A DNA stretch of 64,000 nt from Methanothrix sp. (lineage in GTDB: Archaea; Halobacteriota; Methanosarcinia; Methanotrichales; Methanotrichaceae). Of this stretch, positions 1 through 64,000 are shown in pieces. The position numbers and the translations under genes are program-made. The stretch is from the NCBI GenBank assembly GCA_963682135.1, contig OY821645.1:288001-352000 (forward strand), in the 5' to 3' direction. The number at the start of each line of letters is the position of its first letter. Positions within the stretch are counted from its first letter, which is position 1. The notes under the pieces were generated by a model. It was not told the DNA's origin, ran no database searches, and saw only the letters and a program-made list of their open reading frames with translations.

Positions 1-1306
1 TTGCGCCGATTATCACCAGGTCCAGAGTCTCCATAACCGGCTTAATCTTCAGCCAGTTCTTGCCCCTCTTTCCCGGAGCGTAAACTGAGGCGGGATTCTT
101 TAAGATAATTCCTTCATGGCCGGCAGCCAGAGCATGACGGTAGATATCTTCCACAGCTTCAACGCTGCCGGACAGAACCTGACCGGCAAGAAGATTGGGA
201 CTGGCAATCTTCTCCAGGAGTTGTCGTCTCTCGGAAAGGGGCAGATCTGTCACGCTCCTCTCATCCAAATAGATCAAATCGAAAAGGAAAAGGCGTAACG
301 GAATCTGAGCGGCAAGCTTTTCTACATTGTATTTTCTGCGAAACCGTTTCAAGATATCCTGAAAGGCCATGGGCCGGCCGTCTTTGCCGATGGCCACTGC
401 TTCTCCATCCATTATGGCACTCTTGGCGGTTATCTCTCTGGCAGCCGAGACAATCTCCGGCAGAGATGCCGTCACATTCTCCAAGCGCCGCGAGAATACT
501 GCAACATGGTCTCCGTCTTTATGGATCTGAACCCGAGCGCCGTCATACTTCCACTCGATAGCAGCAGTGCCGATCTCCCCCAGAGCCGACGCAATGCTCT
601 CGCCGAGCTGTGCCAGCATCATCTTGATGGGGTGATTGATCATGACCGATAGATCCGCCAGAGTGCCTTGCCTGGCGTTTCTTGCCACCAGGCCCATATC
701 GTTGGTTAGGTTATAGGCCTGTTCTACAGTATCCGCATCTACCCCGCTCTTGGAGAATGCCCGGGCGACAGCATCCCGCATGCCACCTTCACCAATGCCG
801 ATCCTCATGTCCTCAATGGCCAGGCGGGCGATATACCTGGCCTCCAGAGGGCCGGCCAGGCTGAATAGAAATTGCAGGTTCTTGACTTTGATATCCTGGC
901 TTTTCTTGCCGGAAGCGCGAGCTGTTGCCACAAATCGCTCATAAACTTGCGCAATGGTGAGCGGCTCTGCTTCTTGGAAGGCGGCAAAGCCAATCGGTCT
1001 TCTCTTCTCTACAACGCCGGCGGCCACCAGTCCCGGATCACCGGTGGCACGAAGCATCTGTGAGATCTGCTCGGCCGGGCAGCCACAGGCTTTCGCCAGG
1101 GCCTCGTAGAGGATGCTGGGCCCCACGCCCATTACCAGATTCTGGCTGGGGGGAAAGAGCGTGCCCATGACAAAGCTACAGGCCACAGAGAGTTCAGACT
1201 CATCCAGGCCTGATAGGAATGCTGCGACTAGGTCGATCTTCTCCAGGGAGCCGGATACGGCCTCAACCTTCTGGCAGAGCTGTGCAAAGGCAAGAAAGCT
1301 GGTCAT
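1..1306 (-). CDS. lig: ATP-dependent DNA ligase (N-terminal part; runs off the window edge)
   Basis: Not in the ORF track because it has no stop inside the window. Manual translation from the ATG at 1306 (MTSFLAFAQLCQKVEAVSGSLEKID...) gives KMMLAQ and the adenylation motif EWKYDGARVQIHK, followed by VFSRRLENVT. Confidence 0.95.
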   Translation of the reverse strand, partial: MTSFLAFAQLCQKVEAVSGSLEKIDLVAAFLSGLDESELSVACSFVMGTLFPPSQNLVMGVGPSILYEALAKACGCPAEQISQMLRATGDPGLVAAGVVEKRRPIGFAAFQEAEPLTIAQVYERFVATARASGKKSQDIKVKNLQFLFSLAGPLEARYIARLAIEDMRIGIGEGGMRDAVARAFSKSGVDADTVEQAYNLTNDMGLVARNARQGTLADLSVMINHPIKMMLAQLGESIASALGEIGTAAIEWKYDGARVQIHKDGDHVAVFSRRLENVTASLPEIVSAAREITAKSAIMDGEAVAIGKDGRPMAFQDILKRFRRKYNVEKLAAQIPLRLFLFDLIYLDERSVTDLPLSERRQLLEKIASPNLLAGQVLSGSVEAVEDIYRHALAAGHEGIILKNPASVYAPGKRGKNWLKIKPVMETLDLVIIGA

Positions 1307-2314
1307 TTAGAATATGGCGTCGATGCGTTTCGTCCGGTAGATGCTGATGATGTCGGTCAGAATGGCGGAAGCAGTCTCGATGGATCCGGCGCCTAGGCCA
1401 GTTACAGTTATGGTTCCAGATAGATCGGTGTAGATTGCCGCGGAGTTCAGGGTTCCAGACACCGCTATGGGGCTGCCCAGCGGCACCAGAGTGGGTCGCA
1501 CAGTGAGGGCAGGCACATCACCGATGAGCTTGATGGCATAACCGCGCTTCTTGGCCAGAGCCAGGGCCTCGGGTGTGACGCCGGTAATGCCGGTCACATC
1601 CACGTCGCTGTACTTGATGTTCATGTTGAAGAGCGAATTGGCCAGGATGACTACCTTTCCGGCAGTGTCCACCCCCTCAACATCATAACTGGGATCAGCC
1701 TCGGCGATTCCCATGTCCTGGGCCTCGCTCAGAGCATGAGCGTAGGGTATGCCCTCCTCAGTCATACGGGTGAGGATATAGTTGCAGGTGCCGTTGAATA
1801 TTCCCCTGATGCCGAAGATGGTGTTGCCCACCAGGGTGCGTTCCACCAGGCTGATGAGGGGCATGGTGCCGCCCACGGTTGCTTCAAACTTCATCATCAC
1901 GCCGTTGTCCTCAGCCAGCTTTTTCAGGCGGCTGTAGGAGACTACCAGCGGTCCTTTGTTGGAGGTGACGACATGCTTGCCGCTGGAGAGGGCAGCTTCC
2001 ATGTGACCAAGGCCAGGTTGACCGTGTACGATGTTGGTAGGAGTGACCTCTATCACCAGATCGGAATCGATGGCAGATATGGCCTCTTTGCCCTTCATGC
2101 TGGTGGTGGCCACATTGGCCAGCGTCTTCTCACCCAGAATCCTATCCGCATCCACACCATCTTCCGCCATAACGGTACCGGTGTGATCGGTGACGCTGAT
2201 CAGCTTGAGATTCAAACCCATATCCTTGAGCATCTTCTTCTTTCGATTGAGAACGTCTACCACGCCGTGGCCGACGATGCCGTAGCCCACCAGGGAAACT
2301 TTGATGTCCCTCAT
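1307..2314 (-). CDS. hom: Homoserine dehydrogenase
   Basis: Motifs GYGIVG (Rossmann), HVVTSNKGP, FEATVGGTMP, GIFNGTCNYIL and AEADPSYDVEGVDTAGK. Confidence 0.95.
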   Translation of the reverse strand: MRDIKVSLVGYGIVGHGVVDVLNRKKKMLKDMGLNLKLISVTDHTGTVMAEDGVDADRILGEKTLANVATTSMKGKEAISAIDSDLVIEVTPTNIVHGQPGLGHMEAALSSGKHVVTSNKGPLVVSYSRLKKLAEDNGVMMKFEATVGGTMPLISLVERTLVGNTIFGIRGIFNGTCNYILTRMTEEGIPYAHALSEAQDMGIAEADPSYDVEGVDTAGKVVILANSLFNMNIKYSDVDVTGITGVTPEALALAKKRGYAIKLIGDVPALTVRPTLVPLGSPIAVSGTLNSAAIYTDLSGTITVTGLGAGSIETASAILTDIISIYRTKRIDAIF

Positions 2315-2316
2315 AT

Positions 2317-2823
2317 TCAGACCGCCTCCGCTTCTATCGGCTCAATAACAAGCAACTTCTTCTCTGCTCCTACTTCGCGCAGGATGGCCAATGCCTTCTG
2401 AATCTCGGCCTTTCCGGTGGCCCGGATCTTGAGATAGGCGGAAGACGGCTCATCCACACCGGTCATGGTCAAAGAAACATCCATGACCTCGGCAAAGCCG
2501 GTGGAGTCGATGCGGTTTACGGTATCACCCAGATCGCTGTGCAGCACATGGCCTACGAGCACCACTGAGACGGCCTCGATGAGGCGGTCTTCGCCGGCTC
2601 GCACAACGGAGATGCCGCACTCCTTGAGCTTGGCGTTGACGGTCTCGATCTTGGTCCGGTCCATCTCCACTACGAAGCGAACCGGGATCATGCCGCGAGG
2701 TGTCTTTCTGTCCCTGTGATGAACCACGCTGATGATATTGGCCTTATTGTCCCTAAAGGGCTGCAAAGCCAGAAGAAGCTGACCTGGTATATCCTGTAGC
2801 TCTAAATCCATGGAAAGTCGCAT
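2317..2823 (-). CDS. ACT-domain protein (putative allosteric subunit of homoserine dehydrogenase)
   Basis: MRLSMDLELQDIPGQL...ANIISVVH ACT signature; lies directly upstream of hom. Confidence 0.85.
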   Translation of the reverse strand: MRLSMDLELQDIPGQLLLALQPFRDNKANIISVVHHRDRKTPRGMIPVRFVVEMDRTKIETVNAKLKECGISVVRAGEDRLIEAVSVVLVGHVLHSDLGDTVNRIDSTGFAEVMDVSLTMTGVDEPSSAYLKIRATGKAEIQKALAILREVGAEKKLLVIEPIEAEAV

Positions 2824-3015
2824 AGCATTCCTCATAATCTGATGAGGGTGTGGTTTATGTGATGGGAAATAAAGGTTGTGCAGAGACAATGCAAAAACCG
2901 ATGGCCAACATCTCCTCTGAGTCCTAATGATTGCATTTGACGGAAGGTTTATTGTAATTTTAAAATTTTATATACACTTTCGCACTGCATGGATTAGGGA
3001 CATATATGAGCAAAT

Positions 3016-3915
3016 ATGAATATACACTTGATGAAAAGGCTAATTGCATACGTATCGGGAAGTGTTCAAAAATCCGGTTATCGGTCCAAGGTCATAGACA
3101 TAGCGAAGCGTTTTGAAATAAAAGGCCATATAGAAAATCTTGCCGATGGCAGGGTCCTGATAATAGCCGAAGGTGAAGAAAACGACCTGGAGAGATTTGC
3201 GAAAGCCATTGTCATCCAAAACACCATCATCAATGTTACGGGTATTGAGAAGGAATACAAGACAGCTACAGGTGAATACAAGAGCTTTGCCAAATTGGTG
3301 GAAAGCGGAGAGACGGATTCACGACTTGACGCCGCCGTAGATCAATTAAAAGCGCTCATAGTCGTAACTAAAGAGGGTGTAGATGTAAGCCGAGAGATTC
3401 TAGCAGTAACATTGGAGAACCTGTCAGTTGGAAAAGAGACACTTGCGGTTAGCAAGGAGACACTTGCGGTTAGTAAGGAGACACTTGCGGTTAGTAAGGA
3501 GACACTTGCGGTTAGTAAGGAGACACTTGCGGTTAGTAAGGAGACACTTGCGGTTAGTAAGGAGACACTTGAGGTTAGTAAATCCGGCTTTTATGAGATC
3601 AATAGCAAACTCGATTGCATGCTTTCAAAACAAGACTTGATGATAAGCAGGCAAGATTTGCAGCTAGACAAAACCGATCTGATCCATGACAAGCAGGATG
3701 GAACAATGGATATGTTGGGCAAAGTGATAGAAAGACAAGATATTATGATTGAAAAGCAAGACGAGCTGGTGGAGAAAATGGATGAGTCCAAAAAGGAGAT
3801 CGTTAAGGAGACCAGGGATTTGCGTAAAGATCTGAAACCGAGCTTGGAGGACAGACTATTCCGAATCGAGAATGATATAGCTCAAATTAAAGCCAAGATT
3901 GGGCTTGAGAAGTAG
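3016..3915 (+). CDS. Acylphosphatase-domain protein with a long coiled-coil C-terminal extension
   Basis: N-terminal VSGSVQKSGYR...GHIENLADGRVLIIAEG acylphosphatase motifs, followed by a heptad-repeat tail. Confidence 0.85.
   Translation: MNIHLMKRLIAYVSGSVQKSGYRSKVIDIAKRFEIKGHIENLADGRVLIIAEGEENDLERFAKAIVIQNTIINVTGIEKEYKTATGEYKSFAKLVESGETDSRLDAAVDQLKALIVVTKEGVDVSREILAVTLENLSVGKETLAVSKETLAVSKETLAVSKETLAVSKETLAVSKETLAVSKETLEVSKSGFYEINSKLDCMLSKQDLMISRQDLQLDKTDLIHDKQDGTMDMLGKVIERQDIMIEKQDELVEKMDESKKEIVKETRDLRKDLKPSLEDRLFRIENDIAQIKAKIGLEK
3433..3579 (+). repeat. 21-bp tandem repeat x7 encoding KETLAVS
   Basis: aaggagacacttgcggttagt repeated in frame. Confidence 0.95.
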
Positions 3916-4300
3916 GCGGAAGATGGCTCGTCCACACCGGTCATGGTTAGAGAAACGTCCTTGTGCTCGGAAAGCCGGTGGAGTCGATGCGGTTTACGGT
4001 ATCTCCCAGATCGCTATGCAGAACATGGCCTACCATCACCACTGAGACGGCCTCAATGAGGCAGTCTTCGCCGGCTCGCACAACGGAGATGCCGCACTCC
4101 TTGAGCTTGGCGTTGACGGATTCGATCTTGCTGCGGTCCATCTCAACAACGAAGCGAACCGGGATCATGCCGCGAGGTGTCTTTCTGTCCCTATGATGAA
4201 CCACGCTGATGATATTGGCCTTGTTGTCCCTGAAGGGCTGCAAAGCTAGGAGAAGTTGACCTGGTATATCCTGTAGCTCTAAATCCATGGAAAGTCGCAT
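3904..4300 (-). pseudogene. Truncated, frameshifted duplicate of the ACT-domain gene
   Basis: Near-identical to 2428-2823. A 1-nt deletion near 3970 (ctcggaaagcc vs ctcggcaaagcc) shifts the frame, and the 3' end is missing. Confidence 0.85.
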
Positions 4301-4910
4301 GCATTCCTCATAATATGATAGACGTGTGCTTCGCCTGATGGCAAATAAACCTTGTGTAGATGAGATAGCTATTTCTGTGGTAAGAGGATGATTAATTTTA
4401 TGCAGTAGGTCGAAGAAGTAATGACCATAATCGTCTTGCGCTCGTCTCGGATATAGACCTGCGACCTTTTGCTGAGGCTGAAGACAATATGGATCTCATT
4501 CTATCCTTTTATCTTGCTGCAAATAGCAAAGATGATGGTTTGCTGTTGCAGTTCAAGCTGAAGGCTATAAAGAGAGCCCTGCTCGCAGATCTCCGGAAGA
4601 CTTTCTGAAGACCTTGGATATAATCAAGCCCGGAGAGGGCTGCCTACCGCATAGTTGAGGCGGATAAAGCACAGGAGGAAAGCCGAGTTAATCATCTTGC
4701 TTCTCCAGCGGCTTTGCCCTGCCTTCGATGATATGCAAAAATGCCACTTTGCCCATGAAAGATGGAAGGGCAGATGCGGGCCATGAGCCTGGAGAGGCTT
4801 TGCTAGCAGGCAGAAAGGACATAACTGAAGTGACAATAGACGATGGCGATAAATTTCTGGGGATATCTGAGGAATTGATGGAACGGGCCTTTTGCTCTTG
4901 CTTCCCCAAT

Positions 4911-5864
4911 TGCTGTGTTGATTAATTGAATCTGAACCTAATGTTGAAATCAAATGATTTAACATATTTAGTCATAAGCTCAAAATTATACTATAAAACG
5001 CGAGCATCCTCCATACTTCATTGAATATTTGCTCAGTTGAGGTTGCTCTTACAGTCTCACCAAAGATTCGCTAATCGCCGAGAAAACGCTTTCTACAGCC
5101 CATCTTCTATATTGATGCACTATTCTGGAACTGCAGAACCGATTCAGCCCTTTCAGATCCTGCTTTGACAACCGCGTTCTTCTTTATTTTTATTCCAGGT
5201 AGTTTCACACCTTTTTGCTTTTGAATTTGAACACATCTTCTTTGTCATAAGCTCCGTCCATCAGAGCATCTTCCAGGTTTATATTTTCGAGAAGCGGCTT
5301 TGCCATTTCATGATCAGCAGTCTCCTCATCAGTTATCTCGAAAGTTATCGGCTTTCTCGTTTTGACGTCCACAACAACATGTACTTTGATCCAACCTCTA
5401 CGTTCGACGCCATGCTTTTCTCTCATCCAATATCCTCTATTTAGTAACCTTCATGCCGGTTGAATCAAGAGCAACTACAATATCATTTTCGGGTATCAAA
5501 ACATTAAGTTGCACTTTCGTGATCCTCTGCCATAGCGTAGTATAATCAGCAGACCTTAGTTCAGGAATAAATCCGCTTAATGCTTGCAGGTAGCCTTCCA
5601 ATTAGCGATACGGAAGACGCAGAAAGGTGTAAATTAGGCCACTGAATTGAATGAATGTCTCTGGAAATTTAAAGGGCTGTCCGTTCTTATCACATCACGG
5701 TTCATATCTTCTAATTCTTCATCCCAATGTTCCAGAAACCGGTGGAGAGATAGAACCAGCCTCTTCTAACCAATTGATCTTTGTATTCAGGCCAGTTTCG
5801 TTTGTCTTCATAAACCATGTTTAATTAATATTTTTACTAAGTATAATAGTTAATCGACACCGCA
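4911..5864 (-). mobile_element. Degenerate IS5-family (IS903-like) insertion sequence with a pseudogenised transposase
   Basis: Imperfect TIRs tgctgtgttgattaa (4911-4925) and ttaatcgacaccgca (5850-5864), 13/15 match. Flanks tccccaat and tctccaat look like a TSD. Transposase fragments RNWPEYKDQLVRRG, VALDSTGMKVT, RGWIKVHVVVD, LMDGAYD and RWAVESVFS are broken by frameshifts and stops. Confidence 0.85.
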
Positions 5865-5974
5865 TCTCCAATTATACTGAGGATATATGCTTTTCTTGCA
5901 GAAGCTAATTCTATTTTTCGATTCTAATGGTCAGGATCCGGAACGAAAGCTAATAGATAAAATATAAAATAGTA

Positions 5975-7918
5975 TTAATCTAATAGATCTAATATCAATT
6001 GACCTAAGCAAACTAATGCAGGTATTGAGAGAAGAAGAGTTGTTTCGAATATAAATAAAGGTAAAATCTTATTAAGATCATATAATATCTCCATATGCAG
6101 TGGAGGAATAGTCCTTATTATCATACCACATATAGATATTATAATTACGGTTGTATATAATATTATAAAATTTTTGATTTTAAATTTTATAGAATTAAGT
6201 TTTTTAACCTTTCTTGCATTGAGATGATGATTTCCCCTATTATTACTATCTCGATTCATTGCTACCATAGCTACAATTGCTAAAATTGCTCCGAAAGTTT
6301 GTGTCATCATGCTGTAATACCAGAATATATAATTATAAATTATCGTTTCATAAATACCGGGGATGCTTTTGGTTATCTCTAGATCTGATGATAACTCAGG
6401 AATAATTAAAATAACAAGCAATGCAAGGACAAGCATGCACACGATAGTCAAATACCATATTTTCCAAGTATTGAAGTCGAATATAATCTGCTCTCGTAGG
6501 GAATTTAGTTGTATTTCTCTAGATTTAGGAAATGATGAAATTATAAAGTAACTTGCATAAGATATAATTAGTGATAAAATAAATAACTCTAAGATGCCAA
6601 CATTTAATGCCAACGTCTTATGAAATACATACATATATATGTACACGATTATTATTACTATCATCGATATTACTACCCTTGACAGATTATTGATATGAAT
6701 CTTAAACATCCCAAACAAGAGTATTAGCACGGCTAATAGAATCGATGCAGGCAATACCAGAGAATTATAGTATTCGGTTTTCGTCTTCCACTCTACTCTA
6801 AGATTCTCATTGAGACTTGATCTAGTTTTTAAGCCGCCTCGGTCTTTTACAATCAAATATAACTCGTCATAATTTCCTATATCTAATTTTTTTGAGATAT
6901 TCATTCCTTCGCCGATTTTGTCTTTGCCGTTAAACCATTCATAGGTCAAATTTTTTCCATTTTCCAAATCATAAGCTTCACATGAGAAAGAAATAGTCTC
7001 ATCGCTTGATAGCTTTTTAAATCCATTTTCGATGGGCCAATTTTCTGTGAAAGACATGCATGTAGACAAAATATCTGGATTATTATTACGTGCATAAATC
7101 CTCAAATTAGGAAAGATCGGTGCTCCATCGGAACGATTAAATCTTATTTGATAGCTCTCTGATTTGAATGAATAGTCACTTGGAAGATCTTTTGCGATTA
7201 GAGCGATATATCCGAATTTAACCGATTCGTTTGGCCTCAAATCGAAATTTTCGTAATTGAAACCTAGGATATTGTCATTGAACTCGCAATTTATACAGGA
7301 TATATTTGAGAAACAAGAGGATATATTCTGCTTAAATCTAATGTCCGTTAATGTGATATTATCTAGGACATTTGGATTTGATAACTCATAAAATACTTCA
7401 ATGGTTCTTTTTTGATTTGACCCACTAATATTCGAATATATATCCAAATTTAATAATATATTATATAAATTAGCATCAGATTCGTCTGAACTTTCGGATT
7501 CATGAAGCCGTTCGCCCTCTATTCCTTTTTTTTCAACCATCGCTTTAGCATCGGGGTCCTTAGATTTGGTTGATGAGCTATCTGACATCGCTTTAGCATC
7601 GGAGTCCTTTGATTTGGTTGATGAGCTACCTGACATCGCTTTAGCATCGGAGTCCTTTGATTTAGTTGATGGGCTACCTGACATCGCTTTAGCATCGGAG
7701 TCCTTTGATTTGGTTGATGAGCTACCTGACATCGCTTTAGCATCGGAGTCCTTTGATTTGGTTGATGAGCCATCTGACATCGCTTTAGCATCAGAATCTC
7801 TTGATTGAGGATTGGAGTCGTGAACATCTGCTTGAGAAATACAATTGGAACAAAAATATAAAATCAAAATGAATGTTATAAAAATTTTGCTTTGAGTGTT
7901 CGATTTTTTAGCAAGCAT
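5975..7918 (-). CDS. Membrane-anchored surface protein with Ser/Lys repeats, a PKD/Ig-like region and multiple C-terminal TM helices
   Basis: Signal-like N-terminus, a PKD-like segment (AYDLENGKNLTYEWF...LIVKDRGG), several hydrophobic segments; AT-rich DNA. Confidence 0.65.
   Translation of the reverse strand: MLAKKSNTQSKIFITFILILYFCSNCISQADVHDSNPQSRDSDAKAMSDGSSTKSKDSDAKAMSGSSSTKSKDSDAKAMSGSPSTKSKDSDAKAMSGSSSTKSKDSDAKAMSDSSSTKSKDPDAKAMVEKKGIEGERLHESESSDESDANLYNILLNLDIYSNISGSNQKRTIEVFYELSNPNVLDNITLTDIRFKQNISSCFSNISCINCEFNDNILGFNYENFDLRPNESVKFGYIALIAKDLPSDYSFKSESYQIRFNRSDGAPIFPNLRIYARNNNPDILSTCMSFTENWPIENGFKKLSSDETISFSCEAYDLENGKNLTYEWFNGKDKIGEGMNISKKLDIGNYDELYLIVKDRGGLKTRSSLNENLRVEWKTKTEYYNSLVLPASILLAVLILLFGMFKIHINNLSRVVISMIVIIIVYIYMYVFHKTLALNVGILELFILSLIISYASYFIISSFPKSREIQLNSLREQIIFDFNTWKIWYLTIVCMLVLALLVILIIPELSSDLEITKSIPGIYETIIYNYIFWYYSMMTQTFGAILAIVAMVAMNRDSNNRGNHHLNARKVKKLNSIKFKIKNFIILYTTVIIISICGMIIRTIPPLHMEILYDLNKILPLFIFETTLLLSIPALVCLGQLILDLLD
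7538..7802 (-). repeat. 48-bp tandem repeat, about 5.5 copies (SKDSDAKAMSGSSSTK)
   Basis: catcgctttagcatc recurs at 48-bp spacing, six times. Confidence 0.9.
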
Positions 7919-9269
7919 TGACTAGCTCCAAATAATCAGAGCAATAATTACCAACTTCCCTTATGTTTAAGCAATTACTTAATTTTGTAATGAAGTTGCC
8001 ACTAAGATTATATCGGTTTCGGTTGATATCTATTCTACTAGAATCTTTCAATCCAATTGCATTAGCACCTAAAAATATATTATTTGTAATGTTCACTATA
8101 CTGCTATTTTTTATGAAAATTCCAGTATTGCCGGATCCTGAATTGATTGGACTGAAGCAATTTTCAGATATATTGGTCTTTTTTGTATTGCATAATTTTA
8201 TTCCAAATCCTAAAACCTCAAACTTATTTCCGATAATTGTGTTATTTATGCCAGTAATATTTAAAGCTACATCGAAGTCTAAAAAACTAATATTTTTAAT
8301 TATACTGTGGTTAGCATTGATGTGAAATCCATCTGGCTCGTTTCCGCTTGTACTCAATGGACGCAGGAATGTTCTATTTTTTCCTTCGCCATTTATTACT
8401 ACATAATTTGTTACATTCACAGGGTTATTAACATAATATACCCCGTCTTTTATCTCAATTTTGCTGATATTATTTTTGTAAGAGTCATTAAGACCATCCT
8501 CTAATTTTGCCCATTTATGCAAATCAGGATAATTAATTGTTAGAGATGAATCGACAACTATCACCGACGACATATTAGCCCCTTGCAGCTCATCGCCTTC
8601 GGATCTCTTATCTGCTTCTGGATTTTCCTCAATATTCGGCTGTTTTTCTGCATCTGACCTTTCCTCTACTGAATGCTCTTCGTCTGCCCTCGGTGTTTCC
8701 CTTATCCAAGGCTGTATTTCTACATCGGACTCATTTTCGTTGGTTTGATTTCTAATCTTACAAATCTTAAGATCATCAATCCAAGCTGATGATACCTTAT
8801 TCCCTTTCTGAGATGTATCTCGCAATCTATAGTCGAACGTAATTATATAATCACCATCATCAACCTCAAGACTCTCATTTCCCCAATTATAATTCCATTG
8901 CTTTGAATCATAAACCATAAATATTGTATTTTTATTATCATAAACGACCAATTCCAATGATGGGTCGAAATCTCTTTTCCACCAGAAATCGATTTTAGCT
9001 GGTCCAACAACATGCCTTGACGCAAAACTTGATGTCCCATTTGGTGGAACTAACATTAATGATTGAGTTCCTTCATGGCTTTGTTTTTTATCCAAAGAGC
9101 AAGCACCTTGATACGAGAAATTCCATCCTTGACCAAAGCTTTTTTCGAAATTGAATTCTTCGCACGCTATTGCCATGGGTGCGAATAACGTTAATCCAAA
9201 CACTATTATATAAATATATTTTAAAAAGTTCATACCAATAAACGTCCCCATAAAATACCCTTCCCCCAT
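7908..9269 (-). CDS. Secreted protein with a C-terminal right-handed parallel beta-helix (NosD/pectin-lyase-like)
   Basis: Signal peptide; repeated GIxLxNS/NITNN beta-helix rungs; N-terminal beta-sandwich-like region ending AWIDDLKI. Confidence 0.7.
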   Translation of the reverse strand: MGEGYFMGTFIGMNFLKYIYIIVFGLTLFAPMAIACEEFNFEKSFGQGWNFSYQGACSLDKKQSHEGTQSLMLVPPNGTSSFASRHVVGPAKIDFWWKRDFDPSLELVVYDNKNTIFMVYDSKQWNYNWGNESLEVDDGDYIITFDYRLRDTSQKGNKVSSAWIDDLKICKIRNQTNENESDVEIQPWIRETPRADEEHSVEERSDAEKQPNIEENPEADKRSEGDELQGANMSSVIVVDSSLTINYPDLHKWAKLEDGLNDSYKNNISKIEIKDGVYYVNNPVNVTNYVVINGEGKNRTFLRPLSTSGNEPDGFHINANHSIIKNISFLDFDVALNITGINNTIIGNKFEVLGFGIKLCNTKKTNISENCFSPINSGSGNTGIFIKNSSIVNITNNIFLGANAIGLKDSSRIDINRNRYNLSGNFITKLSNCLNIREVGNYCSDYLELVNAC

Positions 9270-9556
9270 ACGTTTCAAATGTTGTTCTCCGAGTATCAAA
9301 GCTATCTCAAAGATCTCAAATAAATAGCTTCCTGTAGTCCTGGATCAGTGGAGGAGTGATTACGAGAATGTCCATGTGCTGCCGCGGAAGACGCAAATAG
9401 GCAGATGATTAAAACCTAAGTTGAATACGTGGGACCTTTCTACCCGCAGCAAAGCGGTAAGATATTATTGGTAAATCCATTCGCAGTATTTAATATTAAA
9501 TTATGATCTGGTGTGCGGCCATTTGACTTTCTTTATTTCTAAGACATCTCCGGCAT

Positions 9557-10360
9557 TTAAAAAAAAACGTGTACAGAAAGATAGCATGGGCCGACTTGAG
9601 ATGCGATTGCATATAACCACGCCGCCCCCCTCATCTCCTCGTCTCCCGGCACCCTCGCGAGCCCCAACCTCCTCGCCAGCAGCGCAGCCTTTTCCCGCCC
9701 GAAGTAGATCTCCATGCCTTTGAGGCGCAGCAGAAGAAGAAACAGCTCCTCCTCAGGCCGAGCAGACTTAAAGAGCCCTTCCAGTTCTTTCTTAGCCTGA
9801 TCATCTTCGTCGAGCCTCGATCTAAAATCCGCTATCCTGGCTCTCAGTTTTTTATCCGCAGAGCATATCGGAAAATCATTAATCTTTCTCTGCTCTTCGC
9901 ATTTGATCAGATTCATTTTAGTCAGGTAAAGTGCAGCCACGCATACCCGCGGCTTTACAGAATGGATGCGACATCCCGGCAAGCTGAAGTCAAAAAAAGG
10001 ACAGGGCTCGCCCTCCTTTTTGCCGAGCATCCTGGCCGATCCCACTATTTCGCTCTTCAGATCATGAGGCCTTGTGTAGTCTCTCATAAAACTCTTCAGG
10101 CTCAGGCCCAGATGCCGGGCAAGCCTGCGGCAGTCATCGATGGAGACAGCAATTCCCTTTTCTTCCAGACAGCACCGGCCGCATCTCTCGCAAACGGACA
10201 GCAAGTGCAATGCTGTGTTTGACAGAAAATAGGGCTCGAATTCCGGGGAGATCATCTCATCCATCTCCTCCTTGACCAACTCCAGGTTTTTCAGCCCTCC
10301 TTGCGGTACGAGTTTTTGCAAAGCCTGCATGGCCCTTACGCCGCGATCAATTTCTTCCAT
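9557..10360 (-). CDS. YkgJ-family cysteine-cluster (CxxCxxCC) protein
   Basis: CERCGRCC...CPFF...CRIHSVKPRVC. Confidence 0.85.
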   Translation of the reverse strand: MEEIDRGVRAMQALQKLVPQGGLKNLELVKEEMDEMISPEFEPYFLSNTALHLLSVCERCGRCCLEEKGIAVSIDDCRRLARHLGLSLKSFMRDYTRPHDLKSEIVGSARMLGKKEGEPCPFFDFSLPGCRIHSVKPRVCVAALYLTKMNLIKCEEQRKINDFPICSADKKLRARIADFRSRLDEDDQAKKELEGLFKSARPEEELFLLLLRLKGMEIYFGREKAALLARRLGLARVPGDEEMRGAAWLYAIASQVGPCYLSVHVFF

Positions 10361-10362
10361 TC

Positions 10363-11043
10363 CTAAATCCAATTTACGGTTATCTCATCCCCAATCTCGA
10401 TGAGCACTGCAAATCCCTGTCGCAACTCTCCCACATTGACGATCCTGGTGGTTCCGATGAAGCTCATTCCGCGCGCCTCGTGGATATGCCCGCAGAGCAA
10501 TAGAGCGGGCTGATACTCTTCCACGAAGCGGCGCAGGCTGACCGATCCCGAGCTTTCCCCATTGTAAAGAGTATCCTGTGCCCCCCGAGGCGGCTGATGG
10601 ACAACCACTATCTTGATTCTTGCATCAATTATATCCTGATAAGCCGTAGCTAGAGTTTCATACACCTCAATATCATGGTGATAGTAGCGAGCAGGGTCTA
10701 CCAGACGCCGGGGATCTTTCGCTATCATTCCGCCCATGCCCAGAAAGCCGATGTCTCCAAGGCAAAAGGAGGAGCGATGTATCATTTGCAGACCCGCTTC
10801 ATCCCATAGATCAGGCACTACATCTCTGTGGTCCATATTTCCGGGAACGATGAGCACCGACGGCCCCAGACCGGCCAGGGCAAGAGCCGCAGGACGGGCT
10901 TTCTCCCTGTTGCCCCCATTGTGCAGATCGCCGCAAAAGACAATGAGATTTGCATCAATACCCCTCAGTCGATCAAGCATATCGATGCGGTCATGCAGAT
11001 CTGCTAGCCCTAAAATCCTAAGAGTTTTCTTTGCTCCGGCCAT
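10363..11043 (-). CDS. Calcineurin-like metallophosphoesterase
   Basis: Motifs DLH, CGDL, PGNMD, HQPP and CGHIHE. Confidence 0.9.
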   Translation of the reverse strand: MAGAKKTLRILGLADLHDRIDMLDRLRGIDANLIVFCGDLHNGGNREKARPAALALAGLGPSVLIVPGNMDHRDVVPDLWDEAGLQMIHRSSFCLGDIGFLGMGGMIAKDPRRLVDPARYYHHDIEVYETLATAYQDIIDARIKIVVVHQPPRGAQDTLYNGESSGSVSLRRFVEEYQPALLLCGHIHEARGMSFIGTTRIVNVGELRQGFAVLIEIGDEITVNWI

Positions 11044-11101
11044 ATTCCATTCAGATATTTCCAAGCGCCAGGATGATATAAATAGAATACGAGGAGAAAA
11101 C

Positions 11102-11713
11102 ATGAAAGAATCAATATTATTTCTCATATGCATGGCATTTCTGGCTTGCATTGTAGGGCTGGCTTCTTTTGCATCCGCCGAATGTTCATCTTGCATGAAA
11201 GAAGGCGACTGGAGCCAGAGCGCCAACAACTTTATTGAAGGCAAACCCACAAGCGACGTGCCCGTCGATTTCGGTCCAAAAGTAGCAAGAAAGACCACGT
11301 CACAATTCGATAAAACAAATGCAGCTACCGATGCCGCGTCGCAGCCTCAAACTGCCGAATTAATTCTCAAAAGCATCAATGCTACTCCAGCTTTGGCATA
11401 CTCTTCAAGCACGGTAAAGATCACAGCCGCTTTTGCCCAAAACGGCTCTACAGAGGAGGAAAACCAGGCGGAAATACAGTTAACAGCAACAGCTTCCATC
11501 AAAGATGCGACCGGCAAAGAGGTGGAAAAGCTCAACCTGATTAAGACATCAGGAAATGAGTATTCCAAAGATTGGACGGTTAATGTCCCGGCCGGTGTCT
11601 ACAGTGTGGACATCGCTGCCTCATCTCTCGATGGAGCAGGAAATTTCGTCAATGCTCTGCAAATTGAGGTAGTCGACTCCGGAAATGCTACAGGGGCAGC
11701 TCCAGTAGCATAA
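11102..11713 (+). CDS. Secreted hypothetical protein (N-terminal CxxC, C-terminal Ig-like region)
   Basis: Signal peptide ending ASA, then ECSSC; beta-rich C-terminus with GVYSVDI. Confidence 0.7.
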   Translation: MKESILFLICMAFLACIVGLASFASAECSSCMKEGDWSQSANNFIEGKPTSDVPVDFGPKVARKTTSQFDKTNAATDAASQPQTAELILKSINATPALAYSSSTVKITAAFAQNGSTEEENQAEIQLTATASIKDATGKEVEKLNLIKTSGNEYSKDWTVNVPAGVYSVDIAASSLDGAGNFVNALQIEVVDSGNATGAAPVA

Positions 11714-11808
11714 GGCAATTGAAAGGCAAAGCTGGCGAAAAAGCCGGCTTTCCATTTTTTTTTTAATCGTTAAATAATAATATCTTAAAAATTTTTAAAA
11801 TATTGCTA

Positions 11809-11880
11809 TGGACTTGACGGGATTCGAACCCGTGGCCTCCGCCTTGCGAAGGCGGCGATCTACCACTGATCTACAAGCCC
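11809..11880 (-). tRNA. tRNA-Ala(CGC)
   Basis: Reverse complement reads GGGCTTGTAGATCAGTGGTAGATCG-CCGCC-TT-CGC-AA-GGCGG-AGGCCACGGGTTCGAATCCCGTCAAGTCCA; the cloverleaf folds. Confidence 0.95.
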
Positions 11881-11898
11881 AACAATAAAGAGAGTGGT

Positions 11899-12168
11899 TT
11901 AGAGGAGTCCGACCTCTTCCACCTCTGCCGATTCTACGCCGGGTAAATTGCGGACTGCTTCTTCAATCTCATCCGGGCTTCTGCCTCCCTTATCGTCCAT
12001 TATTGTTACGACGATCAAGGCCTTCAAACCAAAGGCTATGGGCACTTCCTGAATGGCATGCAGCCTGGCAAAGGATGGCACTACCTTCTTGATCTCCTCG
12101 GCGAGCTTTTTCAGATCTACATCCATGCTCTCCGGCATAACCTTCATTCTTACTGCTGCGTCTCCCAT
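11899..12168 (-). CDS. ef1b: Archaeal elongation factor 1-beta
   Basis: KVMPES...EVPIAFGLKAL...GVESAEVEEV. Confidence 0.95.
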   Translation of the reverse strand: MGDAAVRMKVMPESMDVDLKKLAEEIKKVVPSFARLHAIQEVPIAFGLKALIVVTIMDDKGGRSPDEIEEAVRNLPGVESAEVEEVGLL

Positions 12169-12178
12169 CGATTACACC

Positions 12179-12349
12179 TCACGGTCCTGAGAAGCCACAG
12201 ACTTTGCAGGAATAAACGTTGCTCTGCTTTTTACATTTGTTGCATCTGGCAATTACGGTTCCGCAGCTGGGGCAGGGAAACTTCGTCCCACCCACGCCGG
12301 TCAGCGCAACGCCACATGATATGCATTTCTCTGGTATTTCTTCCTTCAT
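12179..12349 (-). CDS. Small double zinc-ribbon protein (HVO_2753/DUF1610-like)
   Basis: CISCG...FPCPSCG...RCNKCKKQSNVYSCKVCGFSGP; occupies the conserved position upstream of EF-1beta. Confidence 0.9.
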   Translation of the reverse strand: MKEEIPEKCISCGVALTGVGGTKFPCPSCGTVIARCNKCKKQSNVYSCKVCGFSGP

Positions 12350-13071
12350 GTTATCTCCTCCCAAGTTGATGTATTTCTCTGTATAAACCTTCCCATAGAT
12401 AGACCGAAATCAGGATGATTTTTGCCGCAATTGCTCTCTTGCCAGGCCTTGATAATTGTACCGCCCTCGTTGCTCTTAAGGGCTCTGATGAATTGCTGCG
12501 CATCGGTGCCGTTGAGCACCCAGATGCTGTTTCCTCTAAGAGGACCACAGAGAAGCTTAATTGTGCCCTGATCTACGCAGCTTTTGCGTCCCAGCATGCA
12601 GTTTGCCGGCACCTCTGAAACTACTTTTCCGTCAAGCATCACTCCATCCACATCAGTAGCCTTAATGAGTGGGGCAGATAGCTGTGCGGCGACAAGAGCC
12701 GCCACTGCGTCCGAGGTATAGTCCCAGTTATGCAGAAGACCGCGATCATTCTTAAGGAGGACCTGGTAGGGCAAGAGAACTTGCACGCCGCAATCCTTTT
12801 TCGGGCGGCAAATTTCCCTGGTGAGAACATCCCCATTTCCGTCCGCCAGAAAATAGGCATATTGCTCCATGGCTAAGATAGCCATCCAGTGCGCGGCCTC
12901 CTGGCTGAGATCGCCACGAGAGTAGATATCTCGCACCAGATCGGCCATGGGACCGCCGCCCGGTACCACCAGGAAGCTGTAGCCTTCCTCCGCGAGGGCC
13001 AGGAGGGCGCGCATGAGTGGCCGGGCGCAGGCCATGAGGCTACCTCCCATCTTGAGAACATAAAATGGCAT
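12346..13071 (-). CDS. Amino-acid-kinase family protein (MfnE-like)
   Basis: VLKMGGSL, VVPGGGPMADLVR, AHWMAILAMEQY, WDYTSDAVA and KATDVDG. Confidence 0.8.
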   Translation of the reverse strand: MPFYVLKMGGSLMACARPLMRALLALAEEGYSFLVVPGGGPMADLVRDIYSRGDLSQEAAHWMAILAMEQYAYFLADGNGDVLTREICRPKKDCGVQVLLPYQVLLKNDRGLLHNWDYTSDAVAALVAAQLSAPLIKATDVDGVMLDGKVVSEVPANCMLGRKSCVDQGTIKLLCGPLRGNSIWVLNGTDAQQFIRALKSNEGGTIIKAWQESNCGKNHPDFGLSMGRFIQRNTSTWEEIT

Positions 13072-13251
13072 GAATCGAGAAATTGCCCTAACCAGTATTC
13101 ATAGTATCTTACTATCTTGTTGAAAAATTAGCCAAAGGCCGATTGGATGTAGGGTAGGGAAGGATTTTGCATTTCATCGACCTTTGCCGTACAGACATCC
13201 GACTTGAGCCGTAGATAAGCCTTTTGGTTGCAGCAACGTAAATCCAGCACA

Positions 13252-13677
13252 ATGAACGAAACGAAAAGGATTGTGACTCCCCTTCTGGCGGTGGATGCCG
13301 TCATATTTTTTGCGGGGGGAATTGTGCTCATCAAAAGAGATAACCCACCCTTTGCTGGCTGCTATGCCCTGCCTGGAGGATTTGTAGAGATGGGCGAGAC
13401 GGTTGAGGCGGCGGCAGCCAGGGAAGCCCGCGAGGAGACGGGCCTGGTCATTGAACTGCTGGGACTGGTGGGCATCTACTCGAACCCCGCCCGCGATCCC
13501 CGTGGCCATGTGGTCTCCGCTGCTTTTCTCGCCCGGGGCAGGGGCGAGCTGCAAGCCGGATCGGATGCCAGAACGGCTCAGGTCTTTTCCCTGAAAAGCC
13601 TGCCGCCTCTTGCGTTTGATCACGATAAAATCATAAGCGATGCGCTTTCTATGAACAATCAAATTAAAGTAGAGTGA
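13252..13677 (+). CDS. NUDIX hydrolase (ADP-ribose pyrophosphatase-like)
   Basis: Nudix box LPGGFVEMGETVEAAAAREAREETG, plus RDPRGH and LAFDH. Confidence 0.92.
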   Translation: MNETKRIVTPLLAVDAVIFFAGGIVLIKRDNPPFAGCYALPGGFVEMGETVEAAAAREAREETGLVIELLGLVGIYSNPARDPRGHVVSAAFLARGRGELQAGSDARTAQVFSLKSLPPLAFDHDKIISDALSMNNQIKVE

Positions 13678-13760
13678 TCGAGATTGGCTCAATCACCTTG
13701 AAGGGAAGAAGAGAGGGCATCAATTTCCCCTCGATCTTCCGGGCCTTTGGGAGATGTTTC

Positions 13761-15440
13761 ATGGAAGAGATCAGAGAGCTCGTAGAAAAGTATGCGCTGC
13801 AAAATGCCGTGAAGTACAAAGCCGCACCCAATGCCGGGGCGGTCATGGGCAAGCTCCTGGGCGAGCACGCGGACCTTCGCGCCCGGGCCAAAGAACTGTC
13901 GCCTCTGGTAAAAGAGGTACTGGAGGGCGTGGAGAAGACCAGCTTGAAAGAGTGGCAAGAGAGGCTGCAGGCCATCGCCCCGGAACTGCTGGCTGAGCTC
14001 TCTGAAAGGAAGGAGCCTGACAAGGGCCTGCCCGCTTTGCAGGGGGCAGAAAAAGGCGTGGTCATGCGCTTTGCTCCCAACCCCAATGGACCGCCGACGC
14101 TGGGCAGTGCGCGCGGCATCATCGTCAACTCAGAGTATGTGAAAAAGTACGGCGGCAAGTTCATCATTCGCTTTGATGACACCGATCCGGTAAAGAAGCG
14201 GCCCATGCCCGAGGCCTACGGTTGGTATCTAGAGGACTGCAAGTGGCTGGGCGCCTTGCCGGATCTGGTGATAACGGCCAGCGAGCGGGTTGACCAGTAC
14301 TACCCCATTGCCGAAGAGCTGATTTCTCGGGGCGGAGCCTATGTTTGCAGCTGTGCGCAGGCCGTCTTCAAAGAGCACAAGGATAAAGGAATAGAATGCG
14401 AGCATCGCAGTCAGAGCATCGAGCAGAATCTGGATCTGTGGCAGCAGATGCTCGACGGCCGCATGCCGGAAGGCGGTGCTGTCCTGCGGGTTAAGACAGA
14501 CATGCACCACAAGGATCCGGCCATACGCGACTGGCCTGCTTTTCGCATCGTCACCGCCTCTCATCCTCTGGTAGGAACAAAGTATCGCGTCTGGCCGCTG
14601 CTCGATTTTGAGTCGGCAGTGGAAGACCACCTGCTGGGGACCACGCATATCATTCGGGGCAAGGATCTGGCAGACAGCGGAAGCCGGCAGAGGTATCTTT
14701 ACGAATACTTGGGCTGGCAATACCCCCAGGTGATTCACTGGGGCAGGATCAAGATTCATCAGTTCGGCTCCTTCAGCACCAGCAAGCTTCGCAAAGCCAT
14801 CGAGGCCGGCGAGTATTCGGGCTGGGACGACCCGCGCGTCCCAACCGTGCGGGCCATGCGCTGCCGGGGCATCCGGCCTGAAGCGCTGCGCAAGTTCATG
14901 ATCGACCTGGGCGTGGGCGAGACGGACATCTCGATTAGCATGGACTCTATCTATGCCGAGAACCGCAAGATCATCGACCCCGAGGCCAACCGCCGCTTCT
15001 TCGTCTGGGATTCGGTAAAGCTGGAGATCGAGGGTGATGTGCCCGCATTAGCGCATGCGCCACTGCATCCCACGATAGATCGGGGCTTTAGGGAGATTCC
15101 TGCCGGAAACCGGATCTTCATCTGCAAGAGCGACCTCGCCGGCATGCAGGTGGGAGACAATATCCGCCTCAAGGATCTGTGTAACGTGGAAATCACAGGC
15201 CTGGAGCCGGCCAGGGCGCGCTTCCTGGGCAAGGATATGGGCAAGAGGACCAAGATCATTCAGTGGGCGCCCCTAGACGGACCGAAGGTGCGGGTGCTGA
15301 AGCCCGATGGAATGGACGAGGGCGTGGGCGAAGCGGGCATTGCCGAGGAGCTGGGTAAAGTGGTGCAGTTCGAGCGCTACGGATTTGTGCAGGTCAACTC
15401 AGTGGGTGAGATGATAGTGGCGAACTTTGCGCATCGATAA
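13761..15440 (+). CDS. gltX: Glutamate--tRNA ligase (archaeal)
   Basis: MRFAPNPNGPPTLGSARG, IRFDDTDP, THIIRGKD, GWDDPRVPT and VQFERYGF. Confidence 0.95.
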   Translation: MEEIRELVEKYALQNAVKYKAAPNAGAVMGKLLGEHADLRARAKELSPLVKEVLEGVEKTSLKEWQERLQAIAPELLAELSERKEPDKGLPALQGAEKGVVMRFAPNPNGPPTLGSARGIIVNSEYVKKYGGKFIIRFDDTDPVKKRPMPEAYGWYLEDCKWLGALPDLVITASERVDQYYPIAEELISRGGAYVCSCAQAVFKEHKDKGIECEHRSQSIEQNLDLWQQMLDGRMPEGGAVLRVKTDMHHKDPAIRDWPAFRIVTASHPLVGTKYRVWPLLDFESAVEDHLLGTTHIIRGKDLADSGSRQRYLYEYLGWQYPQVIHWGRIKIHQFGSFSTSKLRKAIEAGEYSGWDDPRVPTVRAMRCRGIRPEALRKFMIDLGVGETDISISMDSIYAENRKIIDPEANRRFFVWDSVKLEIEGDVPALAHAPLHPTIDRGFREIPAGNRIFICKSDLAGMQVGDNIRLKDLCNVEITGLEPARARFLGKDMGKRTKIIQWAPLDGPKVRVLKPDGMDEGVGEAGIAEELGKVVQFERYGFVQVNSVGEMIVANFAHR

Positions 15441-15591
15441 ATTGAGTAATTTTTTATTTATTTTACTTAATAGCCTATGACCACATATACAATTCATTTG
15501 GGATAACTCTATTAAGGAACGCCACCGAATTGATAGCATATCGTCCTTCTGGAATCATATGAGATATTGATATATTAATTGGAGCGGAATA

Positions 15592-16797
15592 ATGACCCGA
15601 AAAGAAGAAAGAATGCCGATGATTGTCGAAATTAAACTTAGCAATCTGCTGTCTTTCGGACCCGATACGGAGCCATTAGCTCTAAAGAATCTCAATATGC
15701 TAATAGGCACTAATGGCTCGGGAAAGTCCAACTTCATTGAGGCAATATCCCTCCTGCGCTCCGCTCCGAGCGACATACGCGCGGTCATTCGTCGCGGGGG
15801 AGGCGTTAGTGACTGGATATGGAAAGGGGATTCAGAAGGTGTTGCCTCTATCGATGTCGTAATCGGAAATCCTCAAGGAAGCATGCCGCTACGCCATGTC
15901 CTAGCCTTTCGAAAAGTGAATCATGCATTCAGCATGGTGGAAGAACGAATCGAGAACGAGAAATCCTATCCAGATTATAATGCGCCCTATTTCTACTATA
16001 ACTATAAGGATGGAAATCCGGTTGTCAACATCAGGAACAAAGGCGAAGATGACAAAACAGAACAACGCAAACTAAAACCTGAGACAATCGATTCGGATCA
16101 ATCCATACTAGCCCAGCGACGAGATCCTGAGACATATCCAGAAATCTCATATCTGGCAAACGCTTATGATAAGATTAAGATATACCGGGAGTGGTACTTT
16201 GGACGTAACGCAGTCTTCCGCGAGCCGCAGAAGGCCGACATGCGTAATGATCGACTGGAGGAAGACTTCTCGAACTTGGGCCTGTTCCTGAACCGTCTGC
16301 GTAGAGTGCCGAAGGCGAAGAATATGATTCTCGAAGCACTTGGTGACCTCTACGAAGGCTTCGATGACTTCGATGTGAGCATCGAAGGCGGCGCGGTCCA
16401 GGTATTTTTCACCGAAGGAGATTTTACAATCCCAGCAACCAGGCTATCGGACGGGACTCTGCGATATCTCTGTTTGTTGGCGATTCTGTGCGATCCATCA
16501 CCGCCACCGCTCATCTGTATCGAGGAGCCAGAACTCGGTCTTCATCCAGACATCCTTCCTAAAGTAGCCGACCTGCTCTATGCCGCCTCAGAGCGCACTC
16601 AGTTAATCGTAACCACACACTCGGACATACTCGTCGATGCGATGACTGAGCAACCAGATGCTGTCCTCGTCTGTGAGAAGCATGATGGCCGGACAAAAAT
16701 CAGAAGACTCGAAAGCGAGAAGCTTGAAAAATGGCTGATGGACTATCGTCTGGGCGAACTCTGGACCCGTGGTGCGCTCGGGGGTACGAGATGGTGA
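15592..16797 (+). CDS. AAA_21/ABC-type ATPase
   Basis: Walker A GTNGSGKS, signature LSDGTLR, Walker B IEEPELGLHP, and VTTHS H-loop. Confidence 0.9.
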   Translation: MTRKEERMPMIVEIKLSNLLSFGPDTEPLALKNLNMLIGTNGSGKSNFIEAISLLRSAPSDIRAVIRRGGGVSDWIWKGDSEGVASIDVVIGNPQGSMPLRHVLAFRKVNHAFSMVEERIENEKSYPDYNAPYFYYNYKDGNPVVNIRNKGEDDKTEQRKLKPETIDSDQSILAQRRDPETYPEISYLANAYDKIKIYREWYFGRNAVFREPQKADMRNDRLEEDFSNLGLFLNRLRRVPKAKNMILEALGDLYEGFDDFDVSIEGGAVQVFFTEGDFTIPATRLSDGTLRYLCLLAILCDPSPPPLICIEEPELGLHPDILPKVADLLYAASERTQLIVTTHSDILVDAMTEQPDAVLVCEKHDGRTKIRRLESEKLEKWLMDYRLGELWTRGALGGTRW

Positions 16798-17393
16798 GCG
16801 TAACGATATTTGTCGAAGGAGGCGGTGAGAGCAAAGAACTCAAATCGCGATGCCGTGAAGGTTTCAGCAAGCTCATTAAGAAAATGGGCTTTGTCGGACA
16901 TATGCCGAAAATCGTTGCTTGCGGAGGACGCAAAAATGCCTATGACATGTTCAATATAGCTATGACATCAGCTGGATATGATGAATATCCGATACTTTTG
17001 GTCGATAGCGAAGATCCGATTTCCTCGGACCGTCCTTGGGATCATCTTCATGTCCGCGACAGATGGGACCGTCCAGTTGGTGCAAACGATGATCAAGCTC
17101 AGATGATGGCGACTTGCATGGAGACGTGGATAATGGCGGATCATGAGGCCCTGCAAAAAGTATTCGGTTACTGCCTCCGGAGAGGATCTCTCATCCCGGC
17201 AAACAATTTAGAGGAAAGATCAAGGCAAGAACTGCTGGAGGCGCTCAAATCTGCTACGGATAATTGTGGAAGAAACAAAGGATACGATAAAGGAAAACGT
17301 TCATTCCAGATTTTGGCTGAACTGAATACCAGATCGCTTGAGAACTTGAGCTATTTCTGCCGGTTCAAAGAAGCACTTAGCAGGCATCTATAA
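16791..17393 (+). CDS. DUF4276-like (TOPRIM-type) partner protein
   Basis: IFVEGGG, LLVDSE, METWIMAD and YDKG motifs; start overlaps the ATPase stop. Confidence 0.75.
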   Translation: MVSVTIFVEGGGESKELKSRCREGFSKLIKKMGFVGHMPKIVACGGRKNAYDMFNIAMTSAGYDEYPILLVDSEDPISSDRPWDHLHVRDRWDRPVGANDDQAQMMATCMETWIMADHEALQKVFGYCLRRGSLIPANNLEERSRQELLEALKSATDNCGRNKGYDKGKRSFQILAELNTRSLENLSYFCRFKEALSRHL

Positions 17394-17415
17394 TCGCCAT
17401 GCTTGTTCGGACTAC

Positions 17416-18243
17416 TTAAATTGGGTGCAGATTCAACGGCAGCAATGCCGCCGCGAGAAAAGCCGCCAGCGCCACAGCCATTCCCTTTTTCAGCGCCTTT
17501 TGACAGCCTGTCGCATCCCCGCGGGCGATCTTCTGCACGGAAAGCAGGAAGAAGAGATCCGCCACTACTACTATCGCTAAATACACTTTGCCGAAAGGAG
17601 CAAAGAATCCTAAGCCTACCGCCGCCAGAGCGAAGGCCGCGGCCAGCGCCGCGCTGGCGCGCTCGCCTGCCAGTATGGGCAATGTGCGCGCCCCGCCTTG
17701 CCGGTCGCCTGCCATATCCTCGATGTCTTTGGCGATCTCCCGGCTCATGCTGACCAGAAAGGAGAGGAAAAATGGAACCTTGTTGGCCAGCAGGCCCGCT
17801 GCGCCTGCTGCTGCGCCTCCGAAGAGAAAGGTGGAGCCGGTGAGAAAGGCAACTGTGATGTTCCCGGCCAGCGGCATGGCCTTGAGGCTTCTGGCATAAA
17901 GAAAGAGGAGAATCGAGTTAAAGGCAGCAACAGTCAGACATATCTGGTTCACCAAACCCGCGAAAAGGCATCCTGCCGCAAAGAGGGCCAGAGAATAATA
18001 AAAAGCCGCTTGCGCACTCATGCGCCCGCTGGGAATGGGCCGCCCCGGCCTATTTATGGCATCAATTTCTCGATCGTAGTAATCGTTAATGGCGTTTCCC
18101 GCGCCCGTAATCAGGAAGACTGTGAGGAAGATGAGTGCTGCTGCTTCTGCATGCAGACCTCGGGCGATGGCAAGACCAATGATAGCCGCAGCTGCCGCCA
18201 TCATGCAGTTGAATGGACGCAATATCTCCCAGTATGCTCTCAA
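17416..18243 (-). CDS. Digeranylgeranylglyceryl phosphate synthase (UbiA family)
   Basis: GNAINDYYDREIDAINRPGRPIPSG and REIAKDIEDMAGD; multiple TM helices. Confidence 0.9.
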   Translation of the reverse strand: MRAYWEILRPFNCMMAAAAAIIGLAIARGLHAEAAALIFLTVFLITGAGNAINDYYDREIDAINRPGRPIPSGRMSAQAAFYYSLALFAAGCLFAGLVNQICLTVAAFNSILLFLYARSLKAMPLAGNITVAFLTGSTFLFGGAAAGAAGLLANKVPFFLSFLVSMSREIAKDIEDMAGDRQGGARTLPILAGERASAALAAAFALAAVGLGFFAPFGKVYLAIVVVADLFFLLSVQKIARGDATGCQKALKKGMAVALAAFLAAALLPLNLHPI

Positions 18244-18267
18244 TGTAAGCCAAGCCCCTGGCGGCCT

Positions 18268-18600
18268 CTAGCCTGAGATGCCGCGCACCAAGTAGAGCAG
18301 ATAGAACTCAGTTAAGTAGCTATCGATGTTGCGCCGGGCTGGTTTGTCGAAGGCTATCTCCTGGACGGGCCGGGTGAGCTTTAAAAGATAGGTGCTGCTG
18401 GCGGGAACTTTCTCGCGATAAATGAGACCGCAGCTTTGCATCTTGCATACTATCTTTGAGCACTTGCTGCTGTCGATGGACATGAGACGGCGCAGCTCCG
18501 ACTGATAAAGGCCGTCTCCTTGCGAGCCGATAAGATCAAGTGCTTTCTCCTGCAGAGCAGAGACGCTGTTGGAGGGATCGTTTATCGAATTTTTTGACAT
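18268..18600 (-). CDS. Winged-helix (MarR-like) DNA-binding protein
   Basis: GLYQSELRRLMSIDSSKCSKIVCKMQSCGLIYREKV...TYLL. Confidence 0.75.
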   Translation of the reverse strand: MSKNSINDPSNSVSALQEKALDLIGSQGDGLYQSELRRLMSIDSSKCSKIVCKMQSCGLIYREKVPASSTYLLKLTRPVQEIAFDKPARRNIDSYLTEFYLLYLVRGISG

Positions 18601-18935
18601 TTCTACCACAGAGCCAATCTTAGACTTAATTTAATTTGATATACTGTCATGAGGTACTTTTAGTATAAAATCTTTTTGTAATTGTGTCATATTTGGCTCA
18701 AATATTGGGAGAAATCCTAATAGCAGTAAGATAAATTCATGATTGATTTTTATTAATGTATTCTAAATAAAATATACGATTTTATAGTAATTCTTTTCAA
18801 GAAGTACGTCTTTCGCCTAATTGGATATTCATCTCATTACGATCCGATTGATGCTGAAATACCTCTGGCTCATGCTTTCCTTCTCAAAGAGATCATTGGA
18901 AATATTTATTAGCCATCCGAACAAAACCACGTTTT

Positions 18936-19466
18936 ATGTCAGATCCATTTATTGGCGAAATCAGATTGTTTGCAGGCAATTTTGCGCCACTTGACTGGGC
19001 ATTTTGCGACGGCCAGATTATGCAAATAGCTCAAAACACGGCTCTATACTCCATCCTGGGCACAACGTACGGAGGAGATGGAAAGACAACATTTGCTCTG
19101 CCCAATCTCATGGGAAGGATTCCCCTTAGTTTTGGGCAGGGGCCCGGACTCACTAAACATGAACTGGGCGAGACATTTGGAAGCGAGACCATCACACTGA
19201 GCGCAAATCAGATGTCAGCGCACAGTCATTCCGCCACCGTCAAAGCTGCAAACGCTGGCACCACCAATCAGCCGCAAAATAACCTCTTTGGCAAGATCGC
19301 CAGATCTAATATTTATAATACGCCTGATGCAGCTCTAGCAAACATGGCCGAAGGATCTCTTTCCCTGTCTAATTCCGGTGGATCTCAGCCTCATTCCAAT
19401 ATGCAGCCATACTTGACTTTAAGCTTCATCATCTGCGTTTATGGACTCTATCCTGTAAGGGATTAG
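18936..19466 (+). CDS. Phage tail-collar domain protein ('microcystin-dependent protein' type) 1
   Basis: PFIGEIRLFAGNFAP-WAFCDGQ...LYSILGTTYGGDGKTTFALPNLMGR; HSH; PHSNMQPY...GLYPVR. Confidence 0.92.
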   Translation: MSDPFIGEIRLFAGNFAPLDWAFCDGQIMQIAQNTALYSILGTTYGGDGKTTFALPNLMGRIPLSFGQGPGLTKHELGETFGSETITLSANQMSAHSHSATVKAANAGTTNQPQNNLFGKIARSNIYNTPDAALANMAEGSLSLSNSGGSQPHSNMQPYLTLSFIICVYGLYPVRD

Positions 19467-19541
19467 AATTAAGGTAAAGATGCAAAGGCAGATAAAAAAT
19501 TACAAGAAATATTTAATAGCTTAAATATCGATGGAGAAACT

Positions 19542-20072
19542 ATGTCAGAAGGATTTATTGGTGAGATAAGAATGTTTGCAGGCGGTTTTGCTCCACAAGG
19601 TTGGATGGAGTGCAACGGACAGGTCCTGACCATATCTCAATATAATGCGCTCTACAGTATTCTGGGTATAGCATATGGCGGCAATGGAACGACGACCTTT
19701 GCTCTTCCCAATCTCAATGGGCGGGTGCCGATGCATTTCGGCCAGGGACAGGGACAAAACCACATCATTGGCGAGTCGGCAGGATCGAGCAGTGTGGCAT
19801 TTTCAGTTGATCAAATGCCTACCCATTCGCATAACGCCAGACTGAAGGGAGCGAGCCAGGGCAACAGGGATTCGCCCGCTGGAAATGTACCAGGCGCTAC
19901 TGCAGGCATCAAGGCATACAGTCAGTCCTCCGGAGGCACTCTGGCCAATATGGATGGGCAGTCTGTGGTCATCGGCAATGCCGGTGCATCTGCGCCACAC
20001 GAGAATATGCAGCCATATATCGTTACGAATTTCATAATCTGCGTGTCAGGAATCTATCCGTCGCGATCATAA
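19542..20072 (+). CDS. Phage tail-collar domain protein 2
   Basis: FIGEIRMFAGGFAPQGWMECNGQ...TFALPNLNGR; HSH; PHENMQPY...GIYPSR. Confidence 0.92.
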   Translation: MSEGFIGEIRMFAGGFAPQGWMECNGQVLTISQYNALYSILGIAYGGNGTTTFALPNLNGRVPMHFGQGQGQNHIIGESAGSSSVAFSVDQMPTHSHNARLKGASQGNRDSPAGNVPGATAGIKAYSQSSGGTLANMDGQSVVIGNAGASAPHENMQPYIVTNFIICVSGIYPSRS

Positions 20073-20087
20073 ATTGGAGGAAATTAC

Positions 20088-20621
20088 ATGGACCCATACC
20101 TAGGCGAGATAAAGATATTCGCAGGAACATATGCACCCATGGGCTGGATGATGTGCCAGGGTCAGATTCTACCTATATCTGGAAATGACGCACTTTTTGC
20201 AGTAATAGGTGCCACCTACGGAGGAGACGGCGTAACCAACTTCGCTCTACCGGACTTTCGAGGAAGAGTGCCTCTTGGATACAGTACAAGCTATCCATTA
20301 GGGCAGAAAGACGGATATGAGACGGTAGCGCTCGCTGCAGATAATCTTCCGGTGCACGGCCACCCGGGTCAGGTAAAATGTACCAATAGGAGCGACTCTG
20401 AAACTCCAGGCGGAAATGTACCTAGTGCCGCAGTGATTTCCAGTACTGATGCTCCGAGGAACGAATATGTCCCGTCGGCAGGTCAGACGCTGGTAGATCT
20501 TGCCAGCAGTTGCGTTTCCATCGATCCGGCAGGCGGATCCGTTGCTCATCAGAATATTCAGCCTTCTATGGCATTGAACTTTATCATAGCAGTGGAAGGG
20601 ATCTTTCCAACCAGGGGATGA
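20088..20621 (+). CDS. Phage tail-collar domain protein 3
   Basis: YLGEIKIFAGTYAPMGWMMCQGQ...NFALPDFRGR; HGH; AHQNIQP...GIFPTR. Confidence 0.92.
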   Translation: MDPYLGEIKIFAGTYAPMGWMMCQGQILPISGNDALFAVIGATYGGDGVTNFALPDFRGRVPLGYSTSYPLGQKDGYETVALAADNLPVHGHPGQVKCTNRSDSETPGGNVPSAAVISSTDAPRNEYVPSAGQTLVDLASSCVSIDPAGGSVAHQNIQPSMALNFIIAVEGIFPTRG

Positions 20622-21164
20622 ATGAAAGGAAGAGAGTCGGGCAGTCCGGAAGGCTGCTGTTGGAGCTATTTAGGCTCGCGGCTGACACTGCGCCCTGCAT
20701 GCCGGGAGGATGATCTGTTTCTTTTTCATCTCTTTTGCAGCATTCGCGAACCTGACTTCGCCTTTCTTGGAGAATTGGAAAGGAAAAAAATAATGGAATT
20801 GCAATTTGCCGCCCAGCAGAGACACTATCAGGCGAATATGCCTGAGGCGGAGCACCTGATTGTCCTTCAGGATGGCGGGTCGATTGGCAGAATGATCCTC
20901 CTTCAGAGGAATGATGAGTTGCATCTGGCAGAGATCGCCCTTTTGCCTGAGCATAGGAACCATGGGATCGGCAGCATATTGATTAAAGAACTTATTAAGG
21001 CTGAGGCAGAACAGGGGCATGCGATCAGGCTGCAGGTCTACAATCATAGCGCAGCGGTGCGTTTCTATCAGCGATTGGGTTTTGTAAAGGCAAGAGATGA
21101 TGGTGCTTACTTGTTTCTGGAAAAGCTTCCCACAATCGGGGGCGATGGTGGGAACATATTTTAA
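20622..21164 (+). CDS. GNAT N-acetyltransferase
   Basis: IALLPEHRNHGIGS acetyl-CoA motif and AVRFYQRLGF; abuts the third tail-collar gene. Confidence 0.9.
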   Translation: MKGRESGSPEGCCWSYLGSRLTLRPACREDDLFLFHLFCSIREPDFAFLGELERKKIMELQFAAQQRHYQANMPEAEHLIVLQDGGSIGRMILLQRNDELHLAEIALLPEHRNHGIGSILIKELIKAEAEQGHAIRLQVYNHSAAVRFYQRLGFVKARDDGAYLFLEKLPTIGGDGGNIF

Positions 21165-21347
21165 AATAGCGATTAAATTGAAATTTAATTAATAATATTA
21201 TTATTAAGCGGCATGGTAGGGGGCCAAATTAATGAACTATATCGGTCATTACGGCAATGAATCCTTAATTGAGGGTCTTTCAGGGCAGATATTCCGTATT
21301 TTATTGAATGAATTGATTATTCCTTTAAAGGTTCAAGGAGACGCGCA

Positions 21348-24300
21348 ATGTCTCCAATAATGGCAAGATCGGCAGGAATCTGCCTTGCCGCACTTCTTAT
21401 TATGCTGGCGGCGACTGCTCCAGCCAGCGGCGCCTGCACTATGAGCGTTTCCAGGATCGGGACGGCTTCTGATGCCAACGGCGTTTTCGTCTTGAATGAT
21501 AAGGTGTATATCGCATCGACAAATGGACATTACATCATTATGCCTTTGAGCAGCCTGGTTGCAACATCGGATTTTAATATTGGAGGCTCACCGTATGACG
21601 TATTTGTATCGGGTAGTACTGCTTATCTGACCGATTTTTATAGCAGCAATGGAGTCAGGGTTGTCAATGCAGATACGGGGGCCCCTCTGGGAGAATGCAC
21701 CAACTGGCCTTCAGGTCTTTCTGCCATCGGCATTTATAACTCCGGCAGCTACGCCTATGTGGGAGCAACTGACTACACGAACGGCTACCTTGTTGTCTTG
21801 AGCCTGACAACTCCTAACTCACCGAGCGTTGTCAATACCATTTCAAGCGGCCCTATGGCTCAGGGCGGAGGCGGCCTATGTGTTACCGATGGCAAGATTT
21901 ACCTGGCAACCGATAATGGCGTGGATGAATTCACCCTCGGTAACCCAGCCAGTCCCTCCTACTCGGGAACCATTTCTACGCCCTATGGCGCATATGATGT
22001 TCACGTATTCGGCACCAATGCCTATGTTGTTATGGGAACAAATCCGCCTTCCGGCCAACCCAATGTAGTGGTCCTTGACCTCGCTAATTCAGGCACCCAG
22101 ACAGACTGTTATTATGATAGCACTCCGTCTTATGCCCTCCCGCCTTATGCCATCCAGTTCTACAATGGAAAAATATACATCGTTGATCCGAACGGACTCA
22201 AAGAATTGAGCGTAGGATCGGTGTCGGGATCGCTGACCGTTAACCTGGATGCCGTTCCAAATAATGCTCAGGACTTCACCTTCTCAGGCGACCTGGGAAG
22301 CTTCATTCTAGATGACGATAGCGATGACACCTATCCCAGCACCAAGACATTCAGCAGTCTGGCAGCAGGATACTATGCATTCCATCAGACGGTGCCATCA
22401 GGCTGGATCGTGAGCAGCATAACGGCATCAGATGCCAGCAAGGTCACGTACAGCAGCGATGGCAACTCGTGGCACAGCACCTTCACTTCCGGCGATACCT
22501 GGGCGAAGGCCTCAGTACAGGCCGGCGGCAGCACCCTGACGGTAAATTTCCAGGATACCAGAGTTTATTCCATCTCCGGGCATGTGATTTACGATCTGGA
22601 CGGCAACGGGGCTAAGAATAATTTTGAAGGCTACGTGCCCAACGGCTGGGTGGTGCAGCTTTGGAAAGATGGCACACAGACCTCTCAGACAACAACTCTG
22701 AGCGGCGCTTATTCATTCAGCAATCTTCCTGCCGGAAATTACGAGGTAAGGTCCATCTTGCAGACCGGCTGGGTGAATACCATCCCTGCAACCGGAATTC
22801 GCAGCTATTCGCCTCTCTCCTCAGATCAGACCAATCAGGACTTCGGAGTCCGCGGCAGCCAGTCCATTGCCGGCATGAAGTTTCACGACCTTGATGGCGA
22901 TAGAGCCAAGGATGCAGGCGAGCCGGGCCTGGCGAGCTGGACCATCGATCTGAAGAAAGACGGCAATAAGATAGCCAGCACTCAGACCGCTGCCGGAGGC
23001 GCATATTCTTTTGCCGGCCTGGCGCCGGGCAGCTACACCGTCGAGGAGACTCTGCAGTCCGGTTGGATACAGTCCTACCCCGCCTCGCCAGGCACACATG
23101 CAGTAACACTGGTCGCAGGAGTTGCCGGACCGACAGATAAGGACTTTGGCAATTACCAGACTACCGGATTTTCCGGCGTGAAATTCGAGGATCTCAATGG
23201 CAATGGTGCCAAGGATGCGGGCGAGCCGGGCATCTCTGGCTGGACCATTAAACTCAAGCAAGGCGCAACTGAGATCGCCAGCACCCAAACAGGCACAGTC
23301 GGAGCTTATTCCTTTACCGGAATTGCCCCTGGCAGCTACACTGTAGAAGAAGTGGCTCAGAGCGGCTGGACGCAGTCCTATCCTGCAACGCCCGGCACTT
23401 ATCCATTAACTCTAGTCTCGGGAGTTGCCGGGCCGACGGACATCAATTTCGGCAACTTGCGATCCACCGGATTTTCCGGCGTGAAATTCGAGGATCTCAA
23501 TGGCAATGGTGCCAAAGATGCGGGCGAGCCGGGTCTATCCGGCTGGACCATTAAACTCAAGCAAGGCGCAACTGAGATCGCCAGCACCCAAACAGGAACA
23601 GTCGGAGCTTATTCCTTTACCGGAATTGCCCCTGGCAGCTACACTGTAGAAGAAGTGGCTCAGAGCGGCTGGACGCAGTCCTATCCTGCAACGCCCGGCA
23701 CTTATCCATTAACTCTGGTCTCGGGAGTTGCCGGGCCGACGGACATCAATTTCGGCAACTGGCGGGCCACTGGATTTTCCGGCATGAAGTTTGAAGACCT
23801 CAACGGCAATGGAGCCAAGGATGCAGGCGAGCCGGGCATCTCAGGCTGGACCATCAAACTCAAGCAAGGGGCAACCGAGATCACCAGCATCCAAACCGGT
23901 ACAGGCGGAGCCTATTCCTTTACCGGAATTGCCCCCGGCAGCTACACTGTAGAAGAAGTGGCTCAGAGCGGCTGGACCCGATCCTATCCTGCCTCGCCGG
24001 GCACTCATTCATTAACTCTGGTCTCGGGAGTCGCCGGACCGACGAATATTGATTTCGGCAACTGGAAATCGACCGGTCTTTCTGGCGTGAAGTTTGAAGA
24101 TCTCAACGGCAATGGGGCCAAGGATACAGGAGAGCCCGGCATCTCAGGCTGGACAATTAAGCTCATGAGCGGCGCAACCGAGATTGCAAGCACCCAGACC
24201 GGCGCGGGCGGAGCCTATTCCTTCGCCGGCATTTCTCCCGGCAGCTATACCGTCAAGGAAGAAGTCGAGAGCGGTTGGACGCAGTCCTATCCTGCAACGC

Positions 24301-27300
24301 CCGGCACTTATCCATTAAATCTGGTATCGGGAGTCGCCGGCCCGACTAACATCGACTTTGGCAACTGGAAATCGACCGGTCTTTCTGGCGTGAAGTTTGA
24401 AGATCTCAACGGCAATGGTGCCAAGGATACAGGAGAGCCTGGCATCTCAGGGTGGACAATTAAGCTCATGAGCGGCGCAACAGAGATTTCAAGCACCCAA
24501 ACCGGTGCCGACGGCAGCTATTCCTTCGCCGGCATTGCGCCCGGCAGCTACACTGTAACGGAAGCTATGCAGCCCGGCTGGACGCAGTCCTATCCTGCAA
24601 CGCCCGGCACTTATCCATTAACTCTGATCTCGGGAGTCGCCGGACCGGCGAACATCAATTTCGGTAACTGGCGCACCACTGGTCTCTCGGGCATGAAATT
24701 CGAGGATCTCAACGGCAACGGTGCCAAGGATGCAGGCGAGCCCGGCATCTCAGGCTGGACAATTAAACTCATGAGCGACGCAACCGAGATTGCAAGCACC
24801 CAAACCGGTGCCGACGGCAGCTATTCCTTCACCGGCATTGCACCCGGCAGCTACACCATAGAAGAAGTAGCCCAGGGCGGCTGGACGCAATCCTATCCTG
24901 CAACGCCCGGCACTTATCCATTAACTCTGATCTCGGGAGTCGCCGGACCAACGAACATCAATTTCGGTAACTGGCGCACCACTGTTTTCTCCGGCATGAA
25001 ATTCGAAGATCTCAACGGCAACGGGGCCAAGGATGCAGGCGAGCCGGGCCTAAAGGACTGGACCATCAAGCTCATGAACGGCGCAACAGAGATTTCAAGC
25101 ACCCAGACCGGCGCCGATGGCGCCTATTCCTTCACCGACATTGCGCCCGGCAGCTACACCGTAGAGGAGGCTATGCAGGCTGGCTGGGCTCGGACTTATC
25201 CCGCCTCGCCAGGCACGCATACGATAAACCTGGTCTCAGGAGTCGCCGGCCCGACTAACATCAATTTCGGCAATGCCAGAGCTACTGGTTTTTCCGGAAT
25301 GAAATTCGAAGATCTTAACGGCAATGGTGCCAAGGATTTAGGCGAGCCGGGCCTCGAGGGCTGGACAATTAAGCTCATGAGTGGCGCAACAGAGATTGCA
25401 AGCACCCAGACCGATGCCGATGGAGCCTATTCCTTCACCGACATTTCTCCTGGCAGCTATACCGTCAAGGAAGAGGTCAAGAGCGGTTGGACGCAGTCCT
25501 ATCCTGCAACGCCCGGCACTTATCCATTAACTCTGATCTCGGGAGTCGCCGGCCCGACTAACATCGACTTTGGCAACTGGAAATCAACCGGTCTTTCTGG
25601 CGTGAAGTTTGAAGATCTCAACGGCAACGGTGCCAAGGATACAGGAGAGCCCGGCATCTCAGGCTGGACAATTAAGCTCATGAGCGGCGCAACCGAGATT
25701 GCAGGCACCCAAACCGGCGCCGATGGAGCCTATTCCTTCACCGACATTGCGCCCGGAAGCTATACTGTGGAGGAAACTGCGCAAGCTGGCTGGACGCAGT
25801 CCTATCCTGCAACGCCCGGCACTTATCCATTAACTTTGGTGTCGGGAGTTGCCGGACCAAATAACATCGATTTCGGTAACTGGCGCACCACTGGTCTCTC
25901 GGGCATGAAATTCGGGGATCTCAACGGCAACGGTGCCAAGGATGCAGGCGAGCCGGGTCTAAAGGACTGGACCATTAAGCTCATGAGCGGCGCAACAGAG
26001 ATTGCGAGCACCCAGACCGGCGCCGATGGAGCCTATTCCTTCACCGGCATTGCTCCAGGCAGCTACACCGTAGAAGAAGTAGCCCAGAGCGGCTGGACGC
26101 AGTCTTATCCTGCAGCGCCCGGCACGTATCCAGTAACTTTGTCTTCGGGATTGCTGGCTGCTAATATCGATTTCGGCAACTGGAAAGCAACCGGTTTCAC
26201 GGGCCTGAAGTTCGAGGATCTCAACGGCAACGGGGCCAAGGATGCAGGCGAGCCGGGCCTCGAGGGCTGGACAATTAAGCTCATGAGTGGCGCAACCGAG
26301 ATTTCAAGTACCCAGACCGATGCCGATGGAGCCTATTCTTTCACCGACATTGCTCCCGGTAGCTACACCGTCGAGGAGGCTATGCAGGCTGGCTGGGCTC
26401 AGACTTGTCCCGCCTCACCAGGCACGCATACGATAAACCTGGTCTCAGGAGTTGCCGGACCGACGAACATCAATTTCGGCAATGCCAGAGGTACCGGCTT
26501 TTCCGGCATGAAATTCGAGGATCTCAACGGCAATGGTGCCAAGGATGCAGGCGAAACGGGCCTTGAGGGCTGGACCATTAAGCTCATGAGCGGCGCAACA
26601 GAGATTGCAAGCACCCAGACCGATGCCGATGGCAGTTATTCTTTCATCGGCATTACTCCCGGTAGCTACACCGTGCAAGAAGAAGCCCAGGCAGGCTGGA
26701 CGCAGTCTTATCCTGCAACGCCCGGCACTTATCCATTAAATCTGGTATCGGGAGTTGCCGGGCCGACTAACATCGACTTCGGCAACTGGAAAGCAACCGG
26801 TCTTTCTGGCGTGAAGTTTGAAGATCTCAACGGCAACGGTGCCAAGGATACAGGAGAGCCCGGCCTCACTGGCTGGACCATTAAGCTCATGAGCGGCGCA
26901 ACAGAGATTGCAAGCACCCAAACCAATGTCGATGGCGCCTATTCCTTCACCGGCATTGCGCCCGGCAGCTACACTGTAACGGAAGCTATGCAGCCCGGCT
27001 GGACGCAGTCCTATCCTGCAACGCCCGGCACTTATCCATTAACTCTGGTGTCGGGAGTCGCCGGACCGACGAACATCAATTTCGGTAACTGGCGCACCAC
27101 TGGTCTCTCGGGCATGAAATTCGAGGATCTCAACGGCAACGGTGCCAAGGATGCAGGCGAGCCCGGCATCTCAGGCTGGACCATTAAGCTCATGAGCGAC
27201 GCAACCGAGATTGCAAGCACCCAAACCGGTGCCGACGGCAGCTATTCCTTCACCGGCATTGCACCCGGCAGCTACACTGTAGAAGAAGTAGCCCAGAGCG

Positions 27301-30300
27301 GCTGGACGCAATCCTATCCTGCAACGCCCGGCACTTATCCATTAACTCTGATCTCGGGAGTCGCCGGACCGACGGACATCAATTTCGGCAACTGGCGCAC
27401 CACTGGTTTCTCCGGCATGAAATTCGAAGATCTCAATGGAAATGGTGCCAGGGATGCAGGCGAGCCGGGCCTAAAGGACTGGACCATCAAGCTCATGAAC
27501 GGCGCAACAGAGATTTCAAGCATCCAGACCGGCGCCGATGGCGCCTATTCCTTCACCGACATTGCGCCCGGCAGCTACACCGTAGAGGAGGCTATGCAGG
27601 CTGGCTGGGCTCGGACTTATCCCGCCTCGCCAGGCACGCATACGATAAACCTGGTCTCAGGAGTCGCCGGCCCGACTAACATCAATTTCGGCAATGCCAG
27701 AGCTACTGGTTTTTCCGGAATGAAATTCGAAGATCTTAACGGCAATGGTGCCAAGGATGCAGGCGAGCCGGGCCTCGAGGGCTGGACCATTAAGCTCATG
27801 AGCGGTGCAACCGAGATTTCGAGCACCCAGACCGATGCCGATGGAGCCTATTCCTTCACCGACATTTCTCCTGGCAGCTATACCGTCAAGGAAGAGGTCA
27901 AGAGCGGTTGGACGCAGTCTTATCCTGCAACGCCCGGCACTTATCCATTAAATCTAGTATCGGGAGTAGCCGGCCCGACTAACATCGACTTCGGCAACTG
28001 GAAAGCAACCGGTCTTTCTGGCGTGAAGTTTGAAGATCTCAACGGCAATGGTGCCAAGGACGCAGGCGAAACGGGCATCTCAGGCTGGACAATTAAACTC
28101 AAGCAAGGAACAACCGAGATCTCCAGCACCCAGACAGGCACAGGCGGTGCTTATTCCTTTACCGGCATTGCCCCCGGCAGCTACACTGTAGAAGAAGTGG
28201 CTCAGATCGGCTGGACGCAGTCCTATCCTGCCTCTCCGGGCACTCATTCATTTACTCTGGTATCGGGAGTTGCCGGACCAACTAACATCGATTTCGGTAA
28301 CTGGCGCACCACCGGTCTCTCGGGCATGAAATTCGAGGATCTCAACGGCAACGGTGCCAAGGATGCAGGCGAGCCGGGCCTCAAAGACTGGACCATTAAG
28401 CTCATGAGCGGTGCAACAGAGATTGCAAGCACCCAAACCGGTGCCGACGGCAGCTATTCCTTCACCGGCATTGCACCCGGCAGCTACACCATAGAAGAAG
28501 TAGCCCAAGGCGGCTGGACGCAGTCTTATCCTGCAGCGCCCGGCACTCATTCGTTAGCTCTGGCCTCGGGAGTCGCCGGACCAACGGACATCAATTTCGG
28601 CAACTGGCGCACCACTGGTCTCTCGGGCATGAAATTCGAAGATCTCAACGGCAATGGTGCCAGGGATGCAGGCGAGCCGGGCCTAAAGGACTGGACCATC
28701 AAGCTCATGAGCGGCGCAACCGAGATTTCAAGTACCCAGACCGATGCCGATGGCGCCTATTCCTTCACCGACATTGCGCCCGGCAGCTACACCGTCGTGG
28801 AGGCTATGCAGGCTGGCTGGGCTCAGACCTATCCCGTCTCGCCAGGCACGCATTCGATAAACCTGGTCTCAGGAGTTGCCGGCCCGACTAACATCAATTT
28901 CGGCAATGACAGGGCTACTGGTTTTTCCGGAATGAAATTCGAAGATCTTAACGGCAATGGTGCCAAGGATGCAGGCGAGCCGGGCCTTGAGGGCTGGACC
29001 ATTAAGCTCATGAGCGGTGCAACCGAGATTGCAAGCACCCAGACCGATGCCGATGGCGCCTATTCCTTCACCGACATTGCACCCGGCAGCTACACTGTCA
29101 AGGAAGAGGTCAAGAGCGGCTGGACTCAGTCCTATCCTGCAACGTCCGGCACTTATCCATTAACTCTGGTGTCAGGTGTCGCCGGACCGACTAACATCGA
29201 CTTCGGCAACTGGAAATCGACCGGTCTTTCTGGCGTGAAGTTTGAAGATCTCAACGGCAACGGTGCCAAGGATGTAGGCGAGCCGAGCCTTGAGGGCTGG
29301 ACCATTAAGCTCATGAGCGGCGCAACCGAGATTTCAAGCACCCAGACCGATGCCGATGGCGCTTATTCTTTCATCGACATTGCACCCGGCAGCTACACGG
29401 TCAAGGAAGAAGTCAAGAGCGGCTGGACTCAGTCCTATCCTGCGTCACCAGGCACGCATGCAATCACTCTGGTCTCGGGATTGCCAGTTACTAATATCGA
29501 TTTCGGCAACTGGAAATCGACTGGATTTTCCGGCGTGAAGTTCGAGGACAACAACGGCAATGGAGCTAAGGACGCAGGCGAGCCGGGCCTCAAAGACTGG
29601 ACCATCAAGCTTATGAAAGGCACAACAGTGGTTTCGGTCATCCCGACCGATGCCGATGGCGCCTATTCCTTCACAGACATTGCACCCGGCAGCTACACCG
29701 TCGAGGAAGCTGCGCAAGCTGGCTGGACGCAGTCCTATCCCGCCTCGCCAGGCATGCAGACCGTTAACCTGGTCTCAGGTGTGATCGGGCCGAAAAATGT
29801 CGATTTCGGCAACTGGCGTAGCACAGGTTTCTCGGGCATGAAGTTCGAGGACCTCAATGGTAACGGTGCCAAAGATAGCGGTGAACCGGGTCTGTTCGGC
29901 TGGGCCATCGTGCTTAAGAAAGGCGAAACAGTTGTTTCGGTCACCCAGACTGACCCCGACGGCGTTTATTCCTTCGCAGACATTGCACCCGGCAGCTACA
30001 CCGTCGAGGAGGCTATGCAATCAGGCTGGACTCAGACAAATCCCATATGGCCAGGCACGCATTCAGTGACACTGGTATCAGGAATAGCTGGACCGAATAA
30101 TATCGATTTTGGTAACGCGAGAACTACAGGCTTTTCCGGTCTGAAGTTCGAGGATCTCAACGGCAATGGGGCCAAGGACGCAGGCGAGCCGGGCCTCAAA
30201 GACTGGACCATCAAACTCATGAGCGGTGCAACCGAGATCTCCAGCACCCAGACAGCAGCCGATGGCAGTTATTCTTTCATCGGCATTACTCCCGGTAGCT

Positions 30301-33300
30301 ACACCGTGCAAGAGGAAGCCCAGGCAGGCTGGACGCAGTCTTATCCTGCAACGCCCGGCACTTATCCATTAACTCTGGTGTCGGGAGTTGCCGGACCGAC
30401 GGACATTGATTTCGGCAACTGGAAATCGACCGGTTTTTCCGGTATGAAGTTCGAAGATCTCAACGGCAATGGGGCCAAGGACGCAGGCGAGCCGGGCCTC
30501 AAAGACTGGACCATCAAACTCATGAGCGGTGCAACCGAGATCTCCAGCACCCAGACAGCAGCCGATGGCAGTTATTCTTTCATCGGCATTACTCCCGGTA
30601 GCTACACCGTGCAAGAAGTAGCCCAGGCAGGCTGGACGCAGTCTTATCCCGCCTCGCCAGGCACGCATGCAATCACTCTGGTATCAGGAGTGGCCGGACC
30701 GACGGACCTCGATTTCGGCAACTGGAAATCGACCGGCTTTTCCGGCCTGAAGTTCGAAGATCTCAACGGCAATGGAGCCAAAGATGCGGGCGAGCCGGGT
30801 CTGGCTGACTGGACCATCAGGATTATGAAAGGTGCAACAGTGGTTGCCAGCGCCCTGACATTGGCCGACGGTGCTTATTCTTTCACCGGCATTGCGCCCG
30901 GAAGCTACATTGTGGAGGAAACTGCGCAAGCTGGCTGGACTCAGTCCTATCCCGCCTCGCCAGGCACCCAGACCGTTAACCTGGTCTCGGGAGCAGCCGG
31001 ACCGAATGACATTGATTTCGGAAACTGGAGAGCGACCGGTTTCTCGGGAATGAAGTTTAATGACCTGGATAGAAATGGTGCCAGGGATGCAGGCGAGCCC
31101 GGCCTCTCAGGCTGGACCATTAAGCTCATGAAAGGTGCAACCGAGACCTCCAGCACTCAAACAGCAGCCGATGGCAGCTATTCTTTCACCGACATTGCTC
31201 CTGGCAGCTACACCGTGCAAGAGGCAGCCCAATCCGGCTGGGTTCAGTCCTATCCAGCAACGCCCGGAATGCATCCAATCACCCTGGTATCGGGAATAGC
31301 TGGACCGACTGACATTGACTTCGGCAACCGTGGCTCTCTCGCTATCTCCGGCATGAAATTCCATGACAAGAATGCCAACGGCATACAGGATGATGGCGAG
31401 CCGGGTCTCTCAGGCTGGGATATCCAGCTTAAAGATAGCAGCGATAATCTCTTGCAGACCGCCACTACCAGCGCGGAGCCTGGCAAGGAGGGAGTCTATG
31501 AGTTTGCGGATCTGCCGCCGGGAACCTATCGGGTCTACGAGGCACCCAAAACCGGCTGGGTTCGGACTGCACCCGCGGAGGATCACTACGTAATAACCCT
31601 AACTGATTCATCCTCCCGGGGAAATCTCTTTGGCAACAATCAGCTTGCCATCTCCGGTATGAAGTTCCATGATAAGAACGCCAACGGCATAAAGGATGAT
31701 GGCGAGCCGGGTCTCTCCGGCTGGCAGATTCAGCTCAAAGACGGCAGCGACAACCTCCTGCAAACCGTCACCACCAGCTCAGATCCTGGCAAGGAAGGAG
31801 TCTACGAGTTCCTGGATTTGCAGCCCGGCACCTATCATGTCTACGAGATCCAGCAGGATGGCTGGATTCGGACTGCTCCAGATCAGGAGTACCATTCTGT
31901 GACCCTGTCCAACATGCCCTCCCGGGGAAATATGTTCGGAAACAATCTTGTGAATCTCTCCGGCACGAAGTTTGAGGACCTCAACGGCAACGGAGCGAAA
32001 GATAGCGGCGAGCCGGGTTTGGCTGGCTGGACCATCAGGCTCATAAAAGAGGGAACAGAGATCTCCAGCACATTTACGGACGCCGATGGCAGCTATTCGT
32101 TTGCACGCATAGCGCCCGGCAGCTACAGTGTGGTGGAGGATGTCAAGGACGGCTGGACCCAGTCTTATCCGCCCTCCGGAAAGCATACTTTTTCTCTGGC
32201 ATTTGGAGAATTCGGCCGGAGCGGCCTTAATTTTGGCAACTTCAGACCAACTGGTTTTGCCGGGACCAAGTTCGAAGATCTCAACGGCAATGGCGCTAAA
32301 GACAGCGGTGAGCCCGGACTCTCTGGCTGGACTATCAGGCTCATGAAAGAAGGCGCACTTGTCTCCAGCACAGTGACGGCTGCCGACGGATCATATTCTT
32401 TCACAGGCATTTCTCCCGGCAGCTACACTGTCGAAGAGTCAGCCCAGTCCGGCTGGACCCAGTCTTATCCCGCAACACCTGGAACCCATGAAATTACTCT
32501 GGTTTCCGGAGTTGCCGGACCAATTAATATCGATTTCGGCAACTACTGGTCAACCGGTTTGTCCGGCATGAAGTTTGATGACAAGAACGGCAACGGTGCC
32601 AAAGATAGCGGCGAGCCGGGCCTTGAGGGCTGGACAATTAAGCTCATGAGCGGTGCAACCGAGGTTGCCAGCACAGTGACTGCCGCCGATGGCAGCTATT
32701 CGTTTACTAACATCGTTCCCGGAGAATACACGGTTGAAGAAGTGCTTCAGTCTGGCTGGCTTCAGACCTATCCGACAGCACCTGGAACCCATGCAGTAAT
32801 TCTGGTCTCAGGAGTTGCCGGACGAACAGACCTCGATTTCGGGAACTGGAAGACCACTGGCCTCTCCGGCGTGAAATTTGAGGATCTCAATGCCAATGGC
32901 GCGAAAGATAGCGGAGAGCCGGGCATCGCAGGCTGGACCATCAAGCTCATGAATGGCGCAACCGAGGTTGCAGGCACAGTGACCGCCGCTGATGGCTCAT
33001 ATTCGTTTGCAGGAGTTGTGCCCGGCAGCTACACCGTGCAAGAGGATGCCCAGGCCGCCTGGACGCAGTCCTATCCTGCCTCACCAGGCACATATCCCGT
33101 AACTCTGGTCTCAGGTGTTGACGGTCCGAAAGATCTCGATTTCGGAAACTGGCGAAAAACCAGTCTTTCCGGCATGAAGTTTGATGATATCAACGGCAAC
33201 GGAGTCAAAGACAGCGGAGAGCCGGGCATCGCAGGCTGGACCATTGTGCTGAAAAAAGATGGCGCACAGGTCGATAGAAAAGTAACCAACTCCGATGGAG

Positions 33301-36300
33301 CCTACTCGTTTGCAGACATTGTTCCCGGCAGATACACCGTCGAAGAGGAAGCTCAGGATGGTTGGCTTCAGACCCGTCCTGCCTCGCCGGGCGTATATTC
33401 CTTGGATCTGCTCTCGGGAATAGCAGCATCGAATATCGATTTCGGCAACTACTGGTCAACCGGTTTGTCCGGCATGAAGTTCGAGGACAAGAACGGCAAC
33501 GGCGCAAAAGATAGCGGCGAGCCTGGCCTCTCCGGCTGGACCATCAGGCTCATGAAAGATGGAACCGAGGTTGCCAGCACAGTGACTGCCGCCGATGGCA
33601 GCTATTCGTTTACTAACATCGTTCCCGGAGAATACAAGGTTGAAGAAGTGCTTCAGTCTGGCTGGCTTCAGACCTATCCGGCAGCACCTGGAACCCATGC
33701 AGTAATTCTGGTCTCAGGAGTTGCTGGACCAACAAACCTCGATTTCGGCAACTGGAAGACCACTGGCCTCTCCGGCGTGAAATTTGAGGACCTCAACGTC
33801 AATGGCGCGAAAGATAGCGGAGAGCCGGGCATCGCAGGCTGGACCATCAAGCTCATGAATGGCGCAACCGAGGTTGCAGGCACAGTGACCGCCGCTGATG
33901 GCTCATATTCGTTTGCAGGAGTTGTGCCCGGCAGCTACACCGTGCAAGAGGATGCCCAGGCCGCCTGGACGCAGTCCTATCCTGCCTCACCAGGCACATA
34001 TCCCGTAACTCTGGTCTCAGGTGTTGACGGTCCGAAAGATCTCGATTTCGGAAACTGGCGAAAAACCAGTCTTTCCGGCATGAAGTTTGATGATATCAAC
34101 GGCAACGGAGTCAAAGACAGCGGCGAGCCTGGCCTCCCAGGCTGGACCATCAGGCTCATGAATGGCGCAACCTTGGTTGCCAGCACAAAAACTGCCGACG
34201 ATGGCAGTTACTCGTTTGCAGACATTGTTCCCGGCAGATACACCGTGGAGGAGGTTGCCCAGGATGGCTGGCTTCAGACCCGTCCTGCCTCGCCGGGCGT
34301 ATATTCCCTGGATCTGCTCTCGGGAATAGCTACAACGAACATCGATTTCGGCAACTTCAAAGCAGGCGGCTTTGCCGGAATAAAGTTCGAGGATAAGAAC
34401 GGCAACGGCCTCAGAGACAGCGGCGAGCCCGGCCTGCCCGACTGGACCATTGTTCTGATCAAGGACGGCGCTGAGGTTGCCAGCACAGTAACAGCCTCCG
34501 ATGGTTCCTATTACTTCGCCAACGTAGCTCCCGGCAGCTACACAGTCAAGGAGAAGCCTCAAGACGGATGGACAGAGACCTCTCCCGCCGGCGATACCTA
34601 CACTGCCGTCTCCAGCAGTGGCCAGGTTAAGATAACAAGAGCGGACCAATCAGAAGTTCCTGCGATTGAGGCCAACTTTGGCAACCGCAAGCTTGTGGAG
34701 GCTTTCAGGGTTGAGATAGTCGCCGATCACCAGACGGTCTTGCCAGGCGAGAATCTCGTCTTTACCATCACCATCAACCGTGTGGGAGATATCCTGCTCG
34801 ATAGCCTGAGCACGCAATACACTCTGCCAAAAGGCCTGAAGTACGTATCCGCAAACCCCATCCCGCAACAAATAATCGAGAATCCCGACGGCAGCACCAC
34901 CCTCATCTGGACTGATATTGCCTTCAGCTCACTTCTCGCAGCCCAACTGGCCAGTTCTCAGGACGTGTCTGCGAGCCCAACAGATGCTTCCGCGCTTTCG
35001 ACTATCATAACCGTGAACTCGGAGGTCCAACCGGACGCGCCGCCTATCCTGACCGGCGTAGTAGAGGTGGAGGGCAGCACAATCGAGGCAGAAGTGGACA
35101 AGGCCAAGGACACTGTCTCTGTGAGCGTGCCTTCTCAGCCTATCTACCTGAACAAGACCTCCGACCAGAAGGAGGTCTGGCCGGGAGGTACCATCGGATA
35201 CACCATCAATTACCAGAACCTGGTTAGCCTCCCATTAACCCAAGTTACGATCACCGAGCAGGCCTCTTCCGATCTCATCTTCCTATCCGCCTCGCCTGCT
35301 CCAGACCAGGGCACGGATAACGTCTGGAGCATTGGCGATCTGGCAGCTCACGGAAAGGGCACCATCAGCGTCCTCTTCCAGGTTAAGAACGCTTCTAACC
35401 TGAGCTTCTTGAGCCAGTCTTCCGTCTCGGGCAGCGGATTTGCGAGCACCTACCGCCGTCTCTCCACAGAGACGCAGAACCAGATCTTGAAAAATAGCGT
35501 CACCCTGACCTGCAAGGAGTTCTCGCCCGTCTCCACATCCTATTTCGTCAAGCTGCGGAATAGCGATGGAACGAGCCTTCTCAAGACGGAGCACGGCAGC
35601 GGCGAGTACAGCAGCGAAGAACTGGCCTCTCTGCAGATGCAGAACCGCTCGATAAGCAGCACGGGCTCGCTCAAGGCCGTCTACCGGCCCACCAGCTTCG
35701 CTCTGCCCGGAGGCAGGTCGATAAATTACAGCAGCGAGATCTCCTCACTGACCAGAAGCCGCAACCGGGCCACCCAGGCCTCGACCAGCAATGAGATCCG
35801 ATATTCTAAGAGCCTGGAGATGGACGAACGGCTCCTTATCGACAAGAACGAGACTTCTATCTCAGTCGAAGGCTCTCTACAGGGCCAAGCTCATCTGGGC
35901 GTCCTCAAAAAAGACGGCCAAGCGGTCAAGCCCGCCCCAATCTTCGAATCCTCTCAGGACTACACCGGAGCCTTCCGGTTCAACCAGAGCCTTGAGGACT
36001 ACGGCGGCAATGTTCGCCTGATTGGCAATGCCTCCGGCCAGGGCAAGGCAGCCAGCGACCAGCGCCTCAAGAAGAGCCAGAGAAGCTACGAGCACGGTAA
36101 CGGCAGCTACGAGAGCGAGCAGCAGGCCAGCACCGCAGAGAGCTACCTGGCCAAGGATCTCTCTGTCCGCTCAGATCCAGCGTACGGCTACGGCAAATGG
36201 CAGTCGGGCATCTGGTCGAAGAGCTCAGGCAAGAGCTACCTGGGCCAGCAGATCAGCGGCGCCGATTACATCAAAGAGGAGACAAAAGCATCAGGGTTGA

Positions 36301-37298
36301 ACGATCTGTCCAGCAACATCAGCTATCGGGGTCAGGGCAGCTTCCGGACGATCTCCGAGCCGGACAACAGAAGTGCTCTGGACCTGGACGAGGAGTACGT
36401 GGGCGAGTATTCCATTCAGCGCAAGGTCCGCCTGGGCGGAGTCTCTCGCTTCGACCGGCCTCACCTCACCCTGAACAAGACCGGCCGAATGGAGGATGGA
36501 AGGGCAGCCGCGGATTACACCATCGCCATCCTCAATGACGGCAACACCGCTCTGGGCCCGGTCTACGTCTGGGACATCTTCCCGGCGGGTACCGATTACC
36601 TCGGCTCGTCGCTCAAGCCCACCCGGCTGCAGCCGGGCTACGCGAATTGGTCGCTGCTCTACCTGGGCATAGGCCAGTCTGTGACCATCAACCTGCGGCT
36701 GAATGTAACCGACTCCCAGGATGAGCTGGTCAACCTGGTCTACGCCTCAGGTGGACATAATGACGAGTGGGTGACTGCCGGAAATATGAGCGTCATCCAG
36801 TTCGGCTGGCTGGGATGCTGCCAGCCAGATCTGCTCCTGGAAAAGCAAGCACGAATTGACGCCGCGGACAACCGGCTCATATGGTATCGCATCCTTTTGC
36901 AGAACCGGGCTAATGTGAGCCTTGTAGCAGAGGTCAGAGACAGCCTGCCCACGGGACTAAGGATCCTGAATACATCTGCCGAGCCCCAGGTAGAGGGACA
37001 GGATCTGGTCTGGGTGACGACAGCCATACCTGCCGGCGAGAGCCGGTTCATTGAATACCGGGCCCAGGCCGTGCAGAATGGAAAGTTCGTGAACACCGCT
37101 CGGGTGGAGGCTCATGCTCTGGACGGATCAGGCGGGGCATCGACAGAGGCCAGCGCCACGGTAACGGTAGGCGAGGCGACATCTTACGCAGAGGATGGCT
37201 GGAAGCCTCCGGAGTGGGGGCTGGACAGATCTGAGGTGATCTGCGACGATGTGATTGCCGGGAATGGAGGAAGCTGTAGCTGCCCTCTGAGCGAATAA
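21348..37298 (+). CDS. Giant (5316 aa) secreted surface protein: LVIVD-like beta-propeller, about 40 SdrD-B/CnaB-like repeats, C-terminal DUF11-like domains
   Basis: Sec-type signal peptide; YDVFVSGSTAYL-type blades; 101-aa repeats with DLNGNGAKDAGE loops; LNKT...YTI.Y.N DUF11-like domains. Confidence 0.9.
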   Translation: MSPIMARSAGICLAALLIMLAATAPASGACTMSVSRIGTASDANGVFVLNDKVYIASTNGHYIIMPLSSLVATSDFNIGGSPYDVFVSGSTAYLTDFYSSNGVRVVNADTGAPLGECTNWPSGLSAIGIYNSGSYAYVGATDYTNGYLVVLSLTTPNSPSVVNTISSGPMAQGGGGLCVTDGKIYLATDNGVDEFTLGNPASPSYSGTISTPYGAYDVHVFGTNAYVVMGTNPPSGQPNVVVLDLANSGTQTDCYYDSTPSYALPPYAIQFYNGKIYIVDPNGLKELSVGSVSGSLTVNLDAVPNNAQDFTFSGDLGSFILDDDSDDTYPSTKTFSSLAAGYYAFHQTVPSGWIVSSITASDASKVTYSSDGNSWHSTFTSGDTWAKASVQAGGSTLTVNFQDTRVYSISGHVIYDLDGNGAKNNFEGYVPNGWVVQLWKDGTQTSQTTTLSGAYSFSNLPAGNYEVRSILQTGWVNTIPATGIRSYSPLSSDQTNQDFGVRGSQSIAGMKFHDLDGDRAKDAGEPGLASWTIDLKKDGNKIASTQTAAGGAYSFAGLAPGSYTVEETLQSGWIQSYPASPGTHAVTLVAGVAGPTDKDFGNYQTTGFSGVKFEDLNGNGAKDAGEPGISGWTIKLKQGATEIASTQTGTVGAYSFTGIAPGSYTVEEVAQSGWTQSYPATPGTYPLTLVSGVAGPTDINFGNLRSTGFSGVKFEDLNGNGAKDAGEPGLSGWTIKLKQGATEIASTQTGTVGAYSFTGIAPGSYTVEEVAQSGWTQSYPATPGTYPLTLVSGVAGPTDINFGNWRATGFSGMKFEDLNGNGAKDAGEPGISGWTIKLKQGATEITSIQTGTGGAYSFTGIAPGSYTVEEVAQSGWTRSYPASPGTHSLTLVSGVAGPTNIDFGNWKSTGLSGVKFEDLNGNGAKDTGEPGISGWTIKLMSGATEIASTQTGAGGAYSFAGISPGSYTVKEEVESGWTQSYPATPGTYPLNLVSGVAGPTNIDFGNWKSTGLSGVKFEDLNGNGAKDTGEPGISGWTIKLMSGATEISSTQTGADGSYSFAGIAPGSYTVTEAMQPGWTQSYPATPGTYPLTLISGVAGPANINFGNWRTTGLSGMKFEDLNGNGAKDAGEPGISGWTIKLMSDATEIASTQTGADGSYSFTGIAPGSYTIEEVAQGGWTQSYPATPGTYPLTLISGVAGPTNINFGNWRTTVFSGMKFEDLNGNGAKDAGEPGLKDWTIKLMNGATEISSTQTGADGAYSFTDIAPGSYTVEEAMQAGWARTYPASPGTHTINLVSGVAGPTNINFGNARATGFSGMKFEDLNGNGAKDLGEPGLEGWTIKLMSGATEIASTQTDADGAYSFTDISPGSYTVKEEVKSGWTQSYPATPGTYPLTLISGVAGPTNIDFGNWKSTGLSGVKFEDLNGNGAKDTGEPGISGWTIKLMSGATEIAGTQTGADGAYSFTDIAPGSYTVEETAQAGWTQSYPATPGTYPLTLVSGVAGPNNIDFGNWRTTGLSGMKFGDLNGNGAKDAGEPGLKDWTIKLMSGATEIASTQTGADGAYSFTGIAPGSYTVEEVAQSGWTQSYPAAPGTYPVTLSSGLLAANIDFGNWKATGFTGLKFEDLNGNGAKDAGEPGLEGWTIKLMSGATEISSTQTDADGAYSFTDIAPGSYTVEEAMQAGWAQTCPASPGTHTINLVSGVAGPTNINFGNARGTGFSGMKFEDLNGNGAKDAGETGLEGWTIKLMSGATEIASTQTDADGSYSFIGITPGSYTVQEEAQAGWTQSYPATPGTYPLNLVSGVAGPTNIDFGNWKATGLSGVKFEDLNGNGAKDTGEPGLTGWTIKLMSGATEIASTQTNVDGAYSFTGIAPGSYTVTEAMQPGWTQSYPATPGTYPLTLVSGVAGPTNINFGNWRTTGLSGMKFEDLNGNGAKDAGEPGISGWTIKLMSDATEIASTQTGADGSYSFTGIAPGSYTVEEVAQSGWTQSYPATPGTYPLTLISGVAGPTDINFGNWRTTGFSGMKFEDLNGNGARDAGEPGLKDWTIKLMNGATEISSIQTGADGAYSFTDIAPGSYTVEEAMQAGWARTYPASPGTHTINLVSGVAGPTNINFGNARATGFSGMKFEDLNGNGAKDAGEPGLEGWTIKLMSGATEISSTQTDADGAYSFTDISPGSYTVKEEVKSGWTQSYPATPGTYPLNLVSGVAGPTNIDFGNWKATGLSGVKFEDLNGNGAKDAGETGISGWTIKLKQGTTEISSTQTGTGGAYSFTGIAPGSYTVEEVAQIGWTQSYPASPGTHSFTLVSGVAGPTNIDFGNWRTTGLSGMKFEDLNGNGAKDAGEPGLKDWTIKLMSGATEIASTQTGADGSYSFTGIAPGSYTIEEVAQGGWTQSYPAAPGTHSLALASGVAGPTDINFGNWRTTGLSGMKFEDLNGNGARDAGEPGLKDWTIKLMSGATEISSTQTDADGAYSFTDIAPGSYTVVEAMQAGWAQTYPVSPGTHSINLVSGVAGPTNINFGNDRATGFSGMKFEDLNGNGAKDAGEPGLEGWTIKLMSGATEIASTQTDADGAYSFTDIAPGSYTVKEEVKSGWTQSYPATSGTYPLTLVSGVAGPTNIDFGNWKSTGLSGVKFEDLNGNGAKDVGEPSLEGWTIKLMSGATEISSTQTDADGAYSFIDIAPGSYTVKEEVKSGWTQSYPASPGTHAITLVSGLPVTNIDFGNWKSTGFSGVKFEDNNGNGAKDAGEPGLKDWTIKLMKGTTVVSVIPTDADGAYSFTDIAPGSYTVEEAAQAGWTQSYPASPGMQTVNLVSGVIGPKNVDFGNWRSTGFSGMKFEDLNGNGAKDSGEPGLFGWAIVLKKGETVVSVTQTDPDGVYSFADIAPGSYTVEEAMQSGWTQTNPIWPGTHSVTLVSGIAGPNNIDFGNARTTGFSGLKFEDLNGNGAKDAGEPGLKDWTIKLMSGATEISSTQTAADGSYSFIGITPGSYTVQEEAQAGWTQSYPATPGTYPLTLVSGVAGPTDIDFGNWKSTGFSGMKFEDLNGNGAKDAGEPGLKDWTIKLMSGATEISSTQTAADGSYSFIGITPGSYTVQEVAQAGWTQSYPASPGTHAITLVSGVAGPTDLDFGNWKSTGFSGLKFEDLNGNGAKDAGEPGLADWTIRIMKGATVVASALTLADGAYSFTGIAPGSYIVEETAQAGWTQSYPASPGTQTVNLVSGAAGPNDIDFGNWRATGFSGMKFNDLDRNGARDAGEPGLSGWTIKLMKGATETSSTQTAADGSYSFTDIAPGSYTVQEAAQSGWVQSYPATPGMHPITLVSGIAGPTDIDFGNRGSLAISGMKFHDKNANGIQDDGEPGLSGWDIQLKDSSDNLLQTATTSAEPGKEGVYEFADLPPGTYRVYEAPKTGWVRTAPAEDHYVITLTDSSSRGNLFGNNQLAISGMKFHDKNANGIKDDGEPGLSGWQIQLKDGSDNLLQTVTTSSDPGKEGVYEFLDLQPGTYHVYEIQQDGWIRTAPDQEYHSVTLSNMPSRGNMFGNNLVNLSGTKFEDLNGNGAKDSGEPGLAGWTIRLIKEGTEISSTFTDADGSYSFARIAPGSYSVVEDVKDGWTQSYPPSGKHTFSLAFGEFGRSGLNFGNFRPTGFAGTKFEDLNGNGAKDSGEPGLSGWTIRLMKEGALVSSTVTAADGSYSFTGISPGSYTVEESAQSGWTQSYPATPGTHEITLVSGVAGPINIDFGNYWSTGLSGMKFDDKNGNGAKDSGEPGLEGWTIKLMSGATEVASTVTAADGSYSFTNIVPGEYTVEEVLQSGWLQTYPTAPGTHAVILVSGVAGRTDLDFGNWKTTGLSGVKFEDLNANGAKDSGEPGIAGWTIKLMNGATEVAGTVTAADGSYSFAGVVPGSYTVQEDAQAAWTQSYPASPGTYPVTLVSGVDGPKDLDFGNWRKTSLSGMKFDDINGNGVKDSGEPGIAGWTIVLKKDGAQVDRKVTNSDGAYSFADIVPGRYTVEEEAQDGWLQTRPASPGVYSLDLLSGIAASNIDFGNYWSTGLSGMKFEDKNGNGAKDSGEPGLSGWTIRLMKDGTEVASTVTAADGSYSFTNIVPGEYKVEEVLQSGWLQTYPAAPGTHAVILVSGVAGPTNLDFGNWKTTGLSGVKFEDLNVNGAKDSGEPGIAGWTIKLMNGATEVAGTVTAADGSYSFAGVVPGSYTVQEDAQAAWTQSYPASPGTYPVTLVSGVDGPKDLDFGNWRKTSLSGMKFDDINGNGVKDSGEPGLPGWTIRLMNGATLVASTKTADDGSYSFADIVPGRYTVEEVAQDGWLQTRPASPGVYSLDLLSGIATTNIDFGNFKAGGFAGIKFEDKNGNGLRDSGEPGLPDWTIVLIKDGAEVASTVTASDGSYYFANVAPGSYTVKEKPQDGWTETSPAGDTYTAVSSSGQVKITRADQSEVPAIEANFGNRKLVEAFRVEIVADHQTVLPGENLVFTITINRVGDILLDSLSTQYTLPKGLKYVSANPIPQQIIENPDGSTTLIWTDIAFSSLLAAQLASSQDVSASPTDASALSTIITVNSEVQPDAPPILTGVVEVEGSTIEAEVDKAKDTVSVSVPSQPIYLNKTSDQKEVWPGGTIGYTINYQNLVSLPLTQVTITEQASSDLIFLSASPAPDQGTDNVWSIGDLAAHGKGTISVLFQVKNASNLSFLSQSSVSGSGFASTYRRLSTETQNQILKNSVTLTCKEFSPVSTSYFVKLRNSDGTSLLKTEHGSGEYSSEELASLQMQNRSISSTGSLKAVYRPTSFALPGGRSINYSSEISSLTRSRNRATQASTSNEIRYSKSLEMDERLLIDKNETSISVEGSLQGQAHLGVLKKDGQAVKPAPIFESSQDYTGAFRFNQSLEDYGGNVRLIGNASGQGKAASDQRLKKSQRSYEHGNGSYESEQQASTAESYLAKDLSVRSDPAYGYGKWQSGIWSKSSGKSYLGQQISGADYIKEETKASGLNDLSSNISYRGQGSFRTISEPDNRSALDLDEEYVGEYSIQRKVRLGGVSRFDRPHLTLNKTGRMEDGRAAADYTIAILNDGNTALGPVYVWDIFPAGTDYLGSSLKPTRLQPGYANWSLLYLGIGQSVTINLRLNVTDSQDELVNLVYASGGHNDEWVTAGNMSVIQFGWLGCCQPDLLLEKQARIDAADNRLIWYRILLQNRANVSLVAEVRDSLPTGLRILNTSAEPQVEGQDLVWVTTAIPAGESRFIEYRAQAVQNGKFVNTARVEAHALDGSGGASTEASATVTVGEATSYAEDGWKPPEWGLDRSEVICDDVIAGNGGSCSCPLSE
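22560..34690 (+). repeat. About 40 tandem copies of a ~303-bp coding repeat
   Basis: SGMKFEDLNGNG...DFGN units counted by eye at a period of 300-309 bp. Confidence 0.9.
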
Positions 37299-37344
37299 TT
37301 AAGAAGATGGGCCTCAAGGAAAGTGGGGCCTATTCTCTCAAAGA

Positions 37345-38769
37345 TTATTCTCGGGAAATCTGCCGGCTCACCACGCTGTCCATGAGCGCCAGAAACTCCT
37401 GCTTGGCCTGGGGCGGAATGGTGGCCCCGGCAGCCACGTTGTGCCCCCCGCCCACGCCGCCCACTGCATGGGCACAGCGCGACAGGGCATCGGCCAGGTC
37501 CAGGCCGGAGCGCACCAGATCCTGAGTGCCTCGGGCCGAGACTTTGAGCTGCCCTTCTGCAGTCCTGGCAAAAGCAAGGATAGGCCGGGTGCGATCACCC
37601 ATCTGAAAGCTCATGCCGGCAACAATGCCCACGATGGTGTCCATTATGGCATCTCCGGCATCAAAGTACTGGATACTCTTGAGAGCTGTAATGCCGCTCT
37701 CGCGAACCAGCTTGAGGCCGTTCACCAGGTTCTGGCGGTGCTGGCCCAGCAGCCTCTGCGCCTCGCAAAAGGCCTTATCTCTGTCGCCCATGCACACCTG
37801 CAATCCCACGTCGGCATAACCGTAACGAGCGGTAGCATTGAGAAGAGTGGAGTACTCGCTGGCGTCCCGCAGCTCTGTTCCTTCCTGCTCGCCTAAGAGA
37901 ATGTACACCTCTCCGATCAGGCGCTCCAGCTTGACATTGGAAATGCCGCTTCTCAGGCCCTTGCGCAGGATGGCCGTTACAACGCTGGCCCTCTCTTCCT
38001 GAGATAGATCGATCCAGCGCCTCCACCTCTCTCCGCCCAGACGTATGCCTATCTCCTTAAGAAAGGCGATGCAGGCGTCCTCATTTCCCGAGAGTCCTGG
38101 CAGATACGGATCCGAAGAGTACTCCAGCATCTTGTAGACGGGACGGGTCTGTCTGCCAAAGAGCTTGATGTCGCGGGAGAAGGAAACAGCCCCGGCATTC
38201 CTGCCGATCTCCAGGATATGACGGTTGATGCCGACCAGCTGACCGCGTGCCATATCCTGCAGATCCCCCACCGCTCCCACCATCGCTAAGGCTGCCAGAT
38301 CATCATTGCTGCCCGGGGTGGATGCCAGAGCCCTGGCCAAGAGAAATGAGGTTCCGCTACCGCTGAGCTGTGTTGCCCCATCCGCACCTACCAGATGGGG
38401 ATTGATGTGGGCGATGGGCCGGGCTTCACAGGCAGCAGGTTTGTGATGATCGGCAACAACAGCCAAAAGGCGATGGTCGCATATCTGCGCAACCATTCCG
38501 CTGCCAAGATCTGTAAATATAACCAGGTCGGCACCATAATCAGCAACCTCGTTTAATGCCGTCTCATCAAGCTGGCGGAAAAATTTAGGCTGGAAGTCCA
38601 GGCCGCACCTCTCCAGGGCGGTGCAGACAATTGCCGCTGCCGTGAGTCCGTCTGCATCTACATGAGAGACAACAAGAAGATTCTTTTTCGTCTTGATGAC
38701 CTCTGCAGGGCTCTTGCACAGCTCGCAAAGCGCGCTAAACTTCCCGGCGATCTCCTGGCTTTCTTGCAT
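37345..38769 (-). CDS. RecJ-like DHH/DHHA1 phosphoesterase
   Basis: SHVDADG, FTDLGSG, ADHH, GAVGDLQD, KVSARG and GGGHNVAAGA. Confidence 0.9.
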   Translation of the reverse strand: MQESQEIAGKFSALCELCKSPAEVIKTKKNLLVVSHVDADGLTAAAIVCTALERCGLDFQPKFFRQLDETALNEVADYGADLVIFTDLGSGMVAQICDHRLLAVVADHHKPAACEARPIAHINPHLVGADGATQLSGSGTSFLLARALASTPGSNDDLAALAMVGAVGDLQDMARGQLVGINRHILEIGRNAGAVSFSRDIKLFGRQTRPVYKMLEYSSDPYLPGLSGNEDACIAFLKEIGIRLGGERWRRWIDLSQEERASVVTAILRKGLRSGISNVKLERLIGEVYILLGEQEGTELRDASEYSTLLNATARYGYADVGLQVCMGDRDKAFCEAQRLLGQHRQNLVNGLKLVRESGITALKSIQYFDAGDAIMDTIVGIVAGMSFQMGDRTRPILAFARTAEGQLKVSARGTQDLVRSGLDLADALSRCAHAVGGVGGGHNVAAGATIPPQAKQEFLALMDSVVSRQISRE

Positions 38770-38823
38770 ATATATCGTAACTTTAAGGGAGTGTTCAATA
38801 AATCTTTGCCATGCAGAGCGAAA

Positions 38824-39261
38824 CTAATCACTTTTTTCGCTGCTATTTTGCGGGGTAAGGTTTATCTTTGCGGCCCAGCTCGTCCCCAACAGGCGAAAGC
38901 TTCCTGGGATTATTTTCATCTGAGGATAGTCGCGAATAGTGATCTCGTGGGCGATAGGTGCTTTTGTAAAAAGGAACTGGTCTTCGATGGAGACGTTCTC
39001 TGAGTTATTGCTGGAAAAAACGTATTTGTTAACAACCTCTCCGCTTCCCCTTATTCTTCCCACTGCCTGCGTGCTCTCATCGGACCCCATCTTAAAATCG
39101 GTCATTACTGTTCCCGTGCCTATAACATTATGGCTGTAATCAATATCCATATTTGTAGAGGCGGCATATGCCCCTGCTATCATCATCAGAGCTAAAAACA
39201 GCAAGGCTAGTGGTAGCATAGCACAGCAATGCGGGAGCGAATGAGCATTTCTATTTTTCAT
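38824..39261 (-). CDS. Secreted hypothetical protein
   Basis: Hydrophobic signal ending AYAA; beta-rich mature part. Confidence 0.6.
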   Translation of the reverse strand: MKNRNAHSLPHCCAMLPLALLFLALMMIAGAYAASTNMDIDYSHNVIGTGTVMTDFKMGSDESTQAVGRIRGSGEVVNKYVFSSNNSENVSIEDQFLFTKAPIAHEITIRDYPQMKIIPGSFRLLGTSWAAKINLTPQNSSEKSD

Positions 39262-39389
39262 GTTTTCATTGCCTGAGCATCATGCCTTATCTTTATCCTT
39301 ATTTAAGTCTGCGCAAGCTTCATTTTCTGATATCGAGGCCTAAACAAAGAGACATTATTATATGGCAGAGAAAAATAACAAATAACCTC

Positions 39390-40163
39390 ATGACAACTCA
39401 AGAGACCACGAAGCCATTTAGCCAGCTAGACATCGCACCTACCGCAGCCCTTATCCTGGGCCTGCAGCTTCCCAAGCCAGACGGCCGTCCAATTGATCTT
39501 GCCGTGGCCATGGGCTGCAAAAATGTCGCAATCATTATTATCGACAGCCTGGGATATGATCTATTGATGTGGCTCTTGCCCACCCTGGAGAACATGAGAG
39601 GTCTAATTACTGTTGGGAAGCTCTTGCGCATAACTGCAGTATCCAATCACACTACTCCGGCCATCGCCAGCATACTGAGCGGACTGCTGCCAGAGCACCA
39701 TGAAATTTTCGATAAGGCGGGCGCAAAAGAGTCTCGCATCCTCAGCCTGCCGGAAATCGCAGCCATGTCCGGCCAAAGTTGCGCCGTGATAATGGAGCAA
39801 AACGGAGCCGATGTCTATCAGGGCCTGGTCGAGATGGTGCACGGCATATCAGACAGGATCCCATCGCAGGACTTTGATCGAGAGGCTTGCCGCATGACAT
39901 GCTTGGCACTTCAAGAGAGGCCCAGGCTTCTTGTCTCCTACTTCATAGGAATAGATAAGAGCGTTCACATGGGCCTGGGCCTGGAAGGGATTAGAGAAGC
40001 GGCTTTGCTTATTGATCGCTGCATAGGTGAGATCGTAAAGACGGCAAATGAAGAGACTCTATTCATCATCTGTGGGGATCATCCTATACACGCCGGGCCG
40101 CTAAAGAGAACCGGAGGACCTTACTGTGTGGCTATGATCCTGGCTTTCGGGAAGAGCGCATAA
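39390..40163 (+). CDS. Alkaline-phosphatase superfamily protein
   Basis: IIIIDSLG, TTPAIASILSG..PE.H, IDKSVH and CGDH. Confidence 0.8.
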   Translation: MTTQETTKPFSQLDIAPTAALILGLQLPKPDGRPIDLAVAMGCKNVAIIIIDSLGYDLLMWLLPTLENMRGLITVGKLLRITAVSNHTTPAIASILSGLLPEHHEIFDKAGAKESRILSLPEIAAMSGQSCAVIMEQNGADVYQGLVEMVHGISDRIPSQDFDREACRMTCLALQERPRLLVSYFIGIDKSVHMGLGLEGIREAALLIDRCIGEIVKTANEETLFIICGDHPIHAGPLKRTGGPYCVAMILAFGKSA

Positions 40164-40222
40164 ATGAGAATCTAGCGGGCTTTCGATAAGTTTAAATGCC
40201 CAAAGCGGATATTGTGAGTCCA

Positions 40223-40345
40223 ATGGATGAAGATCTTTCTGAGGTTTTTCAATTAATTGTCGAAGATGAACGCAAGCGCAGATATCTCAAGGAGGTCGGC
40301 GACTGGCTTGTAGAGGAATACTTCGAACTTCGTCAAGCATCTTGA
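40223..40345 (+). CDS. Small acidic helical protein (40 aa, MDEDLSEVFQLIVEDERKRRYLKEVGDWLVEEYFELRQAS)
   Basis: Below the ORF-track cut-off. TATA-like tttaaat about 30 bp upstream, T-rich tract downstream, amphipathic sequence. Confidence 0.55.
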   Translation: MDEDLSEVFQLIVEDERKRRYLKEVGDWLVEEYFELRQAS

Positions 40346-40488
40346 ACCATTTATAAATTTCTTGCTTTTCTTTTATTTAAATTTCTGAGCAGGTTGCGCG
40401 GCAAATTCGCGCGCAATAATTCTCAATTTTTTGGTATTGGAGCAGACTTTTAGGTAATTTTTCCGAATAATTACGCATCTGTAGGTCG

Positions 40489-41295
40489 TTGTGAAATGGT
40501 TTCACAAGGGTAAGCGGCCCTCCGCGCATAGGCATAGGTCTTACTGATGGCTATTATTATGATAGTATTCGCCTGAAAATTCTTTTCACAACATATTATA
40601 ATGAGTTTTCCCTGTCTTAAGCATTCCTTGTGAAATACTATTCTGAGTACTATCAGGCCTTTATTTCGAAAAATAGCTTCAAATCATAGTTTTAAGCTAT
40701 TAACCACATCTACCAACTATCAGAAAGGTTTATATATCTCAAAACCTAGGTAAATAGTGTGCCAGAACGGCCAGACAACCTGTCTGAATACATCGGATAG
40801 GATGGCTAAAGAAGGCTTATTCGTCTGAGGGGATGGATGGACCTTGGCAATATATCAATGCAGTAAGAAAAGCGTATATGGTGGATAAATCTGAAAAATT
40901 TATTCGCCTTTGTGAAAGCATAACGTCACTGTAAGGGATGGCATGAGGAGTAGCAATGAAGGGGGAGATCGAAGCCTTGAAAGGCATCTTCGATATCCTG
41001 CAAAATGTGCTTCACAGTAATACACTTTCTTGCATATGGCACAAGGGGTAGCGAAAGGGAGTTCGTATCGGAAACGGACAATACGCCTGTACACAGACTG
41101 TTCACTGTCGGAAAGGGACGACTAAATAGCTCAGTTATGATGCAGACGATGGATTCCTTGGCCGATAAAATCCTTGTTGCTGGAAAGGGACGGCAATAAG
41201 GATTAGAAGGGAACGGCAAAGGATTGGGTCCGATACGAATTGTTGTAGGCCGGGATGTGAATACGAGGGCAATTGTCTACTGCTGTATTTCACAA
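40489..41295. promoter_or_regulatory. Cluster of six TTGTGAAA/TTTCACAA sites
   Basis: Exact copies at 40489, 40500 (together a palindrome with a 3-bp spacer), 40584, 40628, 40910 and 41288. Confidence 0.6.
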
Positions 41296-41526
41296 CCGGC
41301 CCGAAATTGGGGATGGCACGAGAATTTCAAGAGGGTAAAATTATGAGAGGGCATATCAAATTATTTACGCTGCAGATGAATCTAGATAGGGCCAGGCAAT
41401 ATAAAAATGCTGCTAGGACAGAAGATGCCTGCTTTGGCACCTGCCGAAATGAAGCCTCCTCTTTGCAGCATATATTCCTACCATCTTTGAAGATAACATC
41501 CGCAAGATGATTGAAGGGGGATTTAA

Positions 41527-41994
41527 ATGAGGATCCGGATAGAGATAGAAGACAAGGGCCTTAAGTCCTCCCATGAGTTTGAGTCGCAAAACATGGATGG
41601 AGAGGCCTTAAGAGACAGGATCATTGGCTTTCTGTCAGCTTCCGGTGTCTTTGAGAATAGAGGAGAGAGCGTTGCATCAGCAATGTCTTCTCGTGATTAT
41701 AGCAGCGGAACGCTCATGGACCGACTGGAAAGCTTCATTCGACATGAGTTTACCAATACCTGGTTCACAACTCAGGAATTAAGAGAGCAATACGAGACCG
41801 TAGCGGATGATATAAAGCTCTCCACAGTCTCAACCTATCTATCTCGCATGAATCATGATGGTCTGCTGGATAAAAGAGGGAATAGAAATAACCGGCAGTA
41901 CAAATTGATGGAAATTGTCGATGAGGGCATGGCATCGCAACATAATTATCAACGCCAAACTAGCTATGAAAAGAAGAGAGTAGAAAGCAGATGA
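41527..41994 (+). CDS. Winged-helix DNA-binding protein
   Basis: WFTTQELREQYE...IKLSTVSTYLSRM...GLLDKRGNRNNRQYKL. Confidence 0.8.
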   Translation: MRIRIEIEDKGLKSSHEFESQNMDGEALRDRIIGFLSASGVFENRGESVASAMSSRDYSSGTLMDRLESFIRHEFTNTWFTTQELREQYETVADDIKLSTVSTYLSRMNHDGLLDKRGNRNNRQYKLMEIVDEGMASQHNYQRQTSYEKKRVESR

Positions 41995-42122
41995 GAAATA
42001 GCCAGACCGGAAAAGAATCTTATGGATCTTTCCCACCACTGATACATTCTTTACCAAAGATTTCCGGTCCTGCTCCTCTGCTATAACCTTGATTATTATA
42101 AAACCATGGATCTGCCACCCAC

Positions 42123-45100
42123 CTAGGCTGTAGCATTTAGGCGAGCCTGAGTTAGATTGATGGCATACTGAGCGAACGAATTATTCTCATCCATCTCTAA
42201 AACATCTCTAAAAACCCTGAGAGCTTCTTGGTAATTGTCCTGGGCCACCAATGTCAGGCCCTGAAAATACAATGCATCGATATTTTGCGGCTGCAACAGC
42301 GACGCGGTCTCAAAGCTCTGCAAAGCCTCATCGAACTTTCCCGTCTGATTTTGCGCTATTCCCAGTCTCATCCAGGCGTCTATGTCCTGTGAATTTAGCC
42401 GGGTCGCATTGTGCAAAGCATCAACCGATTGACTGTAGCGGCCCAAAGAGTAGTACACCGCTCCCAGATTATACCATATCTCCTCATGAGATGAGTCGGC
42501 TCTGCATGCCTTTTCCAGGCTCACGGCTGCTTCCTCATACCGGCCAATAGAGGCCTGCATGCTTCCCAGATTGGACCAGGCAGCATAGTCTCCCGGATTT
42601 GCAGATACAATCTCCTGGAAGCATTTTATGGCTTGAGAGATGTTGCCGAGAGCTGCCAACGCCAGGCCCTTGCCCTGCAATGCATCAACATCAGACGGGT
42701 TGAAGCTAAGGGATCTATCGAAAAGCGGCAGAGATCTGTTGTATTCTTCCAGGGCAGCGAGAGCATTGCCCTGCCCCCAATAGCCATGGCTGCCGGGACT
42801 CAATACCGTGGCCTGCTCATAATAATGAAGAGAATCACTGTAGCTCCCTCTTTCATAGAGCACGTCACCCATGCCCAGGAGGGCGGCTATGTCTTTCGAC
42901 TCAATGGCAAGAGCCCGCTCATAGCTTTGCCTGGCGAGATCAAAATCCTTACCGCACAGCTGCACATTGCCAAGTCCAGCCCAGGCAGCCGCATTATTTT
43001 CATCCAGCGATAGGACCTGATCATAGAGTAGTTCTGCTGATTTGCAGTCATCCAATGCATATTGAATCTCGGCTTCTCCCAGCAATGCTCTAATATTTTG
43101 CCGGTCGATTTGCAGAGCGTTCTCATACAAGGAGAGCGCCCGATCAAAGAGGCTATTTTGCCGGAAAGCATCTGCTTTGCCTAGCATTGCCCGAACATTG
43201 TCAGGCTCCAAATTCAGGATACGGCCATAGGCAAGCATTGCACCAGAGAGATCGTTTTGCTCCAGTAGCATGTCGCCCTTACTCAGCAGTGTTGCCGTAT
43301 TATCTGGGTCCAGGAGAAGTATCCGGTCATAGCAGCTTAGTGCCTGCTCTTTATCTCCTTGAAGGTAGAGTGCCTCTCCTTTCCCCTGCAGAGCAGGCAG
43401 GCTTTTAGGGTCCTGGGCCAGAGCACTGGTAAAGTTTTCCTGAGCGCCAGGATAATCATGCAGCGCCAGAAGGCAGTATCCATTGCCAATCAATGCCCGG
43501 AGATCAAGTGGATCAATTTTCAACGCTACCAAAAATGCCTGCCGAGAGGCGTTGTAGTCCTGCTGAGCATAAAGAGTCTCAGCCTTTCCCAGCATTGACG
43601 CCATATCGCCGGAGTTATACAGGAGTGCTGCCCCGTAGGACTCTAATGCGGCATCGTATTCCTGGAGAGCAAAGCAGGCATCGCCCATGCCCTGCAAGGC
43701 AGCCGCATTTCCCTTTTCGTTCTTTGTTACGGAGGAAAAACACTGCAAAGCCTCCTGATATTTTGTCAATTGCAGCAAGAGACTGCCTTTGCCAAGCAGA
43801 GTCTGCGTATTATTATCATCGATCTCAAGCGCCCTATCATAGCTTTGCAAGGCGCCGTTATAGTTTTGCAGCTCTTCTTGCACCTGCGCTAGATCATTCC
43901 ACAGGGTGATATTCTCCGGACACTGGCGCAGGGCAGAATCGATGAATAGCCCGGCCATTCTATATTTCCCCATCGTCGCCAGAATGCGCCCCTTTAATGC
44001 CAGGGCTGGGACGCTGGACTGATTGATCTCTATTGCCCGATCCAGTGAATCAAGGGCCTCAGAATGCCTGCCCTGATGATAGAGGATCTGTCCTTTGAGC
44101 AACCATGCTTCTGGCCGGGCATCAAGCGCAAGTGATTTGTTGAGGCTCTCTAAAGCCAGTGAATAGGAGCCGTTCATGCTTTGCGTTCTTGCCAGTTCGA
44201 AATAGCGAGCGAAATCTGAGGCCACCTCGACCTCTTGTCGGGAAGCGTTCCCTGATTCGGCTTTTTTCATTTTGGCGGCAAGTGCAGCCGATGCCTTTTC
44301 TTTTCCGGCCAGGGCGCCCGTATCCAAGGGCAGAAGGACCAGAGCCGTATTGTAACTCTTGATGGCTTCTGATAAGAGACCATTGTCCAAGAACGTATCA
44401 CCTTTCGCCGTGAGAGCCTTGACCATACCGGAGACTGCCTCAGCACTTCTCGGAGCCAGGCGGGAAGCCTCCTCAAAATTTTCTAATGCCAGTGAGACAT
44501 TTCCTGCATCCAGAGCTTCTTCGCCCAGGCCCAGCCGAGCCCGAGCAGCTCCCTCCTTGCCCATCTCATCGGATGGATTGCCGCGGAGGATTTGGTTATA
44601 GCAGGCCAGAGCTTCCTCATATTGGCCCAGGCCGCTTAAAGCGTCTGCCTCTTGCACCAGCGCCCGGGCATTTTGCATATCGATGGCAAGAGCCTCATTG
44701 CTACTATTATAGGCCGCCGCAAATTTGCCTTTCTTGAGAAGGCTTGAGCCTTGAGCGAGAAGCACTCTGACCTGGCCCGCCTTGCCGGCGTCGTTCTGGC
44801 CGTAAAGTGAGGCATTCTTGAAGCTTTGCATAGCCTTCTCATAACTTTCCAGAGCAAGAGACGCATTGGCCATGCCCAGCCATGCCTCGACCAGGTTTGA
44901 CTGCAAGGCCAGGGCCCGCTCGTAACTCTGCCGGGCGTCGTCCCACTCACCGGCCAGCTCTTTGGCCTTGCCGTCTTCTTGCCAGAGGCGGGCATTTCGG
45001 GGATCTCTTTTCAGGGCATTGCTAAAGCATAGCTCAGCCATTTTGTATCGGCCCTGCCGGGAGAGTGCAGTACCTTTGCCCCCCCAGGCAGATGCATTTT

Positions 45101-45308
45101 CGGGATCGATCTTTATGGCCCGGTCAAAGCTTTCCACGGCCTGCGGAAAGCTGCCGTTTAAGAGAGATGCCTGGCCATTTTCCAGCCAGTAGGCGGCAGT
45201 ATCTTGAGCTGCCGAGGATGCCGGAAGGAATAACAGCAGCATACAAGCCAGAGTAGCGCTAAAATGCACCAGGGACGGGATGGAAAAGGACCTTTGCAAA
45301 GCAATCAC
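42123..45308 (-). CDS. Large secreted TPR-repeat protein
   Basis: Signal peptide followed by many 34-aa TPR units. Confidence 0.9.
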   Translation of the reverse strand: MIALQRSFSIPSLVHFSATLACMLLLFLPASSAAQDTAAYWLENGQASLLNGSFPQAVESFDRAIKIDPENASAWGGKGTALSRQGRYKMAELCFSNALKRDPRNARLWQEDGKAKELAGEWDDARQSYERALALQSNLVEAWLGMANASLALESYEKAMQSFKNASLYGQNDAGKAGQVRVLLAQGSSLLKKGKFAAAYNSSNEALAIDMQNARALVQEADALSGLGQYEEALACYNQILRGNPSDEMGKEGAARARLGLGEEALDAGNVSLALENFEEASRLAPRSAEAVSGMVKALTAKGDTFLDNGLLSEAIKSYNTALVLLPLDTGALAGKEKASAALAAKMKKAESGNASRQEVEVASDFARYFELARTQSMNGSYSLALESLNKSLALDARPEAWLLKGQILYHQGRHSEALDSLDRAIEINQSSVPALALKGRILATMGKYRMAGLFIDSALRQCPENITLWNDLAQVQEELQNYNGALQSYDRALEIDDNNTQTLLGKGSLLLQLTKYQEALQCFSSVTKNEKGNAAALQGMGDACFALQEYDAALESYGAALLYNSGDMASMLGKAETLYAQQDYNASRQAFLVALKIDPLDLRALIGNGYCLLALHDYPGAQENFTSALAQDPKSLPALQGKGEALYLQGDKEQALSCYDRILLLDPDNTATLLSKGDMLLEQNDLSGAMLAYGRILNLEPDNVRAMLGKADAFRQNSLFDRALSLYENALQIDRQNIRALLGEAEIQYALDDCKSAELLYDQVLSLDENNAAAWAGLGNVQLCGKDFDLARQSYERALAIESKDIAALLGMGDVLYERGSYSDSLHYYEQATVLSPGSHGYWGQGNALAALEEYNRSLPLFDRSLSFNPSDVDALQGKGLALAALGNISQAIKCFQEIVSANPGDYAAWSNLGSMQASIGRYEEAAVSLEKACRADSSHEEIWYNLGAVYYSLGRYSQSVDALHNATRLNSQDIDAWMRLGIAQNQTGKFDEALQSFETASLLQPQNIDALYFQGLTLVAQDNYQEALRVFRDVLEMDENNSFAQYAINLTQARLNATA

Positions 45309-45488
45309 TGACCTACTGAGAATTGCAGATGGGATATATTTCCAGCGCCTTAATGATATGCCGCCCTCATATGCTCCCTCAACTCGGGGGGAAACTAAAT
45401 AAGATTAAAAAGCTAACAATTAAACAATCAGAAATATCATCCGCACCAAGGGCATAGTCCTGGAGATGAGAGGGCAGCATTTTAGGAG

Positions 45489-46754
45489 ATGAAACATGTG
45501 AAAAGAATGGTTTCTCAGACGAAGCTTTACCTGATAATAATGGTATTAGCAGCATCGATCCTTACTATAAGCACAGTCGCTATGGGAGTGGATAGTCATA
45601 AGGCGATAACTCAAGATCTCATAAATTTAGTAGAGAAAAATCCAGAAATCGCGATGATGTTGGAAGAATCTATTGCAAAAGCTAAAGGAATAAATCCCGA
45701 TCCGCAAACAAATCCGGTTCAGAATTTATCGGACTACTATGATTTCATAGACAGTGCATCTGAGCTGATCCCGCAAGATGTACTTGATGATCCGGCTAAT
45801 CTCACACGCGACCAAATATTACAGAGCATCTGCTACTTCTATTTTCTGGTTGACCAGCCCCTGCCTGAATTAGAAAACAAAGGCCTGTTCAACAATACAA
45901 TTCAGTATTACGAACCATTCTCTACGTGGCTGCGCAGTTTTGCTGATACCTGGGGAATGTTCCTTGATACTGAAGAGTCATGGAACAATGAAACCTACCA
46001 GCAGTTTTATGACGATCCGATCTACGGTTTGCAGGGACCGTGGTATGAGTCTTCTTCCAATTGGACCACATTCAACAGGTTCTTCTCCAGATACCTGGCA
46101 TCGCCTGATCAGCGGCCTATCTCTTCGTCAAACGACACGAGTGTCGTTGTTTCGCCGGCTGATTCCGTGCCCCAGGGAACGTGGGCAATTGACAACAACT
46201 CAACCATTCTGGTGGATGGTGGATTGCAGGTCAAGCTTGTGCGCTATTACAATATCGAGGATCTGCTCGGCAATGACAGTGAGTACAAGGATGCCTTTGC
46301 CAACGGCGTGCTCACCCACACCTTCCTGAATGTAAATGACTACCACCGCTATCATTTCGCGGTTGGCGGAAAGATTGTAGACAATCGGTCCATAACGCAA
46401 AATGTGGCTTTAGAAGTTAAATGGAATTCGACAGGAAAGAAGTATGATCCAATCGACTCGACCGGATGGCAGTTCTCTCAGACCCGCGGCTATGCAATAG
46501 TAGATACAGGAAAATACGGTCTGGTGGCGCTTATTCCTATGGGCATGGCCCAGGTCTCTTCCGTCAACTTCGAGAAAGGCGTTGTTATGGGATCCGATCA
46601 TGAGAAGGGTGAAATGCTCGGCAACTTCCTGTTCGGAGGGTCCGATTTCGTTATGCTCTTCCAGAAACAGGCCGGATTTGAACTTACGGCGACGCCTTAT
46701 GTTCATATTCTCATGGGCGAGAAGTATGGAGTGATGAAGGGAACGGCTGAGTAG
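45489..46754 (+). CDS. Phosphatidylserine decarboxylase family protein with an N-terminal signal/anchor
   Basis: TFNRFFSR, VVSPADS, LNVNDYHRYH, and the FLFGGS self-cleavage motif. Confidence 0.85.
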   Translation: MKHVKRMVSQTKLYLIIMVLAASILTISTVAMGVDSHKAITQDLINLVEKNPEIAMMLEESIAKAKGINPDPQTNPVQNLSDYYDFIDSASELIPQDVLDDPANLTRDQILQSICYFYFLVDQPLPELENKGLFNNTIQYYEPFSTWLRSFADTWGMFLDTEESWNNETYQQFYDDPIYGLQGPWYESSSNWTTFNRFFSRYLASPDQRPISSSNDTSVVVSPADSVPQGTWAIDNNSTILVDGGLQVKLVRYYNIEDLLGNDSEYKDAFANGVLTHTFLNVNDYHRYHFAVGGKIVDNRSITQNVALEVKWNSTGKKYDPIDSTGWQFSQTRGYAIVDTGKYGLVALIPMGMAQVSSVNFEKGVVMGSDHEKGEMLGNFLFGGSDFVMLFQKQAGFELTATPYVHILMGEKYGVMKGTAE

Positions 46755-46789
46755 AAAAAGACCAGTGACTGGACCAAATTAAAAGTTAA

Positions 46790-47005
46790 GAATGCGGCGG
46801 CGCCCCGAATGCAGCTGATTGCAGCGGGTGCGCCGTGGAATTTTATCACTCTGATTGCCACTTGCCCCACCGGGAATGACTCCCCCAAAAGCACTGCAGG
46901 ATGCAGGGAAGGGACGAAGCCCAAGTGCTCCACGAACTGGCGGCTGTAGCCCTCGTGGGCGAGGAAGTACTGGTCCTGCCTTAGACCTGACGCAATCTCT
47001 CCACA
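46790..47005 (-). pseudogene. Remnant of an archaeal CTP-dependent riboflavin kinase (DUF120)
   Basis: Minus-strand translation GEIASGLRQDQYFLAHEGYSRQFVEHLGFVP resembles the RibK N-terminus (G.V.SGLGEG.YY...GY..QF...LGF.P); it is frameshifted or deleted afterwards. Confidence 0.55.
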
Positions 47006-47038
47006 CTACAGGCAAAAACCCTTCACCCATACGTCTTA

Positions 47039-47580
47039 TTAATCAGGTCTAGAGCCGATTTCTGCGCCCTGTCCACGATCTTTGCAGGAATGTAGGATCT
47101 CGGCGTCTGGGAGCGAGCCCAGGCAAATGAATTGCGGTCCGGCCACACTCGCCAGAACCTTGCGGACTTCAGCCAGCCTCTTTTTAATGACCGCATCCGG
47201 TGAACCTCTGTCGCCGTTCCCGTACAGGCCGTCCAGATCAAATCCTACCGCGGTGGGAAGAAGGCAATCTTGCATATCCCTATGAAAGTCGTTCAGGGTA
47301 ATCTTTTGCGGAACGGGAATGGTTTTAACGCTGCTGCCCAGAAGCCGGGTTGAGTTCTCATCCCAGACAATCCATTTGCCTTTTCCTTCCCCGGAGAGAG
47401 CTCTCTTCTCAGCCGTTCTGGGTGCGTCGATTGTCTCCCATCCGGATACTCTTCCGTAGGCATCTATTTGATCATCCTTCGGGTTAAAATGTTACAGAGC
47501 TCCTATGGCACCGTAGTGAAATGCAGGACAGGTGAAATTGCCTTCGTTAACTTTTTCCTGAGAATAAACTTGCAGGTAGG
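47039..47580 (-). pseudogene. Interrupted ORF, possibly UPF0489-like
   Basis: Reading frame VNEGNFTCPAFHYGAIGAL*HFNP...GFDLDGLYG with an internal stop; the family call is tentative. Confidence 0.3.
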
Positions 47581-47728
47581 GCATTAATCATGAATGAAAT
47601 GTACCATTAGACTAATAAATTTATCGCATCCGAAAGATGCCGTACGTCGCCGACTGCATGGCCCCTTCCAGCCAGTTGGCAGGAGCAAAGGCAGATTAGG
47701 TCCCAATGCAATTGGAGGTAGAGAGAGT

Positions 47729-48631
47729 TCAACGATTCTTCCCATATGTTCCTTCTTCGGCATGATGGTGATTATGTTCTTCTTTAGATATGTGTACGTG
47801 ACTTTTATGCTCATCCCCATGCACATGCAGATGCTCATGCACCAGCTTGCCGTGCAAATGAGTATGCTCGTGCACCAGATTGGAAGATAGCAGCAGCTCG
47901 TAATCGGAGAGAACGCTCTCTGCATCCCGGTCTATCTTAACGCCGTGATCCTCCCCCATGACAATGGCCCTCTTGCTGATCTGATCGATGATCTCCAGGT
48001 CATGAGTGGCAGTTATCACAGTCTTGCCGGCATGCGCCAGCTCCTGGAGAAGCTCGACCAGCCAGAGCTGTGTTCTGGGGTCCAGGCCTGCTGAGGGCTC
48101 ATCCAGCAAGAGCACATCGGGATTATTGGCAAGGACGGTGGCTATGCACACCTTCTTCTTCTCTCCCCCGGAGAGGGTATGAGGCGATCGATCGCGCAAT
48201 TTGCCGATCTGCATCATCTCCATGACATCTTCCACTCTGGATTCGACCACATCAAGCGACAGGTTAAGCTGTCGTGGTCCAAAGGCAATCTCCTCATAGA
48301 CCGTGGAAGAGAAGAGCTGAACATCCGAATTTTGAAAGACGAATCCCACCTTTGTCCGGAAATAGGACCGGAATTCATTGTCTTTAATGGCATCAAAGAT
48401 TTCTTCACTTATGAGATTGCCAAAGGCGTAGAATTCGCCTGAGCTGGGATAAACAAGCCCATCCAAAATGGCCAATAACGTCGACTTGCCGCATCCATTG
48501 GAGCCGATAATTGTGACCTGCTCCCCGCGATTTATCTTCAGGGTTACATTCTTGAGAGCGTCGATCTTCCCTACATAGGAGTAAGAAACATTCCTCAAAT
48601 CGAATATATTCTCCATTATTTTTTCCATCAT
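47729..48631 (-). CDS. ECF-type Co/Ni transporter ATPase (CbiO/NikO-like) with a His-rich tail
   Basis: GSNGCGKST, VFQNSDVQLF, LSGGEKK and LDEPSAGLDP; C-terminal HEHTHLHG...HNHHH. Confidence 0.9.
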   Translation of the reverse strand: MMEKIMENIFDLRNVSYSYVGKIDALKNVTLKINRGEQVTIIGSNGCGKSTLLAILDGLVYPSSGEFYAFGNLISEEIFDAIKDNEFRSYFRTKVGFVFQNSDVQLFSSTVYEEIAFGPRQLNLSLDVVESRVEDVMEMMQIGKLRDRSPHTLSGGEKKKVCIATVLANNPDVLLLDEPSAGLDPRTQLWLVELLQELAHAGKTVITATHDLEIIDQISKRAIVMGEDHGVKIDRDAESVLSDYELLLSSNLVHEHTHLHGKLVHEHLHVHGDEHKSHVHISKEEHNHHHAEEGTYGKNR

Positions 48632-48786
48632 ATGAACTTCGCCGTCAAAGCCTCTGGACAGCATGGCCATATGTACCTTTCCGCTCATGGAGAGCGATCT
48701 AATTATTATTTAACCATTATCGCAACCTGCATAATCAGCATCAGCTATATAAAGATCAAATCTAATTCCCCTACTCAGGTGATTGC

Positions 48787-49392
48787 ATGAAGAAGACGAT
48801 TTTATTGATTTCAGCCTTCTGTTTTTTGAATCTAATGGGCATGTGCATGGCTCAAAGCGATGCTAATCAGACTATGACAGTCCTCAAGCAGGATAGTGGC
48901 AGCAATATTTCCAATATGAATCTGACACTGTATTCTGTCGGTCAGGATTGGGGGATCGATGCATTCGGTGTCGGTGAAGCTGTAAAATTCACCGCGCCAA
49001 AGCCTGACTGGAAATTAATGCAGATACGGGTACTGGGCTGGAACGGCTTCAATGAAACAACTCTAGCAGTCCCTTCGCCGAGCAATTTCCTCATTGAGAT
49101 CAGAGATGAAAAACTTAACCTGCTTTACCGACTTGCAGATACACAGAACGCATACTTCACTCTGTCAGCTCCAGGTCTTATATCCATAGATATTCCCGCA
49201 CTTCCTTTGACAGGCGTCTTTTACATTATCTTCTATGATCGAAGCACCATGAGGATCGGGGTAGAGTTGGAGAATGGAACCGGAAACTCCTATCAATTCA
49301 ATAGCATGAATGGTGAGCTGATTCCTGCGGATTTCAAAATTGATAATGAGACGATCAAGGTAAATTGGGTCATCAGAGCCGTAGGTGAGTAG
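48787..49392 (+). CDS. Secreted hypothetical protein
   Basis: Signal peptide; beta-sandwich-like sequence ending NWVIRAVG. Confidence 0.7.
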   Translation: MKKTILLISAFCFLNLMGMCMAQSDANQTMTVLKQDSGSNISNMNLTLYSVGQDWGIDAFGVGEAVKFTAPKPDWKLMQIRVLGWNGFNETTLAVPSPSNFLIEIRDEKLNLLYRLADTQNAYFTLSAPGLISIDIPALPLTGVFYIIFYDRSTMRIGVELENGTGNSYQFNSMNGELIPADFKIDNETIKVNWVIRAVGE

Positions 49393-49432
49393 AAAAAGTT
49401 AACACCATTGGCTTGCATCCTTACTTGCGAGC

Positions 49433-50605
49433 ATGGACATATTTGATGTGGCAGTCATCGGCGCCGGGCCAGCCGGTTCTATGGCTGCCAAGTATGCCGC
49501 TAAAGCCGGTGCCTGTACAATTTTACTGGAAGAGCACGCCGGGGCGGGATGGCCGGTGCAGTGCGCTGGCCTCTTGGGCCTGGAGGCTATGGCCGAGTCG
49601 GAGCTTTCGCCCGGCCCCCACGTTCTGCGCGCCATGAGAGGGGCGAGCGTTTTTTCGCCGGGAGGTGCACGCCTGGACTTCAAAGCCAGAGTTCCTAAGG
49701 CCTGGGTCGTGGACAGAAGGCTCTTTGACCAGGCGATGCTTGCCCAGGCCGTGGCCAAGGGTGTCAATCTTCGTATCTGTACAACTGTGCGACAGATAAG
49801 GCGGGAAAAGGATGGCAGTATCCTCACCCTCTCCGGGGACGAGGAGATAAAGGCAAGGATTGTGATATCAGCGGAGGGCGTCTCCTCCCTTCTCGCCCGC
49901 CGGGCCGGCATCTCGCCGCCTCAGATGATCCTCTCCGGTGCCCAGGTGCAGATACCATTTGCAGTAAATGATCCCGAAAAAGTGGAGGTCCATCTGGGAG
50001 CGGCTCCCGGGCTTTTCGCCTGGGTGATTCCCCTAAACGAGGGCTCGGCTCGCATCGGTCTGTGCGCCCGCGATCGAGGGTGCGAGCACCTGCGCACTTT
50101 CTTGAAAACGGATGTTATCAAGAAGAGGCTGCAAGGCTCCCCTGTGGCCCTTAATGTGGGCGGCCTGCCCCTGGGACCGCCCACGGCCACTGCTGTGGGC
50201 GGCCTGCTGGCCGTGGGTGATGCGGCAGGCCAGGTCAAGCCCACATCAGGAGGCGGAATCTATCCGGGTCTGGTGGCCGCCAAGATTGCGGGCGGCGTGG
50301 CGGCGGCTGCGGCAATGGAGGGCGATATCTCCGCTATGCGGCTCATGGAGTATGACCGGCTCTGGAGGGCGGCCCTGGGCCGAGAGCTGGAGATCGGCAT
50401 GAGGGCCAATCGCATGCTGAGCAAAATGGACGATGCTGAATTGGATGAACTGGTGGGCTATCTGGCCCGAAAGCCCCGCCTCATAAAAGCCATTGAAGAG
50501 CATGGAGATATCGACCGGCCCAGCCGTCTCATGGCTCGCATGCTGCGCCACCTGGATTGGGATGCCATCCGTCTGGCCTGGCTGATGGGATATGCTTTGG
50601 GATAA
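49433..50605 (+). CDS. Geranylgeranyl reductase family flavoprotein
   Basis: GAGPAG, PVQCAG, DRRLFD, FAWVIP and VGDAAGQVKPTSGGGIY. Confidence 0.9.
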   Translation: MDIFDVAVIGAGPAGSMAAKYAAKAGACTILLEEHAGAGWPVQCAGLLGLEAMAESELSPGPHVLRAMRGASVFSPGGARLDFKARVPKAWVVDRRLFDQAMLAQAVAKGVNLRICTTVRQIRREKDGSILTLSGDEEIKARIVISAEGVSSLLARRAGISPPQMILSGAQVQIPFAVNDPEKVEVHLGAAPGLFAWVIPLNEGSARIGLCARDRGCEHLRTFLKTDVIKKRLQGSPVALNVGGLPLGPPTATAVGGLLAVGDAAGQVKPTSGGGIYPGLVAAKIAGGVAAAAAMEGDISAMRLMEYDRLWRAALGRELEIGMRANRMLSKMDDAELDELVGYLARKPRLIKAIEEHGDIDRPSRLMARMLRHLDWDAIRLAWLMGYALG

Positions 50606-50618
50606 TAGTAGTATTTTA

Positions 50619-51221
50619 TTAAGGCGCAATGGCTTTGGAATTATTTAATGCTGAGAGGGCATTGTTCTTACCGGCCAATGCATTTGCATTACCAGGTTCA
50701 CGATTGAGCAAAGCCTCGTATGCATCTAGTGATGCCTGGTATCTGCCCAGGAAGTACAGGGAATTTCCCAGATTAAGCCAGCCCTTCGACAAAGTTGGAT
50801 CGAGATTGACTGCTTTGGCATATGACTGCGCAGCTTGTTCATACGATCCCGTCAGGTAAAGGACGTTTGCTTTATCCAGCAAGCCGGCAGCATCCTCGCC
50901 AGCAGTATTCGAGCTACTTGTATTCGAGCTGCTTGTATTCGTGCTATCAACGGGTGCGTTACTTGCTGATGCACCAGGAGTCTCTCCGGCATAAGGAGGG
51001 TTATAAACGCCATGGTTCCCATAATAGCATTCGCAATCACCATAAAGAAAATTGTATATATCTGCATACCACAGGCGCTGCTGCCATTCTGATCTTGAAG
51101 AGTAACAATTTGATCTAAAACAATCCTCAGATCCTTGTGCGGTAATCCAGGGCAGCGTCAAGAAGACAACTACCAGGGCAATGATGAGTATTAAAGGCAA
51201 CCTGTGATGCGTTACAGCCAT
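50619..51221 (-). CDS. Secreted TPR protein
   Basis: Signal/TM segment, Ser/Thr/Asn linker, and C-terminal TPRs. Confidence 0.8.
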   Translation of the reverse strand: MAVTHHRLPLILIIALVVVFLTLPWITAQGSEDCFRSNCYSSRSEWQQRLWYADIYNFLYGDCECYYGNHGVYNPPYAGETPGASASNAPVDSTNTSSSNTSSSNTAGEDAAGLLDKANVLYLTGSYEQAAQSYAKAVNLDPTLSKGWLNLGNSLYFLGRYQASLDAYEALLNREPGNANALAGKNNALSALNNSKAIAP

Positions 51222-51426
51222 ATCTAACCCTCCTGCATAGGTCCTCAATCCTATGATACAATTGTCACACAGATACAATATATCGATTGTGGTAGATATG
51301 GACCGCTGGTATCAGACATTTTTGAGTGTATCGGAAATTATTCCCATATTATGCCCCTCATTATTATTGTCATAAGGTATTCACGATTACATAATTTAAC
51401 TGGTAGGATTGCGAAGGACAGAGCGG

Positions 51427-51459
51427 GAAGTCCCCCTCCTTCAGGAGGCGGTAGTTCAC
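51427..51459 (+). mobile_element. Orphan IS200/IS605-type right-end hairpin
   Basis: gaagtccccctccttcaggaggcggtagttcac: a GC-rich stem-loop followed by ...TAGTTCAC. Confidence 0.5.
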
Positions 51460-51509
51460 GACAGATAAACTTTTATCCAAATAATAATCATTATCAATTA
51501 GGGATTGAT

Positions 51510-51992
51510 ATGTCTTTGAAAAAAGACGGGATTCATTGGTCTTCACTGCAATTATATGCAGTGTGGTTGGCAGTTTTTTGTCTTGCCATTTCAAATACGA
51601 GCATTGCAAGTGATTCGATTCAGCCAATTTTAGTGTCCAAGGAGGATGCTGCAAAGAAGATAATTGATAATGTCATTCCGACAATCAACAGCACAAGCCT
51701 GCGAACAAATCAATATCCAATGATGCTGGATGCAGGATCGCGGGTGATGCAGGCAGTACCTGATGGGGGGAACGGATCTGAATATCTGTTATGCAAGAAC
51801 AGTAGCTGGCTGTTTTTTATCGACTTGGAGCCAACTGCGCACTTTGCCCATCCTGTTATGATCACTTTACTGGATGCAGTCAGCGGAGAGATCAGAAGCT
51901 TGGATGCAGAGTGGTGGCCGATTATTGAGATGCCGGTCTTCAAGAATCAGGATGATAGGCTAGATTCAAGCACGATTATTTACGAAAGATAA
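51510..51992 (+). CDS. Secreted protein homologous to the N-terminal domain of the downstream protease
   Basis: Shares SWLFxID.P.AHFAHPV...DA...AEWWP with the next ORF. Confidence 0.8.
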   Translation: MSLKKDGIHWSSLQLYAVWLAVFCLAISNTSIASDSIQPILVSKEDAAKKIIDNVIPTINSTSLRTNQYPMMLDAGSRVMQAVPDGGNGSEYLLCKNSSWLFFIDLEPTAHFAHPVMITLLDAVSGEIRSLDAEWWPIIEMPVFKNQDDRLDSSTIIYER

Positions 51993-52010
51993 TTGCACAA
52001 AATTGTATAG

Positions 52011-53462
52011 GTGGTAGTTATTGTGATTGCACGATTATTAAGGTGGAGATCTGTTGCCTTGATAGTAGCTATTCTTTTATCCAGTTTGCTATTTCAGGCA
52101 ATCGGAGTAATGGCAATTGAGGAAATGCAGATCGCCTCAGAGCAGATGAGTTCCAAGATGATATTAAACAAAGCAGATGCGTCTGCACTTGTACGAGATT
52201 CCATTATCAATCCTCTATGGGAGGCAGCTGACAAGGAGAATGGGCTTAAAGTGCTCCAATATGATGTGACATTGCCAGAGGGTACAAAGATAGAACCAGC
52301 CTATGAGGCCGCAGGCATGAAGACTGTAACATTCGTCAGCCAAAACCCAAGCTGGCTCTTCATGATCGACGAGATGCCTGGGGCTCATTTCGCTCATCCG
52401 GTAAAGTACGTTGTAGTTGATGCAAAAACAAAAGAACTGCAGGTCATGGAGGCGGAATGGTGGCCGAAGGTCAGTGGCCGCCAGGTCTTCGAAAAGGAGG
52501 ATATAAGAGCTGATCCGTCTTTGATAGTCTTCTACAAAGAGCCAGCTACGCTACAAAAAGCAGTCTCAAGTGCGAGGATGATAAATCCAAACCTTCTCGC
52601 TCCTGCAGTGCAGTGCGAGTCCTGGGCAGTGATAGTCTGCGGATTTAATGACCTTCCCGATACGTTCGATGAAGATACAAATGGAATATACAACGTTCTC
52701 AAGAGTCTAGGACTGGATGATGACCACATCTACTATCTGAGCCCTCATGCAGATGCGGGCGTGGATAGGGTAAATACAGCTGCAAATGTGCAGTGGGCAT
52801 TAAGTGAGGTAGCGGCACAATCAGGCAACAATGATAAGGTGCTATTCTTTTACAGCTCTCACGGAGGTGTCGATTACCTCGTCTGCGATACGGGAACTTC
52901 AGCTGGTGGCATCTGGGCAAGCGATCTGGATAACTGGTTGGATGCAATTACCTGCAAAGAGATGTCAGTAATCGTGGAGGCCTGCCATAGCGGGAGCCTG
53001 ATTGGCAAGTACAAAAATGGAAATTATCTGCCAGCCGAGAGCGACCTGACTGTAGACGGCGAGTCCAACCGTGTGATATTCACCTCGGCCTCGACTGACA
53101 CATCATCCTATGCAGATGTAGATGGCCCCGACGATCCCAATCCATCTGACAGCGGCAGCGAATCGATCTATGGATATATCATGGCTTTTTCTGAAAGCTC
53201 GGCGGACACGAACGGAGATGGTAAAGTCTCTTTCGGCGAGGCCCAACAATACGCATGGGATAACGATGTCACGCGCTTGAGGGGTGACAACATGCCCCAA
53301 ATGCTACAAGCTGGATTAGACAGGGCTATAGTCTACCACCAATGCCTGGATTCCCAGGCGGGAAGCAAATTCAAGAAGCCTCTGTACGAGGTTGTGGAAA
53401 GGATTAGACCTGATGTGGACATCAAGGTGAATCCAAAGATGGAGGCCACATTGGAAAGATAG
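52011..53462 (+). CDS. Secreted clan CD cysteine peptidase (C13/caspase-like) with an EF-hand-like loop
   Basis: LFFYSSHGG and VIVEACHSG His-Cys dyad; DTNGDGKVSFGE. Confidence 0.85.
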   Translation: MVVIVIARLLRWRSVALIVAILLSSLLFQAIGVMAIEEMQIASEQMSSKMILNKADASALVRDSIINPLWEAADKENGLKVLQYDVTLPEGTKIEPAYEAAGMKTVTFVSQNPSWLFMIDEMPGAHFAHPVKYVVVDAKTKELQVMEAEWWPKVSGRQVFEKEDIRADPSLIVFYKEPATLQKAVSSARMINPNLLAPAVQCESWAVIVCGFNDLPDTFDEDTNGIYNVLKSLGLDDDHIYYLSPHADAGVDRVNTAANVQWALSEVAAQSGNNDKVLFFYSSHGGVDYLVCDTGTSAGGIWASDLDNWLDAITCKEMSVIVEACHSGSLIGKYKNGNYLPAESDLTVDGESNRVIFTSASTDTSSYADVDGPDDPNPSDSGSESIYGYIMAFSESSADTNGDGKVSFGEAQQYAWDNDVTRLRGDNMPQMLQAGLDRAIVYHQCLDSQAGSKFKKPLYEVVERIRPDVDIKVNPKMEATLER

Positions 53463-53493
53463 ATCCGAATTGCAGTCGCCTAGAGCTTTTTTT

Positions 53494-54342
53494 TTATACT
53501 CTGCCCTCTTCCTCATTTTGCATGATCTTCGCGCCCCTGGCAAAGGCTGCATCCGCCTCAGCATCTTTGCCCAGAGCCATGAGAGCCAGGCCCCTGCTGT
53601 TCCAGGCCCTGGCGTTCTCGGCATCGATCTCGATGGCCCTATCAATATCATCGATAGCTTCCGCGTACCGGCTCAGGCGCCGCAGGGCCTCGCCCCGACC
53701 GTACCAGGAATCGGCATTTAGCGGATCGACCTCCAGCGCCCGGTCGAAATGCGCTACTGCCTCATCGTATCTGTGCAGTTTGGCAAGAGCCGCGCCTTTG
53801 TTGTTCCAGAACTCGCTTCTTTGCGGCTGCAGGGCGATGGACCGGTCAAAGCAATCCAGAGCCGCCTCATAGTCGCCCATATTTCCCAGAGATGCGCCTC
53901 GGTTGCTCCACACACGGGCACCATTGGGATTCAGCTCAAGAGCTTGATCATAATAATCGACTGCTTCCTGATATCTTCCCAGCCGGTTCAGAATTACGCC
54001 TTTGTTGTACCAGGCTCTCACGTAGCCGGGAACGGCCTTGATGATGGCGTCAAAATAGGCAATGGCCTGCGCGTATCTCTTCAGTTTGTAGAAGACAACG
54101 CCTTTATTATTCTGGGCATCGGTATATTGAGGGTCGATATTTAGGGCAGCATCAAAGGATACAATAGCCTCCTCATGCCGGCCCAGTCGGCATAAGGCCA
54201 GACCTCTGCGGTTACAAAGAGTTGCGTCTTTCGTGTATTTTTCTATGGCCCTATCATAAAATGAGAGGGCTTCATCAAATTTGCCGTTCTGGTATAGTTC
54301 ATCAGCTTTTTCTGCCAGGGAAATAGCATCCATGATAGTCAC
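53494..54342 (-). CDS. TPR-repeat protein
   Basis: About 8 canonical TPRs (AWYNKG...). Confidence 0.9.
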   Translation of the reverse strand: MTIMDAISLAEKADELYQNGKFDEALSFYDRAIEKYTKDATLCNRRGLALCRLGRHEEAIVSFDAALNIDPQYTDAQNNKGVVFYKLKRYAQAIAYFDAIIKAVPGYVRAWYNKGVILNRLGRYQEAVDYYDQALELNPNGARVWSNRGASLGNMGDYEAALDCFDRSIALQPQRSEFWNNKGAALAKLHRYDEAVAHFDRALEVDPLNADSWYGRGEALRRLSRYAEAIDDIDRAIEIDAENARAWNSRGLALMALGKDAEADAAFARGAKIMQNEEEGRV

Positions 54343-54619
54343 CGCCTGATTGAGGTGAGAAGATAACTCCTAGTGGGTGAACTTAGGTCAAATCCATTTC
54401 TTTGTGCGTCTCTGCCCAGTGCCATATTATTCTATGCAGCCGCTGCTTACGGCAGGATTTTTCAATGATCTCGGCTCGATATAAATCCAGACGTACCTGA
54501 CGCGCACAATCTCAGCGTATAATGCTACTTATTTAGGATAATATGCTTTAGTCGCTCAAAAGTTTATACAGATTTATATAATATCTTGTTTCGAATTTTC
54601 CGGGCTTTATTGCTTCCAT

Positions 54620-55093
54620 TCAAGTGAACCCTAGGCCAGATTTTTGATAGAAATCGAGAGATTCTGTTTTAGGATCTACTGTTATATATCTGCATCCTAC
54701 AGATTTGCAAACCACGTTGGTTATGAGTCCAATAGCCCAATTTAGAATATTGGTTCCAATACCAAGGCGTTCATATTTTCTTACAACAGCCACGCGGCCT
54801 ATCAAAATACACGGAAGACTCGAATACATAGGTTTAATGCTGTCTTTTTTTCTTACCATATCCTCTCTTTTTAGGCGCGGTGCTAAAACAGAATCTGCAC
54901 TAAGCGAGACAAACCCGACAACTGAACTCTCATGAAAGAATAAGTAGGTCCTACTCAGCATGCACTCTTGCTCATGTAGGGCATCATTTTTTATAAAATC
55001 ATTCAAATCATCACTGAAGCAATCGAAATCGCTAACGTCGTGATCGCCGCTTAATGGTTCAACGCGGATAGCTTCCCATGGGATACGGGCCAT
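54620..55093 (-). CDS. GNAT toxin (TacT/AtaT-like), possibly truncated by a premature stop
   Basis: HDVSDFDC...LNDFIK, LPCILIGRVAV...GIGT and FYQK..GF. Confidence 0.8.
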   Translation of the reverse strand: MARIPWEAIRVEPLSGDHDVSDFDCFSDDLNDFIKNDALHEQECMLSRTYLFFHESSVVGFVSLSADSVLAPRLKREDMVRKKDSIKPMYSSLPCILIGRVAVVRKYERLGIGTNILNWAIGLITNVVCKSVGCRYITVDPKTESLDFYQKSGLGFT

Positions 55094-55245
55094 TAAAACT
55101 TTATTGGATGGGACTGATAAATCCGTTGCGCTTCTCTAAGCTGTCTCTTCTGCTGCGGTGTGACAGAGTAGGCTTCTTCGCTCTGCAAAAATACTTTTGC
55201 GTCCTCTTCGCTTAGAGTTAAACCGAGCCTGAGTGCCCTAGACAT
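55093..55245 (-). CDS. Putative antitoxin (resembles the DUF1778/TacA C-terminal part)
   Basis: 50 aa with LTLSEEDAKVFL; overlaps the toxin start by 1 nt. Confidence 0.6.
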   Translation of the reverse strand: MSRALRLGLTLSEEDAKVFLQSEEAYSVTPQQKRQLREAQRIYQSHPIKF

Positions 55246-55542
55246 ATTGCGCAGATCTCCGTTATCTCTGTTATTAGTACGTAATATCAGGCCTTGCGCC
55301 GTCAAAGCTTAATAACTTTTCCTAGGAAAACCTACCAGAAGGAAGTTCTTTTCATTGCCCCAACCTGGGCTCCATTCATGCGCATTATATCGATGCAGTA
55401 AATAAATCGATATTAATGGGTCGATCCTGGCTTATTACCTCAGAGCCCTAAGATTAGGACAAAGATTATCACGATCACCAAGGGCAGAAACAATCGCGCA
55501 TGGTTTTTCGGACTCCTGCTATTTCACATCTTAATGCCGCAC

Positions 55543-56015
55543 TCACGCAAATATTGTCCTGCTTGGAGCTGGGAGTAAAAATGAAACTATTTTAATCTGT
55601 TGTCCACAAAACTCGCTGGCCATAATCAACAATTTATCAACAATTATGTTAACGCAAAAAACGGTGAATTTTCTCTTCGTCCTCACTCTAAAGAGAGGAG
55701 TATTCGTGATCCTCTGTACGCAACATGTAATAAATAATAAATAAGATTTACTCCACGGGGTGAAGTTTAATTGATCTTTTCTACGTGGATGGTTTTCAGT
55801 AGTTGCAGAGTTCCTTCGTCCCATGGATACATTGATACTATTTCAACTACCACACGGCTTGGATCAAATGCTGTTCCATAGAGAATATGATATGATGAAA
55901 ATGATGTCATAAGTGGATTTTTTGGATCAATGACGATTCTTGCCGAATCAACGGCTCCCATTATCAGCAACGTCAGGAATGCTATAATCGATATAAATCT
56001 CATCTCATACACCAT
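55543..56015 (-). pseudogene. Probably frameshifted secreted protein
   Basis: Signal-peptide ORF 55767-56015 overlaps ORF 55543-55824 in another frame. Confidence 0.35.
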
Positions 56016-56434
56016 TTATTATTTGAGATTGAGATATCTAGACAAAAGCCTTTGGGTAAAAAGAGGGCCCGGAATATACGCACGAATACTGTCATGGGGC
56101 GAAGTTTCCAGCCGGACGTTGCTGTAATTTTTTAATCTGGTAACGATCGAATGCAGCAGCCTACAGCGATGCCTTCCAGCGTGGCAATCATATCAGGCTT
56201 CTCCCGCTTTTCGCTGAAGGAAAGCGCCGCCGCCATGGTGGCCTCTAGTAATGCGCTCTTGGCTTCATCTGAGGAGGAATATCGCCCCAACATCAAATCC
56301 CTGATGTTCCAGCTTCGCTGCATTGAGTTTCGCGACGGCCTTTCGGTACGCCGTCCACATTCAGCCCCCAAGGATCGCCAGGCCCCTGTTTTTTTATACT
56401 CCGGCGTACATATATCCAGCAGGAGAGAATTGCT

Positions 56435-57283
56435 ATGGCTATTACTACCAGGCTCTTTGGAAAGTCAGGCCCGCCCGTCACCCAGGTGGGCCTGGGCGGG
56501 GAGGGCGTGCTGCGCACCCACGGGCGCGAGCAGGAGGCAAAGGCCGTGATCGAGCAGGCTGCTGCTCAGGGCATAACCTACTTCGACTCCGCCCAGGCTT
56601 ATGCCGGCAGTCAGGGCTACTACGGCATTTTCTGGCGCAGCCATCAGGAGAAGCGCTCCGGCATATTTCAGACCAGCAAATCCGCCGCAAGAGACTACCT
56701 GGGCGCCAGGGCCGATCTGGCAGAGTCCCTGGAGATAATGGGCCTGGAAAGCCTGGACCTGTGGCAGATTCACGATCTACGGACTCGCCAGGATATCGAG
56801 GAGATCGAAGGGCCGGGCGGAGCCTTGCGGATGTTTGTCGAGGCCAAAGACGCTGGACTGGTGCGCTTTTTGGGCGTCACCGGACACCATGACCCCAAGA
56901 TCCTGGAGCAAGCTGTGAAAAACTGGCCGGTTGATGCCGTACTTATGCCCGTCAACCCAGCGGAAGCAATCCTGGGCGGATTTCTGGATCGGGTCATGGC
57001 TGCGGCCCAAGATCGCAGCCTCGCTGTTATCGCCATGAAGGTGCTGGGCGGCTCGCACTACATCTCTCCGCAGGATGGAGTGACTGCGGATCTGCTCCTG
57101 CGCTTTGCTCTTTCCCGGGAGATCAGCACGGCCATAGTGGGCTGCGGGAGTGCGGGGGAGGTAGAGGCGCTGGCCCGGGTGGGCATGCAGTTTCAGCCCC
57201 TGGCAGCAGAGGAAGAGGTGAGGCTGTTGGATCTCTTCCGGCCCCATGCCCGCAGGCTGGCGTACTACCGGGGAGTGATCTGA
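56435..57283 (+). CDS. Aldo/keto reductase
   Basis: GITYFDSAQAY, TSK, LDLWQIH, FLGVTGH and IAMKVLGG. Confidence 0.9.
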   Translation: MAITTRLFGKSGPPVTQVGLGGEGVLRTHGREQEAKAVIEQAAAQGITYFDSAQAYAGSQGYYGIFWRSHQEKRSGIFQTSKSAARDYLGARADLAESLEIMGLESLDLWQIHDLRTRQDIEEIEGPGGALRMFVEAKDAGLVRFLGVTGHHDPKILEQAVKNWPVDAVLMPVNPAEAILGGFLDRVMAAAQDRSLAVIAMKVLGGSHYISPQDGVTADLLLRFALSREISTAIVGCGSAGEVEALARVGMQFQPLAAEEEVRLLDLFRPHARRLAYYRGVI

Positions 57284-57455
57284 TGCAGCCTTGATGTAAA
57301 ATCAAACAGGGTTCGGTTTCACGCGAAGCCGCGAAGCTGCGAAGTTAAAGAATTGGTTAATTTCTGCATCATTGTTATGGCAGGAATGGATCTCTCGAAT
57401 AGTAGTAATAGATTGAACGAATACTCATTGCCAAAATTATTATGGAATGAATTAA

Positions 57456-58238
57456 ATGAACAGGACATATACAATTATAGGGGCATTGCTCTCCATCATG
57501 GCTTTGGCTCTGCTTCCTGGCGCAATGTGCGCAGATGACGACGTACTCTTCCAGGTATCCACCATTGATGCTCTGCTACAGGGCGTCTTTGACGGCTTTT
57601 ACAGCTTCGACGACCTGGAATCACATGGCGACTTCGGCATAGGCACCTTCGACTCGCTCGATGGGGAGATGGTAGCCGTGGATGGCGATTACTATCAGGT
57701 CAAGGCAGACGGCGTGGCTTATCCTGTGCAGGGCAATATGACCACACCCTTTTCCACAGTTACCTACTTCAAAGCCGACCAGACCATTGCCGTTCAAAAC
57801 GCCAGCAATTACACAATTCTCTCCAGCCAGATCTCCGAGAAGCTTCCCTCCATAAATATGTTCTACGCCCTGAGAATCGACGGCACCTTCCCCTACGTCA
57901 AGACGAGAAGCGTTCCCGCCCAGAAAAAGCCTTACCCGCGCCTGGCTGATGCCACCAAGAATCAGTCGGTCTTCGAATTTACCAACGTCACAGGAACGAT
58001 AGTCGGCCTCTGGGCACCAGAATTCTCAAAAGGTCTCAACGTCGCTGGATATCACCTTCATTTCATAACCGCGGACAGAAAGGCAGGTGGGCATATCCTC
58101 GACCTTAAGGTTGACAAAGCAGATGTCAAAGTAGACATAACACCCGGATTTGCCATGCAGCTTCCCACAACCGGCGACTTCTACAACGTCGATCTGACCC
58201 AGGATCTGCAGTCCGAGCTTGAGACGGTAGAGAAGTAA
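57456..58238 (+). CDS. budA: Alpha-acetolactate decarboxylase with a signal peptide
   Basis: FQVSTIDALLQG, HGDFGIGTF..LDGEM, TRSVP.Q, GYHLHF and GGHILD. Confidence 0.9.
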   Translation: MNRTYTIIGALLSIMALALLPGAMCADDDVLFQVSTIDALLQGVFDGFYSFDDLESHGDFGIGTFDSLDGEMVAVDGDYYQVKADGVAYPVQGNMTTPFSTVTYFKADQTIAVQNASNYTILSSQISEKLPSINMFYALRIDGTFPYVKTRSVPAQKKPYPRLADATKNQSVFEFTNVTGTIVGLWAPEFSKGLNVAGYHLHFITADRKAGGHILDLKVDKADVKVDITPGFAMQLPTTGDFYNVDLTQDLQSELETVEK

Positions 58239-58370
58239 GTGGCAAAACAAATATTTTTTTTTGATATTTTATAGCACTTCTATTAACCAATGAATCCCTG
58301 AAAAGGATTAAGTCCTTCCTCCGCCTAATTAGCTCTCCAACCGACCAGAAAATCTCGTGAGACAAGCCAA

Positions 58371-61289
58371 ATGAAATCAATCATAATAAAAGGTGCCCGC
58401 GAGCACAACCTCAAAGACATAAACGTAACGCTTCCCCGTGATAAGTTCATCGTCATCACTGGCGTATCCGGTTCAGGCAAATCCACCCTGGCTTTCGATA
58501 CCATCTACGCCGAGGGCCAGCGCCGCTACGTAGAATCGCTCTCCGCTTACGCCCGCCAGTTCCTGGGCCAGATGGACAAGCCTGATGTGGACAGCATTGA
58601 AGGCCTCTCCCCGGCCATCTCCATCGAGCAGAAGACCACCTCCAAGAACCCGCGCAGCACAGTGGGAACGGTAACCGAGATCTACGACTACCTGCGCCTC
58701 CTCTTTGCGAGAATTGGCATTCCCCACTGCCCGGTGCATGGCATGAAGATTGAGTCCCAATCGCCGGAGAGGATAGCAGAGGGCATTTTAGAGGAAGCGA
58801 GAGCCGAAGGCCAAACAAAGAATGAAGAAGGCTCAGGCGAGAGCAGCAGCCAGGTAACGATTCTCGCTCCCGTCGTCCGTCAGAAGAAGGGAACCTACGG
58901 CCAGCTCTTCACCGACCTGAATGCAGAAGGTTACACAAGGGTGCGGGTGAATGGAGAGATACGCAGAACGGATGAGACAATCGAGCTGGACCGCTACAAG
59001 ATGCATGATATTGACGTGGTCATGGACCGGCTGGACCCTGCCCAGGATCGGTCCCGGCTGGTGGAGGCTGTGGAGAATGCTCTTAAGAAAGCGGAGGGCC
59101 TGGTCGTCGTTCTTTTCGGCGAAGGCCGGGAGCGACTCTACTCAGCTACCATGGCCTGTCCGGTCTGCGGCATGGCCTTCGAGGAGCTTCAGCCGCGCAT
59201 GTTCTCTTTCAACAGTCCCTTTGGAGCCTGCGAGTCATGCAATGGTCTGGGCATTCGCATGGAGTTCGATCCGGATTTGATCATTCCGGATAGAGAGCTA
59301 TGCATCGCCGACGGTGCAGTGGCGCTCTATCGAAATGCCATCGACGGCTGGCGGGGCCAGCATCTGGCTGCGGTGGCCAAGCACTTCGGCTTTGACGTCC
59401 TCACACCCATCAAAGCCCTCTCCGATGAGCAGTACAATGCCCTGATGTACGGCTCAGAGGAAAGCATCCAGTTTAGCATGAGCATGAAAAATGGTGATGC
59501 CTACTGGATGCATAACGGCCAGTGGGAGGGCTTAATCCCACAAAGTGTCCGCCTCTACGGCCAGACAGCATCCGATTACAGGCGCGAGGAGCTGGAGAAG
59601 TTCATGCGCGTTCTACCCTGTCCGTCCTGTGGCGGTCGCAGGCTGAAGGAGAAGGTGCTGGCCGTAACTGTGGGAGAAAAATCCATTGTGGATGTGACCG
59701 ATCTATCCGTCGGCGATAGCCTCGAATTTTTTTCTAATCTCGCTCCCAGGATCTCGGATAAAGAGCAGGAAATCGCCCGCCAAATCCTGAAAGAGATCTC
59801 CTCTCGCCTGGGTTTTCTAGAGCACGTGGGTCTGGGATATCTTACCCTATCCCGGAACGCCGGAACCCTCTCGGGAGGCGAAGCGCAGCGTATCCGCCTG
59901 GCTACGCAGATCGGCTCCAATCTGACCGGCGTTCTTTATGTGCTGGACGAGCCTTCCATCGGCCTTCATCAGCGGGACAACGCCCGGCTCATTGAGACAC
60001 TGAAAAAGCTGCGGGACCTGGGTAACACCCTCATCGTAGTAGAGCATGATGAAGAGACCATACGCAGCTCTGACCATGTTCTGGACATCGGGCCGGGAGC
60101 GGGAATTCACGGCGGCTACGTGGTGGCGCAGGGTACACCCCAGGAGATCGAGAAGAATGCCGAGTCGCTCACTGGCCAGTACCTCTCCGGGAAACAGAGC
60201 ATCATAGTTCCGGCAAGCCGCAGGAAGAGCAATAAATTCATTCGCCTCAAAGGCTGCCGGGAGAATAATCTCAAGGGTATCGATGCTGCTATCCCTTTAG
60301 GTGTCCTGACAGTTGTCACCGGTGTCTCCGGCTCAGGCAAATCTACCCTCATCTATGACACTCTCTACCGGGCGCTCATGAAGAAGATCTACAAATCGAG
60401 CACAGAGCCGGGAGCTTACGATGAGATTATTTTCGACTGCGAGGTAGACAAAGTCATCGTCATCGACCAGAGCCCCATCGGCAGAACGCCTCGCTCCAAT
60501 CCTGCCACCTACACCAAGATCTTCGATCCTATCCGGCTGGCCTTTGCCGAGACGAAAGAGGCCAAGGTGCGCGGCTACAAAGCAGGTCGCTTCTCCTTTA
60601 ACGTTCGGGGCGGTCGATGTGAGGCCTGCCAGGGAGACGGGCTCATCAAGATTGAGATGAACTTTCTGCCCGACGTCTACATCGAATGCGAGGAGTGCAA
60701 GGGCACCCGCTACAATCGCGAGACCCTGGATGTCAAATATAAGGGCAAGTCCATTGCCGATGTGCTGGATATGACTGTAGAAGAGGCCCGGGAGCACTTT
60801 CAGAACGTTCCTGCCATCAGAAGCAAGCTGGATACCCTTTTGGGCGTAGGCCTCGGATATATCAAGCTGGGGCAGAGCTCGACTACCCTCTCGGGCGGCG
60901 AGGCGCAGAGGATCAAGCTCACCCGGGAGCTGGCCAAGAGGGGCACGGGAAGGACTATTTACCTGCTGGACGAGCCGACAACCGGGCTGCACTTCGCTGA
61001 TGTCAAGAAGCTCATCAGCGTCCTGGACGACCTGGTGGCCAAGGGCAACAGCGTGGTGGTCATCGAGCACAACCTGGATGTTATCAAGTGCGCCGACTAC
61101 ATCATCGACCTGGGGCCGGAGGGCGGCAACGCCGGCGGGCGAATTGTGGCAGCAGGAACGCCGGAAGAGGTGGCTGCGGTCGAAGAGAGCCACACCGGAC
61201 ATTACCTGAGATCGAGGGTCGGTGGCAGCGAGCCGGGAGCGAAAGCGACGGGAAAGAAGGGTTCAAAGGCCAAGGCCAACGGAAAGTAG
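58371..61289 (+). CDS. uvrA: Excinuclease ABC subunit A
   Basis: GAREHNLK, two GVSGSGKST motifs, two LSGGEAQR motifs, and zinc fingers. Confidence 0.97.
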
Positions 61290-61351
61290 TCTTTCTGCCC
61301 AACCGCCATGCTAAATATGAAGTGGCACCTTCGCCAGAATCAGGATATACG

Positions 61352-61882
61352 ATGACCCGAATAATCGCTCTATCAGATACTCATCTAGAAAGTGAGATGC
61401 TCCCTCCTGCTGTTGCTGCGCTTGCCGGCAGCGCCGACATCATCCTTCATTGCGGCGATTTTGTCTCTCTGAAGTGCCACGCTGCTCTCGCAGCCCTTGG
61501 TCGGCTGGAGGCAGTGCATGGAAACTCCGACTGTCCCGAGCTGAAGAAGGCACTGCCGGAGCGAAAGGTGATCGAGGTGGAGGGAGTGAAAATCGGCCTG
61601 GTGCACATGGCCTCGCACGGCTCAGATCTGGTAGGAGCGGAGATGATGGCCAGAGAGATGGATGTACAGGTTTTGGTCTTCGGCCATATTCATCGCCCTC
61701 TCATCGAGAAGGGCAAGTTGCTCCTTATCTGCCCGGGCAGCACCACACTTCCACGCATGTCTGCCCCCTCTGTGGCCGGGCTGGAGATTGAAGACGGCAA
61801 TGTGCGGGGCAATATCATTCCCGTGGGCAGCCCCGCCTGCAATTATCTCAAGTTCGCCGGGGAACTGGCGAAAAGGAGCTAG
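61352..61882 (+). CDS. YfcE/MJ0936-family phosphodiesterase
   Basis: LSDTH, HCGD, HGNSD, FGHIH and CPGS. Confidence 0.9.
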   Translation: MTRIIALSDTHLESEMLPPAVAALAGSADIILHCGDFVSLKCHAALAALGRLEAVHGNSDCPELKKALPERKVIEVEGVKIGLVHMASHGSDLVGAEMMAREMDVQVLVFGHIHRPLIEKGKLLLICPGSTTLPRMSAPSVAGLEIEDGNVRGNIIPVGSPACNYLKFAGELAKRS

Positions 61883-62107
61883 AAGCTTCTCTTGGGTATC
61901 AGGTTCGAGATTTTTAGGTGTGACAAATCAAACATGCTTCAGAATAAACCAGATACAATACAACTGCAAAAGTTAGAAATGACACTATTGATGCAATCAC
62001 CATATCATGCAAATTAGCCCCCAACATAATCATCAATTGAGGTATGTTATATTTATATCTACTGCATCAGTTTTATATACACACATGACCTTTCACGTTC
62101 GATAAAT

Positions 62108-62215
62108 ATGGTCGAAAATAAAGGAGAAACAAGAGTGGCAAGAAGAAGCCGCAATGACTTGATCGCCCAAGATGGATCTAAGCCAACTGTTGCAAGACGA
62201 TCCCGATGCAAGTAA
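62108..62215 (+). CDS. Small basic peptide (35 aa, MVENKGETRVARRSRNDLIAQDGSKPTVARRSRCK)
   Basis: TATA-like ttttatata about 30 bp upstream; the VARRSR motif occurs twice, encoded by different synonymous codons. Confidence 0.55.
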   Translation: MVENKGETRVARRSRNDLIAQDGSKPTVARRSRCK

Positions 62216-62291
62216 TATTCCGACATTATTTTTTCAGTTTTCAATCCAGTTCCTTTCTGCTCCACCCATAGCGTAAGCTTAAACCCTCTTG

Positions 62292-63344
62292 ATGAGCATC
62301 ACTCCCAGGATTGTCTTGACTGCAGATTCCTATGCCAAAGCCGTCATCGAAGCTGCCCTCTTCGCTTCAGGCAGAACCCTTGCACCACGAGAGCTGGCCG
62401 ATCTCTCCGGCCTTTCCGAGGAGCGGGCGCAGGCTCTTGCGGAGGACCTGGCAGCAGAGTACGCCGCTCGCGACTCGGGGCTAGAGATCAAGGGCATCGG
62501 CGAGGGCTATTCCATGCAGGTTCGCTTTGGTCTCGCCGGGCGTGTCCTCTCTTTTGCTCCCAAAGAGATCGAAGCTCCGCTCATCAGAACATTAGCCATC
62601 ATCGCTTACAAACAGCCCATTAAGCAGAGCGTTCTGGTGGAGATCCGGGGCAACAAGAGCTACGATCATGTGAAAGAGCTGGAGGAAAGAGGCCTCATCA
62701 AGTCTGAAAAGTTCAGCCGCACCAAGCTTCTCACCACCACGAGCGGCTTTGCCGATTACTTCGGCATCAGCTCTGCCGATCCTCAGGCCATCAGAAGGGC
62801 CCTTCTCCAGGACAAGAGGCTCGTAGGCGTCTCCCCCATGTACGAGAGCCTGGCCTTGCGCCTTGCCCTGGATTACATAGTAGTAAACCCCTATAAGCCA
62901 GAAGCAGATGACCTGGAGCGCCTCAAAGAGATTGAGCTGTTGGTGCTTGCCCCCGGCTATGCAGAAAGAGTCAGGCAGCACTACAGCGGCCAGATGCTGG
63001 AAGCGGGAGTGCGCACCCTCTCTATGCTCAAGGAGAGTGCAGAGAGAATCTGCCAGGAATCGGGGAGCGGGGACGTCGAGCCCCTGGCCGCGGAGGTGGA
63101 CTCGCTGCTCAAGAGATTCCGTCAGAGGGCAAAAACCGCCCGGGCAATCAAGCCGCTCACCTCCATGATCGAGGAGATGGCCCGCGACCTGCGACTGATG
63201 GTGCAGGAGGGCGGCCTGACGGTTGCGCCCGACTCTGCGGGAATAGAGGCGGATATCCTGGTGCCCGTCCACCAGCCCTACGAAATGGACATTCTGGAGA
63301 GAATTGTGCAACGCTACGAGAAGATCCTGGGCGGAAAGTCTTAA
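62292..63344 (+). CDS. scpB: SMC-Scp complex subunit ScpB with a C-terminal extension
   Basis: IEAALFASG, RTLAIIAYKQPI, IRGNKSYDHVKEL and TTSGFADYFG. Confidence 0.9.
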   Translation: MSITPRIVLTADSYAKAVIEAALFASGRTLAPRELADLSGLSEERAQALAEDLAAEYAARDSGLEIKGIGEGYSMQVRFGLAGRVLSFAPKEIEAPLIRTLAIIAYKQPIKQSVLVEIRGNKSYDHVKELEERGLIKSEKFSRTKLLTTTSGFADYFGISSADPQAIRRALLQDKRLVGVSPMYESLALRLALDYIVVNPYKPEADDLERLKEIELLVLAPGYAERVRQHYSGQMLEAGVRTLSMLKESAERICQESGSGDVEPLAAEVDSLLKRFRQRAKTARAIKPLTSMIEEMARDLRLMVQEGGLTVAPDSAGIEADILVPVHQPYEMDILERIVQRYEKILGGKS

Positions 63345-63354
63345 TTAATCCATA

Positions 63355-64000
63355 TCAAACCCATTCCTTTCTGCGGAAGTAGACCATCATTACCACTACG
63401 ACCAGCAACATCAGTATCAAAACGGCCGGGTAGCCGAAGGGAGACTCGAGCTCCGGCATGAACCTGAAGTTCATTCCATACAAGCCCGCCAGAAATGTGA
63501 GGGGAATGAATATGGTGGAGATGATGGTGAGTAGCTTGATCACTTCATTAAGTTTGTTGCTCAAACTGGAGAGATAGGTTTCCAGCAGCGAGGCTGACAT
63601 ATCGCGGAATGTCTCAATGTTCTCGATCACCTGGATGGTGTGGTCGTAAACATCTCTCAGGTAGATCTTGATCGCTTCTGAGACTAGGGGCGAATCACTC
63701 CTCTGCATCTTGCTGATGGCTTCTCGCAAAGGCCAGACCGATTTTCGCAAAAACAGCATATCTCTCTTCAGATTATAGATGGTGGGAAGAATGCCGGGCT
63801 GCGGGTCGGACACAACTGAGTCCTCCAGATCCTCGAATCGATCTCCCAGCTTCTCCATGATTAAGAAATAGTGGTCCACAATGGCGTCAATCATGGAATA
63901 GGCCAGATAGTCCGCACCTTGCTTTCTTATCTTGCCCTTGGCCGTACGCAGCCGATCTCGCAAGGGATTAAAAACATCAACCTCTTTTTCTTTAAAAGAT
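63355..64000 (-). CDS. corA: Mg/Co transporter CorA (C-terminal part; start lies outside the window)
   Basis: YLRDVYDH and TIFIPLTFLAGLYGMNF..MPEL. Confidence 0.95.
   Translation of the reverse strand, partial: SFKEKEVDVFNPLRDRLRTAKGKIRKQGADYLAYSMIDAIVDHYFLIMEKLGDRFEDLEDSVVSDPQPGILPTIYNLKRDMLFLRKSVWPLREAISKMQRSDSPLVSEAIKIYLRDVYDHTIQVIENIETFRDMSASLLETYLSSLSNKLNEVIKLLTIISTIFIPLTFLAGLYGMNFRFMPELESPFGYPAVLILMLLVVVVMMVYFRRKEWV

Follow-up and report, generated by a model that had tools for sequence, protein, structure and literature searches.

A five-gene unit in a methanogen chromosome

Within the window (the whole 64,000-nt stretch of DNA that was analyzed), five intact open reading frames (ORFs) lie in the same orientation between positions 18936 and 37298. 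They encode three paralogous collar proteins (the triad), a GNAT acetyltransferase, and a very large protein, referred to here as the giant.

18936..19466, + strand: collar protein 1 (ORF, 176 aa), a shaft-less protein resembling a phage fiber tip, clade-B type
19542..20072, + strand: collar protein 2 (ORF, 176 aa), sister of collar 1 and apparent archaeal-lineage duplicate (B')
20088..20621, + strand: collar protein 3 (ORF, 177 aa), clade-C type
20622..21164, + strand: cassette-specific GNAT acetyltransferase (180 aa; Pfam Acetyltransf_7/1/10)
21348..37298, + strand: giant exported surface protein (ORF, 5316 aa)
21348..21437, + strand: putative signal peptide of the giant, residues 1 to 30, basic and then hydrophobic, with the conserved Cys30 at its end
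21438..22247, + strand: predicted six-bladed beta-propeller of the giant, residues ~31 to 300 (AlphaFold model), a module-specific domain
22578..34697, + strand: ~40 tandem SdrD_B-type Ig-like repeats with a 101-aa period (Pfam SdrD_B, SpaA, CarboxypepD_reg)
34698..37295, + strand: C-terminal region of the giant with DUF11 repeats and DUF7507 (Pfam), lacking a hydrophobic C-terminal anchor

An ORF check of the window placed all five genes, co-oriented and uninterrupted, exactly where an earlier sequence-only reading of this DNA had put them. The GNAT gene starts on the first base past the stop codon of collar 3, and the giant gene lies 183 bp downstream of the GNAT gene. The intergenic regions of the unit are AT-rich, and no export gene occurs inside the five-gene module. 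The three collar genes are the only ones in their genome.

The locus sits in a 3.04-Mb cellular chromosome with archaeal host markers (mcrA, and a DHH-CID RecJ-like gene that adjoins the locus). Pfam searches of 40 further ORFs of the window turned up none of the families expected of capsids, sheaths, baseplates, terminases, or integrases, in agreement with the sequence-only reading, and because the genes on both flanks are host genes, the locus is not a prophage, as had also been proposed. A HEC-01 defense candidate lies just upstream of the triad and is missing at the same place in genome G005. A defense role for the collar protein and the GNAT was rejected, neither giving a PADLOC match.

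The collar proteins resemble shaft-less phage fiber tips

The Pfam Collar family (PF07484) matched all three proteins from residue 6/7 to 62/63, with E values of 1.5e-27, 7.5e-28, and 1.7e-26 for collars 1, 2, and 3 and scores of 95.8, 96.7, and 92.3 bits against a gathering cutoff of 24. Gp10_C matched two of the proteins below threshold (25.1 bits in collar 1 versus a cutoff of 27). The other two collars are 52% and 42% identical to collar 1. Three-way comparison showed conserved N- and C-terminal parts around a variable middle, as first described from the sequence, and the C-terminal motif noted there, H.N(M/I)QP...FII..., was recovered in the alignment with H153, N155, Q157, P158, F164-I165-I166, G170, P173, and R175 invariant. 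An HxH pair (H96/H98, H95/H97, and H90/H92) is shared by the three window collars and is invariant in all three 27-row alignments. In T4 gp12 and gp37, the HxH that follows the collar is the metal site on the trimer axis.

The proteins start four residues ahead of the collar motif and have no shaft. No N-terminal hydrophobic segment or signal peptide was found in any of the three, consistent with the earlier reading. Of 208 collar proteins, 173 have S, A, G, or T at position 2, and 179 have the same fixed N-terminal length. Identity to bacterial orthologues is 17 to 19% over residues 99 to 147 (the head) and 58 to 69% over residues 1 to 65. In three closer archaeal orthologues, the head was not more variable than the body; the idea of rapid head diversification within the genus was therefore not borne out. 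The only sequence relatives of the collars in the PDB are phage tail fibers (8kec, E of 1.4e-6; 9cuy), and minor tail proteins of cultured phages matched over their full length at no more than 38% identity. A collar-domain protein has been reported among the exoproteins of a marine Roseobacter (PMC4949626).

The acetyltransferase and the giant

The GNAT ORF matched Acetyltransf_7 (E of 6e-15), which bears out its earlier assignment, and the RxxGxG acetyl-CoA loop is kept in a 30-row alignment with shared motifs. Its predicted structure (pLDDT 90) matched generic GNATs in the PDB by Foldseek, including Ta0374, PaiA, RimI, and SpeG, and every NCBIfam match fell far under its cutoff; naming a substrate from families or folds was thus abandoned. 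The target is probably the triad itself, possibly at its fixed Ser/Ala N termini. The dN/dS ratio was ~0.2 for the GNAT and 0.07 to 0.20 for the collars (0.11 to 0.14 for collar 1 alone), and purifying selection acts on both.

The giant begins with a signal-peptide-like N terminus (basic, then hydrophobic). G28 and C30 are invariant among five orthologues, and we infer that the Cys30 region may have a lipobox-like role. An AlphaFold model of residues 1 to 410 contains ~25 strands between residues 33 and 299 (pLDDT, ~90) and therefore about six propeller blades. The top Foldseek match in the PDB was 1l0q, a YVTN propeller plus PKD domain from an archaeal surface-layer protein (E of 9e-11), with TM-scores of only 0.44 to 0.46. 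Behind this domain, 38 strict SdrD_B-type motifs are spaced 100 to 102 aa apart (period, 101 aa), followed by DUF11 (three stretches) and DUF7507; inspection of the C-terminal sequence revealed no hydrophobic anchor. The earlier description of a Sec-exported repeat protein with an N-terminal beta-propeller thus holds, the propeller as a prediction. The N-terminal part has a dN/dS ratio of 0.30 to 0.35, and the genome has only 17 ORFs of at least 1,500 aa.

Related cassettes in bacteria

At least 576 relatives of the collars were found in a genome-contig database, and the locus counts given here refer to the best 80 loci. Of these, 78 are bacterial records spread over 12 named phyla, one belongs to Bathyarchaeia, and one is unplaced. 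The bacterial collars are ~50% identical to those of the window. At least three collar ORFs occur in 70 of the 80 loci and a single collar gene in only 8. A homologous GNAT (phmmer with the window GNAT as the query) is present in 59/80, in 53/80 no more than 1.5 kb from the collar run, and 43/80 loci have a DUF6916-like ORF. An ORF of at least 1,000 aa lies within 2 kb in 42 loci, 4 more loci have one that is cut by a contig end, and 34 are without one. Such an ORF is the immediate neighbor in 36/80 loci versus 24/640 (3.75%) of the remaining genes of those loci. The sequence-only reading had mentioned triplets with a GNAT beside large secreted proteins in bacteria and had called for a neighborhood survey; the survey found that arrangement and linked the triplet to large ORFs.

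The large bacterial neighbors bear lineage-specific anchors (SLH or Por_Secre_tail). When the large ORFs of the 80 loci were searched iteratively by hidden Markov model (HMM) for a shared docking domain, nothing emerged except repeated Ig-like modules in 22 proteins, and phmmer searches with five parts of the window giant found no match in these loci. No domain common to the bacterial giants and the window giant was thus found, and with it no common docking site. Judged from its domains, the window giant is built from archaeal-type parts and has no sequence similarity to the giants beside the bacterial cassettes. No sheath, tube, baseplate, capsid, or terminase family is conserved across the 80 loci. 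IMG/VR contigs with six and nine tandem collar copies, multiples of three, were also found. DUF6916 (PF21880) had no match in the genome studied here, in a search whose control genomes were likewise silent, and an HMM built from 16 cassette DUF6916 proteins had no match in six frames of the window or of four archaeal loci. A literature search found no published description of a cellular collar-triad cassette.

On sequence grounds, the triad and GNAT are not an archaeal invention and represent a copy of a cassette spread over at least 12 bacterial phyla. The earlier suggestion of an apparatus that an archaeon had domesticated is therefore not supported: the cassette ranges widely across bacteria, and horizontal acquisition is most likely.

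Origin of the archaeal copy and its inheritance within the genus

Each of 57 bacterial triplets holds exactly one member of three ancient clades, A, B, and C, mostly in the order CAB (30 triplets) or ACB (25 triplets), with the B type nearly always last. The window triad has a different composition. Collar 1 scored best with the clade-B HMM (249.8 bits) and forms one clade with its orthologues in four other genomes of the genus (support, 99). Collar 2 gave ambiguous clade HMM scores, and collars 1 and 2 of five archaeal genomes form one clade that excludes bacterial sequences (support, 93). Collar 3 falls in clade C in the tree and scored best with the clade-C HMM (188.2 bits). The triad is thus B, B', and C and lacks a clade-A member, and one ancient paralogue appears to have been replaced by a duplicate of another. 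Because collar 2 is sister to collar 1, a strict argument for three fixed subunits is weakened.

Among 401 sampled genomes of the phylum, the full-length triad was found only in G000. The GC3 of the triad and GNAT is 0.49 (15th percentile), versus 0.63 for the giant (65th percentile of the genome). An ancestor within the methanogen genus probably acquired the triad and GNAT from bacteria. The nearest neighbors differ between paralogues and the GNAT identities are flat (25 to 36%), so that no donor lineage could be named.

Of 59 genomes of the genus, 6 carry collar genes. Strong matches to residues 1 to 410 of the giant (E of 1e-42 or better) were found in the same six genomes only, always adjacent to the collars (6/6 collar-bearing versus 0/53 collar-less genomes), and the linkage of triad and giant that the sequence-only reading had assumed is therefore seen in every collar-bearing genome of the genus. 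Since the collar-bearing genomes are kin, these are not six independent events. The propeller falls to 33% identity between genomes, yet adjacency is kept. In G052 and G057, the five genes retain their order and no flanking ORF matches any ORF of the window, so that the unit occurs in at least two genomic contexts within the genus; giant orthologues of at least 3,032 to 3,071 aa adjoin the triad in G052 and G053. In five genomes, every ORF of the unit is intact, and dS relative to G004 is similar to that of GluRS. The five-gene unit is co-inherited within the genus. In G005, a complete genome without the triad, synteny extends from GluRS to a MarR-like gene and then breaks, and the downstream side is not comparable; clean insertion boundaries could not be drawn.

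A predicted mixed trimer

A 1:1:1 complex model of the three collars reached an ipSAE of 0.65, compared with 0.36 for the best control, with ~690 contacts; such a model does not separate a mixed trimer from three homotrimers. As a benchmark, 58 of 80 solved complexes and 2 of 110 mismatched pairs attained this mark of 0.65. Partner pLDDT was at least 87, and at least 98% of the contacts agreed between runs. When chain 1 was replaced in a control, chains 2 and 3 still gave 0.36. The pass may reflect likeness to solved trimers, and solved collar fibers (T4 gp12 and gp37) are homotrimers. The modeled 1:1:1 complex gives in silico support to the single heterotrimer of three chains that had been suggested from the sequence, as do the 57 bacterial triplets of one member each from clades A, B, and C.

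Comparison with known systems

The bacterial collar-triad cassette (three MdpB/COG4675-like proteins, GNAT, DUF6916, and a giant) shares with the window three tandem collars of ~175 aa, the same GNAT subfamily, a giant exported neighbor, and the absence of phage genes. The window differs in its methanogenic archaeal host, the lack of a detected DUF6916, its B, B', C composition, its gene order, and a giant of archaeal-type domains unlike those of bacteria. With T4-type tips (the gp12 short fiber, the gp10 C-terminal domain, and the gp37 tip) and with 8kec and 9cuy, the window collars have in common the collar, HxH, head, and conserved C-terminal strand. T4-type phage fiber proteins are homotrimers with long N-terminal shafts attached to the baseplate; the window collars, in contrast, have no shaft. 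Like the archaeal surface-layer protein 1l0q, the giant has a propeller followed by an Ig-like domain at its N terminus; unlike it, the giant appears to have six blades by modeled strand count and carries the added SdrD_B repeats and DUF11.

MrpB/MdpB of Microcystis is a cellular PF07484 protein. To our knowledge, decades have passed without a function being assigned to collar-domain proteins outside phages (MdpB/COG4675 and RhiB). The RhiB protein, encoded in the Rhizobium rhiABC operon, is likewise described as a cellular, non-phage PF07484 protein (PMC13133039). Compared by description rather than sequence, RhiB and MrpB/MdpB differ from the window in being single genes in other operon contexts, and no triad, GNAT, or giant neighbor is described for either. 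A closer parallel is virophage DSLV2 (Aquatic Virophage 1 lineage). It is reported to have three consecutive PF07484 genes for proteins of ~180 aa that adjoin capsid genes, and its tripartite tail proteins reportedly copurify 1:1:1 as a heterotrimer of ~58 kDa, form a 16-nm fiber with a collar and receptor-binding head, and bind cyanobacterial lipopolysaccharide; the trimer is proposed to sit on the pseudo-hexameric capsomer (PMC12724248). The words "acetyltransferase" and "bacterial genomes" are absent from that article. The likeness, taken from the published description, lies in the three PF07484 genes; a capsid gene is absent here.

Interpretation

On balance, we lean toward a heterotrimeric collar knob with a dedicated GNAT that works with a giant surface protein, as an archaeal variant of a widespread cellular cassette. 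Three shaft-less paralogues of phage fiber tips would most likely form one mixed trimer of ~57 kDa, with each chain divided into collar base, HxH neck, and variable head. This trimer would serve as a ligand-binding knob, the dedicated GNAT would be made alongside it, and the knob and the adjacent Sec-exported giant would act together in surface recognition or adhesion. The triad and GNAT would have come from bacteria, been coupled in the genus ancestor to an archaeal-type giant, and been inherited as a five-gene unit from then on. That the collars have no signal peptide and the module has no export gene is a point against pairing with an exported giant.

A more specific proposal, which we regard as rather improbable in its full form, is that the triad and GNAT are a portable plug-in head for unrelated giants, attached in the methanogen to one of archaeal type. 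The pseudo-threefold trimer would dock on the pseudo-sixfold propeller of the giant, as the virophage trimer would on its capsomer, after signal-peptide-free export, and N-terminal acetylation by the GNAT would license assembly or docking.

The main competitor of a single mixed trimer is a set of three separate homotrimers with three specificities, still functionally tied to the giant, to which we assign a minor share of belief. Solved collar-domain fibers are homotrimeric (T4 gp12 and gp37), the PDB relatives are phage fibers, collar 2 apparently arose from collar 1 by duplication in the archaeal lineage as expected of interchangeable units, chains 2 and 3 still scored 0.36 in the control with chain 1 replaced, and IMG/VR contigs carry six and nine copies. 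However, those arrays come in multiples of three, the bacterial triplets hold one member of each clade with B nearly always last, lone collar genes are rare (8/80), and the virophage triplet is reported to copurify 1:1:1 (PMC12724248). A different view would keep the triad and GNAT inside the cell, as a lectin- or chaperone-like factor that helps to build, modify, or quality-check the giant before export rather than a surface knob. The missing signal peptides and export gene, the cytoplasmic type of the GNAT, and a linkage to exported giants that is conserved though the giants are not homologous would all fit. We nevertheless judge this unlikely: the fold is known from extracellular receptor-binding tips only, a strongly diverged head is easier to reconcile with ligands outside the cell than with a conserved client inside it, and a collar-domain protein is reported from a Roseobacter exoproteome (PMC4949626).

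About as doubtful is the notion that adjacency to the giant means nothing and that an independent unit has landed in variable surface-gene regions. The giant neighbors are heterogeneous (only Ig-like repeat modules are common, in 22 proteins), the window giant resembles none of them, the region is variable (the upstream HEC-01 candidate is absent from the same place in G005), and 34/80 loci lack a large neighbor within 2 kb. Against this stand the enrichment of large immediate neighbors (36/80 loci versus 3.75% of other genes), the 6/6 versus 0/53 co-occurrence in the genus, in which triad and giant stay adjacent even where the genomic context differs, and the persistence of adjacency while the propeller has diverged to 33% identity. 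Tail fibers supplied in trans to an extracellular contractile injection system (eCIS) seem very improbable. The genome does have an eCIS locus, outside the window and 187 kb from the triad (sheath, gp19-like tube, Pvc16_N, AAA ATPase, eCIS_core, spike, gp25, and a gp6-like protein), and a sheath gene is present in four of the six triad genomes. Across the genus, however, 27 of 59 genomes carry sheath genes, including 23 of 53 without the triad, and none was detected in two triad genomes that are 77 to 78% complete. In G052, 64 kb separate the two loci; the eCIS locus already encodes large distal proteins (two DUF6519 proteins), its proteins matched nothing in the 80 related loci by phmmer (a search of limited sensitivity), and the collars have no N-terminal shaft or attachment domain. 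The claim that the locus itself is neither prophage nor eCIS stands for the window, in which no sheath or baseplate family was found; an eCIS elsewhere in the genome, which the sequence-only reading had named among its refuting conditions, does formally exist, but it does not co-vary with the triad. A decaying prophage tail-fiber remnant, which would suit a domain family that is mostly phage-borne, is already contradicted and has a negligible chance of being right: the ORFs are intact in five genomes, the collars are under constraint (dN/dS, 0.07 to 0.20), the window has no phage gene, and the cassette spans 12 bacterial phyla at ~50% identity.

New here are the methanogen host with five-gene inheritance, a giant without sequence similarity to the bacterial ones, and an altered cassette makeup. 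The archaeal copy is a natural experiment in which the triad and GNAT were carried into another domain of life. DUF6916 is missing and a paralogue apparently replaced, yet three collar genes are retained and the module is again tied to a giant. The core of the function would accordingly be the triad, the GNAT, and some giant surface protein, and DUF6916 may be expendable or needed only with bacterial envelopes. For methanogen biology, the unit is a candidate device for surface recognition, carried by a minority of the species in the genus. It also supplies reagents for studies of assembly, acetylation, and docking, namely, four small soluble proteins and one propeller domain.

A five-gene module in a methanogen

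The ORF listing bore out the exact coordinates at which a sequence-only reading had placed five ORFs:

18936-19466 (+), collar 1, 176 aa, full N-terminal Pfam Collar domain
19542-20072 (+), collar 2, 176 aa, full N-terminal Pfam Collar domain
20088-20621 (+), collar 3, 177 aa, full N-terminal Pfam Collar domain
20622-21164, GNAT (Pfam), first base directly after the collar 3 stop codon
21348-37298, giant protein, 5316 aa, signal-peptide-like N-terminus

The complete 3.04-Mb chromosome carries mcrA, and the host is thus a methanogenic archaeon. The three Collar matches had E values of 1.7e-26 to 7.5e-28, and the T4 gp10 C-terminal domain gave sub-threshold Pfam matches in two of the three proteins. 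Collars 2 and 3 are 52% and 42% identical to collar 1. Alignment of the three showed a variable middle between conserved stretches of ∼100 residues at the start and 30 at the end. Both the C-terminal motif noticed earlier and an HxH pair at residues 96/98 are invariant across the paralogues. No N-terminal hydrophobic segment was found in any of the three, and a search of the complete chromosome revealed no collar genes beyond the triad. In the PDB, only tail fibres were related to them in sequence.

The N-terminal domain of the giant protein was modeled with ∼25 strands (pLDDT near 90) followed by an Ig-like domain; by strand count, it is probably a six-bladed propeller. Among PDB entries, an archaeal S-layer protein (its YVTN propeller and PKD) was the best match of this model. 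The chain continues with SdrD_B-type repeats, about 40 in number at a 101-aa period, and then with a DUF11 and DUF7507 region (Pfam). Two residues do not vary in five orthologues: Gly28 and Cys30 (window 21435-21437), the latter immediately following the signal peptide. Cys30 could be a lipobox-like N-terminal anchor, in which case the propeller would sit beside the membrane rather than at the distal tip. A giant paralogue that lacks a triad, a 2578-aa ORF outside the window (G000:C1:1392442-1400175, minus strand) with no collar genes nearby, matches the module's propeller at its N-terminus (residues 12-228; 36% identity).

The cassette in bacteria and other relatives

The sequence-only reading had mentioned triplets with a GNAT beside large secreted proteins in bacteria. 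Scanning one genome per species yielded 576 relatives. The best 80 loci represent 78 bacterial records (12 named phyla), a Bathyarchaeia MAG, and a record without placement, at ∼47 to 55% identity to collar 1 throughout. The neighbourhood survey showed that the cassette is real and widespread: among these best 80 loci, 70 had at least three collar ORFs and only 8 had a single one, a homologue of the window GNAT was present in 59 (within 1.5 kb in 53), and a small DUF6916-like ORF was present in 43. FastTree analysis of 224 collar proteins separated the bacterial triplets into three old clades (A, B, and C), and 57 triplets had exactly one member per clade, usually in the order C-A-B (30) or A-C-B (25). 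No paper on the cellular cassette turned up in the literature searched, and this locus represents a new form of it in an archaeon. The nearest published case found is a virophage in which three consecutive PF07484 proteins are reported to copurify as a heterotrimer that binds cyanobacterial LPS (PMC12724248).

Cultured phages carry full-length relatives at no more than 38% identity, annotated as minor tail proteins. Two IMG/VR contigs filed as viral have nine (L110, 1-5456) and six (L111, 3315-6531) tandem collar genes of ∼175 aa each, arranged as three and two triplets in a row; a third contig (L113), in which a triplet is joined by a GNAT and a 1563-aa ORF, resembles the cellular cassette. 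A second archaeal lineage, represented by the Bathyarchaeia MAG contig (L060, 476-6157), has a bacterial-style cassette in which a 1172-aa Big_2/cadherin protein is accompanied by a GNAT and three collar ORFs; this may be a mis-binned bacterial contig.

Linkage of the triad to giant proteins

An ORF of at least 1,000 aa lay within 2 kb of the collar run in 42 of the best 80 loci, and in 4 more a large ORF was cut by the contig end. By a crude gene call over the same 80 loci, such an ORF was the immediate neighbour in 36/80 loci, whereas 24/640 (3.75%) of the other genes there reached that length. In the neighbours sampled, Ig/cadherin repeats were combined with anchors specific to the lineage, namely SLH in a Firmicute and a T9SS sorting domain in a Flavobacterium. 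The large neighbours were heterogeneous, with an Ig-like module set common to only 22, and across the 80 loci none had sequence likeness to the window's giant protein.

The archaeal genus is an independent test of the triad-giant link. Collar genes are present in 6 of 59 genus genomes (the window's own, G000, and G004, G010, G052, G053, and G057), and residues 1-410 of the giant protein had matches at E values of 1e-42 or better in exactly these six, each adjoining the collars; the six are kin, so that this co-occurrence does not amount to six independent events. The upstream flank of the window is common to G004 and G053. In G052 and G057 the five-gene order is kept while the flanking ORFs match no window ORF, indicating that the unit is retained in at least two genomic contexts, and this extends to loci whose propeller is down to 33% identity. 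With only 17 ORFs of at least 1,500 aa in the window's own genome, chance adjacency is unlikely.

Origin of the archaeal variant

In an evenly sampled set of 401 genomes of the phylum, full-length relatives occurred only in the window's genome. Four genomes of a sister family in the same class (G284, G039, G032, and G033; L125-L128) had single longer collar-domain ORFs of 272 to 467 aa, which match the triad proteins over residues 2-98 only and differ from them in architecture. GC3 of the triad and GNAT is 0.49 (15th percentile of the genome's long ORFs) versus a typical 0.63 for the giant gene. Given this rarity, the GC3 contrast, and the bacterial breadth, we favour a bacterial source for the triad and GNAT, with coupling to a giant protein of archaeal-type domains; with nearest neighbours that differ by paralogue, no single donor is indicated.

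Each archaeal collar position is monophyletic (support of 99, 85, and 100), suggesting a single origin in the genus. Collars 1 and 2 form one clade without any bacterial sequence (support of 93), and clade HMMs assigned collar 1 to B and collar 3 to C and left collar 2 ambiguous; the archaeal triad is thus read as B, B', and C. It seems that the A paralogue was replaced by a B duplicate (B') with the three-gene count kept, a pattern that gene conversion could mimic. DUF6916 is absent from the window, from four archaeal loci and, within the power of that search, from the window's own genome. The module genes are under purifying selection (dN/dS of 0.07 to 0.20 for the collars, about 0.2 for the GNAT, and 0.30 to 0.35 for the giant N-terminus), and their dS relative to G004 resembles the GluRS value, in keeping with vertical inheritance after the two species diverged. 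The value of the archaeal copy is comparative, as it shows which cassette parts travel together across domains.

Assembly, proposed function, and the eCIS alternative

A 1:1:1 model of the three collar chains, built with custom alignments, gave an ipSAE of 0.65 versus 0.36 for the best control (partner pLDDT of at least 87; runs agreeing in at least 98% of contacts), a mark reached by 58/80 solved complexes and 2/110 mismatched pairs in calibration of the tool; such a model does not distinguish a mixed trimer from homotrimers, and, given those alignments and the trimeric form of solved collar fibres, its score may in part reflect likeness to known trimers. Three observations favour a mixed trimer: bacterial triplets with one member per clade, the scarcity of singletons, and the precedent set by the virophage. 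The head (residues 99-147) is 17 to 19% identical to bacterial orthologues versus 58 to 69% for the collar, which is what a ligand-binding surface would show; among three closer archaeal orthologues, extra variability of the head relative to the body was not seen. The acetyl-CoA loop is retained in the window's GNAT by alignment, and its fold matches in a structure search were uninformative. Of 208 collar proteins, 179 have an N-terminus of fixed length and 173 carry Ser, Ala, Gly, or Thr at position 2; putative N-terminal acetylation of the collar proteins by the GNAT is therefore a reasonable guess.

The alternative that the triad belongs to a contractile injection system encoded elsewhere had been named in the sequence-only reading as grounds for abandoning its proposal. 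An apparently complete eCIS locus does lie outside the window, 187 kb from the triad (G000:C1:496300-528200; L109 and L132). It encodes a sheath, a gp19-like tube, a T4 baseplate-like protein, Pvc16_N, an AAA ATPase, two eCIS_core proteins, a Phage_base_V spike, gp25, a gp6-like protein, and two DUF6519 proteins (1,178 and 1,370 aa). However, sheath genes, present in 27 of the 59 genus genomes, do not track the triad, occurring in 23/53 genomes without it and in 4/6 with it (the two others being 77 to 78% complete). Moreover, a search of limited sensitivity found no match to these eCIS proteins in the best 80 related loci. We regard membership of the triad in this eCIS as very improbable.

We lean modestly toward a heterotrimeric binding knob that is modified by the GNAT and works with the giant surface protein. 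The three chains would co-assemble into one mixed trimer serving as the knob, the GNAT would modify it, and the knob would act together with the giant protein in recognition or adhesion. Docking of the trimer on the propeller is possible, the six-blade count of the model being suggestive. The main difficulty for the binding-knob reading is the export of signal-less collar proteins. Overall, the observation first made from the sequence is confirmed and its interpretation partly supported.

Surroundings of the module

No phage-type genes were found in the window; by Pfam, 40 other ORFs gave only cellular functions, among them GluRS, a UbiA prenyltransferase, a MarR-like regulator, RecJ/DHH-CID, TPR proteins, UvrA, and ScpB. 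A candidate two-gene defence system lies a short way upstream of the module (15592-17393, plus strand), in which an AAA_21 ATPase matches PADLOC HEC-01A (E value of 1.7e-180) and a DUF4276 protein matches HEC-01B (2.5e-68); the pair is missing at the syntenic place in G005, a complete genome without the triad. A low-GC block (5975-9299, minus strand; 33 to 39% versus about 50% for the genome) holds two ORFs (647 and 463 aa) that lack both Pfam and PADLOC matches. A 483-aa ORF (52011-53462, plus strand) with caspase-like Peptidase_C14 and C13 matches lies upstream of a TPR-protein ORF (53494-54342).
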